A model generated the notes under the pieces. It was not told the origin of the DNA and did not search any database. It saw only the letters and a list, made by a program, of their open reading frames with translations. Both the position numbers and the translations under genes were made by a program. DNA of 64,000 nucleotides, taken from contig CAVRUH010000007.1 of NCBI GenBank assembly GCA_963724325.1, positions 96,001 through 160,000 of the forward strand. Reading direction: 5' to 3'. The DNA comes from Waddliaceae bacterium (GTDB taxonomy: Bacteria; Chlamydiota; Chlamydiia; Chlamydiales; Waddliaceae). Of this stretch, positions 1 through 64,000 are shown piece after piece (within the stretch, counting starts at the first letter, position 1; every line of letters starts with the position of its first letter).

Positions 1-346
1 TAATAGTGGCTGAATCGTCTGTCACTGGGAACATGCGCCCATCCTCTTCTGTTTTGAGCGATACACCCCGCGATTCAAACCAATTTACCGTGTCACGCGG
101 CTGAAAGCGTGTAAACGGACTAATGAGCTCCTTGCTACCTCGTGGATAATTTTGAGTCAATGCTCGCGCGTCGAAACAGGCATGGGTAACGTTGCATCTT
201 CCCCCTCCAGAGATACGGACCTTTACAAGCAGGTTCGCCGTTCTTTCCCAGATTTTTACTTCTGCTTCAGGATTCGCTTCCTTTGCGGACAATGCAACGA
301 AGAATCCAGCGGCACCCCCGCCAATAACATAGATTTTTTTATTCAT
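1..346 (-). CDS. HI0933/BaiN-family NAD(P)/FAD-dependent oxidoreductase (3' part outside window)
   Basis: Manual minus-strand translation [23 protein letters not shown]...[14 protein letters not shown]: Rossmann GxGxxG plus the SGGGRCNVT signature. Not in the ORF track because it runs off the edge. Confidence 0.9.
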
Positions 347-450
347 ATCCGGATATTGTAACAATAATCCACATTTTATGAAATCTTTAACAATTCTTAA
401 TGCGGAAACTTTAATGTAAGGATACCTTAACCAAAACCAAGGAGTTTATT

Positions 451-969
451 ATGAATCCAATAATCGGAGGGGGATTCCGTCCCGTCTATACACAACAGAT
501 TGTTGTATCAGCCAGAATAGTAGATCATATCGATGCCCCAGTAGGTACAGATATCTATGGAAATCCTACTGTGCTGTTAGGCAATATACAATATCCCCTC
601 CATTTTATAAATGGACGAAATGCAATCGCTATAAATCCACATCAAATCTTACAGGGATTAGGTTTTCAATTGAATCCTAATACTATTGCTACGGCTTATT
701 TAGTCAATGGTGTTTACTATGTGTTTATCGGTCCAGCGCCTCAACCCATAGCCCCTCGACCCGTTGTAGTGATCAATCATTTGCCTGGTCCCGGCCCGGT
801 TGTTGTTCAACGTCAATACCAAGTTGTTAATCAAGTGCCATTTCCACGGGGGTATCAAGGAGCACCCATGGACAATCCAAGGGATCGAATAGTGCAACCT
901 CAGCCTCAAATGCAAGTTGGCAGAGATCCTAATACAGGTGAGCTTAAAACTCGTATTAGAAGAAAATAA
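451..969 (+). CDS. Hypothetical Pro/Val/Gln-rich protein
   Basis: 172-aa ORF with AAGGAG RBS, followed by a terminator. Confidence 0.7.
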   Translation: MNPIIGGGFRPVYTQQIVVSARIVDHIDAPVGTDIYGNPTVLLGNIQYPLHFINGRNAIAINPHQILQGLGFQLNPNTIATAYLVNGVYYVFIGPAPQPIAPRPVVVINHLPGPGPVVVQRQYQVVNQVPFPRGYQGAPMDNPRDRIVQPQPQMQVGRDPNTGELKTRIRRK

Positions 970-1013
970 AAAAAAGGCCCAAGCTCCATATTGGAACTTG
1001 GGCCTTTTTTTTT
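968..1013. terminator. Bidirectional rho-independent terminator
   Basis: A-run, GGCCCAAGcTCCA-tat-TGGAaCTTGGGCC stem, then T-run, between convergent genes. Confidence 0.85.
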
Positions 1014-1017
1014 GTAC

Positions 1018-1167
1018 TTATCTGCCGATGAGAAGAGCTATACCGGCGATTAAAGCAATCACTCCTATAATGGCAGGAGGAATTGCAATGCTTGTAAGCG
1101 AAACTAATCCGACTAGGATTAAGTAAACTGCTGTGGCAATTATGCCAATGCTACCAGGAAATCTCAT
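1018..1167 (-). CDS. Small 49-aa two-helix membrane protein
   Basis: GGAG RBS; MRFPGSIGIIATAVYLILVGLVSLTSIAIPPAIIGVIALIAGIALLIGR; ends at the bidirectional terminator; below the ORF-track length cutoff. Confidence 0.7.
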   Translation of the reverse strand: MRFPGSIGIIATAVYLILVGLVSLTSIAIPPAIIGVIALIAGIALLIGR

Positions 1168-1316
1168 AATAACTCTCCAAATTTTATTGTTTATCTGCTA
1201 AATATTTTTTTTAAAACATACGTTCATTTATTGGCAATAAAAATTTTTATTGATTCCTTTTTTTTTTGATGGTATACCCAATCTCAACCAATTATCCAAA
1301 ATATTAGGAGGAAATC

Positions 1317-2321
1317 ATGAAAAATAAAATTTTGTGTCTGATGGTTGCAACACTGTCTATTGCACATGTAAATGCCGATAAAGATCAAAAAATGGATCAA
1401 AGAGTCGAACAAAGACCTGATCAAAGAGTCGAACAACGAGTCGAACAAAGACCTGATCAAAGAGTCGAACAACGAGTCGAACAAAGACCTGATCAAAAAA
1501 TGGATCAAAGGGTCGAACAAAGAGCTGAACAAAGATCTGAGGAAAAAATGGATCATAGACGGGAAGATGTTCAAAGAGAGGCGCCAATGATAAGGCCTCC
1601 TGAAAATAAAGTAGTCAATAGGCCTGTCACCAGAGAAATGATGACTCAAAAAAATCAAGACTGGTCAAAAAGAGGAAAAGACGTGCGCAACCACTTTAGA
1701 GATTATCGAAAAAATCACCACGTTTTTGATAAACACTATTGGGATAACTACTATCATGGTCACAACTACTGGCATTTTCATGACAATATGAACTGGTGGG
1801 CAGTCGCTACATGGCCAACTATTGGCGTTTGGTTTTCAAACAGATGGGAAAGCCCTATTTACTACTATTACGGTGACGACGGCGTTGTCTATTACAGCCC
1901 AAATGGATCCAGTTACGATCTATCACCTGTGCCGTCAAGTTCATCATTTATTGCAAAAGCAAACGCCATCCTTCGCAATATGCCAAAAATTGATCCTTCA
2001 AAGCTCGAATGGATGCCGCTAGGCATCTTTTCACTCGAGACAAATAGATCTAACGACAATCCAAATGATTACTTCACAATAGCTGTAAGTAAAGAAGGTA
2101 TAGTCGGAGGCGCCTATGTTGACCCATCTACCGATGAAGAACAGTCTCTAGAAGGCTACGTTGACCAGGATAGCCAAAGGGTCGTATGGAGAATCATCGG
2201 TCAAGATTTGCCCATCTATGAAACTGGGATCTACAATCTAACTAAAGATGAAACAACAGTATTAATTCACGAATCAAGTGGAAGACCTCAAGTAGGTACT
2301 TTGGTTAGACTGCAAGAGTAA
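1317..2321 (+). CDS. Secreted protein with 4-aa tandem repeats and a conserved PVC-type C-terminal domain
   Basis: AGGAGG RBS; signal peptide; (D/E)Q(R/K)x repeats; His/Trp/Tyr-rich segment; C-terminal WMPLGIFSL...ETGIYNLTKDE resembling Planctomycetes/Chlamydiae hypothetical proteins. Confidence 0.75.
   Translation: MKNKILCLMVATLSIAHVNADKDQKMDQRVEQRPDQRVEQRVEQRPDQRVEQRVEQRPDQKMDQRVEQRAEQRSEEKMDHRREDVQREAPMIRPPENKVVNRPVTREMMTQKNQDWSKRGKDVRNHFRDYRKNHHVFDKHYWDNYYHGHNYWHFHDNMNWWAVATWPTIGVWFSNRWESPIYYYYGDDGVVYYSPNGSSYDLSPVPSSSSFIAKANAILRNMPKIDPSKLEWMPLGIFSLETNRSNDNPNDYFTIAVSKEGIVGGAYVDPSTDEEQSLEGYVDQDSQRVVWRIIGQDLPIYETGIYNLTKDETTVLIHESSGRPQVGTLVRLQE
1383..1560 (+). repeat. Coding 12-bp tandem repeat (GATCAAAGAGTC / GAACAAAGACCT variants)
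   Basis: About 15 degenerate 12-bp units encoding DQRV/EQRP/EQRV. Confidence 0.85.
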
Positions 2322-2324
2322 AAA

Positions 2325-3614
2325 ATGGATCCTAATAAAATAGTAGGATGTCCTTCAAGCCCAACACAACCGGTGTTGGGCTTGAGCGATATTTTTCAGC
2401 GCGGTGGCCAAGCAATAAAAGCGCTAAAAAAAAGCGCTCAAATCATTAAAAATGACGAAGCGATTACAGAACTATCAATAAAGCTAACAGAAATTTGGCA
2501 GAAAATCGCTTTCTACCGAATGCAGAAAAAGCACAATCTATGTAATGATGTGTCTGAAGACTATAATGAACTCATTGCCAATACAAAACTCCATCATCGC
2601 ATAAACTCACTATTACACATTTTTACAGCTGAACCAAAGACAATACCCGATTCAATGGAATCTGTGCCGGCAATTAAATCTTGTTATGACTCAATTTTTC
2701 GATATTTGAAATATCAGGATGCAAATCCCATAGAATTTGCTGATGCAGATCCATATAATCCAGAGCTTACATACTGGGAATTGCTTCTGCAAATACGGGG
2801 TCGATGCCAAAAAATCGAAAACATCCTTGATGAACGAAAATTGACTGCAAAAATTATGCAAGAATACTTCAACCTTAAAAGACAATTAAAAAAAGCTCAA
2901 GATGAAGAGCATAATTTACTTAACGAATCTAAAATGAAAAGCAATATGATACTAGAGATCCAAAAAAAATTGAATGATGACAATGAAAATGTGGAACTCA
3001 AGCATATGCTACGAGGCGCCGAAGAAGAGGAAGATAGGCTTAGAGGACTGCTAAAACAACAAAAAGAAGGGATCTCGCTGCTCCAAAAGGAATACGAAAA
3101 TAAAATAAATGAGTTTCAACAAGTTACAAAGAAAGAAATAGAGGCCAATGAACTCCAAATGCTCGAAACACAGAAGAAACTCAGAGAGGAGAATCGAGAA
3201 CTTAGAGAGCAAAATGGTAACCTGCGTACAACAATAAAAGAACTATACACCCGTATTGACGAACTGTCAGAGGCATCAAAAAAACAGCCAATATTATCAC
3301 CTATACCAGAGCTAAAAGAAGAAATAGTCGAGGTTGTCTCAGAAAAAAAACAACCAGATCAAATTTCTGTCCTACAAGAAGAAATCAAGAGGCTCCATGA
3401 GGAAAATATCTTTTATAAAAGTGAATTCCAAGACGTTCTACAACTCCAAGAAAGAGCGCGAAATCAATTAAAAGAAAAAGATGCTCATGCCCAGCAAATC
3501 GAACAACTCAAAAAAGATACCCTAGATTTTTTTTCTACCGTCCACAATCCAGAGAATCGCGATAAATCGATCGTGGAATTCTTGATGAATGTGAAAAAAA
3601 CGCTTGAACTTTGA
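2325..3614 (+). CDS. Coiled-coil hypothetical protein; C-terminal half paralogous to 8188..9426
   Basis: Long E/K/Q/L heptad region; shared blocks EEEEDRLRG/EEEERLGG and ERARNQLKEKD/ERAQAKMLEKD. Confidence 0.75.
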   Translation: MDPNKIVGCPSSPTQPVLGLSDIFQRGGQAIKALKKSAQIIKNDEAITELSIKLTEIWQKIAFYRMQKKHNLCNDVSEDYNELIANTKLHHRINSLLHIFTAEPKTIPDSMESVPAIKSCYDSIFRYLKYQDANPIEFADADPYNPELTYWELLLQIRGRCQKIENILDERKLTAKIMQEYFNLKRQLKKAQDEEHNLLNESKMKSNMILEIQKKLNDDNENVELKHMLRGAEEEEDRLRGLLKQQKEGISLLQKEYENKINEFQQVTKKEIEANELQMLETQKKLREENRELREQNGNLRTTIKELYTRIDELSEASKKQPILSPIPELKEEIVEVVSEKKQPDQISVLQEEIKRLHEENIFYKSEFQDVLQLQERARNQLKEKDAHAQQIEQLKKDTLDFFSTVHNPENRDKSIVEFLMNVKKTLEL

Positions 3615-3663
3615 ACATCAATTCTGGTACATTCTCTATCACAAAACTACAAGGAAATGTGCT

Positions 3664-4746
3664 ATGAAATCAATTTCGCTAATTGCAGCAACCTCAATAC
3701 TACTGACTGGGTGCGCCGGTCAGCTCGGACCTTCAATGATGAAGAGAGACAGTCTTTCATATAATGAATCACTTCAAACTGCTGTGGATGAACAGCTTCT
3801 ACTGAATATTGTTAGACTAAAATACCGTGATAACCCAATATTTCTCGACGTAGGTACCGTTTCATCTGCATACGAATTCAATAGAGCTGCAATAGCAGGC
3901 TTTTCTATCGACCTGAATACCTTCGAAGGGACTAAATTCAACCCAACCGTTTCCGCCAGCTGCACCGACAAACCTACAACAGTATATCAACCCCTAAAGG
4001 GCGAAAGCCTCGTAAAGCAAATGATGTCCCCTATAACATTGCAAACAATGTATCTTCTGAATTCTTCAGGTTGGAGAATTGATAGAATTCTTCGTTGCTG
4101 CGTACAGCGTATGAACAATTTAAAAAATGCCGTGTCCGCTTCGCGTCCAACACCAAGCCTCGCACCCGATTACCAAGATTTCCTTGAAGTCACACAACTT
4201 TTTCATGAACTCGAAATCCAAGACAATATCGATATCGTAGCAGAAAGAAGCTCAACAAGCGATAAATTCGATTTCGTCATTAAAATCGACCAAAATGATT
4301 CAGATCGCCGAGTTGTAGAAAGAATCTGGACCTTGTTGGACCTTACTCCTGAGACATATGTCATCAGAATGGTGCCTTTCCATAGTCGTGAACATGTTGC
4401 AAATGAACTGTTAATAGACACCAGATCGCCTCTAAGCGTTTTATATTTCCTTTCACAAGGTGTTCATGCTCCAGAGTGTGATACATATTACGGGCTAGTA
4501 ACATTGACAAGAGACGCTGAAGGCAATGTATTTGACTGGGAGAATGTGCTTGGTGGTATTATGACCATCCATTCAAGTCCATGTGTGGAAGAAAGAACCG
4601 CAGTTAGTGTTAACTATAGAGGAACTAACTTCTTTATTAGAGACAATGACTTGACGTCTAAGTCGACCTTCTCTCTTCTCGCTCAGTTGATGGCTCTTCA
4701 GACCGGCAATCCTGTCGTTCCGATTCTAACCCTGCAGCTCAACTAA
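3664..4746 (+). CDS. Putative lipoprotein, conserved hypothetical
   Basis: ATG at 3664 with AAGGA upstream; lipobox LLTGC; LLLNIVRLKYRD.P.FLDV motif. Confidence 0.7.
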   Translation: MKSISLIAATSILLTGCAGQLGPSMMKRDSLSYNESLQTAVDEQLLLNIVRLKYRDNPIFLDVGTVSSAYEFNRAAIAGFSIDLNTFEGTKFNPTVSASCTDKPTTVYQPLKGESLVKQMMSPITLQTMYLLNSSGWRIDRILRCCVQRMNNLKNAVSASRPTPSLAPDYQDFLEVTQLFHELEIQDNIDIVAERSSTSDKFDFVIKIDQNDSDRRVVERIWTLLDLTPETYVIRMVPFHSREHVANELLIDTRSPLSVLYFLSQGVHAPECDTYYGLVTLTRDAEGNVFDWENVLGGIMTIHSSPCVEERTAVSVNYRGTNFFIRDNDLTSKSTFSLLAQLMALQTGNPVVPILTLQLN

Positions 4747-4758
4747 GTTTGATGCAGT

Positions 4759-4819
4759 CACGGCGTGGAATAAGGGATTGTAAAATTTATTTCCTTACAA
4801 TCCCTAAATCCACGCCGTG
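4759..4819. repeat. REP-like inverted repeat (25-bp arms, 2 mismatches)
   Basis: CACGGCGTGGAATAAGGGATTGTAA ... TTACAATCCCTAAATCCACGCCGTG between convergent genes. Confidence 0.8.
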
Positions 4820-4928
4820 TCCAATGTTCTTCCATACCCATCAACCTAAAATATTTTTTACCACGGAGATAGCCGAGGTAGCAAGACAGATCTCGGTGTT
4901 AATTTTTTTAGGTTGTTGGATATTTACT

Positions 4929-5228
4929 TTAAGTTGATAATATTGCAACAAGGTTGGATTGTGAATTGATAAGTTCTTGCTTTTGTTGGCGGGAGAGTTT
5001 TTTGATGGCAATTTCGCGCTTGGTAGCTGCGGAGCGATTTGGTTGTTGCTCGCGGTATACAATATCCTTTACATCAGAAAAATGAAAAAATCGCGCACCT
5101 TTTTTTCCATTCTTATGTTCATCTAAGCGACGATCTAAATCAGTTGTGATTCCAGTATAGTACTTATCAGACTTAGCCCGAATAATATACACTTCCCATG
5201 CCTTGTTTTTTATGGATAATTTTGTCAT
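4929..5228 (-). CDS. GIY-YIG nuclease family protein (UPF0213/YhbQ-like)
   Basis: VYIIRAKSDKYYTGITTDLDRRLDEH...A.KRE..IKKL. Confidence 0.9.
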   Translation of the reverse strand: MTKLSIKNKAWEVYIIRAKSDKYYTGITTDLDRRLDEHKNGKKGARFFHFSDVKDIVYREQQPNRSAATKREIAIKKLSRQQKQELINSQSNLVAILST

Positions 5229-5391
5229 TTTTTCTCAATCATATCTTTCCTAATGAATAAATAAAAGTACTTCTTAGAGTCAATTCAATCAAAATGCTAC
5301 ATATATAACAGTAATGTTATTAATTATGATTAATATATCATTGCTTTAAATTATTATATTATGATATAATTTATTTTAAAATGGTGATAAA

Positions 5392-8088
5392 TTGGATTTT
5401 AATAATGTTAGATATAATTATTCTGATGATGCTGGCGAATGGGCAAGTCCTCTCAAACCTGTTTTGAATAAGAGAGAGCGTCATTTAAATAACAGAATTT
5501 GTGCAGTAAAGAAGCTCCGGCTAGATGACGATGTACCCCACAAAATTGAAATAACAGATATTTTTATACCAAACTATGATCAATACAATTTTCACACCTT
5601 GCCTGCAGAAGGAAACTCCAAAGATGGCATGACTATTCGACATCAAATAACAGAAATAGAAAAAATGTTACACTTTATCGATAATGATGAATTAGCAAAT
5701 ACATGTCGCAAAAGAATAAAAACAATATTGCTTGAAAATTTCGATTTTGAATACAAAATATCAGAATTAAGCATGATAATATTCTATCTAGATAACGAGC
5801 AGGATATACCAGATAACAAATCGCTTCTTGCTTTCAGGGCTAATGCGTTACAAAAAGAAGTGGATTCATATATTGAAAGTCACAAAATACAAAGATTGGA
5901 TTATAGAATTCCCGACGGAGTAACTCATTATTTACTACGTGCATTTGTTCACATGGTATTAACATCTGCCCAGGTTTATAACCCAGGTGGACTCGTTGCT
6001 ATCGCAAGACTTTTGACGACAACTCATTGTCAAATCGCAAGATACTTACAGCCAGAACACGTAGACCATATTGTCACCTTAGTTCGACAAATTCTTTCAA
6101 ATTGTCTTTTTGAAAATCTATTCCAGGAACAACACACTATTCATCAGTCTCTTGAAGATATCATTAGACTAGACTTAAAGCTCCCTAAAACTCAAAAAAT
6201 TGAATCTATTCATATTATGTACGGCTGTCTCATGGCTCTTTTTACAGATGTTCGACAGAAAGACGAGCCAAATTGCTATGCAATCAGTACTCTGATTTAT
6301 GCAATTCAAAATAATGCCCACACCGTTATGAGTCAAATGCTCAAATGGCTTGCATCTGGTCATTATTCAATTGGATTTTTAAATACTATACCGATTCGTC
6401 CCCTTGTTGAGCTCCGTTTATCGAATTCTAAGGATTTTGAAATACTTGTGGACCCAATACAAACTCAGAAAGCATTAACAATACAACACATTGTAAAGGT
6501 TTTAAATTTACCACAAGTTGATAGTTTCAAAAATAAAAAAGTTTTACTACGAGAGCTTTTGAATGGAGCCGAAAAGGGTGGCTTTGAAGAACAAATGTTC
6601 TACTGTTATAAAAATAGTGGATTGGTGAATATGCAGATTGCTCTTATTGAGTTTATATATACGAATTCTGATGAAGTCAAGATTCCTCTGCGAAAGAAAA
6701 TGATTGATGCATGTATCAGAGCTATTGTAGAAGGAGGATTTGGTAGATCTGAAAATGTTATCCTTCAACGATTAGAAGTAAAATTAAGAGATCGATTGTG
6801 GTTGGAAAGCCGTAATGAAAAAGAAGTCAATTATAATCACTCTATACTTACTGTAGGATCTAAAGAAATTATGAAATTAAAAGCAAATGGTGAGAAGCGA
6901 GATGCATTTTCAGGCCTATTTAGAAATTCTCTTAGAGTATTTTCGATTAATTCTAATAAAGAATATAATCAAATTAATAGTATTTTAGAATTGAAAAAAG
7001 TGTTAGTAGAAGAAATAAATGAAACTTTTGATCAATTATGTATTTCGGAAGAGAAGTTTAAAGGAGAAAAGAAAAAAATCCTAAAGGCTGTTGATTCAGC
7101 ACGATTCATAGATTATTTAGTGAAATTTTGTGCTGCTGAAATTGGTGATGAACAAATTAAAGCAATTGATTTAAAAGTGGCAGACCTCTTCATTCTAAAA
7201 CAGCAAGGCGGTAATTCTCATGAATCTTTAAAATCGGTTTATGGAATAGATGCATGTATTCATCGAACTCATGACTGTGAAAATCCTAATCAATTTTTAA
7301 AAAGTTTATTGGATTGGTTTAAGTCGAAGGATTCGACAAAAATCTACGAGATCCCAAAAATTGCGATGCAGAGTAATGGGCACGTTTGGACTCTTACGCC
7401 AAGTCTTTGGGAGCCGCTATTGCAACAGCCTAAAAATTCATTTGATGACTTTATAAAGCATGCTATATACGACCCAGCACAGAGTAAATTAAATAAATAT
7501 GCATCTTCAAGGCTTATTGATCGTGTTATTTCTCGATATTCTAGCGATGAAATTGATATAAAAAACATGAGCTTTTATTTTTTCAACCAGCGTAAAATGA
7601 GTCTTCGGAATTTTAGAGATAGGTTGATTAGAAGGGTACCAGTAGACGACATTCTAAAGATTAAAGATATCATCGAAGATGAGTATTCGAAAATATCCAT
7701 TAATCAATGTGATTTGGATGCTATCCTGAAACAATTGAATATTAGAGTAGAGCATAATATCTTTCAAAAATTATTAAGTGCTGTCACAGATAGGGAATTA
7801 ACACCAGTATCATTGGCTAAGGAGTTGCGGCTTAAGCTGATTAAAGAAGGTATTCAAGTAGTGGATCCATTCCAACTTGAGCTATTGATCTGTAAACATA
7901 TGCAACTTCCATTACCGGTGAATATCGGTGATTTAAATTGGATGAAACATGATATACACTATCATCTTATAATAAAAATAAGTTTTGTCTATGAAGAAAT
8001 CAGATTTTTTGAACGAAGAGACACTATTGATGTTATGAGTAAAAAAGATGCACATACTCATTTTTCCATCTATCATCCAAATTTATAG
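5392..8088 (+). CDS. Large hypothetical protein with possible papain-like catalytic motifs
   Basis: 898-aa ORF; RQKDEPNCYAIS, QGGNS, GHVWTL and GDLNW motifs. Confidence 0.65.
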   Translation: MDFNNVRYNYSDDAGEWASPLKPVLNKRERHLNNRICAVKKLRLDDDVPHKIEITDIFIPNYDQYNFHTLPAEGNSKDGMTIRHQITEIEKMLHFIDNDELANTCRKRIKTILLENFDFEYKISELSMIIFYLDNEQDIPDNKSLLAFRANALQKEVDSYIESHKIQRLDYRIPDGVTHYLLRAFVHMVLTSAQVYNPGGLVAIARLLTTTHCQIARYLQPEHVDHIVTLVRQILSNCLFENLFQEQHTIHQSLEDIIRLDLKLPKTQKIESIHIMYGCLMALFTDVRQKDEPNCYAISTLIYAIQNNAHTVMSQMLKWLASGHYSIGFLNTIPIRPLVELRLSNSKDFEILVDPIQTQKALTIQHIVKVLNLPQVDSFKNKKVLLRELLNGAEKGGFEEQMFYCYKNSGLVNMQIALIEFIYTNSDEVKIPLRKKMIDACIRAIVEGGFGRSENVILQRLEVKLRDRLWLESRNEKEVNYNHSILTVGSKEIMKLKANGEKRDAFSGLFRNSLRVFSINSNKEYNQINSILELKKVLVEEINETFDQLCISEEKFKGEKKKILKAVDSARFIDYLVKFCAAEIGDEQIKAIDLKVADLFILKQQGGNSHESLKSVYGIDACIHRTHDCENPNQFLKSLLDWFKSKDSTKIYEIPKIAMQSNGHVWTLTPSLWEPLLQQPKNSFDDFIKHAIYDPAQSKLNKYASSRLIDRVISRYSSDEIDIKNMSFYFFNQRKMSLRNFRDRLIRRVPVDDILKIKDIIEDEYSKISINQCDLDAILKQLNIRVEHNIFQKLLSAVTDRELTPVSLAKELRLKLIKEGIQVVDPFQLELLICKHMQLPLPVNIGDLNWMKHDIHYHLIIKISFVYEEIRFFERRDTIDVMSKKDAHTHFSIYHPNL

Positions 8089-8187
8089 GTAATGCTGTAT
8101 TTTATCCATATTAACAAATAAAAAAAGTAGATCTTTGAATTTATTGTGTCATGTTATATAATATAGATATGCAAAGTGAGGTAAAAA

Positions 8188-9426
8188 ATGAATAAATTAG
8201 TAAGCTTTTCAAATAATTATTTAGGAATTAATACAGGTGTTGAACAAGTCAAAAAACCTAATCCAGCTTTAAATGTATTAAGGGTCGCAAGCTTTATTTT
8301 GACAGTAGGCCTTCTACCCGCATTTTGTAGTATTGTTTTGTTACTCGCTGGCCGGGTCAAACCAATCAATAAAGAATCTGCTCCAGAAGTAGTTAAAGTT
8401 ACCGAACAGGCCAGTAAAGTTTTATTTAATAGATCTAGTGAAGTTGAAAATGACTCTCAAGTCCAAAAGGACTTAGAAGAGGAGAATCAACGATTAAAAA
8501 CAGAACTGGATGTGCTAAAGCAGACTCCTTTGCCAAAGCCAGTTGCTATTCACAATGAAAAACTTCAAAAAGATCTTAATGATGCAAGAAGAGAAAATAT
8601 AGAATTAAAAGAACAAATTGAAGCATCAAAGGATGATTCTCTGCCAGATTTGGAAGTTGTTATAGATGAACAGCTTCAAAAGGACCTGAATGCTGCCAAT
8701 GAGAAAATGGAACAACTAACAGAAGAACTTCAACGATTAAAGGATAGTAATTTGCTTGAGTCGCCTGTGGCATTAGGACAACCATTGCCTAATGTTGATA
8801 ATAATGAAGAGCTTCTACGAGAATTAAAAACCGCCCAAGAAGAAGAAGAAAGGCTTGGGGGCGAAGTAAAACAGTTAAAAGAGGTAATTGGTCGACTGAA
8901 CACCAGTTTTAAAGAAGAGGCAGCGAATATGAAAGCCGAACACGCACTGTTATTAGAAAATAATAAGCATAGCCAAGATCAAGAATTGAATAAATTACGC
9001 AATGCCAATGAAAGAATGAGAACCGAAAATAGTGAAATTCAACATGAAAATAAGAATTTACATAACCAGATTGCAGATCTGGAAAGTCAGTTGAAAAGAT
9101 CGCCGAAATCCTCTCCAACTATAGTGCGAGAGCAGACTGAAATTGAGATCATGAAGGGAGATGATCAAAAATTGCAAATCAAAGACTTAAAGGAAGAAAT
9201 TGTCAAATTACGTAATGAAAATGCATCTTTGATAGCAGACGAAAAGGCTGTAGTGGCTACCCGCGAAAGAGCCCAGGCTAAGATGTTAGAAAAAGATACT
9301 AATGCTGATCAACTTGAAGAATTAAAAACTGCTTTAAATACATTTATGAACGATTACAATGCAGATAATGATCCTGGCGATCTGACACTAAAATTCATTC
9401 AAGAAATGCAAAAAAAATTGGTGTAA
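8188..9426 (+). CDS. Inc-like/T3SS-effector-like protein (N-terminal hydrophobic hairpin + coiled coil)
   Basis: LRVASFILTVGLLPAFCSIVLLLAG near the N-terminus, then a long coiled coil. Confidence 0.65.
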   Translation: MNKLVSFSNNYLGINTGVEQVKKPNPALNVLRVASFILTVGLLPAFCSIVLLLAGRVKPINKESAPEVVKVTEQASKVLFNRSSEVENDSQVQKDLEEENQRLKTELDVLKQTPLPKPVAIHNEKLQKDLNDARRENIELKEQIEASKDDSLPDLEVVIDEQLQKDLNAANEKMEQLTEELQRLKDSNLLESPVALGQPLPNVDNNEELLRELKTAQEEEERLGGEVKQLKEVIGRLNTSFKEEAANMKAEHALLLENNKHSQDQELNKLRNANERMRTENSEIQHENKNLHNQIADLESQLKRSPKSSPTIVREQTEIEIMKGDDQKLQIKDLKEEIVKLRNENASLIADEKAVVATRERAQAKMLEKDTNADQLEELKTALNTFMNDYNADNDPGDLTLKFIQEMQKKLV

Positions 9427-9454
9427 ATTTTTATAGAGTTTTACTAATTGTTAT

Positions 9455-9982
9455 TTAGGATTTTATCTTATGCAACTTGAGGCCCATAAAGATCATGGCA
9501 AGCCCAAGGAATAGGAAATAGATCCCAACATATAGCCCAAGAACCCAAAGTGAGTTATTTGGCCAGCCATTCCAAATGAGAAGACCAAGAATCACAGATA
9601 AGATACCATTCAATAGAAGACCACTCCAACGAAGTATCGACCAATATCTCAAGGCATAGACTATCCTGAGGGCCCCTTCAACAAAGAAATATATGGCAAG
9701 TAACAAAGTCAAGGTCACTGTTGCAACAATCGGGTGCAAAATAATCAGTGCTCCTGCAATAAATGTAATAATGGCTCCAATATACCCGACGAATTTCAGT
9801 GAATCCTCAGTCTTATATGTTCTGGCAAATTGAACTATCCCGCCAATCATCAAAAGTGATCCTATCAAGATTTCAATGCTGAGCGTCATGATCTGAGGCG
9901 AACCTAAGGCAAATACTCCTAATAGGAATAAAACAATTCCCTCAAATAGAAAATACTTCCAAAATGTTTGTATAGATTGCAT
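9455..9982 (-). CDS. HdeD/DUF308 family membrane protein
   Basis: Six hydrophobic helices, F.FEGIV..LLG, WP..SLWVLG. Confidence 0.85.
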   Translation of the reverse strand: MQSIQTFWKYFLFEGIVLFLLGVFALGSPQIMTLSIEILIGSLLMIGGIVQFARTYKTEDSLKFVGYIGAIITFIAGALIILHPIVATVTLTLLLAIYFFVEGALRIVYALRYWSILRWSGLLLNGILSVILGLLIWNGWPNNSLWVLGLYVGIYFLFLGLAMIFMGLKLHKIKS

Positions 9983-10054
9983 CTGACGATCTCCATTGTT
10001 TGTTTACCAAATTTAAGATGTATCAGATTTCTGTAATTTTCTCAAATAAAAATT

Positions 10055-10456
10055 TTATTCTTTAGGAGGGGAGCGCATTTCTTTCTTTGCAGAATGTCGA
10101 TGTTTTTCCTCGAGCATTTTTTCTTTTTGGCGACGTGTTCTTCGTTTTTTTTGCCGACGAATTTTTTCAAATTCTGATTGTTTTTCTGTTTTTATTTTGA
10201 GTATTTGTGATTCAATTTTTTCACATAGCAGGCGACGAGCTTGGAAGCGGTTGTCCTCGCGTGAACGGGACTTTTGGCATTTGACTTCGATGCCTGTGGG
10301 GATATGTTTAAGATAGACGCAACTGGAGGTTTTTTGAAGATTTTGGCCGCCGCGACCGGTACCCAGAATGAATTTCTCGATAAGGTCCTCGGCAGTTATG
10401 CCGAGGCCTTCCATTCTTTCGAGAAGTTCGTCCTGTTTATCTTTTTTTACTGTCAC
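10055..10456 (-). CDS. arfB: Peptidyl-tRNA hydrolase/ribosome rescue factor (RF-1 domain, ArfB-like)
   Basis: GTGRGGQN motif, HIPTGIEVKCQKSRS, basic C-terminal tail. Confidence 0.75.
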   Translation of the reverse strand: MTVKKDKQDELLERMEGLGITAEDLIEKFILGTGRGGQNLQKTSSCVYLKHIPTGIEVKCQKSRSREDNRFQARRLLCEKIESQILKIKTEKQSEFEKIRRQKKRRTRRQKEKMLEEKHRHSAKKEMRSPPKE

Positions 10457-11597
10457 TTTTTTTGATGGTCCTTAATTTAACCTTTGGCTTTACAGGTTTT
10501 TTCTTTACTGGAGCAGCCTTTTTGGTTTTTTTTGGGGGGGTAATTTTTCTCAGGGGTGTTTTTGGCTTTTCAGCATTTTTTGCTTTTACAGCAGGCTTTT
10601 TTGCTGGGGGAGGGGATTTTTTGACTTTTTTGGGTTTTTCTTCAAATTCCTCATCCTCATCTTCTTCATCATCATCGAAAAAGTCATCTTCTTCCAAGTC
10701 CTCGTCTTCGTCTTTGTCCATCCATTTGCTGGAAAGTTCGCGGAGGGTTGCAAGTTTTGCGTTGATGGATTCGATGCTTTCTCCGAATCCATGGCCATTG
10801 ATTGTTTTCTTATTAGCCATGAGGGCTTCTTTGGATTCAAACTTGGCTGAGAATGTTATGTCGGATGCACTTGAGATTTCGGGTGTATACAAAAAGGGTC
10901 TTGCGGCATTTGGTACGGTGACGAAGATATCAGTGGTAACATGAGGTTCGATTTCAAGTTTAAGTTGTTGTTTTGGAGGTCTTCCTCTTTTGGGGCGTGG
11001 GTTAAGGGCTTCATTTGAGTAGTAGGTCTTAGCTTTTGCGATCATTGCCTTGCGGGCGACTTCAATTTCTTTGGGAACTTTAGCTTCGAAAAGATTACGT
11101 TTGAGTTTTTCTATGAGGCTTGTAGTCATTTCGAGATCTTCTTCGAAGACGAAGTGAAAATTATTGCTTCGGAGCCATTCAATGATTCTAATTCTGGATC
11201 TTTCCTGATAAAACTGCTGCCATTTTTCGAGCTCGTGGAGGTGGTCATAAATAAATTCAATAAAGTGTTCACGGGCTTCTTTCGATTGAATGATATCAAG
11301 TAGTTTTTCTTTGGTGTCAATATCGTAAACTTTTTCATGAACGAAATTTTCCATGATTTTCTTCCCTTCGTAAAAGCTCATTTTGGGAATCATTAAATAG
11401 CGTTCTTTGTTTTTTTCGATATCTTTTTCGAGAGCGACGATTTCATCATTTGATTTATCGAGATCGACATAAATGATGAATCCTTCGATACGATCTATAT
11501 AGAAATCTCTTTCGTCATCTGATTTGGCAAAGGCATCCATCAGGCGATGACACCTGAGAAGTAGGGGGCCTTGAGCTTTTTTTTGCAATGTAGACAT
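10437..11597 (-). CDS. UPF0158 family protein (chlamydial CT429-like)
   Basis: LMDAFAKSDDERDFYIDRIEG, EALNPRPKRGRPPKQ; acidic then Lys-rich tail; synteny with dapF-clpP. Confidence 0.9.
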   Translation of the reverse strand: MSTLQKKAQGPLLLRCHRLMDAFAKSDDERDFYIDRIEGFIIYVDLDKSNDEIVALEKDIEKNKERYLMIPKMSFYEGKKIMENFVHEKVYDIDTKEKLLDIIQSKEAREHFIEFIYDHLHELEKWQQFYQERSRIRIIEWLRSNNFHFVFEEDLEMTTSLIEKLKRNLFEAKVPKEIEVARKAMIAKAKTYYSNEALNPRPKRGRPPKQQLKLEIEPHVTTDIFVTVPNAARPFLYTPEISSASDITFSAKFESKEALMANKKTINGHGFGESIESINAKLATLRELSSKWMDKDEDEDLEEDDFFDDDEEDEDEEFEEKPKKVKKSPPPAKKPAVKAKNAEKPKTPLRKITPPKKTKKAAPVKKKPVKPKVKLRTIKKSDSKKR

Positions 11598-11645
11598 GTT
11601 TATCCTATGGAATGATAATATAATGACAGTATAAAAGAAATGGAT

Positions 11646-12440
11646 CTAAATTGCAAACTCTCCGCGAAAAATAAAAGTTGCAGGTCCGGTTGATGTTACG
11701 TTATCAATGGATTCAAATCCAATTTCAATGGTTTCTCCGGAGCGAGTATTCACCTCCACGGGCGAAGGTATTCCGTATTTTTGGCTTGCGGCAATGGCAA
11801 CTGCTGTCGCACCAGTCCCGCACGCCATTGTTTCGGCTTCGACCCCTCGTTCATAGGTGCGCATCCATATTTGTTTTTCGCAAACGGTTGCAACATTGAA
11901 GTTTGTCCCCTTGGGTTGGAATTGGGGGTGGTGCCGAATTTTTGGACCAATTGTAGCTAAATCGACTTCCTCAATGTCCTTTACAAAGTGAACAGCATGG
12001 GGAACTCCGGTGTCGATATAATCGACCACAAATGGGATGCCTTCAACATTTACAGTGAGGTTTGTTTGGTGGTTTGATGCTCGTCCCATCCCGATTTTGA
12101 CTTTATTCTTTAAAAGTTCAATGATAATTTCTCGTTCTTTGGCTTCGATGCGAAATTTTTCTCCGAGAATATTTAGCTCTTTTAAGAATTTTCCATAACA
12201 ACGCATCCCATTTCCGCACATTTCGGCTTCGCTGCCGTCGGCATTGAAGATACGAACGCGGAAATCGGCTATTTTTGAATTTTCAAGGAGGATGATTCCA
12301 TCAGCACCGATGCCCTGGTGACGAGAGCACAGTTTTTTTATTATTTCCAGAGTGGGGGAAAACGACAGCTCTCGATTATCAATGAGAACGAAGTCGTTTC
12401 CGCATCCGGAGTATTTCGAAAAGTGAAATGTGGTCATCAT
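11646..12440 (-). CDS. dapF: Diaminopimelate epimerase
   Basis: [43 protein letters not shown]. Confidence 0.97.
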
Positions 12441-13030
12441 TCGATTTCTTTAAAGGTGTTGACGATTCCATCGATTAGGCCATAGTCTTTGGCTTCATCG
12501 GCTGACATCCAGGTGTCACGGTCGATGGCTCTTTCGATAACTTTTGGGTCTTTCCCGGTACTTTCCACATAAATTTCAACGAGTTTTTGACGGGTTTTAA
12601 GGATTTCTTTTGCGTGAATATCCAGGTCAGTGGCTTGTCCTCTAATAACCCCCATATTTCTGGGTTGGTGAATCATGATTCGCGCGTTTGGTGTGGCAAA
12701 GCGTCTTCCTTTGTCAGCGCAGAGGCTTAGGACTGAGCCCATAGAGGCGGCAAGGCCAGTGATGAGAGTCGTGATGGGGGATTTGACCATTTTAACTTGG
12801 TCCCAGATGGCGAAGCCATCATCTACAGAGCCACCTGGGCTATTGATGACAAATAAAATCGGTTTACCAGGTTCTTTGAAGTCTAGGTACCAGAGCTTTC
12901 GGATGAAAGCCTCGGCGGTTTCGTTATCGATTTGGTCTGAGATGAATAAACGTCTATTCTCTAGAAGTGCTGCATCGATTCGGTCGTCAATTTTTACGAA
13001 GGGGACATCTTCTTTTGGTAGCTTTGCCAC
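12437..13030 (-). CDS. clpP: ATP-dependent Clp protease proteolytic subunit (ClpP1)
   Basis: [30 protein letters not shown]. Confidence 0.97.
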
Positions 13031-13138
13031 AGTTTTCTCCTATGATTGTGTCATTACCTTTAATTATGGATGGATCCGCACCTTTTTTCAAGCTTTATTC
13101 TTTGACAATTTTTCTTTTTCGAGGCAATATGCGGAAAT

Positions 13139-14296
13139 ATGATCTCAAAAGTATGTTTAATTACAGATTGGAATAGATACAACGAGCACCGCCATTTTAT
13201 TGCGAAATTGGTGGAGGCTCTTCGCCGTAAAGGTGTTGAGACCATGGTTGTTGACTCGGAACGTAAGCCGCTTAAGGCTGAGAATTTTTTTTCATTTGAA
13301 ACTAATCCTCCTGAATTTACTTGTTCGTTCAATAAGCTGGAAAAGACAAATACAGGTGAATTTATCTGGGATGTTTTTAAGTTGCCTCATGTTGCCTTTA
13401 CTTTGGAACCCTCGTTTTATTCCATTGATTTGATAAAAAGTAATTATTCGATTATTTCTTGCAGCGATCGTTTTGAGGCGGCTGCATTGCAAACTCAGTT
13501 TGCTCGGGTTTTTTTCTTTCCGCCTGGAATAGAGCAAGACATCGTCATTGATGACAAAGTTGAGCGAACCTATCCTGTGGTATTTTTTGGCAGTTGTTAC
13601 GATTATGAAGCGTATCAGAAAGATTGGGAAAAGAAGCTTCCTAAGGAGCTGTGGAAGGTGTTGGACTTCGCTATTGATCTAGTTTTTACGAACAATACGA
13701 TTTCATTGGCTGATGCTCTAGGAACGGCATGGGTGACTTCTCATTTGGATGTATCTTTGGGAAAGGAATACCTTCTAGTGATGTGTCATTATTTGCATCG
13801 GTACGTAAGTGGAAAAGATCGGGTGGAGCTCATTCGCAGTATCCGCGATGCGGAAGTGCACATTTTTGGAGCGGACATTCAAGAAGTGGGAAATGATGGA
13901 AAAGGGTGGGCAGAATATGTTGGGGATTGCCCGAATGTGAAGTTGCATGCTCCTGTTGATTTTTCTGACAGTTTGGATATCTTAAAACAGTCAAAGATTT
14001 GTTTGAATAGTACGCCTTCGAGTAGAAATGGAGCACATGCAAGAGTATTTGCGGGTGCAGCTTGCGGGGCTTTGGTGTTGTCAAGTGAGAGCCTTTATTT
14101 GCGCGAGACTCTTTCTGATGGGGAAGACATTCTTTATTATCGCTCCAAGCATTGGAACGATGTTAATGCCGTGATTAATGATTATTTGGCGGATGGCAAA
14201 AAATTGAATAAAGTTGCCAAAAGCGGTCGTAGCAAGGTCATGGAGCACCACACATGGGACCACCGTATCGAACTTCTCCAGCCTCTAGTCCCCTAG
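13139..14296 (+). CDS. Glycosyltransferase, CgeB/DUF3880-like
   Basis: VVFFGS, SKICLN, R.F...ACGALVLS, HHTWDHR C-terminal motif. Confidence 0.85.
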   Translation: MISKVCLITDWNRYNEHRHFIAKLVEALRRKGVETMVVDSERKPLKAENFFSFETNPPEFTCSFNKLEKTNTGEFIWDVFKLPHVAFTLEPSFYSIDLIKSNYSIISCSDRFEAAALQTQFARVFFFPPGIEQDIVIDDKVERTYPVVFFGSCYDYEAYQKDWEKKLPKELWKVLDFAIDLVFTNNTISLADALGTAWVTSHLDVSLGKEYLLVMCHYLHRYVSGKDRVELIRSIRDAEVHIFGADIQEVGNDGKGWAEYVGDCPNVKLHAPVDFSDSLDILKQSKICLNSTPSSRNGAHARVFAGAACGALVLSSESLYLRETLSDGEDILYYRSKHWNDVNAVINDYLADGKKLNKVAKSGRSKVMEHHTWDHRIELLQPLVP

Positions 14297-14312
14297 GGTG
14301 TGTTGCGGGGGA

Positions 14313-14450
14313 CATTTCATAAAACTTTTTCAATGCAAAGGAATAAAAGGCGCGAAGGCGCAAAGGAGGAATAGGTTGATGATTTAACCTCTTCCTCCTT
14401 TGCGCCTTCGGGCCTTTTATTCCTTTGCGTTGAAAAAGTTTTATGAAATG
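14313..14450. repeat. Long palindrome / MITE- or REPIN-like element (65-bp arms, 3 mismatches, 8-bp loop)
   Basis: CATTTCATAAAACTTTTTCAA..GCAAAGGAGGA.AGGTT and its reverse complement, between convergent genes. Confidence 0.85.
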
Positions 14451-14464
14451 CGATTTGCGTCCTA

Positions 14465-15403
14465 TCAATTTATCGCGATTAAATCTACGCACAAGGCATG
14501 GTACAGCAAGCCCTTTGAGCCGAGGCCTGTTATGACCCAGGTGCGGGCATCTACTTGTCTAACCACAGGATGATGGTCAAATGTTGCTGCTCTTATTCCT
14601 GCCCGGCAATCAATAATCCTTGCATTTGCCAAAGCTGGAATCATGGCAACATACTTCGGCCGCAATTCATCAAGCGCAGTCTTCAGATCAGGCCCCTCAT
14701 TTTCAAATTTTTTTTCAAAGGTGGCGCCGACAATGCAGCTTTTTTTGTCCGGATTCATCACAATATAGGCCTGTGAATTCACTGGAAAGGGGAGAGGCGG
14801 TAAATCTTGGGGCCACTCAAGCTCCAGCAACTGTCCTTTGATAGGATTCAATCGAATATCTGCAAGCTTTGATGCAGCCGCTCCATTCGCAATGATCACC
14901 TGATCAAATGAAGAGAGCTCATCAAGACTTTCTATATGCCTTTTTTCAAGAATTGCTCCTTCGCAGCTTTTCCAAAGGCCTTCTAGATAGGCTTTTGTGT
15001 TTACTGTCCAAGCTGATGAGATAAATATTCCTGGTCGAGACACTGTTCCAGGGACTAGTTCATTACATTTTTCGGCAGAACACCATTGCACATCGGGATA
15101 TTTTTGGGCACATAAAGCATAGTCTTCCGCTTGCCAACCGGTAAGTGCTAGCCTTAACATCCCTGATTGTGCAGCAACGGATGGTTCAAGCGATTTTATA
15201 AGCTTTAAAGTAGCTTCCATCCCTTCTTTCCCCATCCAATTGAGCTTGGAGTGTGCTCCGGCATAAGGGTGAAGAAGTCCTGCAGCAATGCCTGAGGGGC
15301 CGCCAGCTATCCCTTTGGGATCAAAAAGTGTGATTTCTTGATCTTTTAATCTCCATGCTGCAGCCACACCTGCCAGGCCTCCTCCGATGATTGCGATTTT
15401 CAT
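14465..15403 (-). CDS. FAD-dependent oxidoreductase (DAO/MnmC-like)
   Basis: KIAIIGGGLAG, SGIAAGLLHP, PIKGQ, GLGSKG. Confidence 0.88.
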   Translation of the reverse strand: MKIAIIGGGLAGVAAAWRLKDQEITLFDPKGIAGGPSGIAAGLLHPYAGAHSKLNWMGKEGMEATLKLIKSLEPSVAAQSGMLRLALTGWQAEDYALCAQKYPDVQWCSAEKCNELVPGTVSRPGIFISSAWTVNTKAYLEGLWKSCEGAILEKRHIESLDELSSFDQVIIANGAAASKLADIRLNPIKGQLLELEWPQDLPPLPFPVNSQAYIVMNPDKKSCIVGATFEKKFENEGPDLKTALDELRPKYVAMIPALANARIIDCRAGIRAATFDHHPVVRQVDARTWVITGLGSKGLLYHALCVDLIAIN

Positions 15404-16392
15404 AGTGGTATAATTTTCCAGCAGCGATGGATTTTTTGATTGTGGAAATCTACAGGAATTGTTTTTGCCGAAATATCAATGATCGTGCAAGGTTTAAATT
15501 GCTCAGCATCGAAATTGAATTTGCGAGAATTAGTGCTGAAAAATAAGATCCCGCCTGGAGAAAGCAGCTTAAGTCCCTTGGTGATGAGCGAAATGTAGTC
15601 GATTTGAATATCGAACATCTCTTCCATCTTTTTAGAGCGGGATATTGTCGGCGGATCGATCACAATGATATCGTATTTCTCTCCCGAACGGATTTCATCA
15701 TCTAGGAATTTAAGGCAATCTTCTCTAATGAATACATGATTATTGAGAGAGATGTTGTTGAGCGCGAAATTATCTTTCCCCCAAGCGATATAAGTGTTTG
15801 ACATATCGACACTTTTGGTGAAGGAGGCTCCGCCTAGAGCTGCATGAACACTAAAAGAGCAAGTGTAAGCAAATAGATTTAAGACCTTTTTGCCAGTAGA
15901 AAGTCCGCCTACCATTTTGCGGGTTTCCCGATGATCCAGAAACAAACCGGAGTCTAGATAGTCGTTGAGATTTATTTTAAATCGGATGCCATACTCAAGT
16001 ACATTAAAAAAGTCTTTAATTTCATCTACCTTCTCATATTGCTCGGTCTTTTTTCGCTTGATCCTTGTCCGCCAGTGGATTGTTTTGGGTTCTACATTAA
16101 AAATGGAACAAATGGCCTGCTCTGCTTCATCCTTGAGCTCAATAGGCGGTTCATCGCTATCCCTTGTACTAGTAAAAAACTGTACACAGAAACGACCATC
16201 GTAATAGTCAATCACAATAGGATATTCTTTAATGTCACGATCGTAAATGCGAAAACAATTCGTCACTGTCCGCTTTGCCCATTTCCGGACGTGGCGGTAG
16301 TTTTTTCTCATTCGATTTTTCAGAGGAGAACTCTTGTCCTCCCCATCAGAGATATCTGGTAATGTTACACTAGCTTCCATCATGCCAACCAT
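15400..16392 (-). CDS. Class I SAM-dependent rRNA methyltransferase (RlmK/RlmI-like)
   Basis: FRIYDRDI, DSGLFLDHR, LNLFAYT, VDMSNTY, IDPPT; the start may instead be 16383 or 16380. Confidence 0.88.
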   Translation of the reverse strand: MVGMMEASVTLPDISDGEDKSSPLKNRMRKNYRHVRKWAKRTVTNCFRIYDRDIKEYPIVIDYYDGRFCVQFFTSTRDSDEPPIELKDEAEQAICSIFNVEPKTIHWRTRIKRKKTEQYEKVDEIKDFFNVLEYGIRFKINLNDYLDSGLFLDHRETRKMVGGLSTGKKVLNLFAYTCSFSVHAALGGASFTKSVDMSNTYIAWGKDNFALNNISLNNHVFIREDCLKFLDDEIRSGEKYDIIVIDPPTISRSKKMEEMFDIQIDYISLITKGLKLLSPGGILFFSTNSRKFNFDAEQFKPCTIIDISAKTIPVDFHNQKIHRCWKIIPL

Positions 16393-18038
16393 TATACATC
16401 ATCGATGAATAAAAAAAACTTCCTATCTTTCTCCCATCCTGCCCATCCTGCCCCATCACTACTCAATTGGCAATTTTCATAAAGCATTTTCGGTGATATG
16501 CAATGCATGATTTTTACCTCGCCTTTGGTTATGATAATTTTTTCAACTATTAAACGCACTAGTTTTTGCTTCTCATTGAATGGCAAATCTGGAGCCGATT
16601 TTTTAACTCTTTCTAAAATACTTTCAAAAGCATGCTCCCAACCGGATCCTATTTCTTTCATAAGTTTTAAATTTAATCGTTCCTTTTTCTCGTTCTCAAG
16701 TTCGCCTCTTCTTTTTTCTAACCCCTGGGCTCTTTGACTTAGAGAAGTTAAATCTAATAAACCACTTTGATATGCATCTAAAAGTCGCTCTCGTTCTTTT
16801 ATAAGCTTTTCTAATTCTTTTCTCATCGAAATTTCCTGCCTCTCGATTTCCTCGATATTTCCGCTTTCCTTTTCTCTTCTTTTAAACTCTTCCTGCAACA
16901 TAAATGGATTTTGAAGCATTTGAATTATTTCATTATAGACCAAATCATCGAGCTCATCCTGCTGTATATATCCATTAGAACATTTTGGTATTTTATTATC
17001 CGAATGGCTTCGACAATGATAATAATTTTTACTTATTCCCTTATATCTTCTCATTCTTTTATAAAATTGACAACCACATTCGCCGCACGTGATTAATCCT
17101 TGAAGCAAGGAAGGTTCTTTGGTATTTCTTAAGGCTAATTCTTTATTTTTATTTATATATTCCTGTGCTGTTTCAAAATCACTTTCACTAATTATAATTG
17201 GAATATTTATCTCGTACCAAGAGTCTTCATTAGTTTTTTTTCGTGGATTTTTTGGCTTCAGCCGTCTTAAGCCTTTATAATGCCTTATTTTATCTATACC
17301 CTCATACTTTTCTGATTTACCATAGGCTGCAGTGCCTATATAAGCCTTATTTTTTAATATCCCTAAGATGGTTGCTGGAAACCAATAGGAATTTCCTTTT
17401 GGGCTTTTAATTTGGACCTCGCTCAACCTTCGACAAATTCCATTTAATGAAAGCCTCTCATGAACATATAAATAAAATATTTTTCTTACAACATTCGCGT
17501 CTGTTTCAACGATTTCAATCACCGTTTGACGTTCATTTTTTATCCTCTGATAGCCATATGGTAGCTTAGGAAGAATAGCTGGATCTCCGCTTTTTGCTTT
17601 ATGAATAGTACCTCGACGAGATCGATCTAATATTAATGCTCTTTCATATTCAGCAAAAATCCCCTGAAAATGAGTAAACATTATTGCTTCAGGAGTGTCA
17701 CCTTGAGGAACATTTCTAATGAAAAGAACCTTCACTCCACATCGTCGAAATTCATCTAACAAAATAAGTTGATGAGGATAATTTCTGGCTAACCTATCTG
17801 GTGCATAGATCAAAATCGCGTCGACAGACTCTGTTCGTATCAAATCTCGTAAATCATCTAAAGCAGGTCTTTGAAGACTTTGACCACTTATACCGTTATC
17901 AAGAAAAAGCCACGTTTCTGGAATTTGATATCCTTCTTTGAGTCCAAATTCTCGAAGAACCAATTCTTGACTTTCGATCGTTTCATCTTCTTTTTGCTTC
18001 TGTGAGGAGACTCTGGCATATATTGCGGCTTTCTTCAT
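16392..18038 (-). CDS. Large serine recombinase (resolvase + recombinase + Zn-ribbon + coiled-coil domains)
   Basis: AIYARVSS catalytic Ser, DNGISG, RPAL, DRLAR, PYGY, LLQGLITCGECG, YYHC..C; last 18 codons lie outside the element. Confidence 0.95.
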   Translation of the reverse strand: MKKAAIYARVSSQKQKEDETIESQELVLREFGLKEGYQIPETWLFLDNGISGQSLQRPALDDLRDLIRTESVDAILIYAPDRLARNYPHQLILLDEFRRCGVKVLFIRNVPQGDTPEAIMFTHFQGIFAEYERALILDRSRRGTIHKAKSGDPAILPKLPYGYQRIKNERQTVIEIVETDANVVRKIFYLYVHERLSLNGICRRLSEVQIKSPKGNSYWFPATILGILKNKAYIGTAAYGKSEKYEGIDKIRHYKGLRRLKPKNPRKKTNEDSWYEINIPIIISESDFETAQEYINKNKELALRNTKEPSLLQGLITCGECGCQFYKRMRRYKGISKNYYHCRSHSDNKIPKCSNGYIQQDELDDLVYNEIIQMLQNPFMLQEEFKRREKESGNIEEIERQEISMRKELEKLIKERERLLDAYQSGLLDLTSLSQRAQGLEKRRGELENEKKERLNLKLMKEIGSGWEHAFESILERVKKSAPDLPFNEKQKLVRLIVEKIIITKGEVKIMHCISPKMLYENCQLSSDGAGWAGWEKDRKFFLFIDDV

Positions 18039-18274
18039 GATGGAGCTCCTGATTGATGGATGACCGAATTGATATTGTGCTGTTGAGCAATATCGCTAAG
18101 CCCTTGATTAATTTTGCTCTTTGATTCCTCTGAGGGTGATATTCGAGTACAATTTTTTGGACTTTGATGCATTTTGACAATGTTCTGAGCCTTGTTTCGA
18201 GAAGAATATTTACCGATTGTACTTCTATCAAACATTTTCTCAAAACAAATTTTGCCAATTGAGTATTGATGGGG
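16451..18274 (-). mobile_element. Minimal serine-recombinase IS-like element (1,824 bp)
   Basis: TIRs CCCCATCACTACTCAATTGGCAA (16451-16473) and TTGCCAATTGAGTATTGATGGGG (18252-18274), 22/23 match; TG on both sides (16449-50, 18275-76); removing it restores a REP unit. Confidence 0.88.
18035..18235 (-). CDS. Small ORF upstream of the recombinase (ATGA overlap); an alternative frame 17983..~18180 is also open
   Basis: Stop codon overlaps the recombinase ATG; in frame with the recombinase across the predicted circle junction. Confidence 0.35.
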   Translation of the reverse strand: MFDRSTIGKYSSRNKAQNIVKMHQSPKNCTRISPSEESKSKINQGLSDIAQQHNINSVIHQSGAPS

Positions 18275-18550
18275 TGCCGCTTGCGATCATGCATATCCTG
18301 TTATTCCCTAAGGAAACAGGATATGCATGATCGCAAGCGGCAGGATATGAAGGATAGGAAGAAAATAGGAAGAAAATAAAAGGTAAATAAAAAGGCAGTT
18401 TAAACATATAACTATCCTCTCTTTTCCCTTCTTATCCTTCGTATCCTGCCGCTTGCGATCATGCATATCCTGTTATTCCCTAAGGAAACACGATACGCAT
18501 GATCGCAAGCGGCATGATGGGCAGGATGGGCAGGATGGGAAGAAGATGTA
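18275..18550. repeat. BIME/REP-like mosaic: two ~70-bp palindromic units plus CATCCTGCC / GGCAGGATG flanks (left flank displaced to 16411-16450)
   Basis: TGCCGCTTGCGATCATGCATATCCTG-ttattccctaaggaaa-CAGGATATGCATGATCGCAAGCGGCA at ~18275-18342 and again at ~18447-18514. Confidence 0.88.
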
Positions 18551-18595
18551 AAAAAAAGTGGATAGTAGATATTGCATTGGTGTATAGTGTTGAAC

Positions 18596-19138
18596 ATGAA
18601 GAAAGATAACAATATTCGCAATTTGCTTGGTGTCCTCGGGGCTGCAGTCTTCGGAGCCTGCTTGCTAAGCTATTTACTGGTAGTCAATTTTGGACCTTCC
18701 GGCAGATACAAAGTAGCCAATATCCTCCTCGAACCTATAATCGCTGAAAAAGTTGACTTTTACGATGGTAAATCGCGCTATATTTTTCAACGATTTGAAT
18801 TCCTCTATTTTGACCAGACAACAAATAAATGGGATCGCGAACAGCTTTCCGAAGATCAATATAAGAAAATTTATGCGATCATCAAGAGCGAACTAAGCGT
18901 TTTATCTGTAACTGACGAGGTACGCGGCATGTTCAGCCAAACAAATCCAGCGATTTTATCAATCGTCGTCCGTAATGAATCCAAAGAAAATACAAAGTCA
19001 TTGCAAGAAATGCAAATTGCCGATCATGGTGACTATTACCGTATCCTTTTAAGAGATGACTCACCCACGCCAAACTGGGTCTATTTTTACCATCCTCAAA
19101 TTCTCGAACAAATGAAGCATGCAATCAAAAATGAGTAG
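18596..19138 (+). CDS. Hypothetical protein with N-terminal membrane anchor
   Basis: ATG at 18596; single TM helix; overlaps the next gene. Confidence 0.7.
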   Translation: MKKDNNIRNLLGVLGAAVFGACLLSYLLVVNFGPSGRYKVANILLEPIIAEKVDFYDGKSRYIFQRFEFLYFDQTTNKWDREQLSEDQYKKIYAIIKSELSVLSVTDEVRGMFSQTNPAILSIVVRNESKENTKSLQEMQIADHGDYYRILLRDDSPTPNWVYFYHPQILEQMKHAIKNE

Positions 19139-19922
19139 CGGAAAATTATTATTTCTTGGGACTGGCGGTTCTTTGGGTATTCCTGTTGTGGGATGCTCCT
19201 GCGATGTATGTCGATCATCATCACCCAGAAATAAAAGGCTTCGTCCTTCAGCCCTTATTCAGCTTAACGGCAAAAATATACTGATAGATGCAGGACCCGA
19301 TTTCCGCTATCAAGCCCTCCACAATAACATAATGAACCTCGATGGCGTCATTCTCACTCACTGCCACCACGATCACACTGCCGGTATTGATGAACTGCGC
19401 GTTTTCTATATGTATACTCACAAACCCCTGCCATGCCTCCTCTCTGCATTTTCTGCTGAAGACCTGAAGATTCGCTACGCCTATGTCTTCGGCAAGAGCG
19501 ATGTACGAAAATTAGTGCCTCGCATAGCATTCCAAGAACTAAAAGGGGAAAGGGGAGAGGTAGATTTTATCGGAATCAAAATAAAGTATATGACATACGA
19601 TCAAATGGATACCCCCGTGAATGGATTTCGCATTGGCGATTTGGGCTTCATTACCGATATTCGGGAATTCCCTGTGACTATCTACGAGGACTTAAAAGGA
19701 GTCAAAACATTGGTCTTAAGCGCCCTGCGTGAAGAGGGTTCGCCTATGCATTTTAGCTTTCGCGAGGCCATTGATTTTGCCCATAAAATTGGAGCCCAAA
19801 ACACCTGGTTTACCCATGTCGCTCATGAAGTGGACCATGAAAAAATGAGCGCTTTGCTGCCCCCGGGAATGGCTATTGCGTATGACGGACTTGAAATACC
19901 TTTTGAATATGGAGATGATTAA
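19131..19922 (+). CDS. MBL-fold metallo-hydrolase (PhnP/YycJ-like)
   Basis: FLGTGGSLGIPVVGCSC.VC, LIDAGPD, THCHHDH; adjacent to hflX as in chlamydiae. Confidence 0.9.
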   Translation: MSSGKLLFLGTGGSLGIPVVGCSCDVCRSSSPRNKRLRPSALIQLNGKNILIDAGPDFRYQALHNNIMNLDGVILTHCHHDHTAGIDELRVFYMYTHKPLPCLLSAFSAEDLKIRYAYVFGKSDVRKLVPRIAFQELKGERGEVDFIGIKIKYMTYDQMDTPVNGFRIGDLGFITDIREFPVTIYEDLKGVKTLVLSALREEGSPMHFSFREAIDFAHKIGAQNTWFTHVAHEVDHEKMSALLPPGMAIAYDGLEIPFEYGDD

Positions 19923-21221
19923 ATGAAAGATAAAGAAGGTTTCTACAGAGAAGATGAAGAGAAGCGGGCTCTGCTTGTTTCAGTGTATGAAGGACCCTCT
20001 TTCAGAACCATTTGCGAAGAACATTTAGATGAACTCGAATTCCTCTGCAAAACCTATGGTCTAGAAATACTGGGAAAAATCCCATGCCAAGTGAAAGAGC
20101 ATAATGCTGCAACCTTCGTATCGACAGGAAAACTAGAAGAGCTTGTTGCTGAATCAGAAAAACTTAAACCCGACATCATCGTATTTGATGACGAGATTTC
20201 ACCCGCTCAACAGCGCAACCTGGAAGAGATTTTTCACATTCCAGTGATTGACCGTACCGAAGTAATTTTAGGCGTATTTGCTCAAAGAGCCCATTCTAGA
20301 GAAGCTCAGCTCCAGGTTGAATTAGCACAAGTGAAATACCAATCTCCACGCCTAAAAAGGATGTGGACTCACCTTTCACGTCAACATGCCACCACCGGCG
20401 GCGGCGCCTACCTTAAGGGAAAAGGTGAAAAACAAATTGAACTCGATAGGCGCCTCGTAAAAGATCGCATTGTACATCTTCAAGACGAAATAGAAACAAT
20501 TTCTAATCATCGAAAAGTCCAACGACAGGCGCGCATCCGCGCCGGCATCCCCACATTTGCCATTATCGGCTACACCAATGCAGGGAAATCAACGCTTCTC
20601 AATGCCCTCACTGATGCCAACGTTTTTGTTGAAGATAAACTTTTCGCCACTCTCGACACAACAACTCGCAAATTTGTATTCCCTAATCATCAAGAAATTC
20701 TTTTGATCGATACCGTAGGATTTATTCGGAAATTACCTCACCTAGTCGTTGCCGCCTTCCGAAGCACCCTCGAAGAGGCCCTCCAGGCCGATATCCTGCT
20801 CCACATCGTAGATGTCAGTCATCCAATGGCCGACGAACAAACTAACGCTACCTTCGAAGTCCTTAAAGAGCTAGGCGCCGAAAAAAAACCAGTGATTACT
20901 GTCCTCAATAAGATCGATAAATGCGAAAATACCTTGATGATCACCCGAATGAGAGTAAAATATCCCAAAACTGTCCAGATCTCTGCCTTCAATCGCACGG
21001 GGTTTGATCAACTGCAAGAAATGATGATTGCAGAACTTACCCACCTCCGTACTATCATGAAATTGCGTATTCCACAGTCAGATTATGCAGCTGTCAGCGA
21101 AGTCCTTCGCGAAGGAAAGGTGCTCGAACAAACCTACGAAGAAAACGATATCCTCCTGCAAGTTGAAATCCCGCCAGAACTGGCGAGCAGACTAAAAAAG
21201 TACGAACAGCTCGATGAGTGA
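19923..21221 (+). CDS. hflX: GTPase HflX
   Basis: GYTNAGKSTL, DKLFATLD, DTVGF, NKID. Confidence 0.97.
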   Translation: MKDKEGFYREDEEKRALLVSVYEGPSFRTICEEHLDELEFLCKTYGLEILGKIPCQVKEHNAATFVSTGKLEELVAESEKLKPDIIVFDDEISPAQQRNLEEIFHIPVIDRTEVILGVFAQRAHSREAQLQVELAQVKYQSPRLKRMWTHLSRQHATTGGGAYLKGKGEKQIELDRRLVKDRIVHLQDEIETISNHRKVQRQARIRAGIPTFAIIGYTNAGKSTLLNALTDANVFVEDKLFATLDTTTRKFVFPNHQEILLIDTVGFIRKLPHLVVAAFRSTLEEALQADILLHIVDVSHPMADEQTNATFEVLKELGAEKKPVITVLNKIDKCENTLMITRMRVKYPKTVQISAFNRTGFDQLQEMMIAELTHLRTIMKLRIPQSDYAAVSEVLREGKVLEQTYEENDILLQVEIPPELASRLKKYEQLDE

Positions 21222-21906
21222 CCTAGTTTATTCAATCAGAAATCTGCCAGAACAAGACCGTCCACGCGAACGTTTATTGCGTCATGGACCAGAATCACTG
21301 TCGACTGCCGAGCTTATTGCAATCCTCCTCGGAAGCGGCACCAAAACGATGCCTGTTCTCCAACTCGCGCACGAAGTGGTCGCTAAGTTCGGGACAATTA
21401 ATCGTCTTGCAGAAGCCACTATAGAAGAATTGTGCGAAATTAAAGGCGTGGGACCTGCCAAAGCGATACAACTGCGAGCAGCACTTTCCTTGGGAAGTCG
21501 AGCTAGCACAGGCCTAGCACCCCAAAAAATGAGAATAAGATCACCCGCCGATGCTTATGAACTGCTGCGCAGCGACCTTGCTTCCGAAAAACGGGAACTT
21601 TTCGTCACTATTCTTATGGATATTCGTGGTTGCGTCATTAATCACCAAGTGGTTGCCATCGGAACCCTCTCCTCAGTATCCCTGCATCCCCGAGAGATAT
21701 TTTATCCAGCCATTAGACACAAAGCCGCCAGCATTCTGCTAGCTCACAACCATCCCAGCGGCGACCCAACCCCCTCAAAAGAGGACCTGGACCTGACTTC
21801 CTCCCTAATTGATGCCGGAAAGCTCATGGGCATTCCCGTTAATGACCACATCATTATCGCCGAAAAAGGATTCATATCCCTTCGTGAGCGTGGTTTTAAG
21901 TTTTAG
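21214..21906 (+). CDS. radC: RadC/JAB-domain DNA repair protein
   Basis: RPRERL, ELIAILLGSG, HPREIF, AHNHPSGDPTPS.ED, DHIII. Confidence 0.93.
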   Translation: MSDLVYSIRNLPEQDRPRERLLRHGPESLSTAELIAILLGSGTKTMPVLQLAHEVVAKFGTINRLAEATIEELCEIKGVGPAKAIQLRAALSLGSRASTGLAPQKMRIRSPADAYELLRSDLASEKRELFVTILMDIRGCVINHQVVAIGTLSSVSLHPREIFYPAIRHKAASILLAHNHPSGDPTPSKEDLDLTSSLIDAGKLMGIPVNDHIIIAEKGFISLRERGFKF

Positions 21907-21974
21907 AAAAAAAACTTTTCACTAAATACGCATCTGTGCTACAACGAAATCATGTAAATAAAAATGGAGTATAC

Positions 21975-23162
21975 ATGATTACCAATGTGGTCTTAGATAT
22001 CGATGGAGTTTTAGCTGCCAGGAATGCAGATTGTCTTGAGAATGCAATATTCTTTAAAAATAAAGGCATGATAATGACAGTAATCAAAACGCATTATATT
22101 TTTCCAGGGGTCATTGAATTCATAAAATTTTTATTTGAAACCAAAGATGTTAAAGTTTCTTTTTATAGCTCCGGTGCTGAAATACGAAATGTAGATTTTG
22201 TTAAAAATTTATTAAAAATTTGTGTAGAGAAATCTAAATATAAAGAATTAAAGAAAAAAATAACTATTTTATCGAAAAATGATTTGGTTAACTGCATGCA
22301 ATACGAATCTAACGAACAATATAGACTTTATGGAATATCCCCAGGAAGTAATCAAAAAGATATTAAAAAGGTAATTCTTAAAGATGGAGGTCTATTAGAA
22401 AATTCTGTTTTAATCGATGATGATAAGTCATGTATTGCTTGTGGCCAGGCTAAAAACATATTGCTTGTAGAGGCTACTAAAGCTAAAAATTTTTCAAAAT
22501 TAAAATCCAATCACAAGTTTTGTCAGCCTAATGGATACGTATTTTTACCCTGTTATTTAAACAAGGAAATTGAAGAGTATGATGTGCGAATGGTAAAACT
22601 TGGAAAACACATTTTGATATTGAAATCAGATGAAAATTTTGAAGTTTGTTTCTTACATAAAGAGTTCGGATATCAAAAAAAAACTATAAATATAAAGGAA
22701 ATTCCACAACTTGTTGAATTATCCAACAATTTTGAAATGGGTCGTTACCGTGTAAAAGATTACGAGTTGCTAAAAAATATTTGCGAGCTAGTTAATGTCT
22801 TTGGTGGACATATGCAAAGAATATGCAAAGGCCCTAATCGCATTTTCTACGCCGCAGGCCTGCTATCAACTGCCCTTGAAGAATCAAAAAGAGAAAAAAT
22901 TCCTATCTCTGAGGTCTTATTCAGGAAACAATTCAAATTGAATGAAGATGGTAAAACTTATCAACCAGATTTCAATACTGTGCATAAAATGGAGAATCTC
23001 TATTGGCTGGGATTAGAAAAATTGAGGGCATTCAATCCTAATCTGCAATTCACTAATCCAATCAATTATGTCGAATGCATCAAGCTCCCTATATCCGAGG
23101 ATGAAAAATTAGAACTAGAAAAATTTATCAAAAATGAAGAGACCGGTTGCTGCATTATGTAG
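21975..23162 (+). CDS. HAD/NIF-like phosphatase with C-terminal CaaX box (candidate effector)
   Basis: GGAG RBS; VVLDIDGVL (motif I), YSSG, LIDDD (motif IV); ends GCCIM-stop. Confidence 0.7.
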   Translation: MITNVVLDIDGVLAARNADCLENAIFFKNKGMIMTVIKTHYIFPGVIEFIKFLFETKDVKVSFYSSGAEIRNVDFVKNLLKICVEKSKYKELKKKITILSKNDLVNCMQYESNEQYRLYGISPGSNQKDIKKVILKDGGLLENSVLIDDDKSCIACGQAKNILLVEATKAKNFSKLKSNHKFCQPNGYVFLPCYLNKEIEEYDVRMVKLGKHILILKSDENFEVCFLHKEFGYQKKTINIKEIPQLVELSNNFEMGRYRVKDYELLKNICELVNVFGGHMQRICKGPNRIFYAAGLLSTALEESKREKIPISEVLFRKQFKLNEDGKTYQPDFNTVHKMENLYWLGLEKLRAFNPNLQFTNPINYVECIKLPISEDEKLELEKFIKNEETGCCIM

Positions 23163-23195
23163 GCTAAAACGTACTGATAAACTCAAGGAATATAT

Positions 23196-23948
23196 ATGGA
23201 AGCACCAGCAACATTAAACGCTACAAATACTTGTATTTTTTTTCAGAGACCTAAAGAGATTTGTATTGATGAGGAACTTGTAACTCGTTATTCCACCTCT
23301 CAAAAAATTGAAACTTTAATAGCAGATCTAAAGGAAAAAGGTCCACTTATTGGGCTCGGAAAGATCGGACCCAACTGTTACAATGAACCCTGTTTTAAAT
23401 TGAAACATAAATTTGAGGGACAAGACATCTATGGTTGGAAACCAGGTCTAGAACGCAAAGACCGCCCCGCCTCAAGCTACGTTATTGTTTTGGGCGCACA
23501 AAAAATAGAAAATCGAGCATTTGTCTATTTTACTCTGTCTCTGGATATCACACCAGACACTAAAACCTATTTTAGAAAATATGTCCCATCACCCATCGAT
23601 ACCAAAATATATGTGGTTTCACATAAGAAATTTGGAGATTATTTGACAGATTTATATGCCCCTGGAGTTAATCTTGAAAAGAAATATTTGGATCAACTGA
23701 TCTCAATTGAGCCATTAGATTCAATTCTTGATCGAGGTGAAGTAGAAAAGCGCTGTAAGGCAATAGGACAAGCGATATTTGATGAATACAAATCTAGAGC
23801 ACGTGGTGATAGTTTAGCAGGACGTGATGGCGTGGCTAAGATATGCGATAGTCTTCGAAATGCCTGTCTTGACGGTCTTCTTCGTAAGCAATACGTAGAA
23901 AAAGCTTGGGCAGGAATAGGTGACGATAACTGGTTTTGGATGCCCTAA
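23196..23948 (+). CDS. Hypothetical protein
   Basis: 250-aa ORF, AAGGA RBS; C-terminal AWAGIGDDNW. Confidence 0.7.
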   Translation: MEAPATLNATNTCIFFQRPKEICIDEELVTRYSTSQKIETLIADLKEKGPLIGLGKIGPNCYNEPCFKLKHKFEGQDIYGWKPGLERKDRPASSYVIVLGAQKIENRAFVYFTLSLDITPDTKTYFRKYVPSPIDTKIYVVSHKKFGDYLTDLYAPGVNLEKKYLDQLISIEPLDSILDRGEVEKRCKAIGQAIFDEYKSRARGDSLAGRDGVAKICDSLRNACLDGLLRKQYVEKAWAGIGDDNWFWMP

Positions 23949-24068
23949 AAAATGCTATATTTTATTATTACCTAATTAGTACATAGGGCAAAATTGGCCT
24001 TTTTTGATTTGTCAAATTGTGTTATAATTTTTGCATAATATTAGAAATTTTTAGGTAAAAAAAATATC

Positions 24069-25424
24069 ATGAATGCAATTATCAGTGCTTTTCATTCAAT
24101 TTCGACTAGATTTTATGATGGTATCAGAAGAAAAGAATATTCGGGAGATATCGTAAAAATATTACCCGCAGGTGTGCTAGAGATAATTTTAGAGAAACTA
24201 TCAGTACATGAGCTGGCTGTATTTCAGACAGTTTCTAAAGATTGGAAAGAAAAAGTAGATGAATTCTATAAAGAAAAATGTATTACCCTAATGAAGCCCA
24301 ATGGAACATCTTGGCAACATCATGCTTATCTTTTGGCAAAACAAATCACTCATATTCAAAATAAACGATTTTTAGACCATGATCTGCGCATCTTTGTAGA
24401 CAAGCCCAATGCCTATTACGGACTGTTACGAAGTGGTGAATACATCTGTGCTTATCAACATTCAATTTCTAATTTGAAAGTAATAATTTATAGGTCTGAA
24501 GGTGATCACAAGGCTATTTTTGATAAAGACTTCGAACTAATTAAGCAAGGTGACATAACCATCCGGGGTTTTAACTACCCTGATTTATTTGTTTTAGAAA
24601 AAAAACGTCCTGGCAGGGTGGTTGGATTGGATGTGAAATACGAGATGGATAGCGGTAATGTATATGGGCATGATGATGGTACCTGGAATTGTACGTTTAT
24701 ACAATATCATCATGGATATTTAATTCGCGGTGGAAATGAAAATGGTGTTAATTCTATTAGAATATTCCATTCCGGATTTAATGCTGAATGGGATGACCCG
24801 GCCTATTATTCTGATCTTTGTTTGATTGCTCATGAAAAAAAACTTTTTTACGCAGGTCATCAGGGAGTCCTCATCATTCGAAAACTAGTTAGCCCCTTTG
24901 AAAGAACGGTACTTTCACCAGCTGTAGAAGAATTATCTCAGGAAAATTTACAATTATTTTATAGTCATAATGCAAAAGAGGAGATTCCTAAAGGCCTTGA
25001 GCTTAAATTCGAACTTTTAAGGGATCATATTAGCTCCATTGTAGTTGATGGCACCTGCGTTGCTACATGCACAAAATCGGCGATTAGAATTTGGAATATT
25101 TCTTCTGGGAAAATGATTCAAAAAATTGCTTTGGAAGGGGAATTTCGCTTGATACATCTTGAGGGTCATCTTATCATAGCTCAAAAGAGTCCTGATTATT
25201 TGTGTGTATGGAATGCTTTCACTGGGAAGTTAGTGGCAGAAATATGGATGCCAGATACAGATTGCACACGGTTGGCTACTACTTTTTATGATGGAAAACT
25301 CTACTATTTAAAAAAAGATGGAGATGTTTACAGGTTAGCGTATACACCGTTGGGCCTATCTAAGCCATTGAAAAACCGTTTTCCGGCCTTTACCGAGGGA
25401 CGATTTTTAACGAATAATCCTTGA
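24069..25424 (+). CDS. F-box + WD40/beta-propeller-like protein (candidate effector)
   Basis: LPAGVLEIILEKLSVHELAVFQTVSKDW F-box; IRIWNISSGK and LCVWNAFTGK WD-like ends. Confidence 0.8.
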   Translation: MNAIISAFHSISTRFYDGIRRKEYSGDIVKILPAGVLEIILEKLSVHELAVFQTVSKDWKEKVDEFYKEKCITLMKPNGTSWQHHAYLLAKQITHIQNKRFLDHDLRIFVDKPNAYYGLLRSGEYICAYQHSISNLKVIIYRSEGDHKAIFDKDFELIKQGDITIRGFNYPDLFVLEKKRPGRVVGLDVKYEMDSGNVYGHDDGTWNCTFIQYHHGYLIRGGNENGVNSIRIFHSGFNAEWDDPAYYSDLCLIAHEKKLFYAGHQGVLIIRKLVSPFERTVLSPAVEELSQENLQLFYSHNAKEEIPKGLELKFELLRDHISSIVVDGTCVATCTKSAIRIWNISSGKMIQKIALEGEFRLIHLEGHLIIAQKSPDYLCVWNAFTGKLVAEIWMPDTDCTRLATTFYDGKLYYLKKDGDVYRLAYTPLGLSKPLKNRFPAFTEGRFLTNNP

Positions 25425-25484
25425 CTTAAAAATCAATTTTTGATAAATTATTGTCTAATTTAATATTTAAGATTATGTATAAAT

Positions 25485-26312
25485 ATGCTGGATTGGCAGG
25501 GGATTGTTCAAAATTATATTATAAAGTATTCAAATCGAATTAAGGCTGCAACACAACCTTTAAAGGATCATTTCGGAATTGGATACTTCACTTATCATCG
25601 CATTGATGACGAAGGGAAATATTCCGTGCTCGTGGACAATCCCATATGGGCAGAACACTACGTGGGCAATCAAATGTATCTTAACGATCCTTATTTAAGA
25701 CAATCAAAAGTTTATAGACCTGGATTATGCTTAGTAGATACCAATGGGTCTGCACAGTTCAAAAAAACAGTAATGAAAGAAGGAAAAAAAATTCTCGACC
25801 TAGATGTTGGCGTGATGCTTATCCAGAAGGAGAATAATGCTGTAGAATTTTTCGGATTTGCAGGAAATAAGAGCACGAGTTCCCTCCAAAATATCCATTT
25901 GAATCATTCACATCTATTAAAATCTTTTGCTAATCATTTTAAAACTGAAATGAGCAGTACTATTGCAAATATGAATGAGGAAGGCATTTTCCTCCCGCAG
26001 CTTAAGGGAAAAGACTTTTTCGCAAATCAATCCATTTCTACCGAAATTGATCATGTATCACGCCTTGGCTTCTACAAAGATATTGGACTAAAATGCGACT
26101 TTGAGATGTTCGACAAGCTTACGTCTCGTGAACTTGATTGCTTGAGATTGCTCCTCGAAGAAAAATCGGCGAAGGAAACAGGTGTTGCCCTGGGAATATC
26201 TCGTCGCACTGTCGAGTCTTATCTGGATAACATTAAAGCAAAATTCTCCTGCTGGGGAAAATATGATATCCTAAAGATAGCCAGGACCTTTCGCGATGTT
26301 GGTCTTATATAG
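25485..26312 (+). CDS. LuxR-family regulator with N-terminal ligand-binding domain
   Basis: C-terminal LTSRELDCL...SAKETG..LGISRRTVESYL.NIK.K HTH; W...Y......DP in the N-domain. Confidence 0.88.
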   Translation: MLDWQGIVQNYIIKYSNRIKAATQPLKDHFGIGYFTYHRIDDEGKYSVLVDNPIWAEHYVGNQMYLNDPYLRQSKVYRPGLCLVDTNGSAQFKKTVMKEGKKILDLDVGVMLIQKENNAVEFFGFAGNKSTSSLQNIHLNHSHLLKSFANHFKTEMSSTIANMNEEGIFLPQLKGKDFFANQSISTEIDHVSRLGFYKDIGLKCDFEMFDKLTSRELDCLRLLLEEKSAKETGVALGISRRTVESYLDNIKAKFSCWGKYDILKIARTFRDVGLI

Positions 26313-26317
26313 ACACC

Positions 26318-26334
26318 ACCGTAACCGTTACGGT
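26318..26334 (+). promoter_or_regulatory. Lux-box-like palindrome upstream of the GNAT promoter
   Basis: ACCGTAA-ccg-TTACGGT, 22 nt before TATAAT (26357-26362, extended -10). Confidence 0.65.
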
Positions 26335-26382
26335 AAAATATTAATTCGTGCTTTGTTATAATATGGCCTAAAATATCCAACA

Positions 26383-27105
26383 ATGGAGGATGAAATGATT
26401 AAATTTGATGTGCTTCAAGCGTATGAAAAATGTTATGATGCAATGTTACCTGCGCAGGAAAAAGGAAAAGATGGATTTGTCTGGTTTACCGGACTCCCAC
26501 ACCCAATTTTCAATGCTGTCTTGCATCTCAGATCCAATGCCAATTTAGCTGAAAGAGTTGATGCTCTTATTGCAAAGGCGCCGAGCGGGGTTCCACTATC
26601 TTTTTGGGTTCATGATCAGAATGAACCTGCCAATCTTGCAGAAATTTTAAAGGAGAGAGGATTTAAATTATTAATGAACGTGCCATTAATGATTTGGAAG
26701 GTTCAAGATGTAATTTTATCAAATTGCGAGATAAAATTAGATCACACAGAAATATTCTATGATCTTTTAGCTAAGAATTTTCACTTGGATGAAATAACGA
26801 AAAAAAGCTTCGTGAAAATGTTGTCCGATTCAAAAGCCGAGAATTATGTGGTCTATATTGAGGGCCGTGCAGTGGGTACAGGGACGCTTTTTCCAACCGG
26901 AAATACAGCCGGCATATTTAATATCTCAACCTCAAGAGAATTTCAAAGGAGAGGCTGCGGCAAGGCAATGATGCAATTTCTTATGAAGCGGGCTAAGGAA
27001 TTAGGCATGGAATATTTAATACTTCACAGCACCCCAGTTGGAATAAAGTTATATTCCAGCTTAGGATTTGAAAAGTGCCTCGACGTCGAAATGTATACCC
27101 ATTAA
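26383..27105 (+). CDS. GNAT family N-acetyltransferase
   Basis: GIFNIST..EFQRRGCGK, LYSSLGF. Confidence 0.9.
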   Translation: MEDEMIKFDVLQAYEKCYDAMLPAQEKGKDGFVWFTGLPHPIFNAVLHLRSNANLAERVDALIAKAPSGVPLSFWVHDQNEPANLAEILKERGFKLLMNVPLMIWKVQDVILSNCEIKLDHTEIFYDLLAKNFHLDEITKKSFVKMLSDSKAENYVVYIEGRAVGTGTLFPTGNTAGIFNISTSREFQRRGCGKAMMQFLMKRAKELGMEYLILHSTPVGIKLYSSLGFEKCLDVEMYTH

Positions 27106-27797
27106 TCAGTTAATAGATCGGCCAATTTTTGAGGTTGGGTGATCATTGGATAGTGACCTGAGTCAAGGAGGCGACAACGGATACCGAGCTCCTTGGCTCG
27201 CACAAGCATTGGGTTTAAAGCGCTGTCTTGAGTACATTTAATGTAAATTTTGTCCAAGTTTTTAATAGCATTATTTTTTAAATGTATTGGCTGTTGAAAT
27301 GTTTTGAGGGGATGGGGAGTGCTATAAGCGTTAAATCTTTTTATGTCTTCTGGGTCGCTTAAACCACATTTTTCCGCTGAAGCTGGTTGCACCTGCCAAC
27401 CTTCCCCATTATCTTTCGCACTATTATAAAGATGGTCGACGATATTTTGGTCGATGATGTCAAACATGCTTTCCCCATCAAATGGAAGAAGGGCGTCTAC
27501 ATAAATGAGCTGTTTTATTTTTTGGGGAACTCTATCTGCAACGCCTGTGATTACCATCCCTCCATAACTATGTCCCACGAGGTTTATGTTGTCTAAATCT
27601 TCGTAAATTATTGTGTTTACAATGTCTTCGATATGTAAATCTAGATCGATATTTTTATGACTTAGATGTTTTCTTTCTCCCAATCCCGTAAGAGTTGGTG
27701 TTAGAACTGTTTGTCCAGTTAGTTCTAGGAATGAACGCACTTTGTTCCAGCACCAACCACCTGACATACCACCGTGAACCAGTAAAAAAATCGACAT
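27102..27797 (-). CDS. Alpha/beta hydrolase (esterase)
   Basis: FLLVHGG..GGWCW, GHSYGG nucleophile, SGHYPM; start at ATG 27797. Confidence 0.9.
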   Translation of the reverse strand: MSIFLLVHGGMSGGWCWNKVRSFLELTGQTVLTPTLTGLGERKHLSHKNIDLDLHIEDIVNTIIYEDLDNINLVGHSYGGMVITGVADRVPQKIKQLIYVDALLPFDGESMFDIIDQNIVDHLYNSAKDNGEGWQVQPASAEKCGLSDPEDIKRFNAYSTPHPLKTFQQPIHLKNNAIKNLDKIYIKCTQDSALNPMLVRAKELGIRCRLLDSGHYPMITQPQKLADLLTD

Positions 27798-27905
27798 AAG
27801 GTAACCTCGAGACAGGATTATACACCGTCTTAAGATATGTTTCAATATTGAAGGTTATTGCGCAATATGATAACCTGTTTATAAACAAATTTTTCAGGAG
27901 TGAGA

Positions 27906-28244
27906 ATGAAAAAAATAATTTTTTCGGCTTTTCTATTGTTTGTCTTTAAAGTCAATGCTATGGAATACGAAGTTCAATTTGAAAATAGTAAAGTTGTCAT
28001 TGCGAAGGTTAAAATACTGCCTCACGAGGAAATTGGTTTGCACCGCGATGATTTTAATGAAGTGATTGTTGCGCAAAAAGGTGGAACGATCACACGTCAG
28101 GAACCTGATGGCAGGCTTGTAGAAATTCATTTTCCTGCAGGAGAGGCCGTTTTTCGCCCCATAGATCCGCCAAACGAGCTACACAAAAGCTTCAATAACA
28201 GCAGTGAACCCTTGGAGCTCATTGTCATTCGATTAAAGGATTAA
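27906..28244 (+). CDS. Secreted cupin-domain protein
   Basis: Signal peptide; P.EEIGLH.D...H...N cupin motifs. Confidence 0.75.
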   Translation: MKKIIFSAFLLFVFKVNAMEYEVQFENSKVVIAKVKILPHEEIGLHRDDFNEVIVAQKGGTITRQEPDGRLVEIHFPAGEAVFRPIDPPNELHKSFNNSSEPLELIVIRLKD

Positions 28245-28255
28245 ACGAGTGAACT

Positions 28256-28293
28256 TGGAGTAAAGCCGCACCCATTGGGAGCGGCTTATTCCA
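28256..28293 (+). terminator. Probable terminator hairpin
   Basis: AAGCCGCaCCCattGGGaGCGGCTT just after the cupin gene. Confidence 0.5.
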
Positions 28294-28385
28294 AATTTCT
28301 TTGCATTTTCAACTTTGAAATTGTTGTTGAAAATAATGTATCAATTTTGGTACTATCAAACTATAGAGGTAAGGGATGAAGAAGA

Positions 28386-28733
28386 GTGAAAGATCGACCC
28401 AAAAAAATTCTCGATGTGTTGTTTTATTGTGAATCGAATGGCAATGAACCGGTAAGAAAATGGCTAAGATCTCTCGATAAAGAAGTTAGGTCTATCATTG
28501 GTAAGGATATTTGCACCATTCAGGAAGGATGGCCTCTTGGAATGCCCTTAGTTGATAATCTAGGTTCAGGGCTATGGGAGGTTCGTAGCACAATCCCAAG
28601 GGGGATAGCACGGGTTATTTTTGTGATGAGGGAGTCTCAAATGATTCTTCTTCATGGAATTATTAAAAAAACTCAGAAAACGCCTTCGCAGGATAAAGAA
28701 ATTGCAATAAGGCGTTCGAAAAATATTGTTTAG
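28386..28733 (+). CDS. Type II toxin, RelE/HigB (Gp49/DUF891) family
   Basis: FY...GNEPVRKWL, GWPLGMPLV, GLWEVRS, LLHG.IKKTQKTP. Confidence 0.9.
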   Translation: MKDRPKKILDVLFYCESNGNEPVRKWLRSLDKEVRSIIGKDICTIQEGWPLGMPLVDNLGSGLWEVRSTIPRGIARVIFVMRESQMILLHGIIKKTQKTPSQDKEIAIRRSKNIV

Positions 28734-28742
28734 GAGTTAAAA

Positions 28743-29024
28743 ATGGGAAAACATAAACATATTGGCTCAAAATTTGATGACTTTCTCGAAGAAGAGGGAA
28801 TCCTCGAAGAGTGTAAAGAAGAGGCTGCAAAACGCGTACTTGTTTGGCAACTTGAGCAGGAAATACAAAAACAACATCTCACTAAAAACGAATTTGCAAA
28901 GCGGATGCACACTAGCAGGGCGGCTGTAAATAGGATTTTAGATCCACAAAAATCTTCTACACTCAGATCTTTGAATGCAGCTGCTCGAGCTGTAGGAAAA
29001 CGACTCAAAGTATCACTTGTCTAG
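28743..29024 (+). CDS. XRE/HigA-type HTH antitoxin
   Basis: HIGSKFDDFLEEEG, A.RM.TSRAAVNRILDP; toxin-first gene order. Confidence 0.88.
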   Translation: MGKHKHIGSKFDDFLEEEGILEECKEEAAKRVLVWQLEQEIQKQHLTKNEFAKRMHTSRAAVNRILDPQKSSTLRSLNAAARAVGKRLKVSLV

Positions 29025-29081
29025 CTTTGGATAACATAAATTGGAGGGCTAGAGTATCTCCATTGAGTTGTGGCAGCATTG

Positions 29082-31991
29082 TTATTCTCTCCGATAGTTT
29101 AAAATTTCAGAGGACTTGCTCATCTTCACTAAGAGAAGAAGATTCTTTTTATCTAGGGCAAGATGTTTTGGAGTCACCCCTTTCTTGTTTTTGATTTCAT
29201 AGCTAGCTCCTGCATCAATTAAACGAAGTGCTGCCTCATAATTATCACATTCAATGGCGCAATGTAAGGGAGTATTTCCATCATAGCTTCTATAATCCAA
29301 CGGATGTCCCAATTTTATCAGTTCATCTACAAGCGCAAGCGATAATTTAATATTCTTGGATTTTTGAATGTCTACAGCATAATGGAGAGGGCTTGGCTCT
29401 CCATCTCTGATCCTTTGTTTTCCTCCATGCTTCCAAGCAAAACGGATCATGTCCCTGAGGACTTCCAACCGTTCGAAGGAGATATTTTTGTTTTCCTGAG
29501 AAACGTAATGAAAGCCGAACAATTCAATTTTTATATTATTAATTTCTAGGCGTATGAGCCTTGACTTAACTTCTTCCCATTGAGCTTGCGAGGGACACAT
29601 CTTCCCAAAGGCCATGTAAATACTACTAAGGGCATCTTCATCAAGCAAATGAAAACCCGCTTTAATTTGATGCTTGGTAAATAGGATGTCATATACCTTG
29701 CAGCGGTGTTCTTCAGAAAGTTTAAAGAAGCAAGAATGGTTCTTGCTAAGTCCATTGAAAAGTTCTCTCAAGGCACATCCATATATAGCCTTCTTATCTT
29801 CATCGTTGTAGTTTTGTGATATTTCTTCTAACAGATGAAAAAGAACCAGGTAGTGTGTTTGCTTTTTTTTGTTGCTTGCAAGTTTGAAACAAATGTATTC
29901 AAAAAGATTATGATCTCCATAACGATGAAAAATCCATCTTGGATGATTCAATAGAAGCTTAGGAATAATAATCCCAGCATCCTCAGATGATGCAAATTTG
30001 AAGAGGGGGACATACCTCTCAATGTAATACTGATTGGGTATGATTTTTAAGATTGCCTCGAAGGATTCCAAGTTGTCTTTATTGCATGATTTAATTACAT
30101 AACTAATGATATTTCCTTGATTTTCTTTTAAAAATTCATTTCTTACTGACTGAGGGAGTTTTCCCATTATTTCAATAAATATCTCCGCATAGTTTTGAGC
30201 TATTAATTCTAACAAAAGATGAGTCGATGTTGTATCAATAATAAAGTCAGTTGAAATGCTCCTATCTACAAAATTCTTAATTAACTGATTGAGAATTTCA
30301 TTTTTTATTATCGGATCCTTTAATTGCATAATCAATTTAAATTGATATGCTTTCCGAACAGGATTGTCAAGTAAACATCTATTGTTGGTTTTATTTATAA
30401 GATATTTAACAACTTCAATATGTCCTTTCATAATGGCAGCCATCACAGGAGTTAGCATCATCATCTTAGTCTTGAAGATGTCCTCTTCTTCTTCTGTAAG
30501 TGAATAAGAAAAAGTTAACCCCCTAGGCAAATCATATGGCCAATTCTCAATTTCTTTCAGCTTCCCAAATTTGCAAGCAATATAGAATCGAAAATAATCC
30601 TCTGTGATTGTCGAAAGAGATGCACCTCCATCTAGAAGGGCTTCAATGATTTCATCCAATGTGTTAACTTCAAAATATCCTTGCAATTTCAGTGCATTCA
30701 CTTGAAGTCCATTCTCTATTAGGAATCTAATGGCCTTTCCGCTTTGAGGCAGGTTCCGTTCGCAGATTAACTGTAATAATGTGGTGTCGCTTGAAAAGTC
30801 TGCTCCGAATTCCTTAAATAGAGTAAGCAAAGAATAAATTTCTTTGCCAGTGCTGCATCTTTCAATTTGACAGAAGACTGGTGTTCTTTGTACTCCATTT
30901 AGTTCATTGGGTTTTTCTCCTATTTCCAATAAACGACGCACATAATTCATATGAGATATATGTAGAGCAGTATTCTCAGTTTTTTTGTTTTTTTGACCCG
31001 GAATGTATGCGCCAAATTCATATAAAATTCTGGGAATCGCATCGGATCCATCTTTTTCTAATATTAGAAAAACGTTGTTTTTGATGGTTTGCAAGTCACC
31101 ATGTGAACCTAAATATTCGAGAACAAATGCATTTATATTAGACCCATGAATATGGAATTCAAGTGGTGTTCGTCCTTTTTCATCTCTTGCGGTCACTGAA
31201 GCCCCGTTTTCAATGAGTAAAATAAGAATTTCTTTCATCTCATCGGACCAATGAAAATAAAGAAAGCAAAATGCATGATGCAATAAACTAGGTATATTTC
31301 CAGGTTTAGCACCTGCTTGAATAAGTAATTTAACACCTTGGAGGTGAGTACAACATTCCAGAAATAGATCGTCTAGAATTTCTTTAGAAGGAAATATCTT
31401 AAGTAATCTTTGAATCTCTTCGTATTTCTTGATTCTAAGTAAAGCTAAGAATAGATTTTTAATTTCGGCTTTATTCACTTTTTCGAAGGTATATTCTGCA
31501 AAAACTTCTGCATTTTTATCGCATATGTATTCTAAAGCACACTTTAGAACTGTCTCTTCAGAGTATTCAAGGAAGCGTTTTTTGTCACTCATCGGAGTAA
31601 CAGCCCACACTTGATAAAGAAGTTCATTTGAAATAGCATATTTTAGGATCCAATTAGAATTGATGTTATGCAACAACCATGAGCAAAGCATAGGAGCAGG
31701 AAGTATATTAATGGATTCGGCTTTAAGATGTCCCAATGAGAAATTACATCGTAGCCCTAAGAAATTGAGAGCTATGTAACAAATCCGTGCAAGTTTGGCG
31801 TCTTTTGTTTCATTTAGCCATTCGACTACAATATTCGTATTAAAAATAGAATTTTTGATTCTAGAAATCTGTTTTGTCCAAAACTCATAACCTAATGCTT
31901 TGACACGTGCATCTAAACCTTTGCAGCATGGAGCAAGCCTTGCAACATCATTTGCAGAGAAGCGCTCTAAAAATATTCCGATCGGTTCCAT
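29082..31991 (-). CDS. Ankyrin-repeat protein with degenerate F-box-like N-terminus (candidate effector)
   Basis: GRTPL, TPVMAAIMKGH, DGNTPLHCAIECDNYEAALRLIDAGA; N-terminal FLERFSANDVARLAPCCK. Confidence 0.85.
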   Translation of the reverse strand: MEPIGIFLERFSANDVARLAPCCKGLDARVKALGYEFWTKQISRIKNSIFNTNIVVEWLNETKDAKLARICYIALNFLGLRCNFSLGHLKAESINILPAPMLCSWLLHNINSNWILKYAISNELLYQVWAVTPMSDKKRFLEYSEETVLKCALEYICDKNAEVFAEYTFEKVNKAEIKNLFLALLRIKKYEEIQRLLKIFPSKEILDDLFLECCTHLQGVKLLIQAGAKPGNIPSLLHHAFCFLYFHWSDEMKEILILLIENGASVTARDEKGRTPLEFHIHGSNINAFVLEYLGSHGDLQTIKNNVFLILEKDGSDAIPRILYEFGAYIPGQKNKKTENTALHISHMNYVRRLLEIGEKPNELNGVQRTPVFCQIERCSTGKEIYSLLTLFKEFGADFSSDTTLLQLICERNLPQSGKAIRFLIENGLQVNALKLQGYFEVNTLDEIIEALLDGGASLSTITEDYFRFYIACKFGKLKEIENWPYDLPRGLTFSYSLTEEEEDIFKTKMMMLTPVMAAIMKGHIEVVKYLINKTNNRCLLDNPVRKAYQFKLIMQLKDPIIKNEILNQLIKNFVDRSISTDFIIDTTSTHLLLELIAQNYAEIFIEIMGKLPQSVRNEFLKENQGNIISYVIKSCNKDNLESFEAILKIIPNQYYIERYVPLFKFASSEDAGIIIPKLLLNHPRWIFHRYGDHNLFEYICFKLASNKKKQTHYLVLFHLLEEISQNYNDEDKKAIYGCALRELFNGLSKNHSCFFKLSEEHRCKVYDILFTKHQIKAGFHLLDEDALSSIYMAFGKMCPSQAQWEEVKSRLIRLEINNIKIELFGFHYVSQENKNISFERLEVLRDMIRFAWKHGGKQRIRDGEPSPLHYAVDIQKSKNIKLSLALVDELIKLGHPLDYRSYDGNTPLHCAIECDNYEAALRLIDAGASYEIKNKKGVTPKHLALDKKNLLLLVKMSKSSEILNYRRE

Positions 31992-32009
31992 CTAAATCTA
32001 TCCCCTTAT

Positions 32010-34736
32010 TTATTGATCAATAAACAATGCCTTTGCAACTTCAAAGTTACCTTCTTCGCAAATAATCTTGTACATAGAAGCATTCGGAGAATATCCTTTC
32101 TTAATTAAATCTCGAATAAGAGAAATCCATTTTATACAACAGGCAGTGTGCAATGGGGATTCATAGGGCCAGACTGCTCCATATTCCATCACATCAATAA
32201 AAACCATTCGAGCAATTTCATCGAAATTTGGGTGTTCATTTGGGTCGGGCTTGAAATCACCATCTTCGAACATGTGTAAAGGCGACAGTCGTTTGTAATA
32301 GAAATGTACTTTTAGATGTTTGGCTGCTCCTTTTTCACAAGCATATTGGATCATCTCTTTTAATACTGCCCTGCATTCATTCCACTCACCTTCACTTTGG
32401 GGCTGGTGATCCTTCCAAAACTGTCCAAATTTTCGAGCGGCCCAGCATAGACTATGCAGTACTGTTCCCCCCTTATCAATAGGATTTGGGAATTCTGGTA
32501 TACGATCCAAAGCCTTCCTTATGGCATTCCAGAATGGGCGTCTTGGCCATGAATTATTGCATGTATAGAAGGAATTGATTGGCCATTTCTGATTTTCGTC
32601 AAATTCAAAACATGAAAGAATGGAACTATATTCTTCCTCGCTCAGGTTTGCACTAGAACCTTGCCTTGCAAACAAATTGAGAGCTTTCTCGATCTCTTCC
32701 TTCCCATTTTTGTCATCTTTTGCAAGTGATATTGCCTTTTTGAGAAGCTCCAAGACACTATTTGAAGGACGATAAAGAATAAGATTCACGACGAGCATCT
32801 TAATGCACATGGAAAAGTTAAAAACTTCTGGATTGAGAAGAATCCATGTTGCGACCTTATCTTGAAGTTTTGAATTTTCAAAAATAATATCCAATAGATG
32901 GACAAAATATGCTGCACTGGTTTTACTGATATCTATCATGTATTGATCAAATTCTATCTCACTAATTCTTCCTCCGATGTATTCTCTGGCTGGATTGTGA
33001 AAGTACCATTTAATACAATCAGAGAAAATCTTTACTTTTTTTTCCTGGCTGAATTTATCGGCGATAGTTTTATAGAAAACATACCCATTTTTTTCAAATA
33101 TTTCTGGCAAGTTTGGATTACAGGCAATTTGCTGCCTCTCAAGCAACTCCATTAAAGGATCAATCAATGTCAGGTCCTTTACGTCATTGATTAGACATCC
33201 TCCATCATTGATATCAAGAATAGGATGACAGTGTTCAAGTAGATAGAGGATTTTTTCCTTATTGCCGACTTCAATTTCTTTACGCAATGCCTGACCGGCG
33301 TTTATACCTGTGAGATGTTCAATCGATATTTTACCCAAATCGTATAACCTTTCAAATGCCCGTTCAGGTTTGATATGCTTAAAGGTACCATCTTTTTCAC
33401 AAAAAGTTTCCCCATGTTTTAAGCAGTATTCTAGTATTTTAGTATCATTTTTATATAGATGAATGACAGAGGGACCTCCCTCGTAAATAGGTCCTAAAGG
33501 ATATCCCGCTTCCATTATAAGAAATCGTACGATAGCATAGTCGCACGAATACTTACGGTCTTGTAATTCATGCAGTAAAGATTTCCCATTAGGCATAGGG
33601 CGCCTAAAATCGAACAAATGCTCGTGAAATACGCGCAGAATACCCATGGGTATATTATTATTTTTTTGGCTTAGAATTTTTTCAAGTGGTAAATCACCAT
33701 ATTTGTCTGCTGCATAAGGGTCGCATCCTGCATAAAGAAGGATATCGACCATTTGCTCTCTATGTTTATTTTTAATATGGTCATCTCTGATTATTCGATT
33801 CAAGAAATTATTTTTATTTTCATTTTCCCTCGGAAAAAGAATTTCCAAAACGCGGAGACTTACTAATGGAATCTTTTTGTCAGAACAGGCTTTTGCTACA
33901 TAGGGTCCTAATAAGGTACCCTCTAAAGAATTGCCATGATCTATAAACCAGCGAATGAGTCTTACGGACATTTTGGACCTTTTTTCTAAAAAGCTGTATA
34001 AAAAATCATCCGGAATTTTCCTGCCGACACTGATGGCATCTAGTAATTCAATCATGATGTCGTCACTGAATTTTTCTGTTACAAATAACATCCACTTGAA
34101 ATCGGTTACCTGAAATTTAAGATCTAGTAATTTTTTGATGACAACATAATTTTCAGACTGCAGGGCATAGTACAAGGGGTTGCCTTTGAGGTTTTTGGCA
34201 AATGGCAGAACTTTAGCTATGCCATCTTGATTTCCAGTCCGAAAAAATCCTATCAGAATGTACCTAAGGAGGTCTTCTTTTTTGTTATTTTCAGTAATGT
34301 CTTTAATCCAACCCCTATTCAGGAATTCCATAAATGTCTTGGTGCATGCTTCAAGTTGGAAAGCGTAAATATTCGCATTGGTAGAGAGGTCTTCGATAAT
34401 CCATCGAGAGATTTTTGGGTAAGATAATTCCTTATTTTCATCAGAAAGTGAGTGCCATAATGATGAAATGTCATTGAATTTCAGACTTTCCTTATTGCGT
34501 ACTACCTCAACCCAAGCAATTTTTATGGCCAAAGGTGCTCCATTTGTAATCCTAGACCAGTTCACGTATGAAGAGTGAGCGTCTTTTAACCAAATCTTTT
34601 TTATAACCTCTTGTGCAACTTGTATTGTTTCATCACTATCTTGATGAATGATCGTATGAGACCAAGCAGTAACGGCCTTTGTAAAATTATCTTCCAATTG
34701 TCTTGGAGATAGAGGTGTAGAAGTGGTGGGTGTCAT
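32010..34736 (-). CDS. Ankyrin-repeat protein (paralog of 34811..37585)
   Basis: NPLYYAL, DKYGDLPL, GGTVLH, ESPLHTAC; S/T-rich N-terminus; AGGAG RBS. Confidence 0.85.
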   Translation of the reverse strand: MTPTTSTPLSPRQLEDNFTKAVTAWSHTIIHQDSDETIQVAQEVIKKIWLKDAHSSYVNWSRITNGAPLAIKIAWVEVVRNKESLKFNDISSLWHSLSDENKELSYPKISRWIIEDLSTNANIYAFQLEACTKTFMEFLNRGWIKDITENNKKEDLLRYILIGFFRTGNQDGIAKVLPFAKNLKGNPLYYALQSENYVVIKKLLDLKFQVTDFKWMLFVTEKFSDDIMIELLDAISVGRKIPDDFLYSFLEKRSKMSVRLIRWFIDHGNSLEGTLLGPYVAKACSDKKIPLVSLRVLEILFPRENENKNNFLNRIIRDDHIKNKHREQMVDILLYAGCDPYAADKYGDLPLEKILSQKNNNIPMGILRVFHEHLFDFRRPMPNGKSLLHELQDRKYSCDYAIVRFLIMEAGYPLGPIYEGGPSVIHLYKNDTKILEYCLKHGETFCEKDGTFKHIKPERAFERLYDLGKISIEHLTGINAGQALRKEIEVGNKEKILYLLEHCHPILDINDGGCLINDVKDLTLIDPLMELLERQQIACNPNLPEIFEKNGYVFYKTIADKFSQEKKVKIFSDCIKWYFHNPAREYIGGRISEIEFDQYMIDISKTSAAYFVHLLDIIFENSKLQDKVATWILLNPEVFNFSMCIKMLVVNLILYRPSNSVLELLKKAISLAKDDKNGKEEIEKALNLFARQGSSANLSEEEYSSILSCFEFDENQKWPINSFYTCNNSWPRRPFWNAIRKALDRIPEFPNPIDKGGTVLHSLCWAARKFGQFWKDHQPQSEGEWNECRAVLKEMIQYACEKGAAKHLKVHFYYKRLSPLHMFEDGDFKPDPNEHPNFDEIARMVFIDVMEYGAVWPYESPLHTACCIKWISLIRDLIKKGYSPNASMYKIICEEGNFEVAKALFIDQ

Positions 34737-34810
34737 TATGCAGCTCCTATCTTTGTTCGATTTTTTCTTTTCGCAAATAATAATACATTCAGAATTTTAA
34801 TAATGCCATT

Positions 34811-37585
34811 TCAATCTATTCCTCTATTTTTTTGATCAATAAGAAATGCTTTTGCAACTCGCAAGTCACCATTTTGGCTAATGATATCGTAGACAGAGTT
34901 ACCGTATTTATCTAGAGCATCCAGAGAATGCCCTTTCTTAATTAATTCTCGAAAGAGAGAAAGCCATCCAATGTGGCAGGCAGTGTGCAAGGGCGTTTCA
35001 TTTGGAGAGATTGCTCCATATTCCATCACATCAATAAAAACCATTCGAGCAATTTCATCAAAATTTGGGTGTTCACCAGGAATTTTCTCCAAACGACTAT
35101 CTATGAACATGTGCAAAGGGGACTGTCGTTTAAAACAGTAATATGCTTCTAGATGTTTGCATGCTCCTCTTTCACATGCATATTGGATCATCTCCTTTAA
35201 GACTGCCTTGCATTCATTCCACTCACTTTCGCTTTGAGGCTGTTGATCCTTCCATGATGACCCAAAAGATCGAACGGACAGACATATTTTATGAAGTACT
35301 GTTATCCCTTTGTTATTTGGATTTGAAAAGTCGGGTATACGATTAAAAGCCTTTCTTACTGCATTCCAGAATGGGCGTCTCGGCCATGTTTTTTGGCATT
35401 CATAGAATGATTTCACCGGCCATTCCTGATTTTCGCCTAATTCAATACATGAAAGAATGGAATCATATTCTTCCTCGCTCAGGTTTGCACTAGAACCTTC
35501 AATAGCAAACCAATGCATAGCTTTTTGGATCTCTTGCCTGCCATTCTCAGTCTTTTTAGCAAGTGCCATTGCTTTTTTGAGAAGGTCGATTACATGGTTT
35601 GAGGGTCGATAAAGAATAAGATTTGCAACAAGCATCTTAATGCACTTGGGAAAGTTAAAAACTTTCGGATTAAGGAGAATCCATGTTGCGATCTCATGCT
35701 GATGTTTTGCTTTTTCAAAAAGAGCATCTAGTAGATGGACTAAATATTTTGCACTAATTTTGCTGATATCTGTAATGAATTGATTCCACTCTAGCTTATC
35801 AATTTTTTCTCTGAAGTATCCTCCAGCTGGGGTGTCATAGGGGTTCCATTTACTTTCATAAGACAAAATCTTTACTTTTTCTTCATGGCTGAATTTATCG
35901 GCTATTGTTTTATAGAAAACATACCCATTTTTTTCAAATATTTCTGGCAAGTTTGGTTTACAGACAATTTGCTGCCTTGTAAATAACTCCAGTAAGGGAT
36001 CAATCAAGGTAAGATCCTTTACGTAATTGATTAGATATCCTCCATCTTGAATATAAAGAATAGGATTACAGTGCTCCAGAATATAGAGAATTCTTTCCTT
36101 ATTGCCGTTTATAATTTCTTTATACAATGCCCGACCGGCAGTTTGTCCTGTGAGAGATTCTATCGGCTTTTTACCCAAATCGTAAAGCCTGTCAAATGCA
36201 CTTTCAGGTTTAGTGTGCTTAAAGGTACCATCTTTTTCACAAAAAGTTTCTCCATGCTCTAAGCAGTATTCTAATATTTCATTAAAGTGTGAAAATAGAT
36301 GAATGATAGAGGGACCTCCCTCATAAATGGGTCCTAAAGGATATCCAATTTCCATTATAAGAAATCGCATGATTTCATAACTAATAATATGCGTCTTGTC
36401 TTCTATTTGGTGCAGTAAAGATTTGCCATTAGTCAGTGGGCGCTTAAAATCGTACTGATGCTTACAAAATACCTTTAGAATATCCATAGCTATGTCTTCT
36501 TTTTCCCATCCTAAAATTGCTTCAAGAGGAAATTCGCCATATTGATCTTTTTCATAGGGGTTACATCCTGCATAAAGTAGGATATCGACAATTTGCGGTT
36601 TAGTTTCTTTTACAATATATTTATCATTAAGCATTCGATTTATACAATCATCTTTATTGTCATTTTTCCAAGGAAAAACACATCTTGCCATGTGGAGATT
36701 GGATAGAGGAATCTGGATATCAGGAGAGGCCACGGCCACATAAGGACCTAATAAGGTATCATCTAAGGAATTACCACGATCTACAAACCATCGAATAAGT
36801 CTTACGGACATTGTGGACCTTTCCTCTAAAAAGCAGCGTAAAAAATCATCAGGAATTGTCTTGCCGACATAAATGATATCTAGCAATTCAATCATTCTAT
36901 CGTCACCGAATTGTTCTGGTAAAAGCAACATTGATTTGAAATCGGTTACCTGAAATCCTCGATCAAGTAACTTTTTGATGTCATCATAATCTCCATTCCG
37001 CAGAGCAAAGTATAGGGGGTCATAGTTGATATTTTTGTCAATTTTCAGAACTTTATTTATGCCATCTTGATTTCCAGAACGGCTAATTCCTATCAAAATG
37101 TACCTATAGAGCTCTTTTTTCTTATTACTTTCAGCAATGTCCTTAACCCAACCCCTATCCAGGAATTCCAGAAATGTCTCCGAGAAGCTTTCAAGATAGA
37201 AGTTGTAAATTGACTCTTTGGTGGTGAGGTCTTCAAGAGCCCGCTGAGCCCACTGTGATATTTTTGGATATGCTAATTTTTTATTTGCATCAGAAAGTGA
37301 CTGCCATAATGATGAAATATGATCGAATATCAAACATTCATTATTGTGTGCTATCTGAACCAAAGCAAATTTTATTGCCAAAGGCGCTCCCTTGGTTGCA
37401 CTAGACCAGTCCAAAGATTTTGAGTGAGTGTCTTTTAACCAAATCTTTTTAATTATCTCCTGAGCAACTTGTATTGTTTCAGCACTATCATCATGAATGA
37501 TCGTATGAGACCAAGCATTAACGGCCTCTGTAAAATTGACCTCCATTTGGGTTGGAGATATTGTTGTAGAAGTGGTGGGTATCAT
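34811..37585 (-). CDS. Ankyrin-repeat protein (paralog of 32010..34736)
   Basis: DPLYFAL, DQYGEFPL, GITVLH, ETPLHTAC, DKYGNS; AGGAG RBS. Confidence 0.85.
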   Translation of the reverse strand: MIPTTSTTISPTQMEVNFTEAVNAWSHTIIHDDSAETIQVAQEIIKKIWLKDTHSKSLDWSSATKGAPLAIKFALVQIAHNNECLIFDHISSLWQSLSDANKKLAYPKISQWAQRALEDLTTKESIYNFYLESFSETFLEFLDRGWVKDIAESNKKKELYRYILIGISRSGNQDGINKVLKIDKNINYDPLYFALRNGDYDDIKKLLDRGFQVTDFKSMLLLPEQFGDDRMIELLDIIYVGKTIPDDFLRCFLEERSTMSVRLIRWFVDRGNSLDDTLLGPYVAVASPDIQIPLSNLHMARCVFPWKNDNKDDCINRMLNDKYIVKETKPQIVDILLYAGCNPYEKDQYGEFPLEAILGWEKEDIAMDILKVFCKHQYDFKRPLTNGKSLLHQIEDKTHIISYEIMRFLIMEIGYPLGPIYEGGPSIIHLFSHFNEILEYCLEHGETFCEKDGTFKHTKPESAFDRLYDLGKKPIESLTGQTAGRALYKEIINGNKERILYILEHCNPILYIQDGGYLINYVKDLTLIDPLLELFTRQQIVCKPNLPEIFEKNGYVFYKTIADKFSHEEKVKILSYESKWNPYDTPAGGYFREKIDKLEWNQFITDISKISAKYLVHLLDALFEKAKHQHEIATWILLNPKVFNFPKCIKMLVANLILYRPSNHVIDLLKKAMALAKKTENGRQEIQKAMHWFAIEGSSANLSEEEYDSILSCIELGENQEWPVKSFYECQKTWPRRPFWNAVRKAFNRIPDFSNPNNKGITVLHKICLSVRSFGSSWKDQQPQSESEWNECKAVLKEMIQYACERGACKHLEAYYCFKRQSPLHMFIDSRLEKIPGEHPNFDEIARMVFIDVMEYGAISPNETPLHTACHIGWLSLFRELIKKGHSLDALDKYGNSVYDIISQNGDLRVAKAFLIDQKNRGID

Positions 37586-37653
37586 TGTGCAGCTCCTATC
37601 TTTGATCGACTTTTTCTTTTGGCAAATTATAATGCATTCTGAATTTTAAGACC

Positions 37654-37670
37654 ACCGTAATCTTTACGGT
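37654..37670 (-). promoter_or_regulatory. Second lux-box-like palindrome, upstream of the ankyrin gene promoter
   Basis: ACCGTAA-tct-TTACGGT, 22 nt before minus-strand TATAAT (37631-37626). Confidence 0.6.
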
Positions 37671-37688
37671 ATACAGACTCCTAATTTC

Positions 37689-37837
37689 AGAGGGTGCATT
37701 AGATTCTTGTATGGAGCGACCCAATTCATTGGGTCTTTTTCCGAGTCCAATTCATTGGGCTCGGTAGGGGACGATACCTTGCCATTCACATTGCGAAGGT
37801 TCAGATGGGACATTCTGCCGCAAGCAAGTTTTTCATA
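37689..37837. repeat. 149-bp direct repeat X, copy 1 (copy 2 at 38189-38337), containing two CCCAATTCATTGGG-type hairpins
   Basis: 4 mismatches between copies; GACCCAATTCATTGGGTC and CCGAGTCCAATTCATTGGGCTCGG. Confidence 0.92.
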
Positions 37838-37944
37838 CGGAGCAACAATCAAAAACGGACATCCATTATTATCTTTCGGTAAAAGTGTCATAGTGTAGAT
37901 ATTTTAACAGAATTGATCTATGAATTCCCTGACATTTAGATTAT
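37838..37944 (-). pseudogene. 107-bp duplicate of the prpD 3' end and dus 5' end (original at 39268-39374)
   Basis: 3 mismatches; encodes MTLLPKDNNGCPFLIVAP then runs into repeat X. Confidence 0.9.
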
Positions 37945-38219
37945 TTAGTGAGGCATTACGGCAATTGACTGATGATGAGCGAAAAATGTTGCATATAAAA
38001 ACCTTTGGATCTGCTAAAATAGTATCCTCGAAAGGTGTAGGTAGTGCAGTGAATTATGTAAACACTAGAGATTTGGTGCCATTGATTTCGGGCTGTATTG
38101 GTGTTATCAGAAGCATGTTTGACAAGGACTACGATGTCCGCGAAGACGATTCTGAGTCCTATGAGGAGGCCCTTCGCATTGTCCGTGAAGAGGGCGCATT
38201 AGATTCCTGTATGGAGTGA
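37945..38219 (+). pseudogene. 3' fragment of an unknown gene convergent on dus
   Basis: Open frame whose apparent N-terminus is borrowed from the duplicated segment. Confidence 0.45.
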
Positions 38220-38337
38220 CCCAATTCATTGGGTCTTTTTCCGAGTCCAATTCATTGGGCTCGGTAGGGGACGATACCTTGCCATTCACATTGCGAAGGT
38301 TCAGATGGGACATTCTGCGGCAAGCAAGTTTTTCATA
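38189..38337. repeat. 149-bp direct repeat X, copy 2 (REP-like doublet downstream of dus)
   Basis: Matches 37689-37837 at an offset of 500 bp. Confidence 0.92.
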
Positions 38338-38343
38338 AGTTCC

Positions 38344-39321
38344 TCAGGAACCCAGGTTACTCTTCATAGTTGTTAAAATACGGTCCATAAATGATTCAAA
38401 ATTAGGGCTGACTGTGGTGAGCATTTCTTGACGCTTCGCAAGCAACAAAGGACTTCCCTTAAAGAGAAAGCTCAAAAGCTGCTTCATTTTATTGATTTTA
38501 TTCCTCTCAGACATATCTTCGACCATCTGAGCGCGATACACATCAATATAGCGATGCAAAGCTTCTTGATCATTAACATGCGTCGTTCCAGCAAAATGAG
38601 CTTTAATCTGATGAAATATAAAGGGATTAATCAGGCTTCCTCGGCCAATCATGAGAGCATCGCATTTGGTCTCCTGAAGCATCCTCAAAGCATCTTCAAC
38701 ATCGAGTATATCACCATTCCCCACCACAGGTATTTTAAGCAGCGACTTTGCCTCCGCAATCAAATCCCACTTCGCCGGCGGTCCATATCCATCCACCTTA
38801 GTACGGGGATGCAGCGTTATATAGCTCGCCCCGCTTTCTTGAGCAGCCAACAAATTCTCTCTAAATAACGAGGTGTCTTCAAATCCCGACCGCATTTTAA
38901 TGGTCACCGGAATATTCACGGCCTTTACCATCGCTCGTGCATTTTCATGGAGAAAATTAGGGTCCTTAAGCAAGCTCGATCCTGCTCCACGGCCAGTGAC
39001 AGTATTTGATGGGCAGCCGCAGTTGAGGTCGATCCTGTGCGCACCACGTTTGGCGATTTCCTGCGCCATAGCTCCCATGAGCTCAGGGTCAGAGCCCATC
39101 ACCTGTGCTGCTAGAGGAATAGGTGTTGTCTCTTTCGGATCATACCTTTTGGCTAAGCTTTGCACATGAGCGTTCGAAGGAACTCTAATAAAATCAGTTA
39201 CTGCCTCATCAAATCCGCCCACAGACGCAATCGCCTTTCTAAAAGCGCGATCTCCAACTCCTTCCATCGGAGCAACAATCAAAAACGGACATCCATTATT
39301 ATCTTTTGGTAAAAGTGTCAT
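38344..39321 (-). CDS. tRNA-dihydrouridine synthase (Dus family)
   Basis: APMEGV, IDLNCGCP, GAGSSLL, LHPRT, GNGDI, MIGRG. Confidence 0.95.
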   Translation of the reverse strand: MTLLPKDNNGCPFLIVAPMEGVGDRAFRKAIASVGGFDEAVTDFIRVPSNAHVQSLAKRYDPKETTPIPLAAQVMGSDPELMGAMAQEIAKRGAHRIDLNCGCPSNTVTGRGAGSSLLKDPNFLHENARAMVKAVNIPVTIKMRSGFEDTSLFRENLLAAQESGASYITLHPRTKVDGYGPPAKWDLIAEAKSLLKIPVVGNGDILDVEDALRMLQETKCDALMIGRGSLINPFIFHQIKAHFAGTTHVNDQEALHRYIDVYRAQMVEDMSERNKINKMKQLLSFLFKGSPLLLAKRQEMLTTVSPNFESFMDRILTTMKSNLGS

Positions 39322-39333
39322 AGTGTAGATATT

Positions 39334-40737
39334 TTAACAGAATTGGTCTATGAATTCCCAGACATTTAGATTATCAAGGCGATTTTTATCTTGAAATAGA
39401 GTCACTAGCTCGGCTGTTTTATCATGGGAGAAGTGGGATTTCAAATTGTGTCTAAATTTCTCATAAAGGAGGGGCAATCCTTCTTCTCTTCTTCTTTTAT
39501 GTCCAATAGGATACTCGATCTCTACCGGTTCTAATATAGTTCCGTCTTTGAAGGTAATGGTAATTTTATTCGCAATCGACCTTTTTTCAGGATCACGATA
39601 GTCTAAACTATATTGATTATTCTCAATTACATGCATTTTCTCTCTCAATGGATCTATCAAAGGGTTAGCTGCGGCCTCGGGCTCATAGTGCTCAGCCTTT
39701 AATTTTCCATGAATCATCCCAATGGCCACCATGTATTGCAAACAATGATCACGATCGGCAGGGTTGTTCAAAGGCCCTTTCTTATCAATAATTCGAATGG
39801 CGGATTCATGTGTTTCGATGTCAATTCTTTCAATCGTCTCTAGCTTGCCTTTTAGAAGGGGATGTAACTTAATGGCTGCCTCTACGGCTGTTTGTGCATG
39901 AAATTCAGCAGGAAAAGATATTTTAAAAAGGATGTTTTCAATCACATAGGAATCTAAATCTCGTGGAATTGTAAAAGGGCTTCCTTCAAATAGGACGTCG
40001 TAAAATCCCCATTGTTTTGCCGATAATGCCGTCGGATACCCCATTTCCCCTTGGAGCGCCATCAGTCCAAGCTGCACACCGCGACTGGTAGCATCGCCTG
40101 CAGCCCATGACTTTCTCGATCCTGTATTAGGCGCATGTCTATATGTACGTAGGGGTCCTGTATCAATCCAGGCATTCGAAAGAGCATTTTTAATCTGTTC
40201 TTGAGTGCCCCCGAGCATTTGTGCAGCCACTGCTGTACTCGCAACCTTCACCAAGATAACATGGTCGAAGCCAATGCGATTAAAACTGTTTTCAAGCGCC
40301 AATATTCCCTGAATCTCATAGGCTTTCACCATCGCAGTAAGCAAATCCCGCACCTTCATCGGAGAATTTCGTCGACTCATATAATCCCCAACTGCCAAAA
40401 TGGCTCCTAGATTGTCTGAAGGATGTCCCCATTCTGCCGCAAGCCATGTATCATTATAGTCAAGCCAACGTATCATGGTCCCTATATTGAATGCTGCTCG
40501 AATCGGATCCAAAATATACTTCGTACCTGGGACGCGCGATCCATTTGGAACCACAGTTCCTGGTATAACTGGACCAAGAAGTTTGGTGCATTCAGAAAAA
40601 TCTAAGGACAAAACCGCACATCCGATCGAATCGGCAAGGCATGCCCTTGCTGTATCGTAAGCTAGTTCGCTTGTGATTGATTTATTAAAGGCATAATCGG
40701 CGATAATTTCTATCGCCTCATCTACCGCTTTTTCCAT
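39334..40737 (-). CDS. prpD: 2-methylcitrate dehydratase
   Basis: [57 protein letters not shown] coupling to prpC. Confidence 0.96.
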
Positions 40738-41858
40738 TAACGCTTCTCCAACGGAATCCATTCTCTAGGTTCTGGTCCTATGTAATTGCAGTTTGGTCTA
40801 ATCAATTTATTGTGGGCTCGTTGCTCCAAAAGATGTGCCGACCAGCCCGATATCCGCGCCATGACAAATAGGGGAGTAAACATTTCAGTCGGAATATCAC
40901 AATAATGATACGCAAGTGCACTGTAGAAGTCAAGATTTGGAAATAATTTCTTTTCATCCCACATTACCTTTTCAATCCTTTCTGCAATTGCAAAATAGTG
41001 CTCATGAGAATGGTTGTGACTAAGTTTTCGAGCCCATTCTTTAATGATTGGCGATCTCGGATCGGACGTAGTATATACCCTGTGACCAAATCCCATAATC
41101 AATTGCTTCTCCGCCAGCATCTTCTTTACTCCTGCCTCAGCCTGGTCCGGAGTTTTGAATTTTTCAATTAACCTTAAGGCATATTCATTGGCTCCGCCAT
41201 GTAGAGGACCTCGCAAGGCTCCTATTCCACCGCAGATGCACGAATAGAAATCGGACAAAGTACTTGCGATCGTTCGAACAGTAAAAGTGGAAGCATTAAA
41301 TTCATGTTCGGCATAAAGAATTAATGAGGCATTAAGACATTTTCTTTGTTCTTTAGTGGGCTCATGTCCTAAAATCAGATGCAAAATATGCCCTGCAAGA
41401 GATTCTTCATGAGTATTAAGAGAAACAAGCTCTTTTGTCTTATTGAAGTTGTACCAATAGAGTAATATCGAACCCATCGAAGCAATGAGCCGATCTGCTA
41501 CAGCAAAGGGATCCCCGCCAATTTTTTCGGGTTCAAAATTTCCCATCAATGAACATCCAGTTCGGAGAACATCCATCATGTTTGCATCATCAGGAATGAC
41601 CTCTAGGATGGTTTCAATTACAGTTGGAAGCTCTCGCAACGAACGCAACTTTTGCTGATAAGCAGCCAATTCTTTTTTATTGGGCAGGTTTCCACGAAGC
41701 AAAAGCCATGCTACTTCTTCAAATGATGCATTGGCTGCTAGTGCATCGATGCTATAGCCCCGATATTCAAGCGTTTGATCCGTAGCTCCGCAAAGGCAAA
41801 TGCTTGAATCACCCGCAATAATACCAGCCAATCCGCCGCTCTTTTTCGTGTCTACCAT
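40737..41858 (-). CDS. prpC: 2-methylcitrate synthase / citrate synthase II
   Basis: [41 protein letters not shown]; coupled to prpD. Confidence 0.9.
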
Positions 41859-42161
41859 ACCAACCTCCTTTAAAATTTAAACTAACATAAATCGAAATTT
41901 TTTGGAAATATATTGCATAAAAGCATTATTTAATGTTAAATTGTGTCAAAAAAAGGGAATATGATGAATATTGATATCAATACCTGATCATATGATAGAA
42001 CAAAGGCGATATAAATTTTATAAAGCTATTATATCTAATCTCAATAATTTGGGAATGAAGTTTAAAGATACAAGTTTTGAACAAGAACTCCGAGAAGACA
42101 TGCCTATCCTTAAGCGATCTCTTAGGTATTATATTTAATTTCGGAGAAACTGTTGCAAACT

Positions 42162-43952
42162 TTATTTTTTTATCACACGCCGCCGTAAATTTTTTCTTTG
42201 TATCACTAACCAAATCAGATATATTCCAAGAGCTGTCCCCCAAATAATCAGTCTAGGTACATTGAATATAGGGTAAGGCTTCTGAGCAGGAAATCCCCAG
42301 CGCTCTCCAGGCGGCCACAATATAAAACTTGGCGCCCCTTGCAAATTGTCTTCTGGAATAAACCCGAAAACTCTGCTGTCTGCACTGATAGCATGGTTAT
42401 CTCCAAGAAGCAAATACTGCTTCTCAGGGACCTTCAACCCAAATGCACGAATAAAATCGACATCAAAATTACCATCTGTTTTGAGAGGCGCGCCACGATC
42501 CAAAAATCCAACGTACTGCTTATTTGATTCTTTCTCCTTTTCCTTATCAGTGAATTTTTGCAGCAATGGATCGCCCTTCTTCAAGAAAGGGGCCCCCATC
42601 ACATACAAATCACCATCTCGGTAATAAGCATATCGGTGTGGTAAATAAGTGACTTTTTGAGTATGCGGCACCATTGTCGGATGAAGTTCCATGCAAATAT
42701 TAAATAAAACCAAAACATTTTCTGGTGTGTGCAGATTCAAAGGATGATCTAGTGGTAGATCATGCAAAATACCCCCCCAACCTACTGAACTGCCCTTTCC
42801 AAAATAGAACTCATAAGTTCCATCCGGAACTTTTGGAAATGGAAATCCCCGGATCCTACTCTTGTCCACCACAAATCGCGCAGTATACATATTTTTCATC
42901 AACGCATCAAGCTGCTCTTGCTTCAGTGGTATCAAAGAAGGGGATGTAGGTACAGAAATATGACCATGCGACTCATACTGGACATCTTCTACCCGTGGCA
43001 GGCGAGGGGAGTGATTCAATAGCAAATACAGGACCCCATCTTCCCCCAATTCTTTTTTCATTTCATCAGGCACTTCACTAGGCAATAAGAGCTTCGCCAC
43101 CGCAAAGTTTCCAATTCCCCATATGTCAGAAAAAGTCTCAATCTTATCATGCTTTTTACCAGCCGCCGAAGGTTCATCTTGAATCCATTGCGAACCATTA
43201 TAGATCTCTCCCTTTCCCGAATTGATATCATAACGTGCCAAAGGTTGCTTTACCAATGCATACTCAATGATATTTCGCTTTAACCTGCCATCCAAATACA
43301 TGAAAGGAATATTCTCAATTTTTTCCATCCACGGACCCGTGAGGAAGTCCATTAAAGGCTTGCCATCCCGGTCCACAGCATAGATCTTTCCACCATAAAA
43401 ATAGATACTGTCTCCAGGCTTCCCAGCCATCCTCTTAATATAACGTTTTGTATAGGGAAAAATCTTAAAGTAAGTCGTTATATCATCCGCCCCAGGAATA
43501 TTCTCACCTGACCAAATCACAACCCCCGTATTTTGTACCAAATCGGGGTCAAAATAAAAATGCTCAGTCTTCAATGGTATATTCAGCCCAAATGCCGTTT
43601 TAGTAACTGTTAAATGATCCTGCTCCCGAAATGTCGGCCGCATCGATCCCGATGGAATTTCGTACAACTCAAACCACATCTGCCGCACCACAGTAGCAAT
43701 CGCCAATGCAAATACTAAAGCAAAAACGATCTCAACAACATAATCCTTTAATGACTTCCCAAAATGCTTCTTAGCTATAGTCTCAAGCTCCCTTGCCAAA
43801 CGATCCGCCTCAGGGCGATTCAAATCCACTATTGCCTGATCCAACTTCTCCATTTCAGCCTGAATTCCTTGAACATCCCCATTTTTCTGTACCCACTTAT
43901 AACACCCTTTCAAAATGTTTTTTGACTTTCGCAAGCTATATGTTTTGCTCAT
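42162..43952 (-). CDS. lepB: Signal peptidase I, long chlamydial type
   Basis: FELYEIPSGSMRPT, YIKRMAGKPGD, LGDN..ISADSR.FG. Confidence 0.95.
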   Translation of the reverse strand: MSKTYSLRKSKNILKGCYKWVQKNGDVQGIQAEMEKLDQAIVDLNRPEADRLARELETIAKKHFGKSLKDYVVEIVFALVFALAIATVVRQMWFELYEIPSGSMRPTFREQDHLTVTKTAFGLNIPLKTEHFYFDPDLVQNTGVVIWSGENIPGADDITTYFKIFPYTKRYIKRMAGKPGDSIYFYGGKIYAVDRDGKPLMDFLTGPWMEKIENIPFMYLDGRLKRNIIEYALVKQPLARYDINSGKGEIYNGSQWIQDEPSAAGKKHDKIETFSDIWGIGNFAVAKLLLPSEVPDEMKKELGEDGVLYLLLNHSPRLPRVEDVQYESHGHISVPTSPSLIPLKQEQLDALMKNMYTARFVVDKSRIRGFPFPKVPDGTYEFYFGKGSSVGWGGILHDLPLDHPLNLHTPENVLVLFNICMELHPTMVPHTQKVTYLPHRYAYYRDGDLYVMGAPFLKKGDPLLQKFTDKEKEKESNKQYVGFLDRGAPLKTDGNFDVDFIRAFGLKVPEKQYLLLGDNHAISADSRVFGFIPEDNLQGAPSFILWPPGERWGFPAQKPYPIFNVPRLIIWGTALGIYLIWLVIQRKNLRRRVIKK

Positions 43953-44647
43953 TTTTCAACCTTCATTGGAGATTTTAAATTTCTGCCCGAATCCACAGTT
44001 CTCACTCTTGCCTTTCCAATAAATCCTCGCACCTGCAACCAATAAGGGAAGTAGGAGGGATAGTTGGAACTAGCCTCAGGGAGATACACAGTAATAGTTT
44101 TATCAGATAACTCAGACGAGTCCTTGGGCCAGTGTGCCTCGTATTCATTAAATGAAACTTGCGGTACTTCTTTGCCTTCAAAAATCAGTGCAGGCTGCCA
44201 CACCTTGGAGATAATTCCCGATGTTCTCTTTCGATCCTTATATGCAACTTCATTCAGTTTTAAACTTAATAATTGCGACAAAAAGTTATTCGCTTGCGAC
44301 ATGTCATACCACGTTTCATTGGTATAGCTATAATATTGCATCATCTTCCCTGTTGAGGCATTGATCGTATACATCACCCAGCACGTATGACCCGGCGCCC
44401 TCCGCTCGACCCACTCTTTCCAACTCATGCCACCACTTTTTCTACTGCTTGGAACCGTAACTTCTTCCAAAGTAATCGTTTCGTCAGTCTTAGCCTTGAT
44501 AATCATGACAGTATAATTTTGATTCTGCTGCGTCACCAAATAATCTCCAGCAACAGCATTTTTCAGATTGTCTTTCAGATAAACAAACGACCCCTCAGCA
44601 AATAGCATCAGCGGAAACAGGAAAAATATGAATAAAACCTTTTTCAT
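43949..44647 (-). CDS. Conserved chlamydial exported protein (CT021-like)
   Basis: Signal peptide; AHWPKDSSELS, FPYW, VDSG; upstream of lepB. Confidence 0.75.
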   Translation of the reverse strand: MKKVLFIFFLFPLMLFAEGSFVYLKDNLKNAVAGDYLVTQQNQNYTVMIIKAKTDETITLEEVTVPSSRKSGGMSWKEWVERRAPGHTCWVMYTINASTGKMMQYYSYTNETWYDMSQANNFLSQLLSLKLNEVAYKDRKRTSGIISKVWQPALIFEGKEVPQVSFNEYEAHWPKDSSELSDKTITVYLPEASSNYPSYFPYWLQVRGFIGKARVRTVDSGRNLKSPMKVEK

Positions 44648-44727
44648 AATGAGTAAATTATAGCCTGCAACAACTATTGTGACAAGAGAATCTTGAGTTT
44701 AAAGCCTAAGAATGTTATATATTTTAC

Positions 44728-46191
44728 ATGCCATCAACAGGAATATACAACCAGCCTCTAGCATTATTGACCGATCTTTATCAATTGACCATGTCCTATG
44801 GCTATTGGAAAAATGGGCTCGATAAAAAAGAAACAGTTTTTCAACTGTTTTTCCGTAAACAACCCTTTAAAGGTGGATTTACCGTTGCCGCAGGCCTCGA
44901 AATGGCCATAAAATTCATCGAAAACTTTAAATTCGAAGAGAGTGATTTCGCATATCTCGCAACACTTAAAGACTCCACCGGTCACAACCTATTTACCCCT
45001 GATTTTTTTGACTACCTCCGTGATTTTAAATTCACCTGCGATATCGACGCCGTTCCTGAAGGTACTATCGTTTTTCCATACGAACCTCTTCTTCGAGTCA
45101 CCGGACCTCTCATCCAATGCCAACTTCTCGAAACACCTCTGCTTAATCAAATTAATTTTCCCTCGCTCATTGCGACCAAAGCTGCTCGAGTCTGCCTTGC
45201 TGCCAAAGGAGACAGCGTCATGGAATTTGGCCTCCGCCGGGCTCAAGGGATCGACGGAGGCATGTCGGCCAGCCGCGCTGCCTATATTGGCGGCTGTTCA
45301 TCCACCTCAAACGTCCTCGCCGGAAAACTCTTTAATATCCCCGTCGCCGGAACCCATTCACACAGCTGGGTCATGATATTCGAAAAAGAAGAAGAGGCTT
45401 TTAAAGCCTATGCTAAAGCCTACCCTACAAATAGCGTTTTTCTCGTCGATACATTCAACACCATAGAAGGTGTTAAAAAAGCAATACGCATTGGAGAATG
45501 GCTTCGCTCACAAGGGAATGAATTGGCCGGCATCAGACTTGATTCCGGAGACCTCGCTCAACTTTCTATCATCAGCCGCAAAATGCTTGACGATGCTGGA
45601 TTTAAAGATGCCAAAATCGTAGCCAGCAACGAACTCGATGAAACTATCATTAACGAATTAAAGCAACAAGGAGCTCAAATTTCGGTCTGGGGAGTAGGGA
45701 CCAACCTTGTCACAGGTAAACATCAAGGCGCGCTCGATGGAGTATATAAGCTTTCAGCAGTACGTGATCCAGGTGAACCATGGCACTACAGACTTAAACT
45801 TTCTGAGCAAATGACAAAAATATCCGACCCTGGAATCCTTCAAATCCGCCGCTTCAAAACGGACAATGAAAACATCGCAGATGCCATCTACGACATACAT
45901 TCTGATGTCTCCAATGGATGCGTCATCTATGATCCGTTAGATCATACTCGTGAAAAAAAATTGGGCAATGGAATGGAAAGCGTCGATCTTTTAGTACCCA
46001 TCATGCGAAAAGGACAAACCGTATATAAATTTCCTAAACTTTCTGATGTGAGGCAGAATACCCAAAAGGAACTTAATCAATTTGCGCAGGGGATAAAGCG
46101 ATTTTTGAATCCCCATCTCTATTTTGCTGGAATTGAAAAGTCTCTTTATGAGAAAAAAGTTGAATTAATTAAGCATATACGGAAGTTATGA
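44728..46191 (+). CDS. pncB: Nicotinate phosphoribosyltransferase
   Basis: LLTDLYQLTM, EFGLRRAQG, GTHSHSW, LVDT, GIRLDSGDL. Confidence 0.96.
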   Translation: MPSTGIYNQPLALLTDLYQLTMSYGYWKNGLDKKETVFQLFFRKQPFKGGFTVAAGLEMAIKFIENFKFEESDFAYLATLKDSTGHNLFTPDFFDYLRDFKFTCDIDAVPEGTIVFPYEPLLRVTGPLIQCQLLETPLLNQINFPSLIATKAARVCLAAKGDSVMEFGLRRAQGIDGGMSASRAAYIGGCSSTSNVLAGKLFNIPVAGTHSHSWVMIFEKEEEAFKAYAKAYPTNSVFLVDTFNTIEGVKKAIRIGEWLRSQGNELAGIRLDSGDLAQLSIISRKMLDDAGFKDAKIVASNELDETIINELKQQGAQISVWGVGTNLVTGKHQGALDGVYKLSAVRDPGEPWHYRLKLSEQMTKISDPGILQIRRFKTDNENIADAIYDIHSDVSNGCVIYDPLDHTREKKLGNGMESVDLLVPIMRKGQTVYKFPKLSDVRQNTQKELNQFAQGIKRFLNPHLYFAGIEKSLYEKKVELIKHIRKL

Positions 46192-46805
46192 AAGCATTAT
46201 TAGTCGTGGATATTCAGAATGACTTTCTTCCTGGCGGAGCTTTGGGGGTCAATGGAGGCAATGAGATTATACCAATTGTTAACGCTCTTTTGGAAAAGCC
46301 CTTTGATCTTATTGTTGCATGTAAGGATTGGCATCCTTTGAATCATTGTAGTTTTGCGAAGACGCATAATAAAAGGGTAGGGGATCAGATTGAACTTATG
46401 GGAAGAAAGCAGATACTCTGGCCGGTGCATTGTGTTCAGAATACCTTTGGAGCAGAATTTTCTTCAAAACTTGATTCTTCGAAAATTGAAAAAACCTTTT
46501 TGAAGGGGACAGAGGCGCAAATTGACAGTTATGGGGCTTTTTTTGATAATGGCCATTTGCGTTCGACGGGACTTGATGATTATCTTAAGAGTAAAAAGAT
46601 TACGGACCTTTACATAGCTGGATTGACAACGGATTATTGTGTGAAGTATACTGTGCTTGATGCGTGTAAACTGAAATATAATACTTACGTGATACAGGAT
46701 GGATGTCGTGCAGTCAACCTCAATCCTGGTGATGGGGTAAATGCTCTCGATTTAATGGCTCAGTCTGGTGCGCACATAATTAATTCGATAGAATGTATAT
46801 TTTAG
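46188..46805 (+). CDS. pncA: Nicotinamidase/pyrazinamidase
   Basis: VDIQNDFLPGGAL, DWHP, WPVHCVQ, GLTTDYCV. Confidence 0.95.
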   Translation: MKALLVVDIQNDFLPGGALGVNGGNEIIPIVNALLEKPFDLIVACKDWHPLNHCSFAKTHNKRVGDQIELMGRKQILWPVHCVQNTFGAEFSSKLDSSKIEKTFLKGTEAQIDSYGAFFDNGHLRSTGLDDYLKSKKITDLYIAGLTTDYCVKYTVLDACKLKYNTYVIQDGCRAVNLNPGDGVNALDLMAQSGAHIINSIECIF

Positions 46806-47068
46806 CTGTGAAGGTTGTTCCTAATGCATCTAAAAGTGAGATTCTCGCCTGGGAAAATAATGAGCTTAAAATTCGTCTTCATGCAGTGCCTGACAAGAAT
46901 AAGGCTAATTTAGAGTTAATTAGACTGCTGTCGATCACCTTTAAGATACCTAAGTCGCAAATTCAAATAGTTTCTGGGAGTACATCACGTCATAAAAAGT
47001 TAATGTTGCCTGATTTTTCTCCATTGCAGCAGAAGATTCTTGTTGATTTTCAATTTCCGCAATGTTAG
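46793..47068 (+). CDS. DUF167/YggU family protein
   Basis: VKVVPNASKSEI, LKIRL.A.P...KAN, GSTSRHK. Confidence 0.88.
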   Translation: MYILAVKVVPNASKSEILAWENNELKIRLHAVPDKNKANLELIRLLSITFKIPKSQIQIVSGSTSRHKKLMLPDFSPLQQKILVDFQFPQC

Positions 47069-47090
47069 TCTATTTGCATATCCTTTAGGG

Positions 47091-47164
47091 GGGGCAATAG
47101 CTCAGTCGGTTAGAGCAGCGGACTCATAACCCGCGGGTCACTGGTTCAAGTCCAGTTTGCCCCA
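47091..47164 (+). tRNA. tRNA with CAU anticodon (probably tRNA-Ile2; elongator Met not excluded)
   Basis: Cloverleaf GGGGCAA/TTGCCCC, D-arm GCTC/GAGC, loop CTCATAA, T-arm ACTGG-TTCAAGT-CCAGT; resembles bacterial Ile2; CCA not encoded. Confidence 0.93.
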
Positions 47165-47779
47165 CATTTTTTTTACAGGACAAACTTATGACACTCATAG
47201 AATCCAAAATGGAATTTGCCGAAAGGAACCATGCGGTACTTCTATCCCTAGAGGCTCAGATTGTAGCGCACTATCAAAAACGTCCTCGCCTTCATGATCA
47301 CAATGTGATTCGCGTTTTAGAGGCTCTCATAAAGCACTTTAGGGCTTTAGCGACAAATTTCCCATTGCCTCAGCATTCATTATCTGAATTCGAGGGTGAA
47401 ATTTATCTTAGCATTCAATACAATCTAGAAAAATCGGAAGCCCTAACTCCGAATGATTCCTGTGTCCTTTTAAAGTTCCTCAAAAAATCTGTAGAGCTAA
47501 ACAACAAGAGATCGGGCTCACAGGGTTACTTAAACTTCATCAGCCGCTTCATCGAAGTTGAAATAGAGGATTAGAAACCCGAGTCACTCACCTTATTAAC
47601 ATTAAAATATGTGAGTTAGGCTTCCGCATTCCCTAAATGGTTATTTTCAAGAAAAACTTATTTGTTTTTACTCTTCAATAACACAATTGATTTTCAGTGA
47701 CTTATCAGCTTTAAAGCATAATCTTCACGTGTTCAAGAAGAGCCTTCGTTCGCTTCGCTCACTACGGCCAGATGCGCCC
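47123..47779 (+). repeat. ~657-bp direct repeat, copy 1 (tRNA 3' half + 128-aa gene + AT-rich arm)
   Basis: Near-identical to 55270-55927; the first ~250 bp also at 60444-60695. Confidence 0.95.
47188..47574 (+). CDS. Conserved hypothetical 128-aa helical protein (att-proximal gene, copy 1)
   Basis: AGGA RBS; KFLKKSV...GSQGYLNFISRF. Confidence 0.8.
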   Translation: MTLIESKMEFAERNHAVLLSLEAQIVAHYQKRPRLHDHNVIRVLEALIKHFRALATNFPLPQHSLSEFEGEIYLSIQYNLEKSEALTPNDSCVLLKFLKKSVELNNKRSGSQGYLNFISRFIEVEIED

Positions 47780-47819
47780 TCCCTTATTTTTTGCCTTAGC
47801 GAGCGCAGCGTGCGAAGGC
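47740..47819. repeat. Imperfect GC-rich hairpin (left arm only at ~55890-55911)
   Basis: GCCTTCGTTCGCTTCGCTCACT ... AGCGAGCGCAGCGTGCGAAGGC. Confidence 0.55.
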
Positions 47820-48035
47820 ATTTCTACACAAGAAGTCGAATTCACCAATTAGGCTCTTCGGGCAGACGACAACTGAGTAATTGATATTTTTGAACCAAAA
47901 CAATGCTCGAGAGGATATGAAAAAGACGAAACAAACACCAGCTATGATATCCTTATGAAATTAAGGAATGGATTCACTCGTAAAAATAAAATATAAGATT
48001 ACAGTAAAAAATATAAATTTAAAAAATAGGAGAAT

Positions 48036-48752
48036 TTACTCATTTGAATTTACTGCCTCAGTTTTTCCAAAGAATTGATTATATGCATCTTCGGAAACAA
48101 AAAACTGCTTCCAATATTTTTCGTTATAAAGATGGTCTTCGGAGGTTATGTTCTTACTCACTAGTTCTATTCCTGACTTATACGTGTTTTTACGGTTTTT
48201 AAGTTCGTTTTTGATTGCTGCAAGTTTAATGATCTTCTGAATAGAAATTTTTTCGATTTCATCAACAACAGATTTCCCTGAAATCTTTGAAAGTAAATCC
48301 GTTTGTTGGAAGTAAAAATTTCTATATTCTTTATGACCAGCGCTAATCGTTAAATTTAGATATACTAATGCCAAGAAAGGGTCTAGATTTTCATTAGCAT
48401 ACATTTGAGACACTTCAAATAAAGCTGGGGGATATCCCAAAGAGGCAGCCATTTTAAACTGCTGATTTGCCGCTTTCCTGTTTATTGATGTCCCAGTTCC
48501 TGATAACGAACACTGACCTGCAATATACATAGCAATCTCATCGCCATCAAGAGCAGCATCAAGAACCTTGCTAAGTTCAAATGTATCAGAAGTTTGAACG
48601 CTTTGCAGAAACTCTTCTAAGCCTTTTTTTTCTGTATTAGATAGCTGGAAACCATCTGAAAGATCGCTTTTAGGTGATTCTGAAGAATGGACAGTTGACG
48701 ATCCCAATGCCATTGCAAATACAGTCATTCCTATTGCTATAAGTTTAAACAT
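48036..48752 (-). CDS. Secreted SEL1-like repeat protein
   Basis: AAAGGAG RBS, signal peptide, AALDGD..AMY.AG...SG.G...N...A...F..AA.LG. Confidence 0.8.
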   Translation of the reverse strand: MFKLIAIGMTVFAMALGSSTVHSSESPKSDLSDGFQLSNTEKKGLEEFLQSVQTSDTFELSKVLDAALDGDEIAMYIAGQCSLSGTGTSINRKAANQQFKMAASLGYPPALFEVSQMYANENLDPFLALVYLNLTISAGHKEYRNFYFQQTDLLSKISGKSVVDEIEKISIQKIIKLAAIKNELKNRKNTYKSGIELVSKNITSEDHLYNEKYWKQFFVSEDAYNQFFGKTEAVNSNE

Positions 48753-48879
48753 ACAAGACACTCCTTTACAATTAGTTAGACTAGCATATACAAATATCAA
48801 CAAAACATCAAACTATTAAATCGTTTAATTGTTTGACTTTCTTGAATGATCATGCCAATCTTGTGGCATAAACTCAAAA

Positions 48880-49112
48880 AAAGGTGGGTCTTGGTTGTTA
48901 CAAAGCGAAAAGTATCCGGAGGCAAGCGCCGTGATACAGGGAGAAAATGCCTAGATACATTTTTAAGTTTGAAGCAAACTTGCCTTAAGCTGCATATTAA
49001 TTTTATTACATTTCTTAAAGACAGGGTGTGTGAGCAAAACGAGATTCCTCGGCTTGCTGAAATCATTCGCGGGCGTTCTTCAAAATCCCAAAAAACCACT
49101 GAGGCCACTTAG
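48880..49112 (+). pseudogene. IS66-family transposase C-terminal remnant
   Basis: VTKRKVSGG.R..TG...DTFLSLKQTC.KL.INF..FL.DR. Confidence 0.75.
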
Positions 49113-49122
49113 AACCAAACTA

Positions 49123-49380
49123 GGTCCAATTCACAGACATAGGTAACACTTTGATTCACAAACATAGGTAACACTTTTCAAAATATGGTATAATACTCTC
49201 ATCATTAACAATTTAGGGAGTATTTATGCCTTGGGAGAACTTGAAAGTGGAAAATCTTAGGTTAAAACTGATTCAATCCTTCTTGAAGGGTGAAGAGACA
49301 ATGACAGACTTATGTTTAGAGAATGGAATAAGTCGAAAAACTGGGTATAAATGGTTAGCGAGATATGAGAAATATGGGGC
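49123..49380 (+). mobile_element. IS481-family left end + transposase N-terminal fragment
   Basis: Tandem CACA(G/A)ACATAGGTAACACTTT motifs; MPWE...LC..NGISRKTGYKWLARY..YG HTH. Confidence 0.8.
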
Positions 49381-50242
49381 CACTGTGCTTATGGAATGCA
49401 ATCAATTGGAAACTTGGCTTTTTGAATCACCAGAGCCTTCTGAAACAGCATCGACTAATGCAGCACACTGCATAAAATGTTGGCGTGATTATCTTGAAAT
49501 TAAAGATGCTTACTATGGGGATTTTGAGGAGTTTGAGTTGCCTGAGCCGAAAGAGGGAGAAATTCTGCAAGATTATATCATGCGCATGGCAAGGTTGGTT
49601 GAAGAGGAAGGAAAAGGGTCTAGACTTGAGTGGCGTGCGCTCAAATCCTTTTTGGGTTACATGCGAAATTTGGCTCATGAAGAAATTGCTTTCATCGAGC
49701 AAATCTTTCCTTTTAAAATGAATATCCACGATTCAAGGATTATTCGACTGATTGAGCCGGAGGTTTACCCGATCTCACAGGCAATTGCCGCGGACATTCT
49801 CAAGGAACTGGCCAGGATGTGTAAATATGGAAGGCCGAATGCTAAGCATGGGGCTGCTGAAGCACTTGGGTTGTGCTGGTTGTGTTTATCAGCATCGCGC
49901 ATGCGATTGCCTATCACTCTCACTGATATTCATGGCACGAAAAAAACGTCAGTTTTTGCCGATGAAAAATGTGCTAAATTGCTGGTACCAACTATCTTTG
50001 GAAATAGGTCTCTAAGAATCTCGCGACGACTGGCAAAATACCTGTCAGCGCTTGCTGGGATTTCATCAATAGATCCAAGAAAAACTATTCTGCAGAGGCC
50101 TAAGAGGTCATTAATGAGAGTATTGGATAGAGCTATTGAAAATCTTAGACTCGATCCAAAATTAGGAAATATAACTTTTGTAACCTTAATTTCTTCGCCC
50201 GACATCTCGGGTGGCGATCATCGTTATGTCCGTAATTCTTAA
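49226..50242 (+). CDS. Chimeric ORF: IS481 HTH fused to a hypothetical domain with possible degenerate tyrosine-recombinase-like fold
   Basis: First ~51 aa are IS481-like; the remainder has no DDE motif. Confidence 0.55.
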   Translation: MPWENLKVENLRLKLIQSFLKGEETMTDLCLENGISRKTGYKWLARYEKYGATVLMECNQLETWLFESPEPSETASTNAAHCIKCWRDYLEIKDAYYGDFEEFELPEPKEGEILQDYIMRMARLVEEEGKGSRLEWRALKSFLGYMRNLAHEEIAFIEQIFPFKMNIHDSRIIRLIEPEVYPISQAIAADILKELARMCKYGRPNAKHGAAEALGLCWLCLSASRMRLPITLTDIHGTKKTSVFADEKCAKLLVPTIFGNRSLRISRRLAKYLSALAGISSIDPRKTILQRPKRSLMRVLDRAIENLRLDPKLGNITFVTLISSPDISGGDHRYVRNS

Positions 50243-50272
50243 TAGATAAAAAGTGTCCATCGCTGTGCCGAC

Positions 50273-50542
50273 GTGATTCGATCCATTTCATTTACAATGA
50301 GCGCAATTCCGAAATTAACAACATCAGGAGGCGCCAATGAGCGATTATCAGTATTTGGATATAAATCAAATTGTAGAGGGTGGCAATACCCCTTTTCATT
50401 AGGGCAATTACGTCACTACCTAATTATGCGGCACAAAAATAATCTTGAGATTGCAGTCCGAAAGATTGGAAAGCGGCTGTATTTGCGTAAGGATCTTTTT
50501 GAACAATGGATAGAAGATCAAAAGGAGAGGAAAAATGGATAA
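50273..50542 (+). CDS. Excisionase/AlpA-like small DNA-binding protein (start uncertain)
   Basis: YPFSLGQLRHYL..R..NNL..AVRKIGKRLYLRKDLFEQWIE. Confidence 0.65.
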   Translation: MIRSISFTMSAIPKLTTSGGANERLSVFGYKSNCRGWQYPFSLGQLRHYLIMRHKNNLEIAVRKIGKRLYLRKDLFEQWIEDQKERKNG

Positions 50543-50913
50543 TTTTCTCCTCGATGAAAAAGGTGTTTGGTTTGCGCCACCCACACATTCCCTTGGTAGA
50601 TCATCACGGAAGCAAGGGAACCCTGCAAGATTGGCAACAATATATTGCCAAATTTTGTGTGGACAATTCGCGACTTGGCTTTTGTGTAAGTGTGGGGTTT
50701 ACTTCACCCCTTCTTTATTTGTTAGGGGAAGAAAATGGAGGTTTTAACCTTCGAGGACCGAGCAGCGGAGGCAAAACAACTGCGCTAAAAGTTGGTCTCT
50801 CAACTTATGGAAGTGAAAAGATGCTCCATTCGTGGCGAGCTACATCAAACGGTCTTGAATCAATTGCGGCCCTTCACAATGATTGTCTCCAAGGAGTTGC
50901 AAGTCTTACTTAG
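50535..50913 (+). pseudogene. DUF927 (primase/helicase) fragment, frameshifted and truncated
   Basis: GTLQDWQ, GGFNLRGPSSGGKTT Walker A, SWRATSNGLE..AALHND. Confidence 0.8.
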
Positions 50914-51175
50914 GAAAAATGGATATTCTGATGCAAAGGAAATATCAGCCAAACTCATTGAGCTCTATTCCCGACAGAATCAACGCTTGGAAGAGGACAT
51001 TCAAAAGCTAATTAAGCAAAAGCTTACGAATGACACATCAAATAAACTCACCTTCATGCTTGGTTTGATCCCTACAGTGGATAACACAGACAAAGTCCTG
51101 AAATATGAGCGCTCCCTACAAAAATCGATTTTCCAGAACCTCCTTATGTTGAAAAAACTGCAAGGGGCTTTCTAG
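50890..51175 (+). pseudogene. 3' remnant of a hypothetical island gene
   Basis: No credible start; DKVLKYERSLQKSIFQNLLMLKKLQ C-terminus. Confidence 0.45.
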
Positions 51176-51277
51176 AAATGGGTCTGTTTTGGAAAAATGC
51201 AAAGTTAAAAAAACTGTCCTATGACTATGGCGACCTTCTCTAAGTGTATGGGGCAATGTCACTTGCAATTAGGAGGA

Positions 51278-52285
51278 TCAGAAGGTGCCATAGAGGTAGT
51301 TCCAATATGCCGTGAATATTTCAGACTGTTCTGAGGTCAGAGGCTCAACAATAATAAAGCTTTCATCACTGCGTGTAAATGAAGATTGTGACCAGTTTGC
51401 CGAACCATTAACCAAAATACTGTTATCGATGCACATAAGCTTATTATGCATGAAGCTTAATTTTGGGTTGACCTTAACCTCTATCCCTGCCGCCATTAGC
51501 TTTGGTAGATTTCCACCAAAATCAGGTGCTACCACCTGTACTTTTATTCCTCGTTGGTGGGCTTTAATTACTGCATTTGCAAGATCATTGTTGGTCCAAA
51601 CCATCATGGCAATATGGATGCTTGTATTCGCTTGATCGATTTTTTCAATGAGAAATTGTTTAGATTGCTCGTTGATTGACTTTTCTACTTTTTTTTGTGG
51701 AAACCCATCATGAGGCAGAAGACAAAAATAGATGTCTTGACTGAGTAGAGAAATAAGTAATGGTCCATGTTCGGTTCGGTGAGCACTTAAGCGAAATATA
51801 TCTGCTTCGTGATGAAGATATTGCGCTAACTCAGTTGAATTAAATCTTACCATTAAATTTTCTTGGGTTTGATATGCAGATGTTGTAAAGTTTGCGGATC
51901 CAATCCAAATTTCACTTTCATCTACAACCAGTATCTTGTGATGAAGATGACCTTCTCCTGTCGTCCTCGTCACAATTTCAATATTTGGCAGCTTTTTGCT
52001 TGCAATTTCACCTAAATGGTCTCTATCGATCACGACTGTGACTTTTAATCCCTCGTTTGCTTTCTGATTGAGTGCTGCGATAATTTCGGGATCAGATAGG
52101 CTGAATGTAATAATCAGAATTGATTTTTCAGCGTGAAGAATGCTTTCCTTTATCGAAACGCTTAAGTGTTTACGGTCTTGGGTATGATATAGCTGTGCGT
52201 CAGCTGCTACTGTAGCTTCAAGGCTGCCTACGCAAAATACCATAGCTGCTAATAGACTGAAAATTGATAATTTAAATTTTAACAT
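51278..52285 (-). CDS. Secreted phospholipase D / Nuc-like protein with two HKD motifs
   Basis: Signal peptide; HHKILVVD..WIGSANFT and HNKLMCID..NGSANWS. Confidence 0.9.
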   Translation of the reverse strand: MLKFKLSIFSLLAAMVFCVGSLEATVAADAQLYHTQDRKHLSVSIKESILHAEKSILIITFSLSDPEIIAALNQKANEGLKVTVVIDRDHLGEIASKKLPNIEIVTRTTGEGHLHHKILVVDESEIWIGSANFTTSAYQTQENLMVRFNSTELAQYLHHEADIFRLSAHRTEHGPLLISLLSQDIYFCLLPHDGFPQKKVEKSINEQSKQFLIEKIDQANTSIHIAMMVWTNNDLANAVIKAHQRGIKVQVVAPDFGGNLPKLMAAGIEVKVNPKLSFMHNKLMCIDNSILVNGSANWSQSSFTRSDESFIIVEPLTSEQSEIFTAYWNYLYGTF

Positions 52286-52299
52286 GGTTAACCTTCCTT

Positions 52300-53259
52300 T
52301 TAATTATTCCAAGCTTGCAATAGATTTTGTCTCAATTTATCTCTCCTCATGGGGTCGAATGTAGAAGATTTGATTAAATTGCGAAGTTCGAGCTCCCAAA
52401 TCTTAAGCTTGCCAGGCTGAATTTTTGTATAACGTTTTATGATAAGCGGTGATGTAGGATTAAGTACCCCACTAATGCCTAAAACAAGTCGCAATTCTTG
52501 TGGAAATTCATCTGAAGGAGTGTCGAGGAAATATTCACTGATCAATTGATTCTCAGCAATGAATCCATTGGGATATGATGCATACCCCACTGTATTTCCA
52601 AAAGCATATAAAGAGACAGAGCTATCAAAAAATTGCAGAAGAACGCCGGCTTTACTGTCCAGATGTTGATGTGAGATAGTATAAGCCACCTCTATCAATG
52701 ATGAGTCCATTCCAAGTTCTTCGAACATGTGTTTCAAGTCCTTTCGCTGTTGATAGGTGTCGCTACCTACATTCTTCGTAAAATTTAAGACTGAGTTTAA
52801 CCCTAGGCGGTTGTGATTCGAGTAGATGCAGAAGTTCAAGGGGAAAGTACTTTCTGCGACCAACTGCGAATAGTGTATTTCACTTACAAATACCCGTGAA
52901 AAAACTTCTAGAGATTCTAGAAAGTTGTTTTTTTTAAATGGCGTTGAAACGAAATGAAAATCCTTTCTGATGGGCACATCTAGGACCTCTTCGACAATTA
53001 TACGAATAATGTCTTGGTAAACTAGAAAATCTAAACTGTCTCCATGATATCCCATGAAGCTGATATTTTCCTGAGCTATAGCTTTATCGAATAACTCACG
53101 GTAATCTAATCCAACACCTTTTCCTTTCAGATTATACTTAATCTGATCGAGTCCAACAAATGCAACATATTGCTTTGAAGGAGATTCAAATTCAGCACCA
53201 TGGATTCTGATGGTCCCACAAATAAATAACAAGCTTAAAAGTAGGATTTTATTATTCAT
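52300..53259 (-). CDS. Secreted hypothetical protein, paralog of 53252..54274 (possible ADP-ribosyltransferase-like fold)
   Basis: Signal peptide; FMGYHGDS..YQDIIR, RKDFHF, LLQFFD, FPQELRL, LNP.SPL.I.R. Confidence 0.7.
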   Translation of the reverse strand: MNNKILLLSLLFICGTIRIHGAEFESPSKQYVAFVGLDQIKYNLKGKGVGLDYRELFDKAIAQENISFMGYHGDSLDFLVYQDIIRIIVEEVLDVPIRKDFHFVSTPFKKNNFLESLEVFSRVFVSEIHYSQLVAESTFPLNFCIYSNHNRLGLNSVLNFTKNVGSDTYQQRKDLKHMFEELGMDSSLIEVAYTISHQHLDSKAGVLLQFFDSSVSLYAFGNTVGYASYPNGFIAENQLISEYFLDTPSDEFPQELRLVLGISGVLNPTSPLIIKRYTKIQPGKLKIWELELRNLIKSSTFDPMRRDKLRQNLLQAWNN

Positions 53260-54274
53260 TTTTTTCTCTCCACATGTTCAATAACAATTCACGATACTGT
53301 ACGACTTTTGTTTCATCGTAAGGCAGTGTTCTGATTGCTTCACGTAAGTTAGATTCATACTCATTGATTAGTTCGGGATCATTCCTGTCAAAGCGCATGA
53401 TATATAGAGGGGAATACGGATTTAGAGTGACGGAGTTGTTAATGACAAGCCGGAATTGTGCAGGAAAAGCTGTAGAATTAACGCCAAGGAATATTTCGGA
53501 CATTCTTTTCTCATTGAGAATTGGACGTCCGCCGGGCAAGGCATTATAGCATAATTGATTTATCAAATCATAATGATTTTGAAATGCATTGTGATGAGAA
53601 AAGTCGAAGAATTGGAATAACACAGCATTATCCATGGTCATCAAAGGGTTGCCTATTGCAAATAAATCAGGTATCGCTTCGGTTGGTATTCCTAAAGAAT
53701 CAAATAAATAATTTAGTTGAGTTTGGAATCCAACGGTCGTTGCAGATCTATTCCTTGTAAACCAGTAGACAGTGCATTCCCCAAAGTTATCGAAATTCCC
53801 AAAGAGTGAATAATTCATCGACAACAACTGCTCTCGTTGTTCTGGTAACGCGTCAATCACTGCAGGATAGTCTTTCAGGAATTGCTCCTCACTTTCCCGA
53901 TTTAGCATAGGTTTTCCTGGGATGCGCAGAAAGTGAAAGTCTTTTCTAATATGGATCTCGCAAATTTCCTCTATTATTATCCGAATAATATCTTGATAAA
54001 TACGAAATCCTTGAGTGCTGCTATGGTATCCAAAAAAACCAAGCTCTTCGTGGGGAATGATGTGCTCGAAGAAATTGCGATGCTCCAAAGACAACCCGTT
54101 TGTCTTCAGCGCTTGCAATATTTTCTCGTAATTGTAAAATCCGCAAAAGCGATTTGTTGGGGATGCATATACGGCTTCGGTTCGAATCGGCATATCGAAA
54201 TCTACGATTGCCGGAGTGGCAAGCAATGATAAATTACAAAGTGCAATTAAAATAAATAAAATTAATCTAATCAT
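53252..54274 (-). CDS. Secreted hypothetical protein, paralog of 52300..53259 (possible ADP-ribosyltransferase-like fold)
   Basis: Signal peptide; FFGYHSS..YQDIIR, RKDFHF, SMNYSLFGN..GECT, FPAQFRL. Confidence 0.7.
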   Translation of the reverse strand: MIRLILFILIALCNLSLLATPAIVDFDMPIRTEAVYASPTNRFCGFYNYEKILQALKTNGLSLEHRNFFEHIIPHEELGFFGYHSSTQGFRIYQDIIRIIIEEICEIHIRKDFHFLRIPGKPMLNRESEEQFLKDYPAVIDALPEQREQLLSMNYSLFGNFDNFGECTVYWFTRNRSATTVGFQTQLNYLFDSLGIPTEAIPDLFAIGNPLMTMDNAVLFQFFDFSHHNAFQNHYDLINQLCYNALPGGRPILNEKRMSEIFLGVNSTAFPAQFRLVINNSVTLNPYSPLYIMRFDRNDPELINEYESNLREAIRTLPYDETKVVQYRELLLNMWREKNE

Positions 54275-54425
54275 AATTATTTAACCAATATATTTAAGAT
54301 GAATACATTTTAACAATTATCAATTTATAAGTCAATCATAAACATGCATTTTTATATCGATTTGAATGGACCAATGCAATATGCTTTGTGGGGATAAGTC
54401 TAAATTCAACCATAAAGGAGAAATT

Positions 54426-55019
54426 ATGTTGAACAGTTTTATCCGAAAGTTTTTATTTATCATTGTTCTTACGACATCGCTGTCATCCCCTATTTTTGCT
54501 GTGGATGACTTTCAAGTTGAGTATCAACCACAGGTCATCGAAAAAGTAATTCAGTTTGAGAAGAAAAGCATCTTAAAGCAAAAAGCAAATGGATACCTAT
54601 ATGTCGAAGTGTCTCGAGATTTTATTGCCGAGGCTCTTCCTCTAATTGATGCCCCGGGAAAAATTGTACACCCGAGTCATTATACTAGCAAGAAAGGGAT
54701 TGGAGCCCATATCAGCATTATTTATGAAAATGAGTTGATTGAACATGAAATCTGGGAGATCGATGAGTTGGGGCAAGAGTTCACATTCTCGGTCATGGAG
54801 TTGAGGACGGTAAAACTAAATGACAATAACAAGATGAAAAAACTTTGGCTTTTGGCAGTAGCTGCTCCCGAGTTAGAGAAACTTCGTGAGGGTTATGGTC
54901 TATCATCCCGTTTAAAAAACCATGATTTCCATATAACAATAGGAACTCAAGTACCTGGTAAAGTCTATGTTTTATTCGATGAGATAATCATTGAAGAGGA
55001 GCTGGAAGAAGCAGCATAA
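54426..55019 (+). CDS. Secreted 2H phosphoesterase-family protein
   Basis: AAAGGAG RBS; signal peptide; two Hx(S/T)x motifs GAHISII and DFHITIG. Confidence 0.75.
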   Translation: MLNSFIRKFLFIIVLTTSLSSPIFAVDDFQVEYQPQVIEKVIQFEKKSILKQKANGYLYVEVSRDFIAEALPLIDAPGKIVHPSHYTSKKGIGAHISIIYENELIEHEIWEIDELGQEFTFSVMELRTVKLNDNNKMKKLWLLAVAAPELEKLREGYGLSSRLKNHDFHITIGTQVPGKVYVLFDEIIIEEELEEAA

Positions 55020-55133
55020 GGCTGATTCCAAAGATAAAATCGATTTGGTAGCCTAACAACAGGGGATTCGAATGCCTCTTTTGTGCTTTTGCTCAACTTC
55101 AGTTTAAGCACGACTTTCACAACTATCCTTCGC

Positions 55134-55311
55134 GTTGCAATGGCGGTGCAATGATTTACCTATTTATCCAATAATATCCATCAGAAACCAGTTGCAATTT
55201 GATTGCATATCCTTTAGCATGTTACTCATAGCGGTTGGATGGTGTTGATTGGAGTGGAAGTCCCCCTCCCTCATAACCCGCGGGTCACTGGTTCAAGTCC
55301 AGTTTGCCCCA
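55134..55311 (+). other. attP-like junction between islands A and B (arm + tRNA 3' half 55270-55311)
   Basis: tRNA identity starts exactly at the 7-nt anticodon loop CTCATAA; upstream 48 bp match 60396-60443 at 42/48; GTGCA-type short repeats. Confidence 0.85.
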
Positions 55312-55927
55312 CATTTTTTTTACAGGACAAACTTATGACACTCATAGAATCCAAAATGGAATTTGCCGAAAGGAACCATGCTATACTTCTCTCACTGGAG
55401 GCTCAGATTGTAGCGCACTATCAAAAACGTCCTCGCCTTCATGATCACAATGTGATTCGCGTTTTAGAGGCTCTCATAAAGCACTTTAGGGCTTTAGCGA
55501 CAAATTTTCCATTGCCTCAGCATTCATTATCTGAATTCGAGGGTGAAATTTATCTTAGCATTCAATACAATCTAGAAAAAACGGAAGCCCTAACTCCGAA
55601 TGATTCCTGTGTCCTTTTAAAGTTCCTCAAAAAATCTGTAGAGCTAAACAACAAGAGATCGGGCTCACAGGGTTACTTAAACTTCATCAGCCGCTTCATC
55701 GAAGTTGAAATAGAGGATTAGAAACTGGAGTCACTCACCTTATTCACATTAAAATATGTGAGTTAGGCCCTCCGCGTACCCTCAATGGTTATTTTCAAGA
55801 AAAACTTATTTGTTTTTACTCTTCAATAATGCAATTGATTTTCAGTGACTTATCAGCTTTAAAGCATAATCTTCACGTGTTCAAGAAGAGCCTTCGTTCG
55901 CTTCGCTCACTACGGCCAGATGCGCCC
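55270..55927 (+). repeat. ~657-bp direct repeat, copy 2
   Basis: Near-identical to 47123-47779. Confidence 0.95.
55335..55721 (+). CDS. Conserved hypothetical 128-aa protein (copy 2)
   Basis: Two aa differences from 47188..47574 (V17I and S->T in EKSE/EKTE). Confidence 0.8.
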   Translation: MTLIESKMEFAERNHAILLSLEAQIVAHYQKRPRLHDHNVIRVLEALIKHFRALATNFPLPQHSLSEFEGEIYLSIQYNLEKTEALTPNDSCVLLKFLKKSVELNNKRSGSQGYLNFISRFIEVEIED

Positions 55928-56042
55928 GGCGTTATTAAAGTAGACCCAACTGTCTAGCTAAAAAGAGGAACATTTATTATTATGTGAAAGTTTGCGAAGT
56001 AATACCGAAAAATAATGTTCTCCATTGAGATTAGAGAGATTA

Positions 56043-56369
56043 TCACAAGACAAACTCGATAATTAGACAAAAAGTGTAGACCATTCCTAAAAAGAGTAGT
56101 GGCAGCAAGTGATAAAGTAGAAAAACAGGCAGGGAGGGATCATGGAGATGCTTCCACCCTTTATAGATTCCAAAAGGTGATGAGAGTGGCGATAGAAGTG
56201 TAATAATTATGAAAGTCATTATCGTTTTTGGATAATCAAGTTCATAATCCGCAAATCCCATGGGTAGAATCCATGTAATAAGTAGCAATAGGATAAAAAG
56301 AAATATGTTTAGGACGGTGAAACCTCTTGCAAGATAAAGCCTGATACTAGCCTTTTCTATAAATTCCAT
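56043..56369 (-). CDS. Hypothetical three-TM membrane protein
   Basis: AAGGA RBS; three hydrophobic segments. Confidence 0.55.
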   Translation of the reverse strand: MEFIEKASIRLYLARGFTVLNIFLFILLLLITWILPMGFADYELDYPKTIMTFIIITLLSPLSSPFGIYKGWKHLHDPSLPVFLLYHLLPLLFLGMVYTFCLIIEFVL

Positions 56370-56538
56370 CTATTAATTCCTTTAAGGTTCTCTGATACTG
56401 CGGATCGTCAAATCCATGCTGTGGACCCGAACTCTTTTGCTGATAGATTATCCGAGTATTCCTAAGTTCTTCAAGCCTTTTTTTATATCCATTGAATTTT
56501 TCCTTCTTATAGATTTCGTACTCTACTCCACTAAACAT
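56347..56538 (-). CDS. Short hypothetical protein or gene fragment
   Basis: AGGAG upstream; lies in a co-oriented three-ORF run. Confidence 0.35.
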   Translation of the reverse strand: MFSGVEYEIYKKEKFNGYKKRLEELRNTRIIYQQKSSGPQHGFDDPQYQRTLKELIDGIYRKG

Positions 56539-56577
56539 AAGAATTGCTCCTAGAAGTTGTTTTAAAAATATATTTTG

Positions 56578-57852
56578 TTATCTAATGTGAAAAGAAGATA
56601 CTAACTTATTCCATTCTTCGGAAATTTGTGGAGTTTCGCTATTAAAAGATTGAGTAATTTGATAGAGTCTTCTTTTTTTGAGCACAAACAATGTTCTATA
56701 AATTTTACCTGAATTTTCTGCTAGAAGCTCAATAGAGGGACAACCTTCATGCTCGCCTAAGTTCCAAGATAAAACAATCATTTTATTGCTCAATCCGAGC
56801 CAAGCTAGATCAATGGAACCGTTTTTATCCATTTGACTTTGAATCTCGTTTATCAGCATAGAGATTGAAGGGTCAGAATATTCAAGAATAATTTCGCTAA
56901 ACATCGTCATATTTAAAACTTTCAGCTCAGGGTCTTCAAAATCTGGGTGATTAATCTCTTTTAGAATACCCATATAAGTAACCATTGGTAAAGTGACAAT
57001 GGATTCGATAAAATAGCCGCTGTCACCATACTCTCCAAATAAAGTCTTGGGAGCGAAAGGCCCAAGTCTAGAATAGAAAATTCTGTGATAAATGTTATAT
57101 TTTGGAGGAATATTAATGTCATAAGTGTTCCGACCCAATAAGATATTGCGTTGTACAGTTTCACAAAACAAATTTGCCCACAAAAGTTTATGCCAATCAT
57201 AGTTGAGAATGCTTTGATACTGTCGGTATGATTCTGTAGTAGTTATCCAAGAAGGAATCATTGTGTTTTGAGATTCAATTTTAAATCCTAAATGATATGC
57301 GGGTGTTCCCGAAAAAGCTGGATATATTCCCCATGCAGAAGCTAAATAGAAGATATTTTGAATTTCTAGGCGATATACGAATTGATTTATAGCAACAAGG
57401 AGTCCACGCCGTTCAGATAAATTTCGAAAATTTACGCTAAAATTTGTGGCGCTATTATCGCAATAATACACAGACTCTTTGCCATAAACATGTCCTTTTT
57501 TAAAATAGGAAAAGCCGTCGTTTTCAATTTTATTTAAAAGATCATCCATCCAACTTTTATATTTTACTGAGTCATTTGCTATTGAATTTGGAAGTTTATA
57601 AATCCAAACTTTAAAAGGACCCATGTGTGTTTCACTATAATAATGGGTGATTTCCACATTTTCTTCATGATAGCTTTCCATTCTAGTAGCATCCCAAGTG
57701 TGAAGAGTAATGCGATGATCTTTTGGCCCTGGAATTTCTATTGTATATCCCTTGTTAAGCGATAGAAGCCCCATCAAGTCTATTGCTATTCCCCCAGATA
57801 AAGACCCAAAATGCACCAAAATAAAAAATGAGTATATTAATTTTTTCATCAT
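56578..57852 (-). CDS. Hypothetical exported protein
   Basis: 424 aa, N-terminal signal-like segment; C-terminal beta-rich end (YQIT...SSFHIR). Confidence 0.65.
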   Translation of the reverse strand: MMKKLIYSFFILVHFGSLSGGIAIDLMGLLSLNKGYTIEIPGPKDHRITLHTWDATRMESYHEENVEITHYYSETHMGPFKVWIYKLPNSIANDSVKYKSWMDDLLNKIENDGFSYFKKGHVYGKESVYYCDNSATNFSVNFRNLSERRGLLVAINQFVYRLEIQNIFYLASAWGIYPAFSGTPAYHLGFKIESQNTMIPSWITTTESYRQYQSILNYDWHKLLWANLFCETVQRNILLGRNTYDINIPPKYNIYHRIFYSRLGPFAPKTLFGEYGDSGYFIESIVTLPMVTYMGILKEINHPDFEDPELKVLNMTMFSEIILEYSDPSISMLINEIQSQMDKNGSIDLAWLGLSNKMIVLSWNLGEHEGCPSIELLAENSGKIYRTLFVLKKRRLYQITQSFNSETPQISEEWNKLVSSFHIR

Positions 57853-57995
57853 AATGTCAATTATTTTACAGTAATTGTTCTAATAGTGCAACTAAAAAGA
57901 CGAGCTAACGGCAATTAGGAGTTTGTTAAATAAAAGATCAAAAATAGAATAGGGTGATTTTGGCCCCAGAAATATTTTTTTTGAGCTCCAAACTG

Positions 57996-58265
57996 ATTTG
58001 AGTTTTTGATCAGCTGATAAAATATTTCAGGGCAAAAGCAACTAATTTTCCATTCCAAGAGTCTAAATTTTCTTTGCCTATTGAAAATGATTTATATGAT
58101 TCGCTTAAGGAATGTCTTGAGGAAACTGAAGGCAAAACAGCTAATGAAGCATATAACATTTTTAAATTCTTAAAAAAATCAGTCGAATTTTGGAACAGAG
58201 AAGGGGGCTCTCAAGGCTGCCTTACATATATATCGCGCTTCATAGATGTTGAAGAAAAAAAATGA
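57996..58265 (+). pseudogene. 5'-truncated diverged paralog of the 128-aa att-proximal gene
   Basis: I*VFDQLIKYFRAKATNFP...KFLKKSVEFWNREGGSQGCLTYISRFIDVE aligns to IRVLEALIKHFRALATNFP...KFLKKSVELNNKRSGSQGYLNFISRFIEVE. Confidence 0.85.
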
Positions 58266-58545
58266 TGGGACCCGGGCGTGAAAAACTGACATTTTAAAGT
58301 AAGCATACGCGTATTAAAAGTAAGCGCATATGCACGCCCGACCCCAATCATTTCTAAAGTTATCTTCGATGCCCCTGGCAACATCTTTAGGGTCATCAGG
58401 GTCAATCTAAATAAAAAAAATCTTAATATGTATCCTACTTAAAAATTTAAAAAATCCTCCCAATTTAACCCCCCCTTGTTTTCAATGCAAAATCAGATAG
58501 AAAAATTTTAATTCAAGGGTTTATGTCTATTTTGTTGGCTAGGGA

Positions 58546-58585
58546 TTACAGTGCGACACCTACAGCGTAATCTACAGCGTAATCT
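58546..58585. repeat. Tandem 12-bp repeats CTACAGCGTAAT x2 (+1 degenerate); integrase arm-site-like
   Basis: 58560-58571 and 58572-58583. Confidence 0.55.
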
Positions 58586-58647
58586 CCATAAGTCTGCAGA
58601 AGTAGTTTCCACGAATAGTACCATCACAGAGAGGTGTTACCCATACC

Positions 58648-59409
58648 TTAGACAATAATTAATTCTAGAAATGATTTTTGGTGAGCTTTGGGACGCAAAT
58701 AGGGTTCCTTTTTTGTATGAACAACGATTGCGTAGAGAATTCCTGCTTCCGCAAGAGCTATTGCTTCTTTTTTAAGAAGCCACACACTGTCCTCATGTGA
58801 ATTACCAACTAAAAATTCAGTAATGACATGTCGTTTATTGACTCGAACTCCCTGAACTTTCTTTACATCAATATATTCCTCACGTCCCTCTCTCCATCCT
58901 TCATGTTTTTTCATAGCATCAAGCAATTGTTCATATTCTTTGTCGTTTAGGGAACGAATCGTGCGATCCATATCAAATTTAGTAAAAAATTTAATCGCTT
59001 TTCGATAGTTAATGACTTCTTCTGTATCGGGTTGTCCCTTTTTGACACCAGTGTAAGTACGTACAAATTCATTGAGGGTGCAATCAATATACATATTGCC
59101 TTCTTTTAAACGTAAGGCCTGTGCCCTTCTACCAGTTTCATAATCAGGATAAACTGCAAACCTATAATCTTTGTTTTCTTTATTAGGTATCTTCCCAGCG
59201 GAACCGATAGCTCCGTTCCTTTTTGCGAAATCTCCCATTGCGTGATTACCAGGATTATTATTTCTCCATGATCTAGTACTTGCTTGATCCACTGGCTGTT
59301 CTGGATAGGCTTTCCAAAAGCGCTTTAAATGATTCCCATCTTCATCATAATAGATGACCGAATTTTCTGGCCCTTCTACAACTTTTATCCATTTATTTTG
59401 AGTCTTCAT
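58648..59409 (-). CDS. Lysozyme-like (RNNNPGN motif) protein with DUF3892-like C-terminus
   Basis: RSWRNNNPGN, FAVYPDYETGRRA, AMKKHEG; C-terminal WL.KKEAI.LAE.G...VH....YLR. Confidence 0.7.
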   Translation of the reverse strand: MKTQNKWIKVVEGPENSVIYYDEDGNHLKRFWKAYPEQPVDQASTRSWRNNNPGNHAMGDFAKRNGAIGSAGKIPNKENKDYRFAVYPDYETGRRAQALRLKEGNMYIDCTLNEFVRTYTGVKKGQPDTEEVINYRKAIKFFTKFDMDRTIRSLNDKEYEQLLDAMKKHEGWREGREEYIDVKKVQGVRVNKRHVITEFLVGNSHEDSVWLLKKEAIALAEAGILYAIVVHTKKEPYLRPKAHQKSFLELIIV

Positions 59410-59577
59410 ACATTTACTTCAGGTTTAATCAACAAAATAGAATAAATTATAAATTATTAATTTTAAATAACTTGTCTACGAATTATAGCAGATTAGGAGA
59501 AATTTTTCTAATCAAAAATAAATGGTTCAAAATGGTCCCCTTTTGGTAATATCGCCTCTTCTTGGTAGGGAGAAATT

Positions 59578-60273
59578 ATGGTTGATGCAAAACGTATTAA
59601 CAGAAATGGTGCATGGATTTCTTTTTCTATAGCTCACAGCCTCCTTATTTTTTTGGGAATACTCGTTGTTGGGTGTGAAAAAAACGGTGAGATTGACGTA
59701 GATGATCTCAATTCTGAGAAAAATATTTTTATTAGTAGGGTTCTTGATGCAGAGCTAGGCGAGGGACCTTTTTTTATAAACTATTCGTTGAGTACAGTCT
59801 TTTTTTCACAAGATATTGTAAGCATCTTTGGAGAATTCACACGTTATACAGACTTCCCACATGATCGTAAGCATTATGAAGGAAAAACATTTTGTAGAAT
59901 AAATGGAAAATTCCAATTAATATCTTTCGATGATCTTTTTTCTGCTGAAAAGCAAAAAGAATTTATCAGAAAGTATTGTGAGGATGTTCTCAAGGCTAAG
60001 TCTATAGGCTATTTTGGTGAGGATCCACCTCTTCGCGATCAACTTGATTTAAAGGAAATTCAAACATTTTTAATTCATGAAAATTTTTTTATCATCGTAT
60101 TCCAACGTTATATTGTAGCCGGTCTTGACGATTATCCGACAACATTACGAATTCCTTACAATATTTTGAAGGGTCATATTAATCCAAACATTCCTTTGAT
60201 CACACTCTTAGAAAAAACAGTAAAATCAAATTCTTTTATTTCTTCTTGGGAAGATGTTTTGGGTGGTTCGTAG
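59578..60273 (+). CDS. Lipoprotein, RsiV/DUF3298-like
   Basis: Lipobox LVVGC; YT..PH, ISFDDLF, F.I....F.I.F..Y.VA......L.IPY. Confidence 0.6.
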   Translation: MVDAKRINRNGAWISFSIAHSLLIFLGILVVGCEKNGEIDVDDLNSEKNIFISRVLDAELGEGPFFINYSLSTVFFSQDIVSIFGEFTRYTDFPHDRKHYEGKTFCRINGKFQLISFDDLFSAEKQKEFIRKYCEDVLKAKSIGYFGEDPPLRDQLDLKEIQTFLIHENFFIIVFQRYIVAGLDDYPTTLRIPYNILKGHINPNIPLITLLEKTVKSNSFISSWEDVLGGS

Positions 60274-60308
60274 ACACACACGAAGCCTCTCTTTTTATTG
60301 CATTTCCC

Positions 60309-60485
60309 GTGCACTGGCGGTGCAACGGTGCAGTACTTTATCCATTTTCAACCGTCAAAATTCGGTAGCAATAAATACATAAGTCATTTATTATCTTACT
60401 CAAAGCGGTTGAGTGGTGTTGATTGGAGTGGTAGTCTTCCTCCCTCATAACCCGCGGGTCACTGGTTCAAGTCCAGTTTGCCCCA
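60309..60485 (+). other. attP-like junction between islands B and C (arm + tRNA 3' half 60444-60485)
   Basis: Third copy of CTCATAACCCGC...TTGCCCCA; GTGCA repeats; TAAGTCATTT IHF-like site. Confidence 0.85.
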
Positions 60486-60507
60486 CATTTTTTTACAGGA
60501 CAAACTT

Positions 60508-60695
60508 ATGACACTAATAGAATCCAAAATGGAATTTGCCGAAAGGAATCCTGCAATACTTCTCTCCCTAGAGGCTCAGATTGTAACGCACTATCAAAAA
60601 CGTCCTCGCCTTCATGATCACGATGTGATTCGCGTTTTAGAGGCTCTCATAAAGCACTTTAAGGCCTTAGCGACAAATTTCCCATTGCCTCAGCA
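60508..60695 (+). pseudogene. 128-aa gene copy 3, truncated by an IS481 end
   Basis: Identity to copy 1 stops after CCTCAGCA at 60695. Confidence 0.88.
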
Positions 60696-61467
60696 GGTGC
60701 GGTTACAGACATAGGTTACACTTTTATTGTTAAAATGTTATATAAAAAGCAGGGGGCAACTAGCCCCCTGCCAAAAAAACATCCGTCACCCATCGTCTCT
60801 CGGTCGCAGCGGGGAGTTTTCTTCTTGGTACCAATAATTATACTATGTATGGTCAAAAGATGCATTAGGAAAATACACAAGAAAACATCTAGAATTTTGA
60901 GTTTTGAGGGAGCTGTGGGGGTTTCTTCTTGGTCGGGGGTTTGGGGGCTGGCCCCCAATATATTCACTTCCGATCGTTGTCATTAGCGCTGCCTCCTTCT
61001 CTTAACTTTTGGTTTTTCAAGCCCTTCCTTTACAAGTTTTCCTAAGTATATAGGTCCATAATAAACATCATATTCCCCCTGTTCATTAGCCTTAAGACCA
61101 ACATATTCTCCAGTAAGCGTTTGTCCAATATAATGATCATTCTGATGTAACCATAAACAACCACTTGCACAAATCTTTCTAACAATCATTTTTTGTGTGT
61201 CGTATTCTGGTTTCCTTAAAACTCCATCCCAAGTCCGTAAGGATTTAGTATAAACACTTGCTGGTGTTTGCATATTCAAGGCTTCATGAGGCCTTTCAAA
61301 GTTATATTCGTCTAAGAATTTGCTGTTCGCTTGTATTTGCAATACAAGGGATGCTTTAGCAGGGTTTGCTACTTCTTGTTGTAGTGTAGAATGGAATCTC
61401 TCGTGCCTTCCATTTTCCTCAGGATGTCCTGGATTTATCCACTCAGGGATAACTCCAGCTTTAATTA
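60696..61467 (-). mobile_element. IS481-family remnant (transposase C-terminal half + right end)
   Basis: PGHPEENGRHERFHSTL, YNFERPHEALNMQTPASVY; end motif ACAGACATAGGTTACAC matches 49133-49149. Confidence 0.85.
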
Positions 61468-61781
61468 GATTGGCGTGATTTAGTCGGAATAGCAACGTAG
61501 ACAAAGTGAGGGATTTGTGTGGTGATTTCGTGATAAGCCAAAGCAGAGATCAGGCATATAATTCCGTTAGGAATTTTTTTCAAAACAAGAACAAGATCAG
61601 GCTAGGAAAAGTCTGGGATTTCAATTAGCCCATAGACTCCTCTAGCTAATTGTTCCAAGAGCCCCTCATCTCACATCTGATATAGTGTGCGTGGGTGAAT
61701 GCCCAATTGGATAGCTTCACCCGAGCGGAGGAGTCCCTGGTGTGATTTAAAGTGCTTGATCGCTATCTGTTTTGCATTCAT
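61468..61781 (-). pseudogene. Type IV TA AbiEi-family antitoxin pseudogene (two internal stops, truncated)
   Basis: Manual translation MNAKQIA...GIHPRTLYQM*DEGLLEQLARGVY...FS*PDL...GIICLISALAYHEITTQIPHFVYVAIP. Confidence 0.85.
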
Positions 61782-61829
61782 GGATAGTAATGTCGGTAAA
61801 TGTTAACATTTTACTACATTCTTATCCAT
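61780..61829. promoter_or_regulatory. Imperfect palindrome, probable AbiEi operator
   Basis: ATGGATAGTAATGTCGGTAAATGTT / AACATTTTACTACATTCTTATCCAT directly upstream of the AbiEi remnant. Confidence 0.55.
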
Positions 61830-61871
61830 ATTGCAGAGTATTCCTATGAGCTCTTACTGCCTAGAAACAAC

Positions 61872-62650
61872 TTAAAGTTCTAAAAGCTTTTTCATAGTTT
61901 TTTCAAAATGAAGCTTACGTAGCCTGCCAGAGGGGTCTTGCGCTTCCAATTTAACCCAGTCATTTGGAGAGGCATTGTCAAGCCAGATTCGTAGATTTTT
62001 CTGAAGAGTTTTAAACCATTTCGGATGCTGTTTTGCCAATACGTTGAATTCAATTAGAGCCCGATCAGAAAAATCGCCTAATTGGGAAGTGACATACCAA
62101 ATACCATAAAGATCCTTAAGAATCTTTAAAGCACTTTTGCGTTTCGTAAAAGTAAGCCCCTTATGGAATATCCAAGCACCTGGTGTAACTACATTTCCTG
62201 CAATGTTTGAGTGGGTATGAAACTTTATGGTTGTCTGCAAGCTTAAGGTTAAATAGCTTAGCGGTTGGGCAACCACACCAGCAATGACGACATTTTTATT
62301 TTTGTTTTCCTGACTAGAGTCATCCGTCAAAAATTCAATTTCAATTTCAGCGCCTGCAATTTCCTTCACATAGGCTTCTGTCGCAGGATCTCTAAATCTT
62401 TAAAAACATGATTGAAACCTGCTTCTCGAAGATAATTTTGAATGTTCTTTTTCGAAATTTGTGGGATTTTCCTTGGAATAAGAGAATCGATATCTCTTGT
62501 TCCTACTGGAGGGTTCTTTAATTTTGGATCAGCTAGATAAAGCTTGTAGATAAAGAGTGCAAATCCACCTCCAATGACGATAAAATCTCGCCATGGACCA
62601 ATAGATTCTAAAAATTCTGAAATGATTTTGTCTTCTTGATTAGATGTCAT
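61872..62650 (-). pseudogene. Nucleotidyltransferase toxin (AbiEii/GSU2403-like), split by a frameshift near 62388
   Basis: VIGGGFA...TRDID NTase motif in 62366..62650; continues PATEAYVKEI...HKGL....KDL in 61872..62369. Confidence 0.8.
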
Positions 62651-63379
62651 GACGATTTACCACTTTTATAAATACGCTTAAGCTCTGGAAGACGTTCTGC
62701 CATAAATTCTGCTTGTTCTTGTCCACGTAAAGGAAAGTGATATAAATCCAAAAAAGTCAAAATAGAAGGAGAGACATTGATATCTAGATTTGAGTCAGAA
62801 GCATGCTTAAGCAAGCTTTTGTAGTAAGGTTCTATAAGCAAAACTTCATAGCCTCTTTCTTGAGGTTCTAATAGTAGCTTTTTCTCAAGTTGTGGTCTAA
62901 CCAAAGGATCAAGCAGGTATAGTTCAAGAGTGTTTAAGTTGGTGTTTTTATATCCATGCGCTTCAGCAGCAGAATGAAGAGCCAATGCTACCTTATTGCT
63001 TAGATTTGACTTTTTAATTGCCTCTAAAAGCTCTGCTTTATCTTGGAACCCAGAACGATAAGTTCTCATTTTGCATTTTTTTACGATGCTGTAATGTTCT
63101 AGCCAGCTTTCAAGAAGGCGTTTGGGATCTTTCAAGAAAAACTTTTTGGCGGTTCTTATTCCTTCGGCTTGCAAAATTCCTTTTAAAACTAAAGTCCCAA
63201 AGACGCGTTGTACTGATCCAAGACTTACCCCAGCTTCTTTAGACACATTTCGCACGGATAACTCTCGACTCTTTGATGCCTTCTCTCAGCAACCAATCAA
63301 GAACCACGGCAGATTTGTCCGAATAGATATTCCCTTCCACAGGTTTTTCATTCGAGCCTATCAAAAACCGACCTTCCAT
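62647..63379 (-). pseudogene. AbiEi-like winged-helix antitoxin, frameshift near 63270
   Basis: AAGGAGG RBS + ATG 63379 (MEGRFLIG...IYSDKSAVVLDWLL) shifts into RELSVRNVSKEAGVSLGSV HTH; C-terminal VSP.LTFLDL....RGQEQAE. Confidence 0.8.
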
Positions 63380-63392
63380 ACGACCTCCTTAT

Positions 63393-63448
63393 CTGTTCAT
63401 TATTTTATACTGTTCAATATTTATGGAACAGTATAAAATATGGAACAG
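63393..63448. promoter_or_regulatory. 23-bp inverted repeat, probable AbiEi autorepression operator
   Basis: CTGTTCATTATTTTATACTGTTC / GAACAGTATAAAATATGGAACAG (21/23). Confidence 0.7.
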
Positions 63449-63490
63449 CGAATATTAACGTAAAAAGTTTAAAGAAACAAGGAGAGTCTA

Positions 63491-64000
63491 ATGACGAACA
63501 CAACAAATTCTTCAAGTCAAAAACAAATCAGAATGCCAGTACCTGTCGATTCCTTAATCACCATTCTACATAATATACAATTGAAAATTGATTCAGCTGC
63601 TGGCGCTGCAACAGCGCTAGAGCTCCGGCTGCGAATTATCGCTCAGATAGAAGAGAAAGTTCGAGATGAACTAAAGAAAAATACAAAAGACCCTTTTCAT
63701 CAGGCAACTCTTAAACATCTCATTTCAGCAGTCCTTGAGGTATTTCAAGATAAACTTGATGCAACCGAGCAAAGTATAATAAAACAATGCCGCCCCCCTC
63801 GCAATAAAACTGCGCATGGCAGCTTTGCTGAGTTAATGATCGAACTGGCAGGGGAGGCTTCTGGTAGACAGCTTGATAATCGCACATTGAAACCATTACC
63901 TTTAGCAGAAGATGATATAATTGAAGGAGCAATATGCATTGAGAGAAATGGTGGTTTAGAGGATTTTTCAAAACTTGCAAACCGTGCAGTATCAATTCTT
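63491..64000 (+). CDS. HEPN-domain-like protein (3' end outside window)
   Basis: AAGGAG RBS; open to the window end; ATALELRLR and RNKTAHG (Rx4H) motifs. Confidence 0.65.
   Translation, partial: MTNTTNSSSQKQIRMPVPVDSLITILHNIQLKIDSAAGAATALELRLRIIAQIEEKVRDELKKNTKDPFHQATLKHLISAVLEVFQDKLDATEQSIIKQCRPPRNKTAHGSFAELMIELAGEASGRQLDNRTLKPLPLAEDDIIEGAICIERNGGLEDFSKLANRAVSIL

Follow-up and report, generated by a model that had tools for sequence, protein, structure and literature searches.

Does excision of a mobile element change the protein that the element encodes? The question is raised by a 1,826-bp element in a 64,000-nucleotide stretch of DNA from a Waddliaceae bacterium, the whole of which is here called the window. 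The sole gene of this element, for a large serine recombinase (LSR) on the minus strand, reaches the end of the element without a stop codon. A preliminary description of the locus had proposed that the integrated gene borrows its last codons from the host and that, on the circle predicted to arise by excision, the same frame would wrap around the entire element to give a longer, state-dependent form of the enzyme. The proposal is considered here in the light of the other copies in the genome, of diverged homologues and of the predicted properties of the extension.

The element, its ends and its recombinase

The element extends from 16451 to 18276 on the minus strand, one copy of its 2-bp core being counted, and carries no cargo. 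The genome holds seven near-identical copies, each 1,826 bp long with 0 or 3 SNPs and with differing flanks, and all seven are inserted in a host palindromic repeat. The crossover core, the dinucleotide TG on the plus strand, adjoins both arms in every copy; in the window it lies at 16449..16450 on the gene's 3' side, where it forms positions 2-3 of LSR codon 530, and at 18275..18276 on the 5' side. The two arms, a 23-nt inverted repeat (I7, 96% complementary), are found at 16451..16473, overlapping the last LSR codons (residues ~522-530), and at 18252..18274, where on the circle this second arm would supply the first 8 codons of the extension. Inverted half-sites flanking a 2-bp, non-palindromic core that is the same at both junctions make up the layout of an LSR-type attP, and to judge from sequence the arms are probably its half-sites; the geometry CxATTG + 13 nt + core is common to the homologues. 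The reconstructed empty site, in which attB is precisely restored, occurs 75 times in the genome, and the ends of the element are thereby fixed. The target belongs to a host palindromic repeat unit composed of an attB half and a hairpin (18275..18342; inverted repeat I3, 28-nt arms, 100% complementary), and attB-like sites with at most 2 mismatches number 202 in the genome and 3 in the window; an Rfam search returned nothing but sub-threshold miRNA-like matches, which fell on the host hairpins. With its 1,826 bp, one mobility gene, inverted ends and seven differently flanked copies, the element fits the general definition of an insertion sequence, its flanking repeat being the 2-bp core and not a staggered-cut duplication.

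The integrated LSR ORF occupies 16392..18038 (minus strand) and encodes 548 aa, and its coordinates agree with the composition first described: 530 codons without a stop are encoded by the element (16449..18038), and 18 codons plus TAA are host-derived in the window copy (16392..16448). The other six copies add 3, 3, 3, 4, 4 and 20 host codons. Pfam assigned just three domains to the protein, PF00239 (Resolvase, 6e-32), PF07508 (Recombinase, 1.2e-17) and PF13408 (Zn_ribbon_recom, 3e-13), DUF4368 being absent. Within the N-terminal Y-x-R-x-S stretch, Y7, R9, V10 and S11 are invariant across 37 aligned sequences, and by analogy S11 is presumably the nucleophile. In an AF2 model of the LSR the last strands span residues 498-512, the fold reaching no further than residue 512, and the pLDDT of residues 515-530 is below 50; long paired helices (395-424 and 430-462) are placed between zinc-ribbon strands, and this coiled-coil insertion in the zinc-ribbon domain (395-462) adjoins the end of the modelled fold.

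The reading frame across the predicted circle junction

On a circle assembled in silico, the frame that begins at the ATG at 18038 runs for 609 codons without interruption, or 1,830 nt once the stop is counted, on a molecule of 1,826 bp. Scripted circularisation thus reproduced the length that had been claimed, as well as the claim that the frame is shared with an upstream ORF at 18035..18235, here called ORF66. The 79 codons that follow LSR codon 530 (18038..18274, minus strand) pass through the arm, a promoter-like site and the 5' leader, and they end in a TGA at 18037-18035 that overlaps the gene's own ATG (18038-18036), again as first reported. This overlap is not independent evidence for translational coupling, because a start of the form ATG-A gives TGA automatically.

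Conservation of the frame was assessed in 25 distinct homologous elements with 39-64% LSR identity, drawn from a widespread family with members in Chlamydiae-like, actinobacterial, planctomycete and proteobacterial assemblies. As in the window, where the core falls in codon 530, the attachment core lies inside the recombinase ORF in 25 of 25 relatives, and none has a stop inside the element. The element length is 2 mod 3 in 23 of the 25, over 13 different lengths, with the ends of L026, L035, L036, L042 and L045 shifted by hand to the 13-nt geometry, which changed the mod-3 class of L042 and L045. Past the junction, at least 60 codons are open in 20 homologues, and in 17 the frame closes no more than 21 nt short of the LSR ATG, a number for which shuffled sequences predict 0.38. 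The frame is open from the first arm base in all elements, the first 96 nt align gap-free, and indels in the tail occur in multiples of 3 only. The other sense frames close early (w+2 by nt 74 in 25/25, w+1 by nt 76 in 20/25), leaving the tail frame as the only one kept open. Early stops, after 19-42 codons, are found in five homologues (L040, L041, L043, L009 and L113). The same rule holds in an extra lineage, L175/L176 (1,874 bp, 2 mod 3, with a 79-codon tail), and among distant clades of high GC content (29-34% identity) 19 of 20 elements likewise lack a stop, their frames continuing for 26-129 codons beyond the junction; in several clades the stop comes 130-290 nt ahead of the LSR ATG. The stop-less end and the in-frame continuation are therefore conserved in diverged homologues while the other upstream frame is not, so that the caveat attached to the preliminary description, that the in-frame fusion could be chance, is rejected.

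The ends of L009, L031, L034 and L043 were set from hand-picked anchors. Excluded from the 25 were duplicates or near-duplicates (L030, L039, L106, L109 and L110), same-MAG copies with obscured or cut ends (L108, L111, L114 and L129) and cut contigs (L032, L046, L112, L174 and L177). L047 was left out for its ambiguous ends, and the best-scoring of these would count against the pattern (12 codons, length 0 mod 3); the clade at 36-39% identity (L051-L065) has no arms under the rule used and was likewise excluded. No relative closer than 47% identity was found in 400 further genomes of the order. Searches of the collected loci and the genome for the predicted circle junctions of 37 elements gave 0 bridging matches, and in Logan contigs, from 4 of 19 runs, sequences end at 16445 and 18280 with no joint or skip, contigs being a form of data that cannot show rare forms.

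Taken with the stop-less end, the frame kept in homologues is best read as a longer ORF specific to the circle, as had been proposed, and the state-specific long frame is rather likely to be real and under selection. The scheme that we infer takes in circle formation, promoter activity, production of the long form and a role for it. The locus would be a one-gene, insertion-sequence-like element moved by its LSR, with attP inside the 3' end of the LSR frame. In the chromosomal copy the gene would be cut at the core, and its product would consist of the 530 element codons and a few target codons, usually 3-4. Excision would join the two ends, and the frame would then continue into the second arm and on across the promoter and 5' leader of the gene itself, to the TGA at its own ATG. 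The circle would in this way encode a form of 609 aa that is beyond the reach of the integrated copy, and selection would keep the path across the junction open.

What the extension may do, and what else may keep the frame open

To the proposal that the longer enzyme is of consequence at the protein level, the extension changing the behaviour of circle-made relative to chromosome-made enzyme, we give somewhat less than an even chance. A disordered, sequence-tolerant extension would leave the last zinc-ribbon strand beside the coiled-coil hinge and could alter the balance of integration and excision, cis-action or the lifetime of the enzyme. More doubtful is the idea that the element reads its own topology through the frame, a short enzyme being made in the chromosome and a long one on the circle, the two differing in direction or cis-action and each suited to leaving its state. 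The preliminary description had suggested for the tail a role as degron, directionality factor or stabiliser, with possible re-initiation of translation on the circle.

The evolution of the tail bears on both ideas. In the window's clade the tail has a dN/dS of 0.52-1.95 and the LSR body one of 0.06-0.22; the tail contains zero stops, with no protein-level constraint seen, and its conserved blocks keep identical codons, a DNA-level pattern. The tail is also predicted to be disordered in this clade (low predicted order), and the combination of a dN/dS of ~0.5-1.9 with predicted disorder argues against a specific folded module there. Pfam searches with 7 tails gave no family at the cut-off and a single match below it (E = 0.055), and a search for longer database proteins in which the tail is fused to the LSR found none. 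Considered as candidates for a recombination directionality factor (RDF), the tail and ORF66 display no recognisable family and no conserved start or SD motif. In one distant clade a 19-codon motif in the tail, IPRxxLRPxYGDGFxGAPL, has a pN of 0.14-0.29 versus a pS of 0.61-0.96, and synonymous codons are found at 9 of its 10 invariant residues, a pattern that points to protein-level selection on the tail in that clade. A predicted complex of LSR and tail, given as separate chains, scored 0.36 (runs 0.36, 0.35 and 0.44) against 0.00 for the best control, a weak pass with a partner pLDDT of 40 and at least 50% of contacts common to the runs; of 157 solved complexes 116 attained the mark applied, as against 2 of 215 mismatches, and at scores of 0.60 or below it was attained by only 18 of the 157, yet by both mismatches.

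A different account, which we consider unlikely, holds that the frame is open for the sake of translation itself, the peptide being a by-product. Transcripts of the circle could run for more than one lap, and a gapless ORF would keep ribosomes on the RNA as they cross the attP hairpin, the promoter and the leader; their release at the LSR start would boost LSR synthesis from the circle, present as a single copy, and promote its quick reintegration. A tail with a dN/dS near 1, zero stops, indels of whole codons and predicted disorder is what such a role would leave behind, although the protein-level selection seen in one clade is not. Similarly, 17 of the 25 elements carry the frame almost to the LSR ATG, as release at that point would demand, but several clades stop well ahead of it, the TGA/ATG overlap follows automatically from the start codon, and the ATG has its own ribosome-binding motif (AGGAG, 18046..18050, minus strand, 7 nt ahead). 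No terminator-like site was found on the gene strand within the element, in keeping with transcripts of more than one lap; on the first lap, however, the same 170-nt leader is not translated, with no obvious ill effect, and its predicted fold is not notable (z = 0.09), which leaves nothing obvious for ribosomes to melt.

The upstream region invites a further alternative, in which ORF66 is a separate small gene, for example for an RDF or a regulator, that is translated independently and coupled to the LSR, the in-frame join being a frozen accident of arm geometry. ORF66 (18035..18235, minus strand) is a mechanical ORF call of 66 aa whose ATG (18235-18233) lies between the two hexamers of a promoter-like site that faces the LSR gene, TTGAGA-16-TACAAT (18216..18243, minus strand; 10/12 consensus matches). 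In an ungapped alignment of 21 homologues, counted by eye, its TAnnnT hexamer retains the first T in 21, the A in 21 and the last T in 19, even though these bases fall on codon positions 3, 1 and 2 of the tail frame. Promoter-like matches in the region number 9, against 8.1 +/- 2.6 in shuffles, and the promoter itself is no more than a match to the consensus; the best site lies wholly inside one element end, the junction itself having been inspected by eye only. From this site, transcription would start near 18209, which places the ATG of ORF66 in the promoter spacer and upstream of the presumed transcript. The window copy does have an ATG and an ATGA overlap, but relatives have I, T, N or K in place of the Met, the tail frame of 3 of 19 elements is devoid of ATG, GTG and TTG, and an SD-like motif precedes an in-frame tail start in 0 of 19 elements versus the LSR ATG in 14 of 19. 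Also counting against a separate gene is a frame that is open from the first arm base and gap-free over the first 96 nt. The distant clade offers a conserved peptide in the tail frame, with ATG, GTG or CTG at codons 9-10, and the separate tail chain scored weakly with the LSR as described above; a protein search with ORF66 in 61 genomes, on the other hand, found nothing beyond its own genome except one match (E = 0.0075). The view of ORF66 as its own gene is thus not borne out: on these sequence features it is probably not an independent gene, and we regard the account built on it as improbable. A programmed frameshift of the IS3 type, by which the LSR would be fused to the upstream ORF, was also considered and set aside, no slippery heptamer being found by eye.

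Finally, a continuation that is open by chance or mere inheritance and has no function, the stop being absent as the arm overlaps the LSR end and the upstream region happening to be open, would be credible for a single element (odds of ~1/3 for the frame, multiplied by the probability that the ~15 codons leading to ORF66 are open) but is very improbable given the reach and lengths of the 25 diverged elements, whose upstream regions differ at ~30-50% of sites and should by chance have acquired new stops.

Comparison with known systems

LSRs are valued for their one-way action, and reversal normally needs a second protein. The minimal family described here has a recombinase only, yet must both excise and insert, and the C-terminus of the enzyme is the only state-dependent feature found. 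If the circle-specific ORF is translated and the two forms differ in activity, they would constitute a compact natural switch of use in genome engineering. Some insertion sequences take the stop codon of their transposase from the target or from their own end, and some target REP elements. The present element resembles these in being small, in having one gene, multiple copies, inverted ends and a target-supplied stop, and in its association with a repeated host palindrome; it differs in that they are moved by DDE or DEDD transposases and it by an LSR. A literature search, with ISfinder outside its scope, found no described insertion sequence family built on an LSR, and with the present family the elements known to home to repeated palindromes of the host would come to include one based on a serine recombinase.

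Among transposons moved by LSRs, Tn4451 and Tn4453, with the large resolvase TnpX, reportedly form an excised circle in which the joined ends change expression of the recombinase (Lyras and Rood, 2000), and in Tn4451 the circle joint is said to create a promoter. The element would share with both an excised circle and joint-dependent expression of the recombinase. It departs from TnpX/TndX-type serine transposons in that its LSR lacks DUF4368, a domain common in the multi-targeting LSR clade according to a preprint (bioRxiv 10.1101/2021.11.05.467528). In contrast to Tn4451, what the joint would complete is a reading frame, the promoter-like site being internal to one end, in an element of 1.8 kb without cargo.

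In mycobacteriophage BPs, which uses a tyrosine integrase, attP reportedly lies in the 3' end of the repressor gene, and a degradation tag is lost on integration. There, as would be the case here, the integrated and free forms differ in the C-terminus; here, however, the gene is that of the recombinase, and no degradation tag was identified in the tail. Integration-dependent immunity in BPs and its relatives is the subject of one report (PMC3694055). Closer in the gene affected are the 'suicidal' integrases of SSV1, pTN3 and pT26-2, which a review (PMC8371274) presents as archaeal tyrosine recombinases split into two inactive halves and terms exclusive to archaea. They share with the present element an attachment site inside the recombinase's own gene and a product altered by integration, but the present enzyme is a serine recombinase from a bacterium, and the exchange would affect no more than a tail lying outside its folded domains. 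Placement of an att site within the gene of the recombinase itself, a principle seen in archaeal tyrosine integrases, would with this family reach the serine recombinases of bacteria too.

Engineered integrase-RDF fusions demonstrate (PMC11722253) that a peptide on the integrase C-terminus can switch the direction of recombination. The extension encoded by the circle would likewise be a short peptide at the C-terminus, adjoining the coiled-coil hinge, whereas the fusions are man-made and carry a folded RDF, to which the natural tail has no detectable relation. Should the element indeed read its own topology, it would be a natural counterpart of these fusions that dispenses with a second gene, encoded by an ORF longer than the DNA that carries it.

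The recombinase and its target repeat

The LSR (large serine recombinase) ORF lies at 16392..18038 on the minus strand (548 aa), and a domain search recovered the three domains of such enzymes: Resolvase, Recombinase and Zn_ribbon_recom. In an AF2 model (37 sequences, mean pLDDT 79), the expected coiled coil falls at residues 395-462 and the final strand at 507-512, with residues 515-530 below pLDDT 50. The element carrying this gene ends in 23-nt inverted arms (16451-16473 and 18252-18274), each adjoined by an identical dinucleotide (TG, + strand), which is the arrangement of an LSR attP divided into attL and attR. The element codes 530 LSR codons without a stop; the copy in the window gains 18 host codons, and in the six remaining copies the target contributes a stop after 3, 3, 3, 4, 4 and 20 codons. 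When the element is circularised in silico, the LSR frame runs on for 79 contiguous codons (the tail; 18274-18038, minus strand) to a TGA overlapping the gene's own ATG, for a total of 609 aa (1,830 nt on a 1,826-bp circle), all exactly as the preliminary description had reported. In the window, the host-derived TAA closing the LSR ORF overlaps the start codon of the following host gene (TAATG, 16390-16394), which encodes a SAM-dependent methyltransferase (PF10672; 15400..16392), so that element transcription and translation may run into that gene.

Within the genome (2.37 Mb in 11 contigs), seven copies occur at different places, each of 1,826 bp with 0 or 3 SNPs. All share an identical insertion point in a host palindromic repeat, and the empty site rebuilt from the window flanks occurs 75 times, which together make the element ends exact. 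The 18-nt target string also has 202 genomic matches at ≤2 mismatches, so what the element homes to is a repetitive host sequence. The carrier is a REP-like palindromic repeat family (window 18275-18545 and genome-wide), and many attB-like sites stand in tandem arrays spaced at 88, 121, 151 or 164 bp (e.g. around 15018-16002, 992410-992894, 1014577-1014841 and 1095250-1096070 on contig C1 of this genome, G000). A 5.7-kb stretch of repeat array at C1:24015-29743 contains three of the copies: a tandem pair separated by 149 bp and, 59 bp beyond it, one in inverted orientation. Such a cluster is likely to serve as a substrate for deletions and inversions, whether LSR-mediated or homologous. Matches of miRNA precursors to the host hairpins (window 18274-18530, relaxed Rfam scan) fell far below gathering scores and were rejected as spurious.

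The LSR's nearest named relatives come from Chlamydiae assemblies. Distribution is patchy: at E ≤ 1e-20 the element turned up in 3 of 61 related genomes, and at E ≤ 1e-80 in 8 of the order's 401, counting its own genome; no copy was found in the same-genus genome. The genome also carries five TLC-type nucleotide transporter genes (C1, C2, C5), consistent with an obligate intracellular, chlamydia-like host; taken with the LSR relatives, they make an environmental chlamydia the probable host.

Frame conservation across the junction

Of 8,000 candidates scored, 2,366 proteins matched the LSR at E ≤ 1e-30. Most of the top 120 measure 529-569 aa, many come from contigs of ~1.85-2.1 kb, and their C-termini are conserved as far as the core position and variable beyond. 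DNA was drawn from 80 metagenome and 68 genome loci, and ends were placed at the same dinucleotide on both sides with the best adjoining 24-nt inverted arms. The arm geometry 'CxATTG, 13 nt, core' is common to the clade of 39-64% LSR identity; by it, the ends of five loci were shifted by hand, altering the length class of two (L042 and L045), and four more were set by anchors. The ends of nine elements are backed by empty-site matches elsewhere. In other hosts, a TAGCC/TAAAGCC-like motif stands just past the core (right flanks of L027, L029, L035, L036, L037, L038, L105 and others), right flanks often end the frame within 1-3 codons, and a number of flanks form long palindromes in their own right (L031, L034, L042, L108, L114, L127).

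The main count covers 25 distinct elements of this clade, and leaves out one locus with ambiguous ends (L047) that would count against frame conservation. An in-element stop is absent from all 25; length is 2 mod 3 in 23 (13 different lengths, 1,811 to 1,892); and the frame stays open at least 60 codons beyond the junction in 20, so the stop-less end and in-frame continuation recur in relatives. The suggestion that the fusion could be chance fares poorly, as the frame reaches within 21 nt of the LSR ATG in 17 of 25 elements versus 0.38 predicted by leader shuffling. The junction codon has the same make-up throughout (one arm base plus core), and the element's first 96 nt align gap-free. Nor is another upstream frame conserved instead: read in the LSR frame, the upstream region meets a stop by nt 74 in all 25, and the third frame does so by nt 76 in 20. 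In the window, this third frame holds a 103-aa ORF (17983..18294, minus strand) whose ATG falls within the host repeat and which crosses the entire upstream region into the start of the LSR gene. The ORF is probably incidental, because only 4 of 25 relatives keep that frame open as far as the LSR start (five if L009, in which it ends right at the ATG, is counted).

Four exceptions stop at codon 20-21 (L040, L041, L043, L009) and one at codon 42 (L113); L009 looks frameshifted, its next frame remaining open as far as the ATG. A lineage fetched later fits, at 1,874 bp with a 79-codon tail. Its members, L175 (genome G304) and L176 (G196), are nearly identical yet come from different genera, which suggests recent horizontal spread. 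In distant clades (29-34% identity; actinobacterial, proteobacterial and planctomycete assemblies), 19 of 20 loci are stop-less and the frame runs 26-129 codons beyond the junction, counts less surprising at their 53-70% G+C. In one group of five, with lengths of 0 mod 3, it reaches 6 nt before the ATG.

Selection on the tail and upstream signals

In the window's clade, tail dN/dS is 0.52-1.95 versus 0.06-0.22 for the LSR body, a comparison revealing no codon-level constraint on the tail, and 'synonymous' divergence in the tail is below that of the body. Conserved tail blocks retain identical codons, the tails match no Pfam family at its cut-off, the LSR leader RNA fold is not notable (z = 0.09) and predicted order is low. 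What seems to be selected here is therefore the openness and length of the frame, atop DNA-level signals. One candidate signal is a promoter-like site, TTGAGA-16-TACAAT (18243-18216), at whose TAnnnT hexamer 21, 21 and 19 of 21 elements retain the T, A and T (ungapped alignment, counted by eye), although these bases fall at codon positions 3, 1 and 2 of the tail frame, a DNA-level signature. Its sequence points to promoter function; promoter-like matches in the region are not enriched overall (9 vs 8.1 in shuffles). A second block, TA-YCA-nnn-TCA-RAG-RAA-TCA, occurs with codons unchanged in nine related elements (element nt ~130-165 from the gene-proximal end; window ~18110-18145) and may be where a protein or an RNA binds the LSR leader. 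One distant clade has a 19-codon tail motif, chosen after being noticed, with pN 0.14-0.29 vs pS 0.61-0.96 and several codons used for 9 of 10 invariant residues; in one member a 6-nt insertion separates arm from motif. Judged by these substitutions, the motif is under protein-level selection.

The upstream ORF called mechanically in the tail frame (ORF66, 18035..18235) is probably not a separate gene. Its start Met (tail codon 14) is replaced by I, T, N or K in relatives, the tail frame lacks any ATG, GTG or TTG in 3 of 19 elements, and a ribosome-binding motif precedes an in-frame tail start in 0 of 19 and the LSR ATG in 14. The ORF66 ATG also lies within the spacer of the promoter-like site, so transcripts from that site would start downstream of it.

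A putative long isoform and its parallels

Translation from the LSR across the joined end is the only route found that covers the startless open frame, tail-frame indels in multiples of three only, and the stop-less end. It would cross the joined ends of a circle or head-to-tail dimer, neither of which was observed, and yield a long isoform; we regard such a state-specific form as fairly probable. Its most likely use, tentatively, is altered enzyme behaviour. The tail would leave the fold beside the coiled-coil hinge, where directionality factors act, and in engineered enzymes the direction of recombination can be switched by fusing a peptide to that C-terminus (PMC11722253). Complex prediction with the tail as a separate chain weakly suggests LSR-tail binding (score 0.36 vs best control 0.00; partner pLDDT 40), in a kind of pass that is wrong more often than right unless the pairing is already likely. 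An unlikely alternative benefit is translational, the long frame leaving no untranslated gap on multi-lap circle transcripts; this fits the near-neutral tail, but the rationale is weakened because the LSR has its own AGGAG.

With regard to precedent for a recombinase frame read across its own circle junction, the literature outside ISfinder and subscription journals, and passages of an LSR survey, yielded neither a serine recombinase whose own ORF contains attP nor an ORF that wraps its circle, and LSR-based IS families were likewise absent. Among the systems closest in logic are Tn4451/TnpX, in which the circle joint reportedly makes a promoter, and BPs-type integration-dependent immunity. 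A further such system is that of the archaeal 'suicidal' integrases, which carry attP in their own gene and are said, in the review PMC8371274, to be exclusive to archaea; those enzymes, however, are tyrosine integrases.

Follow-up and report, generated by a model that had tools for sequence, protein, structure and literature searches.

The window analysed here is a 64,000 nucleotide stretch of a contig from a Waddliaceae bacterium (CAVRUH010000007.1, positions 96,001–160,000 of the forward strand). A short unit is found at positions 16451–18274 of the window. Together with one TG its length is 1826 bp, i.e. 1824 bp lie between the two TG dinucleotides located at positions 16449–16450 (left) and 18275–18276 (right). 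TG flanks all seven copies of the unit compared below, and a single TG is present in the empty paralogues of the target; this dinucleotide is the putative core, i.e. the cross-over site. The unit displays terminal inverted repeats of 23 nt at positions 16451–16473 and 18252–18274, which are complementary at 22 of 23 positions (96%). A preliminary description of this DNA had reported the length of the unit, its inverted ends and the TG on either side, and all of these are confirmed by the sequence and by the repeat finder. Each terminal repeat represents half of an attP-like site, and the left one also encodes the C-terminal ..CQLSSDG of the recombinase described below.

The left TG is preceded by a target arm (positions 16425–16448) that ends in CCCATCC and is the mirror of positions 18511–18547, as shown by the repeat finder. 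The right TG is followed by the second target arm, 26 nt of a MITE-like repeat at positions 18277–18302, which is found in a perfect 28-bp hairpin with positions 18315–18342. A neighbouring paralogue of the target, 170 bp away at positions 18427–18474 (TG at 18447–18448; C7 114449), is unoccupied.

The main gene of the unit is on the minus strand at positions 16392–18038, starts with the ATG at 18038 and has 548 codons. Only three Pfam families are detected in the translated sequence at E-values up to 0.01: Resolvase (PF00239, E-value = 6e-32, residues 4–152), Recombinase (PF07508, 1.2e-17) and Zn_ribbon_recom (PF13408, 3e-13). DUF4368 is absent. The order of domains is catalytic, recombinase and zinc ribbon. 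In 34 homologues the residues R9, S11/S12, R82, R85 and E130–E132 are invariant or nearly so, and no variation is seen at C318, C321, C342 and C353. Among solved structures the SPbeta recombinase is the closest (E-value = 8.5e-19), and residues 48–504 align with it. Judged by its domains and conserved residues, the gene is a canonical large serine recombinase (LSR).

The stop codon of the LSR gene is not part of the element. The reading frame crosses the left repeat, where the C-terminal consensus ENCQL..DG is conserved across homologues, and ends in the flank, so that the target sequence contributes its 19 terminal codons and the stop codon. The tails of the LSR in the seven copies are set by the flank and give proteins of 533–550 aa. 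Integration alters the LSR's C-terminus because the attP half-site is inside the LSR coding region.

The preliminary description had regarded the LSR as the only long gene. It is indeed the sole long open reading frame, however a small conserved open reading frame is present upstream in another frame. This sequence, termed orfS, is on the minus strand at positions 17983–18180, has 65 codons with a TTG start, and overlaps the start of the LSR gene. A start codon (ATG, GTG or TTG) occupies the same column of the alignment in 16 of 16 sequences. The peptide ..EYxPQRNQxxxLIxGLAxLL.. is conserved across the family with switches of Arg and Leu codon families, and the pN/pS value of the orfS frame is 0.34, with values of 1.74 and 0.64 for the remaining frames. 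These comparisons indicate that orfS is under purifying selection. Searches of Pfam and PHROG show no family for orfS. Its predicted fold consists of one long helix, which is confident over residues 20–33 only (mean pLDDT 67) and is too featureless for a fold search. A predicted complex of orfS with the LSR gives an ipSAE of 0.43 versus 0.00 for the best control. The pLDDT of the partner is 54 or higher and the runs agree in 76% or more of their contacts; this is rated as weak support. The product of orfS is a candidate for a helper or a directionality factor.

A promoter-like site is located inside the right end of the unit at positions 18216–18243 of the minus strand. It consists of TTGAGA, 16 nt and TACAAT, with a match at 10 of 12 positions. 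There are nine promoter-like sites in the region versus 8.1 expected, i.e. no excess. In the family alignment the two hexamers, TTGAAA or TTGGAA followed by TAnnnT, correspond when inspected by eye. A conserved block immediately inward of the right repeat was considered as a coding sequence (pN/pS 0.69 versus 1.17 and 1.18), but the conserved promoter-like hexamer pair is the simpler explanation. A 66-codon open reading frame at positions 18035–18235 (P0002), which is in the frame continuous with the LSR, was rejected as an independent gene because its start codon is not conserved: in 4 of the 17 family members this frame lacks ATG, GTG and TTG altogether. In addition, the ATG of P0002 is upstream of the predicted promoter. 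orfS, the promoter-like site within the right end and the LSR frame that is open at the end of the element are three points that go beyond the first reading of this locus.

A search for other copies, as suggested in the preliminary description, shows seven full-length copies in the 2.37-Mb genome, all with the same boundaries. Five are identical and the other two have the same three SNPs. Three copies are located within 6 kb, and two of these carry the common SNPs. The end sequence is found exactly 14 times in the genome, which corresponds to seven complete units and no solo ends. In all seven copies the flank pattern is ..ATCC-TG-(unit)-TG-CCGCTTGCGATC.., with sequences that differ beyond approximately 40 bp, and the orientation relative to the asymmetric target is the same. 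Near-identical copies, one orientation and sharp boundaries bear out the earlier description of an intact, cargo-free LSR insertion sequence with a 2-bp core. As is characteristic of insertion sequences, the unit is short, carries mobility functions only, is bounded by defined ends and occurs several times in the genome, at loci that are unrelated.

The target is an arm of a MITE-like palindromic repeat of approximately 160 nt. Target sites with one mismatch or less number 208 in the genome, seven occupied and 201 empty; exact 18-mers number 123, and 257 repeat arms match with up to five mismatches. The consensus of the empty sites (n = 201) is ATC(C)T(T)CATATCC-TG. The empty site that had been proposed is represented by these 201 paralogues, where both flank arms are adjacent across one TG. 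The attB is not a unique site but an arm of this abundant repeat. Comparison of the junctions with the 201 empty paralogues agrees with exchange of the core without further duplication, within the ambiguity caused by the TGCC common to both junctions, which leaves the cross-over position to within 4 nt by sequence alone. The symmetry of the inverted repeats points to TG as the cross-over, as does a spacing of 13 nt that recurs in relatives.

The only genome of the same genus (G001) has 233 matches to the target site and lacks the element. With a DNA identity of approximately 68% and no synteny in this region, G001 is too diverged to provide an orthologous empty site for the seven loci, and therefore the boundary evidence in the source genome is paralogous. 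In an Rfam scan of window positions 16200–18700 no family reaches the gathering score and there are no matches inside the unit. The 16 sub-threshold matches (E-values up to 1) are to miRNA-precursor families and are all in the flanking repeat hairpins.

Over 100 clusters of LSR homologues are found at 40%–90% identity, and most are on contigs of 1.8–2.1 kb, the size that collapse of a repeat would give. LSRs of 41%–64% identity, mostly from metagenomes and Chlamydiae MAGs, define units of the same size. These related loci were found by a contig search with an alignment query; a single-protein query found nothing. Both ends could be placed at 16 related loci, where the units are 1814–1859 bp in length and have the common end motif CAAT(T/A/G)G(A/G)C. 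Each related unit has the identical dinucleotide on both sides, and between members this is CA, GT, TG, AA, TA, CT or AT. A second multi-copy genome, a Chlamydiae MAG with seven loci, has TG on both sides in four of the five loci where both junctions could be read. Loci L010 and L016 of this MAG show flank arrangements that resemble rearrangements between copies. Serine recombinase matches are present in 13 of 41 related genomes, and outside of the source genome no match in these 41 exceeds 35% identity (31% for alignments of at least 200 residues).

The seven copies are near-invariant, yet the repeat arms that surround them vary from copy to copy. This argues against a passive spread by duplication or gene conversion between the MITE-like repeats of a unit that is immobile or was never self-mobile, with the LSR as a domesticated invertase or resolvase. 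The similarity breaks exactly at the tips of the inverted repeats in 7/7 copies, the 201 arms without a unit have both arms precisely adjacent, and diverged members of the family occupy unrelated targets in other genomes, none of which is readily accounted for by passive spread. All insertions are in one repeat family that could be a substrate for homologous exchange, and the cluster of three copies with its common SNPs, as well as the arrangements at L010 and L016, are compatible with such exchange; as an explanation of the unit, passive spread is nevertheless very unlikely.

Within a lineage the dinucleotide does not change, whereas it varies between lineages, which points to the core of a recombinase and not to a target duplication. 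Even less probable is a conventional cut-and-paste element that duplicates 2 bp of its target, whose transposase is encoded elsewhere and for which the LSR is a passenger, although some DDE elements also leave inverted repeats and a repeated dinucleotide. The unit has no other long open reading frame. Across the family, the sequence encoding the LSR C-terminus overlaps with the inverted repeats and co-evolves with them, and site-specific recombination would account for the strictly uniform orientation in an asymmetric target. In prophages and islands the LSR gene is usually found at one end, and the top phage matches to this LSR are Wolbachia WO recombinases (35%–37% identity over approximately 70% of the protein). 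A stump of a larger phage or island that has lost its cargo, with the repeats as its attL and attR, is nevertheless the most improbable explanation, given the identical length of the seven copies, the same 1.8-kb size of relatives in many metagenomes and the absence of a longer version among 124 related loci.

More distant cousins are found on rhizobial plasmids, e.g. in Bradyrhizobium elkanii (pUSDA76) and Mesorhizobium sp. AR02, with LSRs that are 34%–38% identical and are inside group II intron genes. The rhizobial units are 2.2 kb in length with inverted ends of 28–34 bp. The Bradyrhizobium unit has 2236 bp, 34-bp inverted ends and an LSR of 38% identity, and the overlap between its occupied and its true empty alleles is exactly 2 nt (AT). 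Similar to the Waddliaceae element, the rhizobial units have a small gene upstream of the LSR, an LSR frame that runs through the end repeat, a 2-bp core, and a target that is another multi-copy mobile element. Unlike orfS, the rhizobial small gene encodes a CopG-type ribbon-helix-helix (RHH) protein, and no similarity of orfS to these proteins was detected (hhalign probability 0.1). The records of the rhizobial loci are annotated only as "recombinase family protein", and a literature search showed no paper on rhizobial units that consist of an RHH gene and an LSR.

As judged from the sequence comparisons above, the element is very probably an autonomous insertion sequence that uses a canonical LSR as transposase and moves by att recombination. 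Serine recombinases exchange strands at a 2-bp core. By analogy with this known mechanism, LSR dimers would bind both ends, each of which would consist of half attP and half attB. Synapsis would be followed by 2-nt staggered cuts at TG, rotation and religation. A circle would be released in which the joined ends form a near-palindromic attP of 48 bp around one TG, and the repeat arm would be restored. The attP of the circle could then recombine with a further copy of this arm, with the asymmetric TG setting the orientation of insertion. The promoter-like site inside the right end is predicted to drive orfS and then the LSR. In other LSR systems excision requires a directionality factor, and canonical LSRs without the factor do not excise. 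The helical, approximately 65-aa orfS protein may permit attL × attR excision; this is the least supported step of the proposed mechanism. Serine recombination is conservative, and the rise to a copy number of seven is not explained by conservative recombination itself.

The joined form of the element has an additional property. A leader frame at positions 18035–18274 (minus strand), which is continuous with the LSR frame across the joined circle, is open from the tip of the element to the TGA in an ATGA, where it overlaps with the LSR start codon. In this element joining would create an open reading frame of 609 codons that spans the whole 1826-bp circle. Closure of the frame on its own start codon is found in 15 of 17 family members, and the segment tested is free of stop codons in 13 of 17, versus 0.16 expected from shuffles. 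The rhizobial cousins differ: in the circle form the frame stops 30 codons past the junction and does not close on the start codon, i.e. a full-circle open reading frame is absent there. The joined-end (attP) arrangement has no match in 2.9 Mb of sequence comprising the related loci and the whole genome. Twelve public runs are listed; all of them consist of assembled contigs and no run is entered as RNA. Four of these, from two studies and of low depth, were compared with the region, and neither an excised circle, a restored site nor a polymorphic insertion was seen. Their contigs break at or near the ends of the element and have alternative flanks. They display no right-to-left joint and no skip of the unit and carry no junction information; contigs of run X5 bear the flank of the copy at C1:440990.

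It is conceivable, though rather doubtful, that the element senses its own topological state through the reading frame, so that directionality is built into the topology of the gene. If so, the integrated copy would encode an LSR that terminates within a few codons of entering the host flank (533–550 aa), while the circle would encode a longer LSR isoform, and each ribosome that finishes this frame could restart at the LSR start codon. The circle would be biased to integration, and excision would be performed by the integrated copy together with orfS.

The LSRs TnpX (Tn4451/Tn4453) and TndX (Tn5397) are transposases of clostridial transposons that have a repeated dinucleotide at their junctions and excise as circles. 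The Waddliaceae element is similar in that the LSR is the sole mobility enzyme, the junction dinucleotide is repeated and excision as a circle is expected. However TnpX/TndX elements are several kb in length with cargo genes, whereas this unit is 1.8 kb and cargo-free, and they use many loosely related targets, whereas the unit has one long defined site that is repeated approximately 200 times. The sections of Durrant et al. 2022 on multi-targeting LSRs describe a clade related to TnpX/TndX that typically carries DUF4368 (PMC10083194). This domain, as typical of the TnpX/TndX-type clade in that source, is missing from the LSR described here.

Phage and island serine integrases (SPbeta SprA/SprB, A118, phiC31, Bxb1) have the same domain architecture and short att sites around a 2-bp core, and work with a directionality factor; in the Waddliaceae element the small gene beside the integrase gene could have this role. 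They differ in that here the integrase system alone is mobile (1.8 kb), the attB is high-copy, the unit behaves as a multi-copy insertion sequence, and an attP half-site is inside the integrase coding region.

To our knowledge, IS607 is the only serine-recombinase family in the classification of insertion sequences, and it comprises small recombinases without inverted repeats. IS607 is described as having a serine recombinase that is small and binds DNA through an N-terminal domain; terminal inverted repeats are absent from the family and its target specificity is low (PMC6188088, PMC4058570). The Waddliaceae unit resembles IS607 as a small insertion sequence with a serine recombinase and no true target duplication. 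By this description, the C-terminal domains of the LSR, the 23-bp inverted repeats and the specific target place the unit outside of that family. A description of an insertion sequence with an LSR only was not found in the full-text literature; ISfinder and subscription journals were outside of this search.

Insertion into abundant, harmless extragenic palindromic repeats is displayed by IS110/IS1111 elements in REP-like sequences and by IS1397 and ISKpn1 in REPs. The strategy of the Waddliaceae element is the same, but the enzymes of the REP-homing insertion sequences are of other types (DEDD/DDE, with IS110 RNA-guided). In contrast to RNA-guided IS110, recognition of DNA by the LSR protein is expected here, and no Rfam match falls within the unit.

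The element is a compact, cargo-free insertion sequence built on a full LSR, and represents a sizeable family with cousins in cultivable rhizobia. For engineering, it offers an LSR of 533–550 aa together with an explicit putative donor site of approximately 48 bp. The genome has more than 200 natural variants of the target, seven of them used, which form a ready-made specificity map, and the relatives offer other core dinucleotides and targets.

With respect to the biology of the family, this is an LSR lineage that has become multi-copy without relaxed specificity, and the target itself is a high-copy selfish repeat. The multi-copy status without loss of specificity is due to the high-copy target, i.e. 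the MITE in this organism and group II introns in the rhizobia. The LSR frame without a stop codon and the conserved small gene bear on the question of directional control in a two-gene element.

The element occupies positions 16451–18274 of the window plus one TG dinucleotide, 1826 bp in all. The 23-nt arm at 16451–16473 is the reverse complement of the arm at 18252–18274 at 22 of 23 positions (repeat finder), and TG is found directly outside both arms. One long open reading frame runs on the minus strand from 18038 down to 16392. It encodes a large serine recombinase (LSR) that displays the Pfam Resolvase, Recombinase and Zn_ribbon_recom domains and no further Pfam family at E-values up to 0.01; its best solved relative is the LSR of the SPbeta prophage. 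The unit of the preliminary description, with its paired arms and TG on both sides, is borne out. The LSR was also said to be the only long gene. It is the one long minus-strand open reading frame, but a second conserved small gene, orfS, is present.

The genome from which the window is taken (2.37 Mb, 11 contigs, estimated at 84.6% complete) contains seven full-length matches to positions 16449–18276, and the junction pattern is the same in all seven. Five copies are identical and the other two carry the same three SNPs, one of which is also found on one Logan contig. The element end sequence occurs exactly 14 times in the genome, and therefore neither solo ends nor miniature derivatives are present there. 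Contigs from two different studies are broken at the element ends, into differing flanks, as expected for a repeat. A second, unrelated serine recombinase fragment is located on contig C11 of this genome (65487–66173) and is 29% identical over residues 2–237.

All seven copies have one orientation relative to the target. The left flank ends in (T/C)ATCC-TG and the right flank starts with TG-CCGCTTGCGATCnTGCATATCCTGTT; the DNA farther out is unrelated between copies. The 26-nt right arm has 257 genomic occurrences at five or fewer mismatches. The 14-nt target core, at no more than one mismatch, is found at 208 sites, of which 7 are occupied and 201 have the arms adjacent across a single TG. The empty site proposed earlier is recovered in these 201 paralogous sites, which fix the element boundaries to within a shared TGCC; within it, the symmetry of the inverted repeats points to the TG as the cross-over. 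A strong consensus spans about −13 to +27 of the target site.

A palindromic, MITE-like unit of roughly 160 nt, e.g. at window positions 18315–18477, has these target arms as its terminal inverted repeats. A genome of the same genus has 233 sequences that match the 18-nt site; they come as pairs that face outward and are spaced about 100 nt, and no element copy was found there despite the abundance of the repeat. Among other genomes of the family the site is absent in three, and a fourth has one match with two mismatches. The “attB” thus corresponds to one arm of a genus-specific MITE-like repeat that is older than the element. In every arm of this repeat (window 18275–18547) a direct sub-repeat of the form ATCnTnCATATCCTG is present twice at a distance of 24 nt, and perfect 28-bp hairpins are often formed where units abut. 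An Rfam search with the repeat hairpins gave nothing beyond sub-threshold miRNA-precursor matches. Outside the window, three element copies lie within 6 kb on contig C1 (24024–29734). Here the left ends of the two copies with the three SNPs point at each other across 66 bp, presumably both arms of a single repeat unit.

A protein search with the LSR gave more than 100 clusters at 40%–90% identity, most of them on contigs of 1.8–2.1 kb and one labelled Chlamydiales. Scans with an alignment of 34 LSR homologues detected 38 genomic and 79 metagenomic loci. Forty-four loci were inspected for end repeats and both ends were placed in 16, which with the window copy gives 17 elements; the remaining 28 have more distant LSRs, short contigs, or ends missed by the ungapped search. 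The 17 elements are 1814–1859 bp long and share the end motif (C/A)ACC(G/A)TC .. CAAT(T/A/G)G(A/G)C; the element tip is located 13 nt outward of CAAT. An identical dinucleotide is found at both sides of each element and varies by member: CA (in the LSR sense) in the window and GT, TG, AA, TA, CT or AT elsewhere. A second Chlamydiae MAG has seven loci of a 49%-identical member, with TG on both sides in four of the five where both junctions are readable. Small GC-rich hairpins are found in the flanks of several members, which suggests that repeat targeting may be common in the family.

At two loci of this second MAG (CAWCVY01), L010 and L016 on the same contig, the dinucleotides at the two sides are not identical, and both flanks are inverted copies of one “left-type” flank. 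The flanks look exchanged, as if the copies had recombined together and inverted the intervening DNA. Homologues P0003, P0007 and P0015 are LSRs with 80%–90% identity that share a repeat-encoded ending, ..CQLSxDGA, and then diverge (AG.., RYAR, MLAIW); the endings suggest that these close relatives occupy different target flanks. An Actinomycetota MAG contains two copies of an approximately 2.0-kb unit (L018, L019; 2677–4672) with a 34%-identical LSR, 25-bp inverted ends (24/25), GT on both sides and different flanks. This suggests that LSR-only units also exist beyond the Chlamydiae-associated family.

orfS (18180 to 17983, minus strand) has 65 codons and overlaps the LSR start. A 236-nt leader separates the LSR start from the right repeat, and in it a frame other than that of the LSR encodes the conserved sequence ..EYxPQRNQxxxLIxGLAxLL.. 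in the family alignment. Substitutions in this frame are mostly at third codon positions, AGR/CGN and TTR/CTN switches among them. Its pN/pS is 0.34, compared with 1.74 and 0.64 in the other two frames; the calculation used 11 elements of the 17, after exclusion of the six with the greatest divergence or gaps. The start codon is at a single alignment position in 16 of 16. orfS has no family match in Pfam or PHROG. Its predicted fold is one long helix, confident over only about 14 residues. A predicted orfS-LSR complex scored an ipSAE of 0.43, where the highest of three controls scored 0.00. The tool rates this as weak support, a level (0.60 or under) at which just 18 among 157 solved complexes are found, along with both passing mismatches. 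The partner pLDDT is at least 54 and runs agree in at least 76% of contacts. A promoter-like site is present just inside the right repeat (18243–18216) with 10 of 12 positions matching; the hexamers align across the family as judged by eye, and the region overall has no excess of such matches.

No stop codon closes the LSR frame within the element. Across the seven copies the LSR protein terminates in the flank, 3 to 20 codons beyond the element, at chain lengths of 533–550 aa. When the ends are joined via one core dinucleotide, as in the predicted circle, the frame runs past the junction through the whole leader and halts at a TGA that overlaps the LSR start codon, i.e. 609 codons per 1826-bp circle. 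The same full-circle closure is displayed by 15 of the 17 members (L054 and L014 have earlier stops), and in 12 of these 15 the closing stop shares bases with an in-frame ATG or GTG. All 17 element lengths are 2 modulo 3. In 13 of the 17 elements the circle frame is free of stops from the repeat up to a point 40 nt short of the LSR match; shuffles give a per-element chance of 0.002–0.021, so that 0.16 such elements are expected, although the members are not mutually independent. The leader part of this frame is ruled out as an ordinary separate gene, since four of the 17 members contain no ATG, GTG or TTG in it. Inherited constraint may explain part of this openness, its sources being the overlapping orfS, the promoter and the repeats. 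Because of this and the non-independence of members, the circle-closing frame is treated as a real yet unexplained regularity. In the window copy the frame extends 19 codons into the flank, to 16392, and the LSR stop abuts the start of a same-strand SAM-dependent methyltransferase gene (15400–16392); read-through from the element into this gene is conceivable.

The best LSR matches on plasmids are 34%–38% identical. In Bradyrhizobium elkanii USDA 76 (pUSDA76; L147, 2424–4659) and Mesorhizobium sp. AR02 (L148, about 2417–4661) a CopG-type ribbon-helix-helix gene precedes the LSR; no similarity of orfS to these ribbon-helix-helix proteins was found. The two genes form a 2.2-kb unit with 28–34-bp inverted ends, inserted in a group II intron reverse-transcriptase gene. 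In the rhizobial cousin the LSR end is likewise without a stop, but full-circle closure is absent. Seventeen of 19 matching Bradyrhizobium plasmid records match through the flanks only, and in most of these the intron gene is uninterrupted and the two flanks adjoin. In the empty allele L149, left and right identity to the occupied allele overlap by exactly 2 nt, AT. In this relative, the two alleles are thus a genuine empty/occupied pair, and the overlap behaves as a serine-recombinase core would. The records annotate only a “recombinase family protein”, and no paper on these units was found in a literature search.

The junctions of the window element show site- and orientation-specific insertion at a 2-bp core. 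The inverted ends jointly form a near-palindromic candidate donor site, the LSR gene is complete and the genome has many unoccupied targets. By the established and conservative serine-recombinase mechanism, recombination of the two hybrid ends would release a circle and restore the repeat arm, and the circle would then re-integrate in another arm. orfS and the altered LSR C-terminus are candidates for licensing excision.

Some IS110, IS1111 and IS3 elements aim at REP sequences, and the window element is likewise multi-copy by aiming at a repeat. It resembles a phage serine-integrase system, but pared down to the integrase module. By all its sequence-level characters the enzyme is an LSR family member. 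The element is not of the IS607 type: the order of its domains is different, and it has inverted repeats and a specific target. It differs from the TnpX/TndX transposons in that it has no cargo and its LSR lacks DUF4368, a domain reported for the multi-targeting LSR clade by Durrant et al. (PMC10083194). No description of an LSR-only insertion sequence was found in the literature searched, which excluded ISfinder and subscription journals.

The preliminary reading of an intact, cargo-free LSR insertion sequence is supported, but is modified by the addition of orfS and by an attB that is a repeat arm. The element represents an LSR-based insertion sequence family, with mobility predicted. That the LSR frame is closed in the circle alone is an unexplained, potentially interesting regularity.

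Follow-up and report, generated by a model that had tools for sequence, protein, structure and literature searches.

tRNA-Met(CAU) and the repeats of its 3′ half

In the window, the whole stretch of 64,000 nucleotides that was analysed, a single tRNA-Met(CAU) gene was called by ARAGORN and Rfam (tRNA model, 69.9 bits), intact on the plus strand at 47091–47165, with pncA-type and DUF167-type genes upstream. Its 3′ part, a 43-nt core that begins CTCATAA at the first base of the anticodon loop and extends to the tRNA 3′ end (47123–47165, plus strand; junction J0, repeat family D1), recurs at 55270 (J1) and 60444 (J2), as a preliminary description of this DNA had reported. Both copies are identical to the core at 43 of 43 positions, and the internal copies were not called as tRNAs by ARAGORN or Rfam. 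The core spacings of 8147 bp (J0–J1) and 5174 bp (J1–J2) agree with the units of ~8.1 and ~5.2 kb in that description, and the third unit, given there as >3.5 kb, is 3.9 kb long. An extension past 64 kb, which the same description had called for, revealed three more junctions on the same contig, at window-equivalent positions 64305 (J3, 2 mismatches in the core), 71919 (J4, 4 mismatches) and 73533 (J5, truncated, with ~28–30 nt left), and no integrase. Six tRNA-half copies, all on the same strand, thus lie within 26.4 kb.

The five units, A–E (8.1, 5.2, 3.9, 7.6 and 1.6 kb), hold 2–10 ORFs on both strands, and no cargo shared between units was found. The direct repeat of the target tRNA 3′ part is present, as in tRNA-targeting islands, and the cores, intact at J0–J4, together with their conserved arm sequences are putative att sites. 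The earlier claim of shared att arms around unrelated cargo was borne out.

The left-end module and the right-end arms

Units A, B and C open not with an integrase remnant but with the same left-end module, which is 95–97% identical among them. Copy 1 (P′1; 47123–47780, plus strand) consists of the core, a 128-aa ORF (47188–47574) and ~200 bp, and copy 2 (55270–55927, plus strand) of the J1 core (55270–55312) and its own 128-aa ORF (55335–55721). These two copies are 97% identical over 657 bp. Copy 3 (60444–60695, plus strand), which includes the J2 core, retains only ~250 bp, its 128-aa gene being cut after ~62 codons, so that the ~600-bp downstream arm ascribed to each internal junction holds for J1 and not for J2. 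As had been proposed, unit A could in principle be lost by homologous recombination between the 657-bp direct repeats. Unit E carries a degenerate trace of the module, and a diverged relic of a 128-aa-type gene (49% amino acid identity, one internal TGA, no core upstream) lies inside unit B at 57990–58253 on the plus strand.

For the 128-aa ORF, no match was obtained in Pfam, PHROG, NCBIfam or PADLOC. The protein is modelled as an all-helical bundle (pLDDT 88.8), and the model gave no PDB fold match at E ≤ 0.001 and no DNA-binding or recombinase-like fold. The ORFs of copies 1 and 2 differ at 7 positions, 5 of which are third codon positions, and 5 of the 7 differences are clustered within 16 nt; the 205 bp that follow the ORF contain 10 substitutions and one indel. 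The third-position bias hints at purifying selection on the ORF, from very small numbers. A 1.1-kb, unrelated metagenome contig (L079) carries the same right arm/core/128-aa-gene junction with a 128-aa gene that is only 51% identical. In 3 of the 4 metagenome loci with a homologue, neither a core nearby nor mobile-element genes were found.

The right-end arms (P1) of unit A (55140–55269, plus strand) and unit B (60314–60443, plus strand) are about 72% identical over 130 nt and match at 42 of 48 positions beside the core. The preliminary description had given the latter value correctly, and the GTGCA repeats that it placed in the same arm are true for one junction only, since the motif occurs three times upstream of the core at 60444 and once at 55270. 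The P1 arm is also homologous to the right arm of a second island in G007, to a junction arm in G001 and to that of L079. At least three types of right arm were distinguished: J1 and J2 have P1, J3 and J4 share another type, and J5 has one of its own. Two short segments of the J5 arm, 31 and 21 nt long, are collinear with parts of the right arm in the intact G006 island. These results indicate that several different incoming elements are needed to account for the array.

Backbone relics, IS fragments and cargo of units A–C

In unit A, a 255-aa ORF with only a sub-threshold Pfam match (48036–48803, minus strand) is followed by two tandem 25-nt motifs resembling IS ends (49129–49177, plus strand; repeat family D5), further copies of which occur at 60701–60748 and as an inverted pair at C1:407046–407174. 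The motifs stand just before a chimeric 338-aa ORF (49226–50242, plus strand). Residues 12–56 of this ORF match NCBIfam transpos_IS481 and Pfam HTH_28/LZ_Tnp_IS481, and residues ~44–335 correspond to a gene, X, the homologues of which aligned there only in an order-wide search; the opening ~45 residues of an IS481 transposase stand in place of the N-terminus of X. X of unit A is 39.6% identical over 323 aa to the gene beside the integrase in G007. An 89-aa ORF (50273–50542, plus strand) may encode an excisionase-type HTH protein, the match being weak (Pfam HTH_17, E = 0.016, below the cut-off). It is followed by a fragment of a DUF927 primase-helicase gene (50506–50913, plus strand; Pfam DUF927, 2.9e-32), a relic of a replication module that spans only profile positions 146–243 of 284 and positions 242–335 of 633 of the PHROG DNA primase/helicase family. 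The gap from X to the next gene is only ~1 kb. The backbone genes of the island family, X and the primase-helicase, occur in unit A only, and both are damaged.

The cargo of unit A comprises a PLD-like protein with two HKD domains and a hydrophobic N-terminus (51278–52285, minus strand; Pfam PLDc_2, 7.5e-45; PADLOC DrmC-like, 2.5e-20), a paralogous pair of ORFs of 319 and 340 aa with hydrophobic N-termini (52300–54274, minus strand), which have long motifs in common and no Pfam match, and a 2H phosphoesterase (54366–55019, plus strand; Pfam 2H-SAK, 1.7e-17). Unit B carries ORFs of 108, 63 and 424 aa (56043–57852, minus strand) and, at 58648–60273, ORFs of 253 aa (minus strand) and 231 aa (plus strand), none of known family.

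In unit C, the left-end module breaks off at an IS remnant (60701–61504), which consists of the IS-end motif at 60701–60748 and an rve_3 (DDE transposase) fragment on the minus strand at 60983–61504. The cargo includes an AbiEi-type antitoxin (62647–63255, minus strand; Pfam AbiEi_2, 4.2e-8) and a nucleotidyltransferase (62366–62650 and 61872–62369, minus strand; NTP_transf_8, 3.9e-4, below the cut-off), which is apparently split in two, to judge from two overlapping ORFs. A 180-aa HEPN-like ORF (63491 to window-equivalent 64033, plus strand; HEPN_Swt1, 3e-5, below the cut-off) precedes J3, which lies outside the window.

Integrase genes in this genome

On contig C7, no PF00589 match was found between 143 and 200 kb, and no tyrosine recombinase domain was detected in 19 ORFs of the window or in 19 scanned ORFs of the next 20 kb. 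These results confirm the earlier claim of an integrase-less tandem array at one tRNA(CAU). No functional neighbouring element was found within the array, and no tRNA-Met-type integrase in the assembly, which is 84.6% complete and may therefore lack it.

The sole island-type integrase in the assembly lies at tRNA-Lys(UUU), next to a different core, in a 14.9-kb island bounded by a perfect 52-bp repeat. This integrase is intact, 44–49% identical to the tRNA-Met integrases, and accompanied by a primase-helicase. Elsewhere in this genome, then, the island family is still alive. In their P arms, the islands at tRNA-Lys and at tRNA-Met have collinear motifs at the same offsets, with 67.7% identity over 96 nt.

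The same tRNA in relatives

Two genomes of the same family, G006 and G007, carry intact islands directly after this tRNA. For G006, the order is tRNA, a 368-aa integrase (PF00589, 2.7e-31), a 438-aa ORF, RepB_primase/DUF3987 and a cargo of type I restriction-modification and SIR2 genes. For G007, it is tRNA, a 357-aa integrase, a 359-aa X, CHC2 primase/DUF3987 and a cargo of Eco57I-type and PLD-helicase genes.

Other islands are broken. The units of G292 contain N- and C-terminal pieces of the integrase and a piece of DUF3987, along with a split hsdR. In the second island of G007, the first ORF is 206 aa long and adjoins IS66; it has no Pfam match, and at the DNA level it shows 74.5% identity over 330 nt with the post-core stretch of G006, the site of the integrase gene, suggesting that the integrase of this island was broken and that a fragment remains beside IS66. 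The finding that, according to the preliminary description, would count against its own proposal, namely decayed autonomous islands in relatives, was thus largely made: the islands of G292 and the second one of G007 are broken, and the first ones of G006 and G007 are intact.

The units of G085 are without integrase, one of them (2.1 kb) consisting of AbiEi/AbiEii only. For ten further genomes with at least two core matches each, 33 core copies were listed, of which 13 have a PF00589 match 0.65–1.1 kb downstream, one has a broken match and 19 have none. Four of the ten have arrays without any PF00589 match on the contig. In G018 and G394, which have arrays, only two PF00589 matches per genome were found, all of Xer-like size. 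G001, of the same genus, has the same architecture at this tRNA with only integrase-less units, and no intact tRNA-Met island was seen within this genus. Overall, of the 401 genomes searched, at least 21, G000 among them, have arrays at this tRNA.

Origin of the array

The intact and broken islands of relatives, the relics in unit A, the IS fragments and the shared right arm together suggest site-specific accretion of tRNA-Met islands followed by decay as the origin of the integrase-less stack, a reading to which we assign a probability of roughly 65%. One tRNA-targeting island family would have inserted repeatedly into the anticodon-loop-to-3′-end segment of the single tRNA-Met(CAU) gene of this uncultured chlamydia, each insertion rebuilding the tRNA and moving the older units downstream. 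The intact form, as it appears in relatives, comprises the tRNA, a tyrosine integrase, X (~360 aa), a primase-helicase, cargo such as restriction-modification, SIR2 and AbiE genes, the right arm and a tRNA half. The integrase would then have disappeared from all five units through insertion of IS elements, deletion and fusion of adjacent units. We infer both this order of insertions and the present immobility of the units unless an integrase is supplied.

The left-end module is at odds with simple decay, because it is 95–97% identical in A, B and C versus 72% for the right arms. Together with its traces in units E and B, the L079 junction and the codon bias, it would fit elements whose left end never had an integrase. 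The units running from P1 to the 128-aa module might accordingly be non-autonomous cassettes moved in trans by a co-resident integrase–X–primase island, an explanation we regard as unlikely, though worth retaining. It would account for near-identical modules in three units with unrelated cargo, for the preservation of the P1/core/128-aa-gene junction in another organism (L079), for the P1 arm shared with a G007 island that opens with integrase-gene-like sequence, for the hint of purifying selection and for the collinear P arms at tRNA-Lys and tRNA-Met. However, the only island-type integrase in the assembly is the one at tRNA-Lys, the arrays of G018 and G394 are accompanied by Xer-size matches only, unit A contains relics of an autonomous backbone, and IS fragments mark the breaks in A and C. 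In addition, two copies of the 128-aa gene are truncated or pseudogenised, most of its metagenome loci lack cores and mobile-element genes, and its predicted fold resembles neither a DNA-binding protein nor a recombinase.

The disparity between left modules and right arms would also follow from one or two integrations and subsequent duplication (unequal exchange between sister chromatids, or re-integration), differential deletion that left each copy with different cargo, and gene conversion; the clustering of differences within 16 nt resembles a conversion patch, and the 128-aa-type relic inside unit B suggests fused units. We consider this improbable, since the right arms are of at least three types, one of them (J5) resembling that of the G006 island, and no cargo is common to any units. 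Within the accretion-and-decay reading, the near-identity of the modules is probably due to relatedness of the incoming elements, to gene conversion inside the array, or to both. Collapsed or chimeric joins in this metagenome-assembled genome are very improbable as the source of the repeats. The assembly is incomplete (11 contigs) and public runs cover the region at very low depth only, but every junction has unique flanks, arrays at the same tRNA recur in other genomes, and a separately built 216-nt public-run contig crosses J1 (55166–55381) with zero differences; this contig does not count as independent, because its run may come from the source sample.

Comparison with known systems

P4-like islands and satellites at tRNAs carry an integrase, a small regulator, a primase-helicase and defence cargo at the far end. 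The intact relatives resemble them in having the integrase beside the tRNA, then the primase-helicase, and defence cargo at the end away from the tRNA; genes for capsid hijacking or phage interaction were not identified, and X has no known family.

The array resembles integrons in its ordered stack, its unrelated cargo and the repeated recombination site between units. As a candidate class, integrons were rejected: the array is headed by a tRNA gene with no PF00589 match nearby, rather than by IntI, attI and Pc, and the unit boundaries are tRNA halves, not attC-type sites, as judged by boundary sequence. Moreover, integron cassettes are mostly single promoterless genes, whereas the units here are 1.6–8 kb long and multigenic, with genes on both strands and relic backbones. 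The integron-like platform of the preliminary description is not supported, in view of the autonomous and broken islands of relatives, the relics of unit A and the IS fragments.

A closer likeness is to CIMEs, which are described among ICEs and IMEs as elements that decayed after integration and onto which further elements accrete (PMC5704250). As in the CIMEs of the Streptococcus thermophilus ICESt1 family treated in that source, integration genes are lost and attL/attR kept, repeated site-specific integration has piled the units up in tandem at a target gene's 3′ end, and decayed partners are usually the majority (PMC5704250). The array likewise has no integrase, and the J0–J4 cores with their arms are putative attL/attR sites. 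Unlike in ICEs and IMEs, genes for conjugation or a relaxase were not seen here, and the backbone consists of integrase, X and primase-helicase; the host, unlike that of the ICESt1 family, is an obligate intracellular-type chlamydia.

Tandem islands at ssrA in Dehalococcoides, as reported in PMC3146451, are similar in that many islands follow one small-RNA gene, with repeats of its 3′ end and a conserved motif directly upstream of each repeat. An integration module is reported there in 16 of 31, and for the islands without it a cis-mobilizable or a fixed state was proposed (PMC3146451). The target there is tmRNA, with a 20-bp repeat and a CcrB-like serine recombinase, in contrast to tRNA-Met, a 43-bp anticodon-loop repeat and a tyrosine integrase in relatives here. 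Among environmental chlamydiae, Pam100G of Protochlamydia amoebophila is likewise a tRNA-linked island with direct repeats, but is described as a single 100-kb island of conjugative type at tRNA-Gly, rather than an array of small units (PMC548262).

Overall, the tRNA-Met stack of at least five units represents island accretion of a type already known, not a new integron-like system. Its leftovers would be att-flanked, CIME-like remnants carrying secreted-enzyme, toxin-antitoxin and accessory genes; if the units were instead cassettes mobilised in trans, the tRNA-Met locus would be a platform for gene capture.

Tandem tRNA-Met(CAU) halves delimit at least five units

The tRNA-Met(CAU) gene at 47091–47165 was the sole tRNA found by ARAGORN, and Rfam confirmed its identity and detected no second tRNA within 46500–64000. 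Its 3' half, a 43-nt core that opens with the first anticodon-loop base and runs through to the 3' end (47123–47165), recurs at 55270 and 60444 without mismatches, as the preliminary description had reported, and the spacings between successive copies (J0, in the tRNA gene itself, J1, and J2) were measured as 8147 and 5174 bp, respectively. Both internal junctions also share the upstream arm: of the 48 core-proximal nt, 42 agree, and identity is ~72% over 130 nt. The two other features ascribed to both junctions were each borne out at only one of them: the downstream arm of ~600 bp is present at 55270 (657 bp, 97% identical to the tRNA copy), whereas only ~250 bp are found at 60444, and the GTGCA repeat occurs three times upstream of 60444, but only once upstream of 55270.

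Extension beyond 64 kb revealed three more tRNA halves on the same strand and contig, J3 at window-equivalent position 64305 (2 mismatches), J4 at 71919 (4 mismatches), and J5 at 73533 (only ~28–30 nt kept). The array therefore has a minimum of five units, A to E, measuring 8.1, 5.2, 3.9, 7.6, and 1.6 kb, respectively. The first gene after J5 (L007:9589–10071, window-equivalent 73589–74071) is a Cass2/GyrI-like "integron-associated effector-binding" gene. The homologue of this gene in G001, the one other genome of the genus, lies on another contig, and no synteny anchor was found downstream of the last junction in G001, G002, or G004, so the boundary of the variable region is provisional.

The statement that the array holds no intact integrase stood: scans of 19 ORFs in the window and of another 19 in the 20 kb that follow detected no tyrosine recombinase domain. 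A whole-genome search for PF00589 in this assembly (completeness 84.6%) gave four matches, none of them inside the array.

One contig from a public sequencing run spans J1 exactly. Four soil-metagenome runs from one study contained 5–7% of the sampled words, and over 45000–64000 they gave short contigs of very low depth, with no joints; they do not bear on excision, and they yielded no strain in which the units were ordered differently.

Integrase-bearing and decaying islands occupy the same tRNA in relatives

Judged by a flanking housekeeping gene, the nearest named relatives are chlamydial metagenome-assembled genomes that bear the label Waddliaceae or Chlamydiae. In G001, the same tRNA is followed by two more tRNA halves, 1.6 and 2.2 kb apart, and the units carry no integrase, with an F-box protein among their cargo. 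Two genomes from another genus of the family bear intact islands at this tRNA. In G006, the tRNA is followed by a 368-aa integrase, a 438-aa ORF, and RepB_primase/DUF3987, and then by type I restriction-modification, YhcG nuclease, and SIR2 genes. In G007, the order is the tRNA, a 357-aa integrase, a 359-aa protein (hereafter X), and a CHC2 zinc finger with DUF3987, followed by an Eco57I-type methylase, a PLD-helicase, and nucleases.

Decay was also observed. G292 retains N- and C-terminal integrase fragments, a DUF3987 fragment, and a split hsdR. The first ORF of a second G007 island (206 aa, with no Pfam match) adjoins IS66, and over 330 nt its DNA shows 74.5% identity to the G006 sequence that follows the core, which is the position of the integrase gene. 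G085 has two integrase-less units, one with an AbiEi/AbiEii pair as its sole content.

The right arms belong to an integrase-bearing island family

Three types of right arm were distinguished, P1 at J1 and J2, a second at J3 and J4, and a third at J5. P1 has homologues in the right arm of the second G007 island and at a G001 junction, and it is also found on a metagenome contig (L079). Between the J5 arm and the right arm of the intact G006 island, two short stretches (31 and 21 nt) are shared in collinear order, and a 40-nt stretch of the J5 arm recurs in one G292 right arm.

The genome studied here also contains an intact-looking 14.9-kb island at tRNA-Lys(UUU) (C1:53425–68373, within locus L071, C1:52001–72000). 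It is flanked by a perfect 52-bp repeat, which likewise starts at the anticodon stem-loop, and encodes a 357-aa integrase, a 470-aa ORF, an 800-aa RepB_primase/DUF3987 protein, Bro-N, DUF3800, and TPR-Ntox50. The integrase is 44–49% identical to the tRNA-Met integrases, and the island is a sister of the tRNA-Met islands. Its right arm has collinear motifs in common with P1. These motifs, together with the homologies of P1 and the J5 arm, indicate that the arms in the window are those of the integrase-bearing island family.

Within the 64-kb window, the 15-mer TTGCATATCCTTTAG has just two occurrences, one immediately upstream of the tRNA gene (47074–47088) and one in the unit A right arm (55203–55217); it may represent a motif of the att arms or an ancient capture of the tRNA leader. 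This 15-nt identity prompted us to consider the P1 arm and core as a pseudo-tRNA. Since neither Rfam nor ARAGORN found anything there, and the arm motif is also in the tRNA-Lys island arm, P1 is read as an att arm rather than an RNA gene.

Units A, B, and C share a left module

Units A, B, and C start not with integrase debris but with the same left module, consisting of the core, a 128-aa ORF, and ~200 bp. The copies are 95–97% identical, compared to 72% for the right arms. No relative of the 128-aa protein was found in a single-protein search of a database of genome contigs; it was matched in only 2 of the 60 relatives searched, both weakly (E of 5.6e-6 and 0.003), and among 5.8 billion proteins only three others were retrieved, at 45–50% identity, with one cluster member located on a 21-kb contig. 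It matched no family. The protein is confidently predicted to be a helical bundle, and its model matched no PDB fold at E≤0.001, the top entries being unrelated helical bundles. Between copies 1 and 2, five of the seven differences in the ORF fall at third codon positions, and the following 205 bp differ by 10 substitutions and one indel. These small numbers give a hint of selection on the ORF.

On one 1.1-kb metagenome contig (L079), P1 and the core are followed, in the same order, by a 128-aa homologue with 51% identity. Three other metagenome loci have the 128-aa gene but no core, and its neighbours there include photolyase, NmrA, Macro, GNAT, and NUDIX genes. A conserved spacer of ~110 nt, which is not present in our genome and has no credible Rfam match, was seen upstream of the homologue in two metagenomic loci (L079:305–480 and L077:3400–3545); it sits between the core and the gene in L079, and L077 has no core.

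Relics and cargo within the units

In unit A, a 338-aa ORF (49226–50242) is 39.6% identical over 323 aa to the G007 X protein. Order-wide searches revealed it to be a chimera: X homologues match residues ~44–335 only, residues 1–57 match the N-termini of multi-copy ORFs of ~400 aa, and NCBIfam assigns residues 12–56 to an IS481 transposase N-terminus. Next comes an 89-aa ORF whose match to an excisionase-type HTH is sub-threshold, and then a DUF927 fragment that covers one third of the profile; the gap in which it lies is much too small to hold a primase-helicase. X homologues (~360 aa) occur in ~40 of the 401 genomes searched (loci L081–L099). In six of these genomes (G003, G006, G007, G081, G104, and G245), X lies 1.2–2.5 kb downstream of a tRNA-Met core copy, and an integrase was seen between the core and X in two, G007 and G104. 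X has no Pfam, PHROG, PADLOC, or PDB sequence match, and is therefore an uncharacterised conserved backbone gene of the islands.

Two tandem copies of a 25-nt motif lie upstream of the chimera (49129–49177). The motif recurs at 60701–60748, the exact break point of the unit C left module, with an rve_3 transposase fragment alongside, and two inverted copies span ~130 bp at C1:407046–407174. These motifs look like IS ends, either IS481-type ends or those of a MITE; no full-length copy of the element was found in the assembly. One run entry linking 49153 and 60709 corresponds to a junction of two such motifs, and probably stems from another copy of the repeat.

Another 128-aa-type gene survives in unit B as a diverged relic, with an internal stop codon and no core upstream, which suggests the fusion of two units. 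In unit C, the nucleotidyltransferase partner of the AbiEi-type gene appears to be split into two overlapping ORFs of 94 and 165 aa (61872–62650), and may be a frameshifted toxin gene. Unit D holds a possible toxin-antitoxin pair (L007:4617–5763, window-equivalent 68617–69763), made up of an HTH-SocA/Panacea antitoxin-type ORF of 265 aa and, downstream, an overlapping 122-aa ORF that belongs to no known family.

Integrase-free arrays are widespread in the order

A 33-nt tRNA-half pattern, allowing up to three mismatches, was matched in 115 of the 401 genomes of the order, and the reversed-pattern control gave no match in any genome. At least 21 of the 401, including the present one, carry the tRNA half twice or more on the same strand of a single contig, within 30 kb. 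Among the 33 core copies listed for ten further genomes with two or more matches, 13 have a PF00589 match 0.65–1.1 kb downstream, one has a broken match, and 19 have none, a count to be read with the fact that none is expected after the last core of each array. In four of the ten, the contigs bearing the arrays lack an integrase. Stacks thus commonly end up free of integrase.

Discussion

Overall, the array is real, well delimited, and mostly ordinary. The proposal of an integron-like accretion platform was not upheld: the array is not an integron analogue in mechanism, and relatives show both intact integrase-bearing islands and decaying ones at this tRNA. It is another example, in a chlamydia, of decay and accretion of the type known from cis-mobilizable elements (CIMEs). 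In ICEs and IMEs, an integrated element is described as decaying to a CIME, after which further elements accrete (PMC5704250); a study of tandem ssrA islands in Dehalococcoides describes decay and accretion, with an integration module in 16 of 31 (PMC3146451). No description of a chlamydial tRNA-Met island hot spot was found in the literature searched, and the only related report found concerns the tRNA-Gly island Pam100G.

The left module does not fit simple decay and is the remaining puzzle of the array. An origin of the 128-aa gene as the original chromosomal flank of the tRNA is rejected, because a flank could not occur three times; G001 also lacks the gene. The observations on the module would accommodate either a family of elements that lack an integrase or gene conversion between the long direct repeats. 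The former can be extended to a distinct "hitcher" family of environmental chlamydiae, in which the units with P1 and the 128-aa module would borrow the integrase of the integrase-X-primase islands, the 128-aa protein would serve a conserved, selected function at the left end, and tRNA-Met(CAU) would act as an order-wide gene-capture platform. We consider this extended reading unlikely. If it were true, the platform would capture effector, toxin-antitoxin, and defence genes in bacteria thought to be poor in gene flow.

On the reading of decay and accretion, the array reveals no new recombination mechanism. It shows that, in many chlamydial lineages, integrative islands have repeatedly landed at one tRNA-Met(CAU) gene, and that the stacks last as integrase-free fossils carrying secreted enzymes, toxin-antitoxin pairs, and defence genes. 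The tRNA half and the arm motifs together provide a simple annotation marker for delimiting accessory DNA in metagenome-assembled genomes of chlamydiae.

Follow-up and report, generated by a model that had tools for sequence, protein, structure and literature searches.

Genomic islands and phages that insert into tRNA genes with crossover in the anticodon loop, and elements such as e14 and phage 21 in icd, carry a replacement for the 3′ end of their target gene. Integrons hold small cassettes in rows, where expression could depend on how far a cassette lies from a fixed promoter, and Xis-type recombination directionality factors are small proteins encoded next to att and int. For ICESt1 and ICESt3, elements are proposed to accrete in tandem behind a target gene, at its 3′ end, and CIMEs (cis-mobilizable elements) are defined as att-bounded units that have lost their integration and transfer genes (PMC5704250).

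The array that we describe here lies at a tRNA-Met gene in a 64,000-nt stretch of DNA (the window), and is a variant of the known pile-up of mobile elements, not a new system. Like ICE and CIME accretion, it has a complete target gene at one end (here a tRNA), direct repeats of the 3′ part of the target at every joint, units bounded by attL and attR that keep both sites and have lost integration and transfer genes, and related genomes in which that site is occupied by an intact element with its integrase (PMC5704250). It departs from that model in having a 666-nt repeated arm in which a whole conserved gene of 128 codons (ORF128) replaces the integrase, in having three left-arm classes at one tRNA site, and in its host, an environmental chlamydia-like lineage of the obligate-intracellular type. 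As in elements that replace a 3′ end, the element's own 3′ copy would restore the target gene and leave the displaced original, in partial form, at the far junction, but the replacement here reaches past the target gene to take in the following gene with its tail. The array may also be likened to an integron in its row of small cassettes, its accessory and defence-type cargo and a possible position effect. Unlike an integron, however, it has no recombinase, neither IntI nor attI or attC; its joints consist of a tRNA half and a left arm specific to the element, not of attC hairpins, and many cassette genes point the opposite way. We found no description of a tRNA-Met array among the titles and abstract openings that we covered on chlamydial genomic islands.

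Layout and cargo of the tRNA-Met array

ARAGORN identifies only one complete tRNA-Met(CAT) in the array, which also contains five partial copies, all five beginning at CTCATAACC in the anticodon loop (Table 1). Three of these tRNA 3′ halves are outside the window, farther along the contig at positions 160302, 167917 and 169527. Although ORF128 had been predicted in the att arm of every cassette, it is absent after the first and third of these outer halves, and at the second nothing but a short stub from its start remains; going outward, its state is intact, intact, truncated and stub. Pairwise scores sort the left arms into three classes, all using the one tRNA site. The 111-nt repeat that contains a class A arm (55210–55320) is 91% identical to its counterpart at junction 3, and a query of arm plus tRNA half gave 75–82% matches in three genomes (G001, G003 and G007; class A). 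The array repeats are far above chance expectation. The complete tRNA closes a tightly packed string of + strand genes (NAPRTase, isochorismatase and DUF167).

Table 1. Features of the tRNA-Met array, in window coordinates.
Feature	Position	Strand	Method
Complete tRNA-Met(CAT), array anchor	47091–47165	+	ARAGORN
666-nt module copy 1: tRNA 3′ half from anticodon loop, AGGA spacer, ORF128, 214-nt tail	47123–47788	+	
ORF128 copy 1 (P0001), intact	47188–47574	+	
GC-rich imperfect palindrome straddling right end of module copy 1	47736–47825	not assigned	
Cassette 1 cargo: decayed island backbone and nuclease-type genes	47789–55209		
Left (P) arm class A, junction 2	55210–55269	+	
666-nt module copy 2	55270–55936	+	
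ORF128 copy 2 (P0002), intact	55335–55721	+	
Cassette 2 cargo: ORFs without family matches	55937–60383		
5′-truncated fragment of second ORF128 lineage, within cassette 2	57993–58265	+	
Left (P) arm class A, junction 3	60384–60442	+	
Module copy 3, cut off: tRNA 3′ half and ORF128 codons 1–62	60443–60695	+	
Unrelated DNA with degenerate IS481-family transposase end, at copy 3 break	60696–61504	−	

Cassettes 1 and 2 have nothing in common besides the module and left arm, and the genes immediately before junctions 2 and 3 are unrelated to each other. Cassette 1 includes an ORF (49226–50242) 40% identical to the integrase-adjacent gene of the G007 island, frameshifted pieces of a DUF927 helicase (50273–51175), a PLD/NucT/DrmC-like gene (51278–52285, − strand) and a 2H-SAK gene (54366–55019). 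The 424-residue product of cassette 2 ORF 56578–57852 is unrelated to the integrase-adjacent gene of G006.

In G003, G006 and G007 a tyrosine integrase gene is located within about 0.2–1 kb after tRNA-Met or its half. In G006 and G007 it is followed by a gene for a DUF3987 protein, which in G006 has a RepB-primase domain, then defence cargo and then a tRNA half, which in G007 lies behind a class A left arm. The ORF128 module occupies the position of the integrase in these related islands. No PF00589 match was found among the 21 cassette ORFs in the window or the 19 ORFs in the next 20 kb, and tblastn with the three island integrases gave no trace in the array. The assembly, 84.6% complete, yielded no integrase for the tRNA-Met site and has its four recombinases elsewhere, so that past mobility is an inference. 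Seven other genomes of the same family share the tRNA-Met hot spot, and none (0/7) has an ORF128 homolog.

The repeated module and its gene copies

As predicted, ORF128 is part of the repeated attachment region, within the arm nearer the tRNA, and the repeat far exceeds the gene, running 666 nt from the anticodon loop. Module copies 1 and 2 are identical at 647 of 667 aligned columns (97%). The two intact genes that had been recognised encode proteins 98% identical (P0001 and P0002) and differ at 7 of 387 nt, with five synonymous changes and two conservative ones, V17I and S83T; the module tails differ at 13 of 214 nt. A pattern of this kind, resembling purifying selection, could also arise by gene conversion among the repeats.

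The third copy, with its start at 60508, is truncated as noted: similarity ends after 60695, at codon 62/63, and beyond the break come unrelated DNA and the C-terminal third of an IS481-type transposase (60983–61504, − strand; rve_3/IS481 match). A 42-nt stretch adjoining this break is found again on contig C1. The diverged, 5′-truncated paralog also proved real, and is 49% identical to P0001 across residues 39–125, with a TGA at its 5′ edge. It is closer to P0007 (62% identity), with which it groups in the tree, so that two ORF128 lineages are present together in one array; no recognisable tRNA half is located upstream of it. These two intact genes, one cut copy and one fragment are the only four ORF128 matches in the whole 2.37-Mb assembly.

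The close spacing between the tRNA end and the ORF128 ATG holds, and measures 22 nt for copies 1 and 2 and 21 nt for copy 3 (which has one T fewer); an AGGA is located 7 nt 5′ of the ATG. Other small features proposed downstream of the gene fared less well. The CTCAC/GTGAG dyad is present, with 6-nt arms (47586–47591 and 47611–47616) and a 19-nt loop, but is not above chance, and as a functional feature it finds no counterpart in a + strand terminator scan, which found nothing. Exact IHF consensus sites number zero in either tail, and 10 in the window against 8.8 expected. The palindrome at the right end of module copy 1 has 33-nt arms that are 79% complementary (DNA fold −23 kcal/mol, z −3.8). 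Its right arm occurs as an inverted pair on contig C1, and module copy 2 retains the left arm only. None of the left arms resembles the module tail in sequence.

From the upstream genes through the tRNA to ORF128, no site resembling a terminator or a promoter was found on the + strand; a promoter scan gave nothing above shuffled sequences, and the sole + strand site lies inside the ORF. ORF128 copy 2 is intact even though it is not tRNA-proximal, and it has a co-directional gene upstream (54366–55019), so position need not set expression.

The ORF128 family and its genomic settings

A family profile search recovered 778 representative clusters at E≤1e-3, of which 402 reach E≤1e-10, from many phyla and with conserved motifs, and the AF2 model has six helices with a pLDDT of 92.1. 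We conclude that ORF128 encodes a protein, predicted to be soluble and to consist of six helices, from a widespread and undescribed family whose genes are otherwise ordinary chromosomal ones. ORF128 has no match in Pfam, NCBIfam or PADLOC; Pfam found a fused TPR on one of 22 homologs and nothing else. With 52 family members, PHROGs returned two unnamed families, each matched by one member at E about 7e-4, and none for ORF128 itself. The role in mobility, exclusion or defence that had been suggested is thus left with no defence-library or phage-library match for ORF128. The structural comparison proposed alongside it gave a confident model with no structural relative: Foldseek against the PDB returned nothing at E≤0.001 (best E 0.62), the best sequence-profile hit in the PDB (E 0.067, a cystatin) is noise, the ESM Atlas gave no usable match for P0001 or P0013, and the VIA wide best, a designed minibinder with Z 7.1 over 64 residues, is within helical-bundle noise.

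For most family members we saw no association with tRNAs, integrases, viruses or plasmids. In a search of related loci that used a 10-row family alignment as query, a tRNA lies directly 5′ of a family member at 1 of 80 loci, and no integrase is encoded among 145 neighbouring ORFs; viral contigs searched with two pattern sets yielded no relative, and only 2 of 72,556 plasmids did. Homologs are present in 11 of 400 other Chlamydiota genomes searched, none of which (0/11) has a tRNA-Met half nearby (local-alignment scores ≤23, versus 78 in metagenome locus L100). The regions upstream of L125 and L126 were considered as tRNAs, and show faint likeness only, with no ARAGORN or Rfam match.

The neighbourhood expected of a gene associated with att sites is found among close relatives but not in the wider family. 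In L100 there are two tRNA halves; behind each comes a shared leader and then a homolog with 39% identity, or what remains of it, and the 891-nt unit between the two halves holds the homolog and a truncated duplicate, and nothing else. L103, possibly from the same organism as L100, has another tRNA half with leader and gene start. The first 29 residues of P0007, whose genomic context is read from the protein alone, correspond to a translated class A arm and tRNA half. As judged from these sequences, the chlamydial ORF128 subgroup follows tRNA-Met half-sites in two further sources, L100/L103 and P0007. In a weakly resolved tree the att-linked genes form two separate clades, with L100 nested among members that are not att-linked, and two captures or several losses are thus needed.

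Origin of the array

We favor, with a probability of roughly 0.6, the interpretation that the array consists of stacked, decayed, CIME-like islands at tRNA-Met, in which the proximal arm comprises the tRNA 3′ half and ORF128. The tRNA-Met gene would be an integration hot spot at which islands with tyrosine integrases cross over in the anticodon loop, and these islands would have accumulated one behind another and then decayed to integrase-less cassettes. One element lineage would have had a long tRNA-side arm made of a replacement tRNA 3′ half, the complete ORF128 and the 214-nt tail. Because the module occupies the integrase position of related islands, each arrival would add a fresh tRNA half and ORF128 behind the tRNA 5′ half and displace the older copy outward, where ORF128 copies would decay (one IS-cut, one fragment and one short stub). 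As the family is otherwise one of ordinary chromosomal genes, we read ORF128 as a cellular-type accessory gene, perhaps tied to the tRNA transcription unit and carried along, such that its carriage would keep the gene joined to upstream transcription despite integration. The sequences show directly how the repeats are built, how far the array extends, that relatives have an integrase at this position, that the linkage recurs elsewhere and that the gene is real; we infer the co-transcription with the tRNA, why selection would favor carriage, and the order of events. That ORF128 is chromosomal DNA captured into attP, as the original prediction also proposed, is a live option. We found no island-free relative with ORF128 behind tRNA-Met, and with no homolog in the same-family genomes, restoration of a host operon is therefore without direct support.

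An alternative explanation is that ORF128 has a dedicated function for the element, either as an accessory or directionality factor for an integrase acting in trans or as an exclusion or defence protein, that enables cassette capture and stacking. This would account for its location at exactly the integrase position, for recurrence of the tRNA-Met linkage in two other sources at only 39–51% protein identity, for an L100 unit with little else in it, and for a substitution pattern that suggests selection. Like an Xis-type factor, ORF128 is a small protein encoded beside an attachment site, but it has no Xis or HTH family match by Pfam, a pI of 6.3 and no integrase beside it, and is predicted to be an all-helical bundle without structural relative, with homologs mostly in plain chromosomal settings. 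As a whole the family is unlinked to mobile DNA by the counts of tRNAs, integrases, viral contigs and plasmids given above, the Pfam, NCBIfam, PADLOC and PHROGs searches offer no function, and same-family genomes use the same hot spot without ORF128. We do not think that ORF128 is a recombination or defence factor, and consider a dedicated function unlikely.

Passive segmental duplication, by homologous recombination or unequal crossing-over at tRNA-half repeats and with a gene unrelated to attachment, is quite improbable, even though 666-nt direct repeats with 97% identity are good RecA substrates and the module's right end falls in a palindromic repeat element. Unequal crossing-over should copy cargo too, yet cassettes 1 and 2 share only the module and left arm; the anticodon loop is the left limit of every repeat, and the same arrangement is seen in a second lineage with 49% identity and in independent arrays elsewhere. 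We give slightly less credence to a more elaborate proposal in which the tRNA-Met site is an integron-like platform, where integrases acting in trans dock integrase-less cassettes, an ORF128-family protein serves as the accessory factor or immunity marker that permits docking or retention, and the tRNA unit drives only the newest copy, with position setting expression. The notion that ORF128 is an open frame arisen by chance in att DNA that is repeated but non-coding could draw on the lack of a family name in any library, but is refuted by family size (778 representative homologs), motifs conserved across phyla, model confidence (pLDDT 92.1) and mostly synonymous differences between the intact copies; as judged from these relatives and its predicted fold, it is a real protein-coding gene of 128 residues.

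Amoeba-associated-type chlamydiae are usually seen as closed to gene flow. Such genomes nevertheless keep an active-looking tRNA-Met docking site with at least three attachment-arm classes, cargo that includes nuclease, toxin-antitoxin and other accessory genes, and an unusual attachment arm with a whole conserved gene. The nameless family of 778 clusters, with its confident fold and no structural relative, lends itself well to structural and functional study, and the arrangement is a natural setting in which to ask whether selection on integrative elements favors repair of interrupted transcription units beyond the target gene itself. Short contigs from four soil-metagenome runs, possibly including the source sample, are scattered 151–206-nt pieces with no excision or mobilisation joints among them, and match both module copies and the second junction (55181–55331) without mismatch.

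The repeated module and the extent of the array

The only tRNA gene that ARAGORN identifies in the window, a tRNA-Met(CAT), is the last member of a close-packed plus-strand string that includes NAPRTase, isochorismatase and DUF167 genes, and a nearby ORF matches the chlamydial CT021 family; this match and the composition of the related genomes point to an environmental chlamydia as the probable source. The gene behind it, ORF128, starts at 47188, its ATG preceded by T8 and then AGGA, with the AGGA located 7 nt upstream. Repeat finding and alignment show that the repeated unit is far longer than ORF128 itself, constituting a 666-nt module in which the tRNA 3' half is followed by a 22-nt spacer, ORF128 and a 214-nt tail. 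We found no promoter-like or terminator-like site between the upstream genes, tRNA-Met and ORF128. The CTCAC/GTGAG dyad that the original prediction placed after the intact copies exists, with a 6-bp stem and a 19-nt loop, but it lacks a T-run and the terminator scan of the plus strand is empty there; the IHF-like sites proposed alongside it were not borne out, neither module tail containing an exact IHF consensus.

Coordinates of the tRNA-Met array and of a related integrase locus
Feature	Location	Strand	Remarks
tRNA-Met(CAT)	47091-47165	+	ARAGORN
Module copy 1	47123-47788	+	Starts exactly in the anticodon loop, CTCATAACC
Module copy 2	55270-55936	+	647/667 columns identical to copy 1
Diverged ORF128 fragment	about 57993-58265		Residues 39-125, 49% identity, TGA at 5' edge
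Module copy 3	60443-60695	+	Similarity to copy 1 ends at codon 62/63
tRNA-Met 3' half, junction 4	own contig 160302-160347 (L008:305)		Beyond window
tRNA-Met 3' half, junction 5	own contig 167917-167961 (L008:7919)		Beyond window
tRNA-Met 3' half, junction 6	own contig 169527-169562 (L008:9533)		Beyond window
356-aa integrase locus (L106)	own contig C1:65603-69085

The assembly (2.37 Mb, 84.6% complete) contains only four matches to ORF128. The ORFs of copies 1 and 2 differ at 7 of 387 nt (five synonymous changes, V17I and S83T) and their tails at 13 of 214 nt, whereas the 65 nt upstream are identical. These differences, though small in number, are compatible with purifying selection, and gene conversion might also be a source of this pattern. 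Short contigs from four soil-metagenome runs, which possibly include the source sample, match parts of both module copies with 0 mismatches, and because these matches cover copy-specific sites as well as junction 2 (55181-55331), the two copies are not an assembly artefact. A GC-rich imperfect palindrome (47736-47825; DNA fold z -3.8) marks the exact right end of copy 1; its right arm is found again as an inverted pair on another contig of the assembly (C1, 787326-787419), and copy 2 keeps the left arm only. The palindrome could represent either a small repeat element or the breakpoint of a recombination event.

On the 3' side of the break in copy 3 there is unrelated DNA, a 42-nt stretch shared with C1, and an IS481-type transposase gene reduced to its C-terminal third. 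No tRNA half can be recognised ahead of the diverged fragment inside cassette 2; the fragment is 62% identical to a database homolog, P0007, and groups with it in the tree, so two ORF128 lineages coexist in the array.

A genome search with the tRNA region as query recovered three further tRNA 3' halves (junctions 4 to 6), all starting at the same anticodon-loop position and adding about 10 kb to the array. ORF128 is absent from junctions 4 and 6, and junction 5 retains no more than a short 5' stub of it. The gene is thus intact at two of the six junctions, truncated at one and a stub at another, which refutes the claim that it is present in every cassette. Pairwise scores divide the left arms into three classes, one comprising junctions 2 and 3 (class A), a second junctions 4 and 5, and a third junction 6; junctions 2 and 3 share a left arm of ~60 nt within a 111-nt repeat that is 91% identical.

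The ORF128 family and its relationship to att sites

Searching with the single sequence finds only four close proteins, but an exhaustive profile search with a cut-off of E<=1e-3 yields 778 representatives, 402 of them at E<=1e-10. Most are about 130 aa long; their shared motifs include DVLQNIE, CEWRLGR and CLKRIxKSVxxWNKxxGRQGYLxF, and a middle insert is missing in the chlamydial subgroup. The family has no name in the libraries searched, and the source annotation is 'hypothetical protein'. With the alignment as input, AlphaFold2 predicts a fold of six helices (pLDDT 92.1, pTM 0.84), and structure searches with this model gave no convincing relative (best Foldseek E 0.62; best VIA Z 7.1 over 64 residues). 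There are 235 confirmed genome loci across many phyla, and the 80 that were kept include Planctomycetota, Chloroflexota, Hydrogenedentota, Smithella, Nostoc/Anabaena, Ignavibacteria and Acidobacteriota.

The wider family has no link to att sites. Any tRNA lies within 4 kb at only five of the 80 kept loci and directly upstream at one (L057, tRNA-Arg). The 145 nearest-neighbour ORFs are mostly housekeeping genes, such as polyprenyl synthetase in five Anaerolineae loci, and they include 12 toxin-antitoxin-type genes, one transposase fragment and no integrase or recombinase. Two pattern sets found no relatives in viral contigs, and among 72,556 plasmids two hold a family member and none matches the intact copy 1 protein itself. 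Eleven of 400 other Chlamydiota genomes searched have a homolog, none with a tRNA-Met half nearby. In the five Anaerolineae loci (L039, L064, L066, L067 and L089) the family gene always faces the polyprenyl synthetase gene, a pairing that is a conserved chromosomal setting of one clade, and a long open frame upstream adds about 150 residues. N-terminal extensions of four family proteins (P0106, P0107, P0117 and P0136) have no Pfam match.

The predicted association of homologs with att sites or mobile elements fails for the wider family but holds for a close subgroup. On one metagenome contig (L100) a tRNA-Met 3' half is followed by a 78-nt leader, a 39%-identical homolog and a 5'-truncated tandem duplicate of it, and a second tRNA half is again followed by this leader, here with a copy of the gene that has an internal deletion; the 891-nt unit between two tRNA-Met halves (L100:6508-7500) contains the homolog and its truncated duplicate and nothing else. 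The duplicate begins around residue 36-39, about where the fragment in the window starts. A second contig from the same sample (L103) has another half, the same leader and the start of the gene at its end. The 51%-identical P0007 has a 29-residue N-terminal extension corresponding almost letter for letter to frame 2 of the junction 2 class-A arm and tRNA half; judged on the protein only, its gene must thus lie directly behind a junction of this type. A weakly resolved tree splits the att-linked genes into two groups and nests L100 among three loci (L099, L101 and L102) that are not att-linked. In another genome (G249), about 60-190 nt before the homolog at L125, there is a stretch of ~125 nt with acceptor-stem-like end pairing, a T-arm-like motif and then a T-run; it has no match by ARAGORN or in Rfam, and is possibly a degenerate tRNA-like element.

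Related islands and the origin of the array

All seven other genomes of the same bacterial family have tRNA-Met, most with additional 3' halves, and class-A arms are present in G001, G003 and G007. In G003, G006 and G007 a tyrosine integrase is located within about 0.2-1 kb after tRNA-Met or a half-copy (in G006, 367 aa with Phage_integrase and Int_N domains). In G006 and G007 the integrase is followed by a DUF3987 protein, which in G006 includes a RepB-primase domain, and by restriction-type cargo up to a tRNA half, which in G007 is preceded by a class-A left arm. G001, of the same genus, contains integrase-less units of 1.6 and 2.2 kb between tRNA halves. Occupation of the integrase position by the ORF128 module is a peculiarity of the present array. 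Neither the array within the window nor the 20 kb beyond it contains an integrase, and tblastn with three island integrases (two from relatives, one from C1) finds no remnant in the array. The assembly's four tyrosine recombinases are all located elsewhere; one of them, 356 aa and 44% identical to a relative's tRNA-Met island integrase, adjoins tRNA-Lys/tRNA-Glu, which points to a second island of this family at a different tRNA.

Because flanking DNA cannot be duplicated by conservative site-specific recombination, the module must have been part of each element at the time of its integration. In the circular form the module would adjoin the core, on the side that comes to lie after the tRNA 5' half. 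The reading we prefer, at a probability of about 0.6, is that a long 'replacement' arm renews the tRNA half together with ORF128 while older copies decay. Such an arm would restore both the tRNA 3' half and the following gene of the same transcription unit, and an element without ORF128 would leave the resident copy severed from upstream transcription. Older copies would move outward and decay, and outward decay matches what is observed. The weak points are that copy 2 is intact with its own co-directional upstream gene, and that no island-free relative with ORF128 behind tRNA-Met was found.

Occupation of the integrase position and the minimal unit in L100 would also fit a true element function for ORF128, as an accessory factor for an integrase acting in trans or in exclusion or defence, but the ordinary chromosomal settings of the family argue against this, and we consider it unlikely. 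We give still less credence to passive duplication of the copies by homologous recombination. The notion of a chance ORF, which has practically no probability, is refuted.

Integrase-less stacks at tRNA genes are of a known kind (CIME/accretion). The array, with its decayed elements piled up through site-specific accretion, matches the CIME model (PMC5704250), although here the ORF128 module is present where an integrase would sit. What is new is the gene-bearing 666-nt arm, recurring in at least two other sources, together with a chlamydia-like host and an unnamed helical protein family.

Cassette cargo

In cassette 1, the ORF at 49226-50242 is 40% identical to a gene adjoining the integrase in a relative's island, and three overlapping ORFs in different frames (50273-51175) carry pieces of a DUF927/Cch1-like replicative helicase; the latter represent an island-backbone gene that frameshifts have turned into a pseudogene. 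In the region 51278-55019, two ORFs (319 and 340 aa) that match no family follow a two-domain PLD nuclease (NucT/DrmC-like) on its strand and adjoin a 2H-SAK phosphoesterase; together these genes are a possible undescribed defence module. Cargo in the outer array includes HTH-SocA/Panacea, GNAT, NUDIX, Cass2 (integron-associated effector-binding) and SDR genes. Behind the IS remnant (61872-64000), the cargo is of toxin-antitoxin type, with a nucleotidyltransferase-like ORF (61872-62369), an AbiEi-like antitoxin (62647-63255) and a Swt1-like HEPN ORF that runs past the window end.
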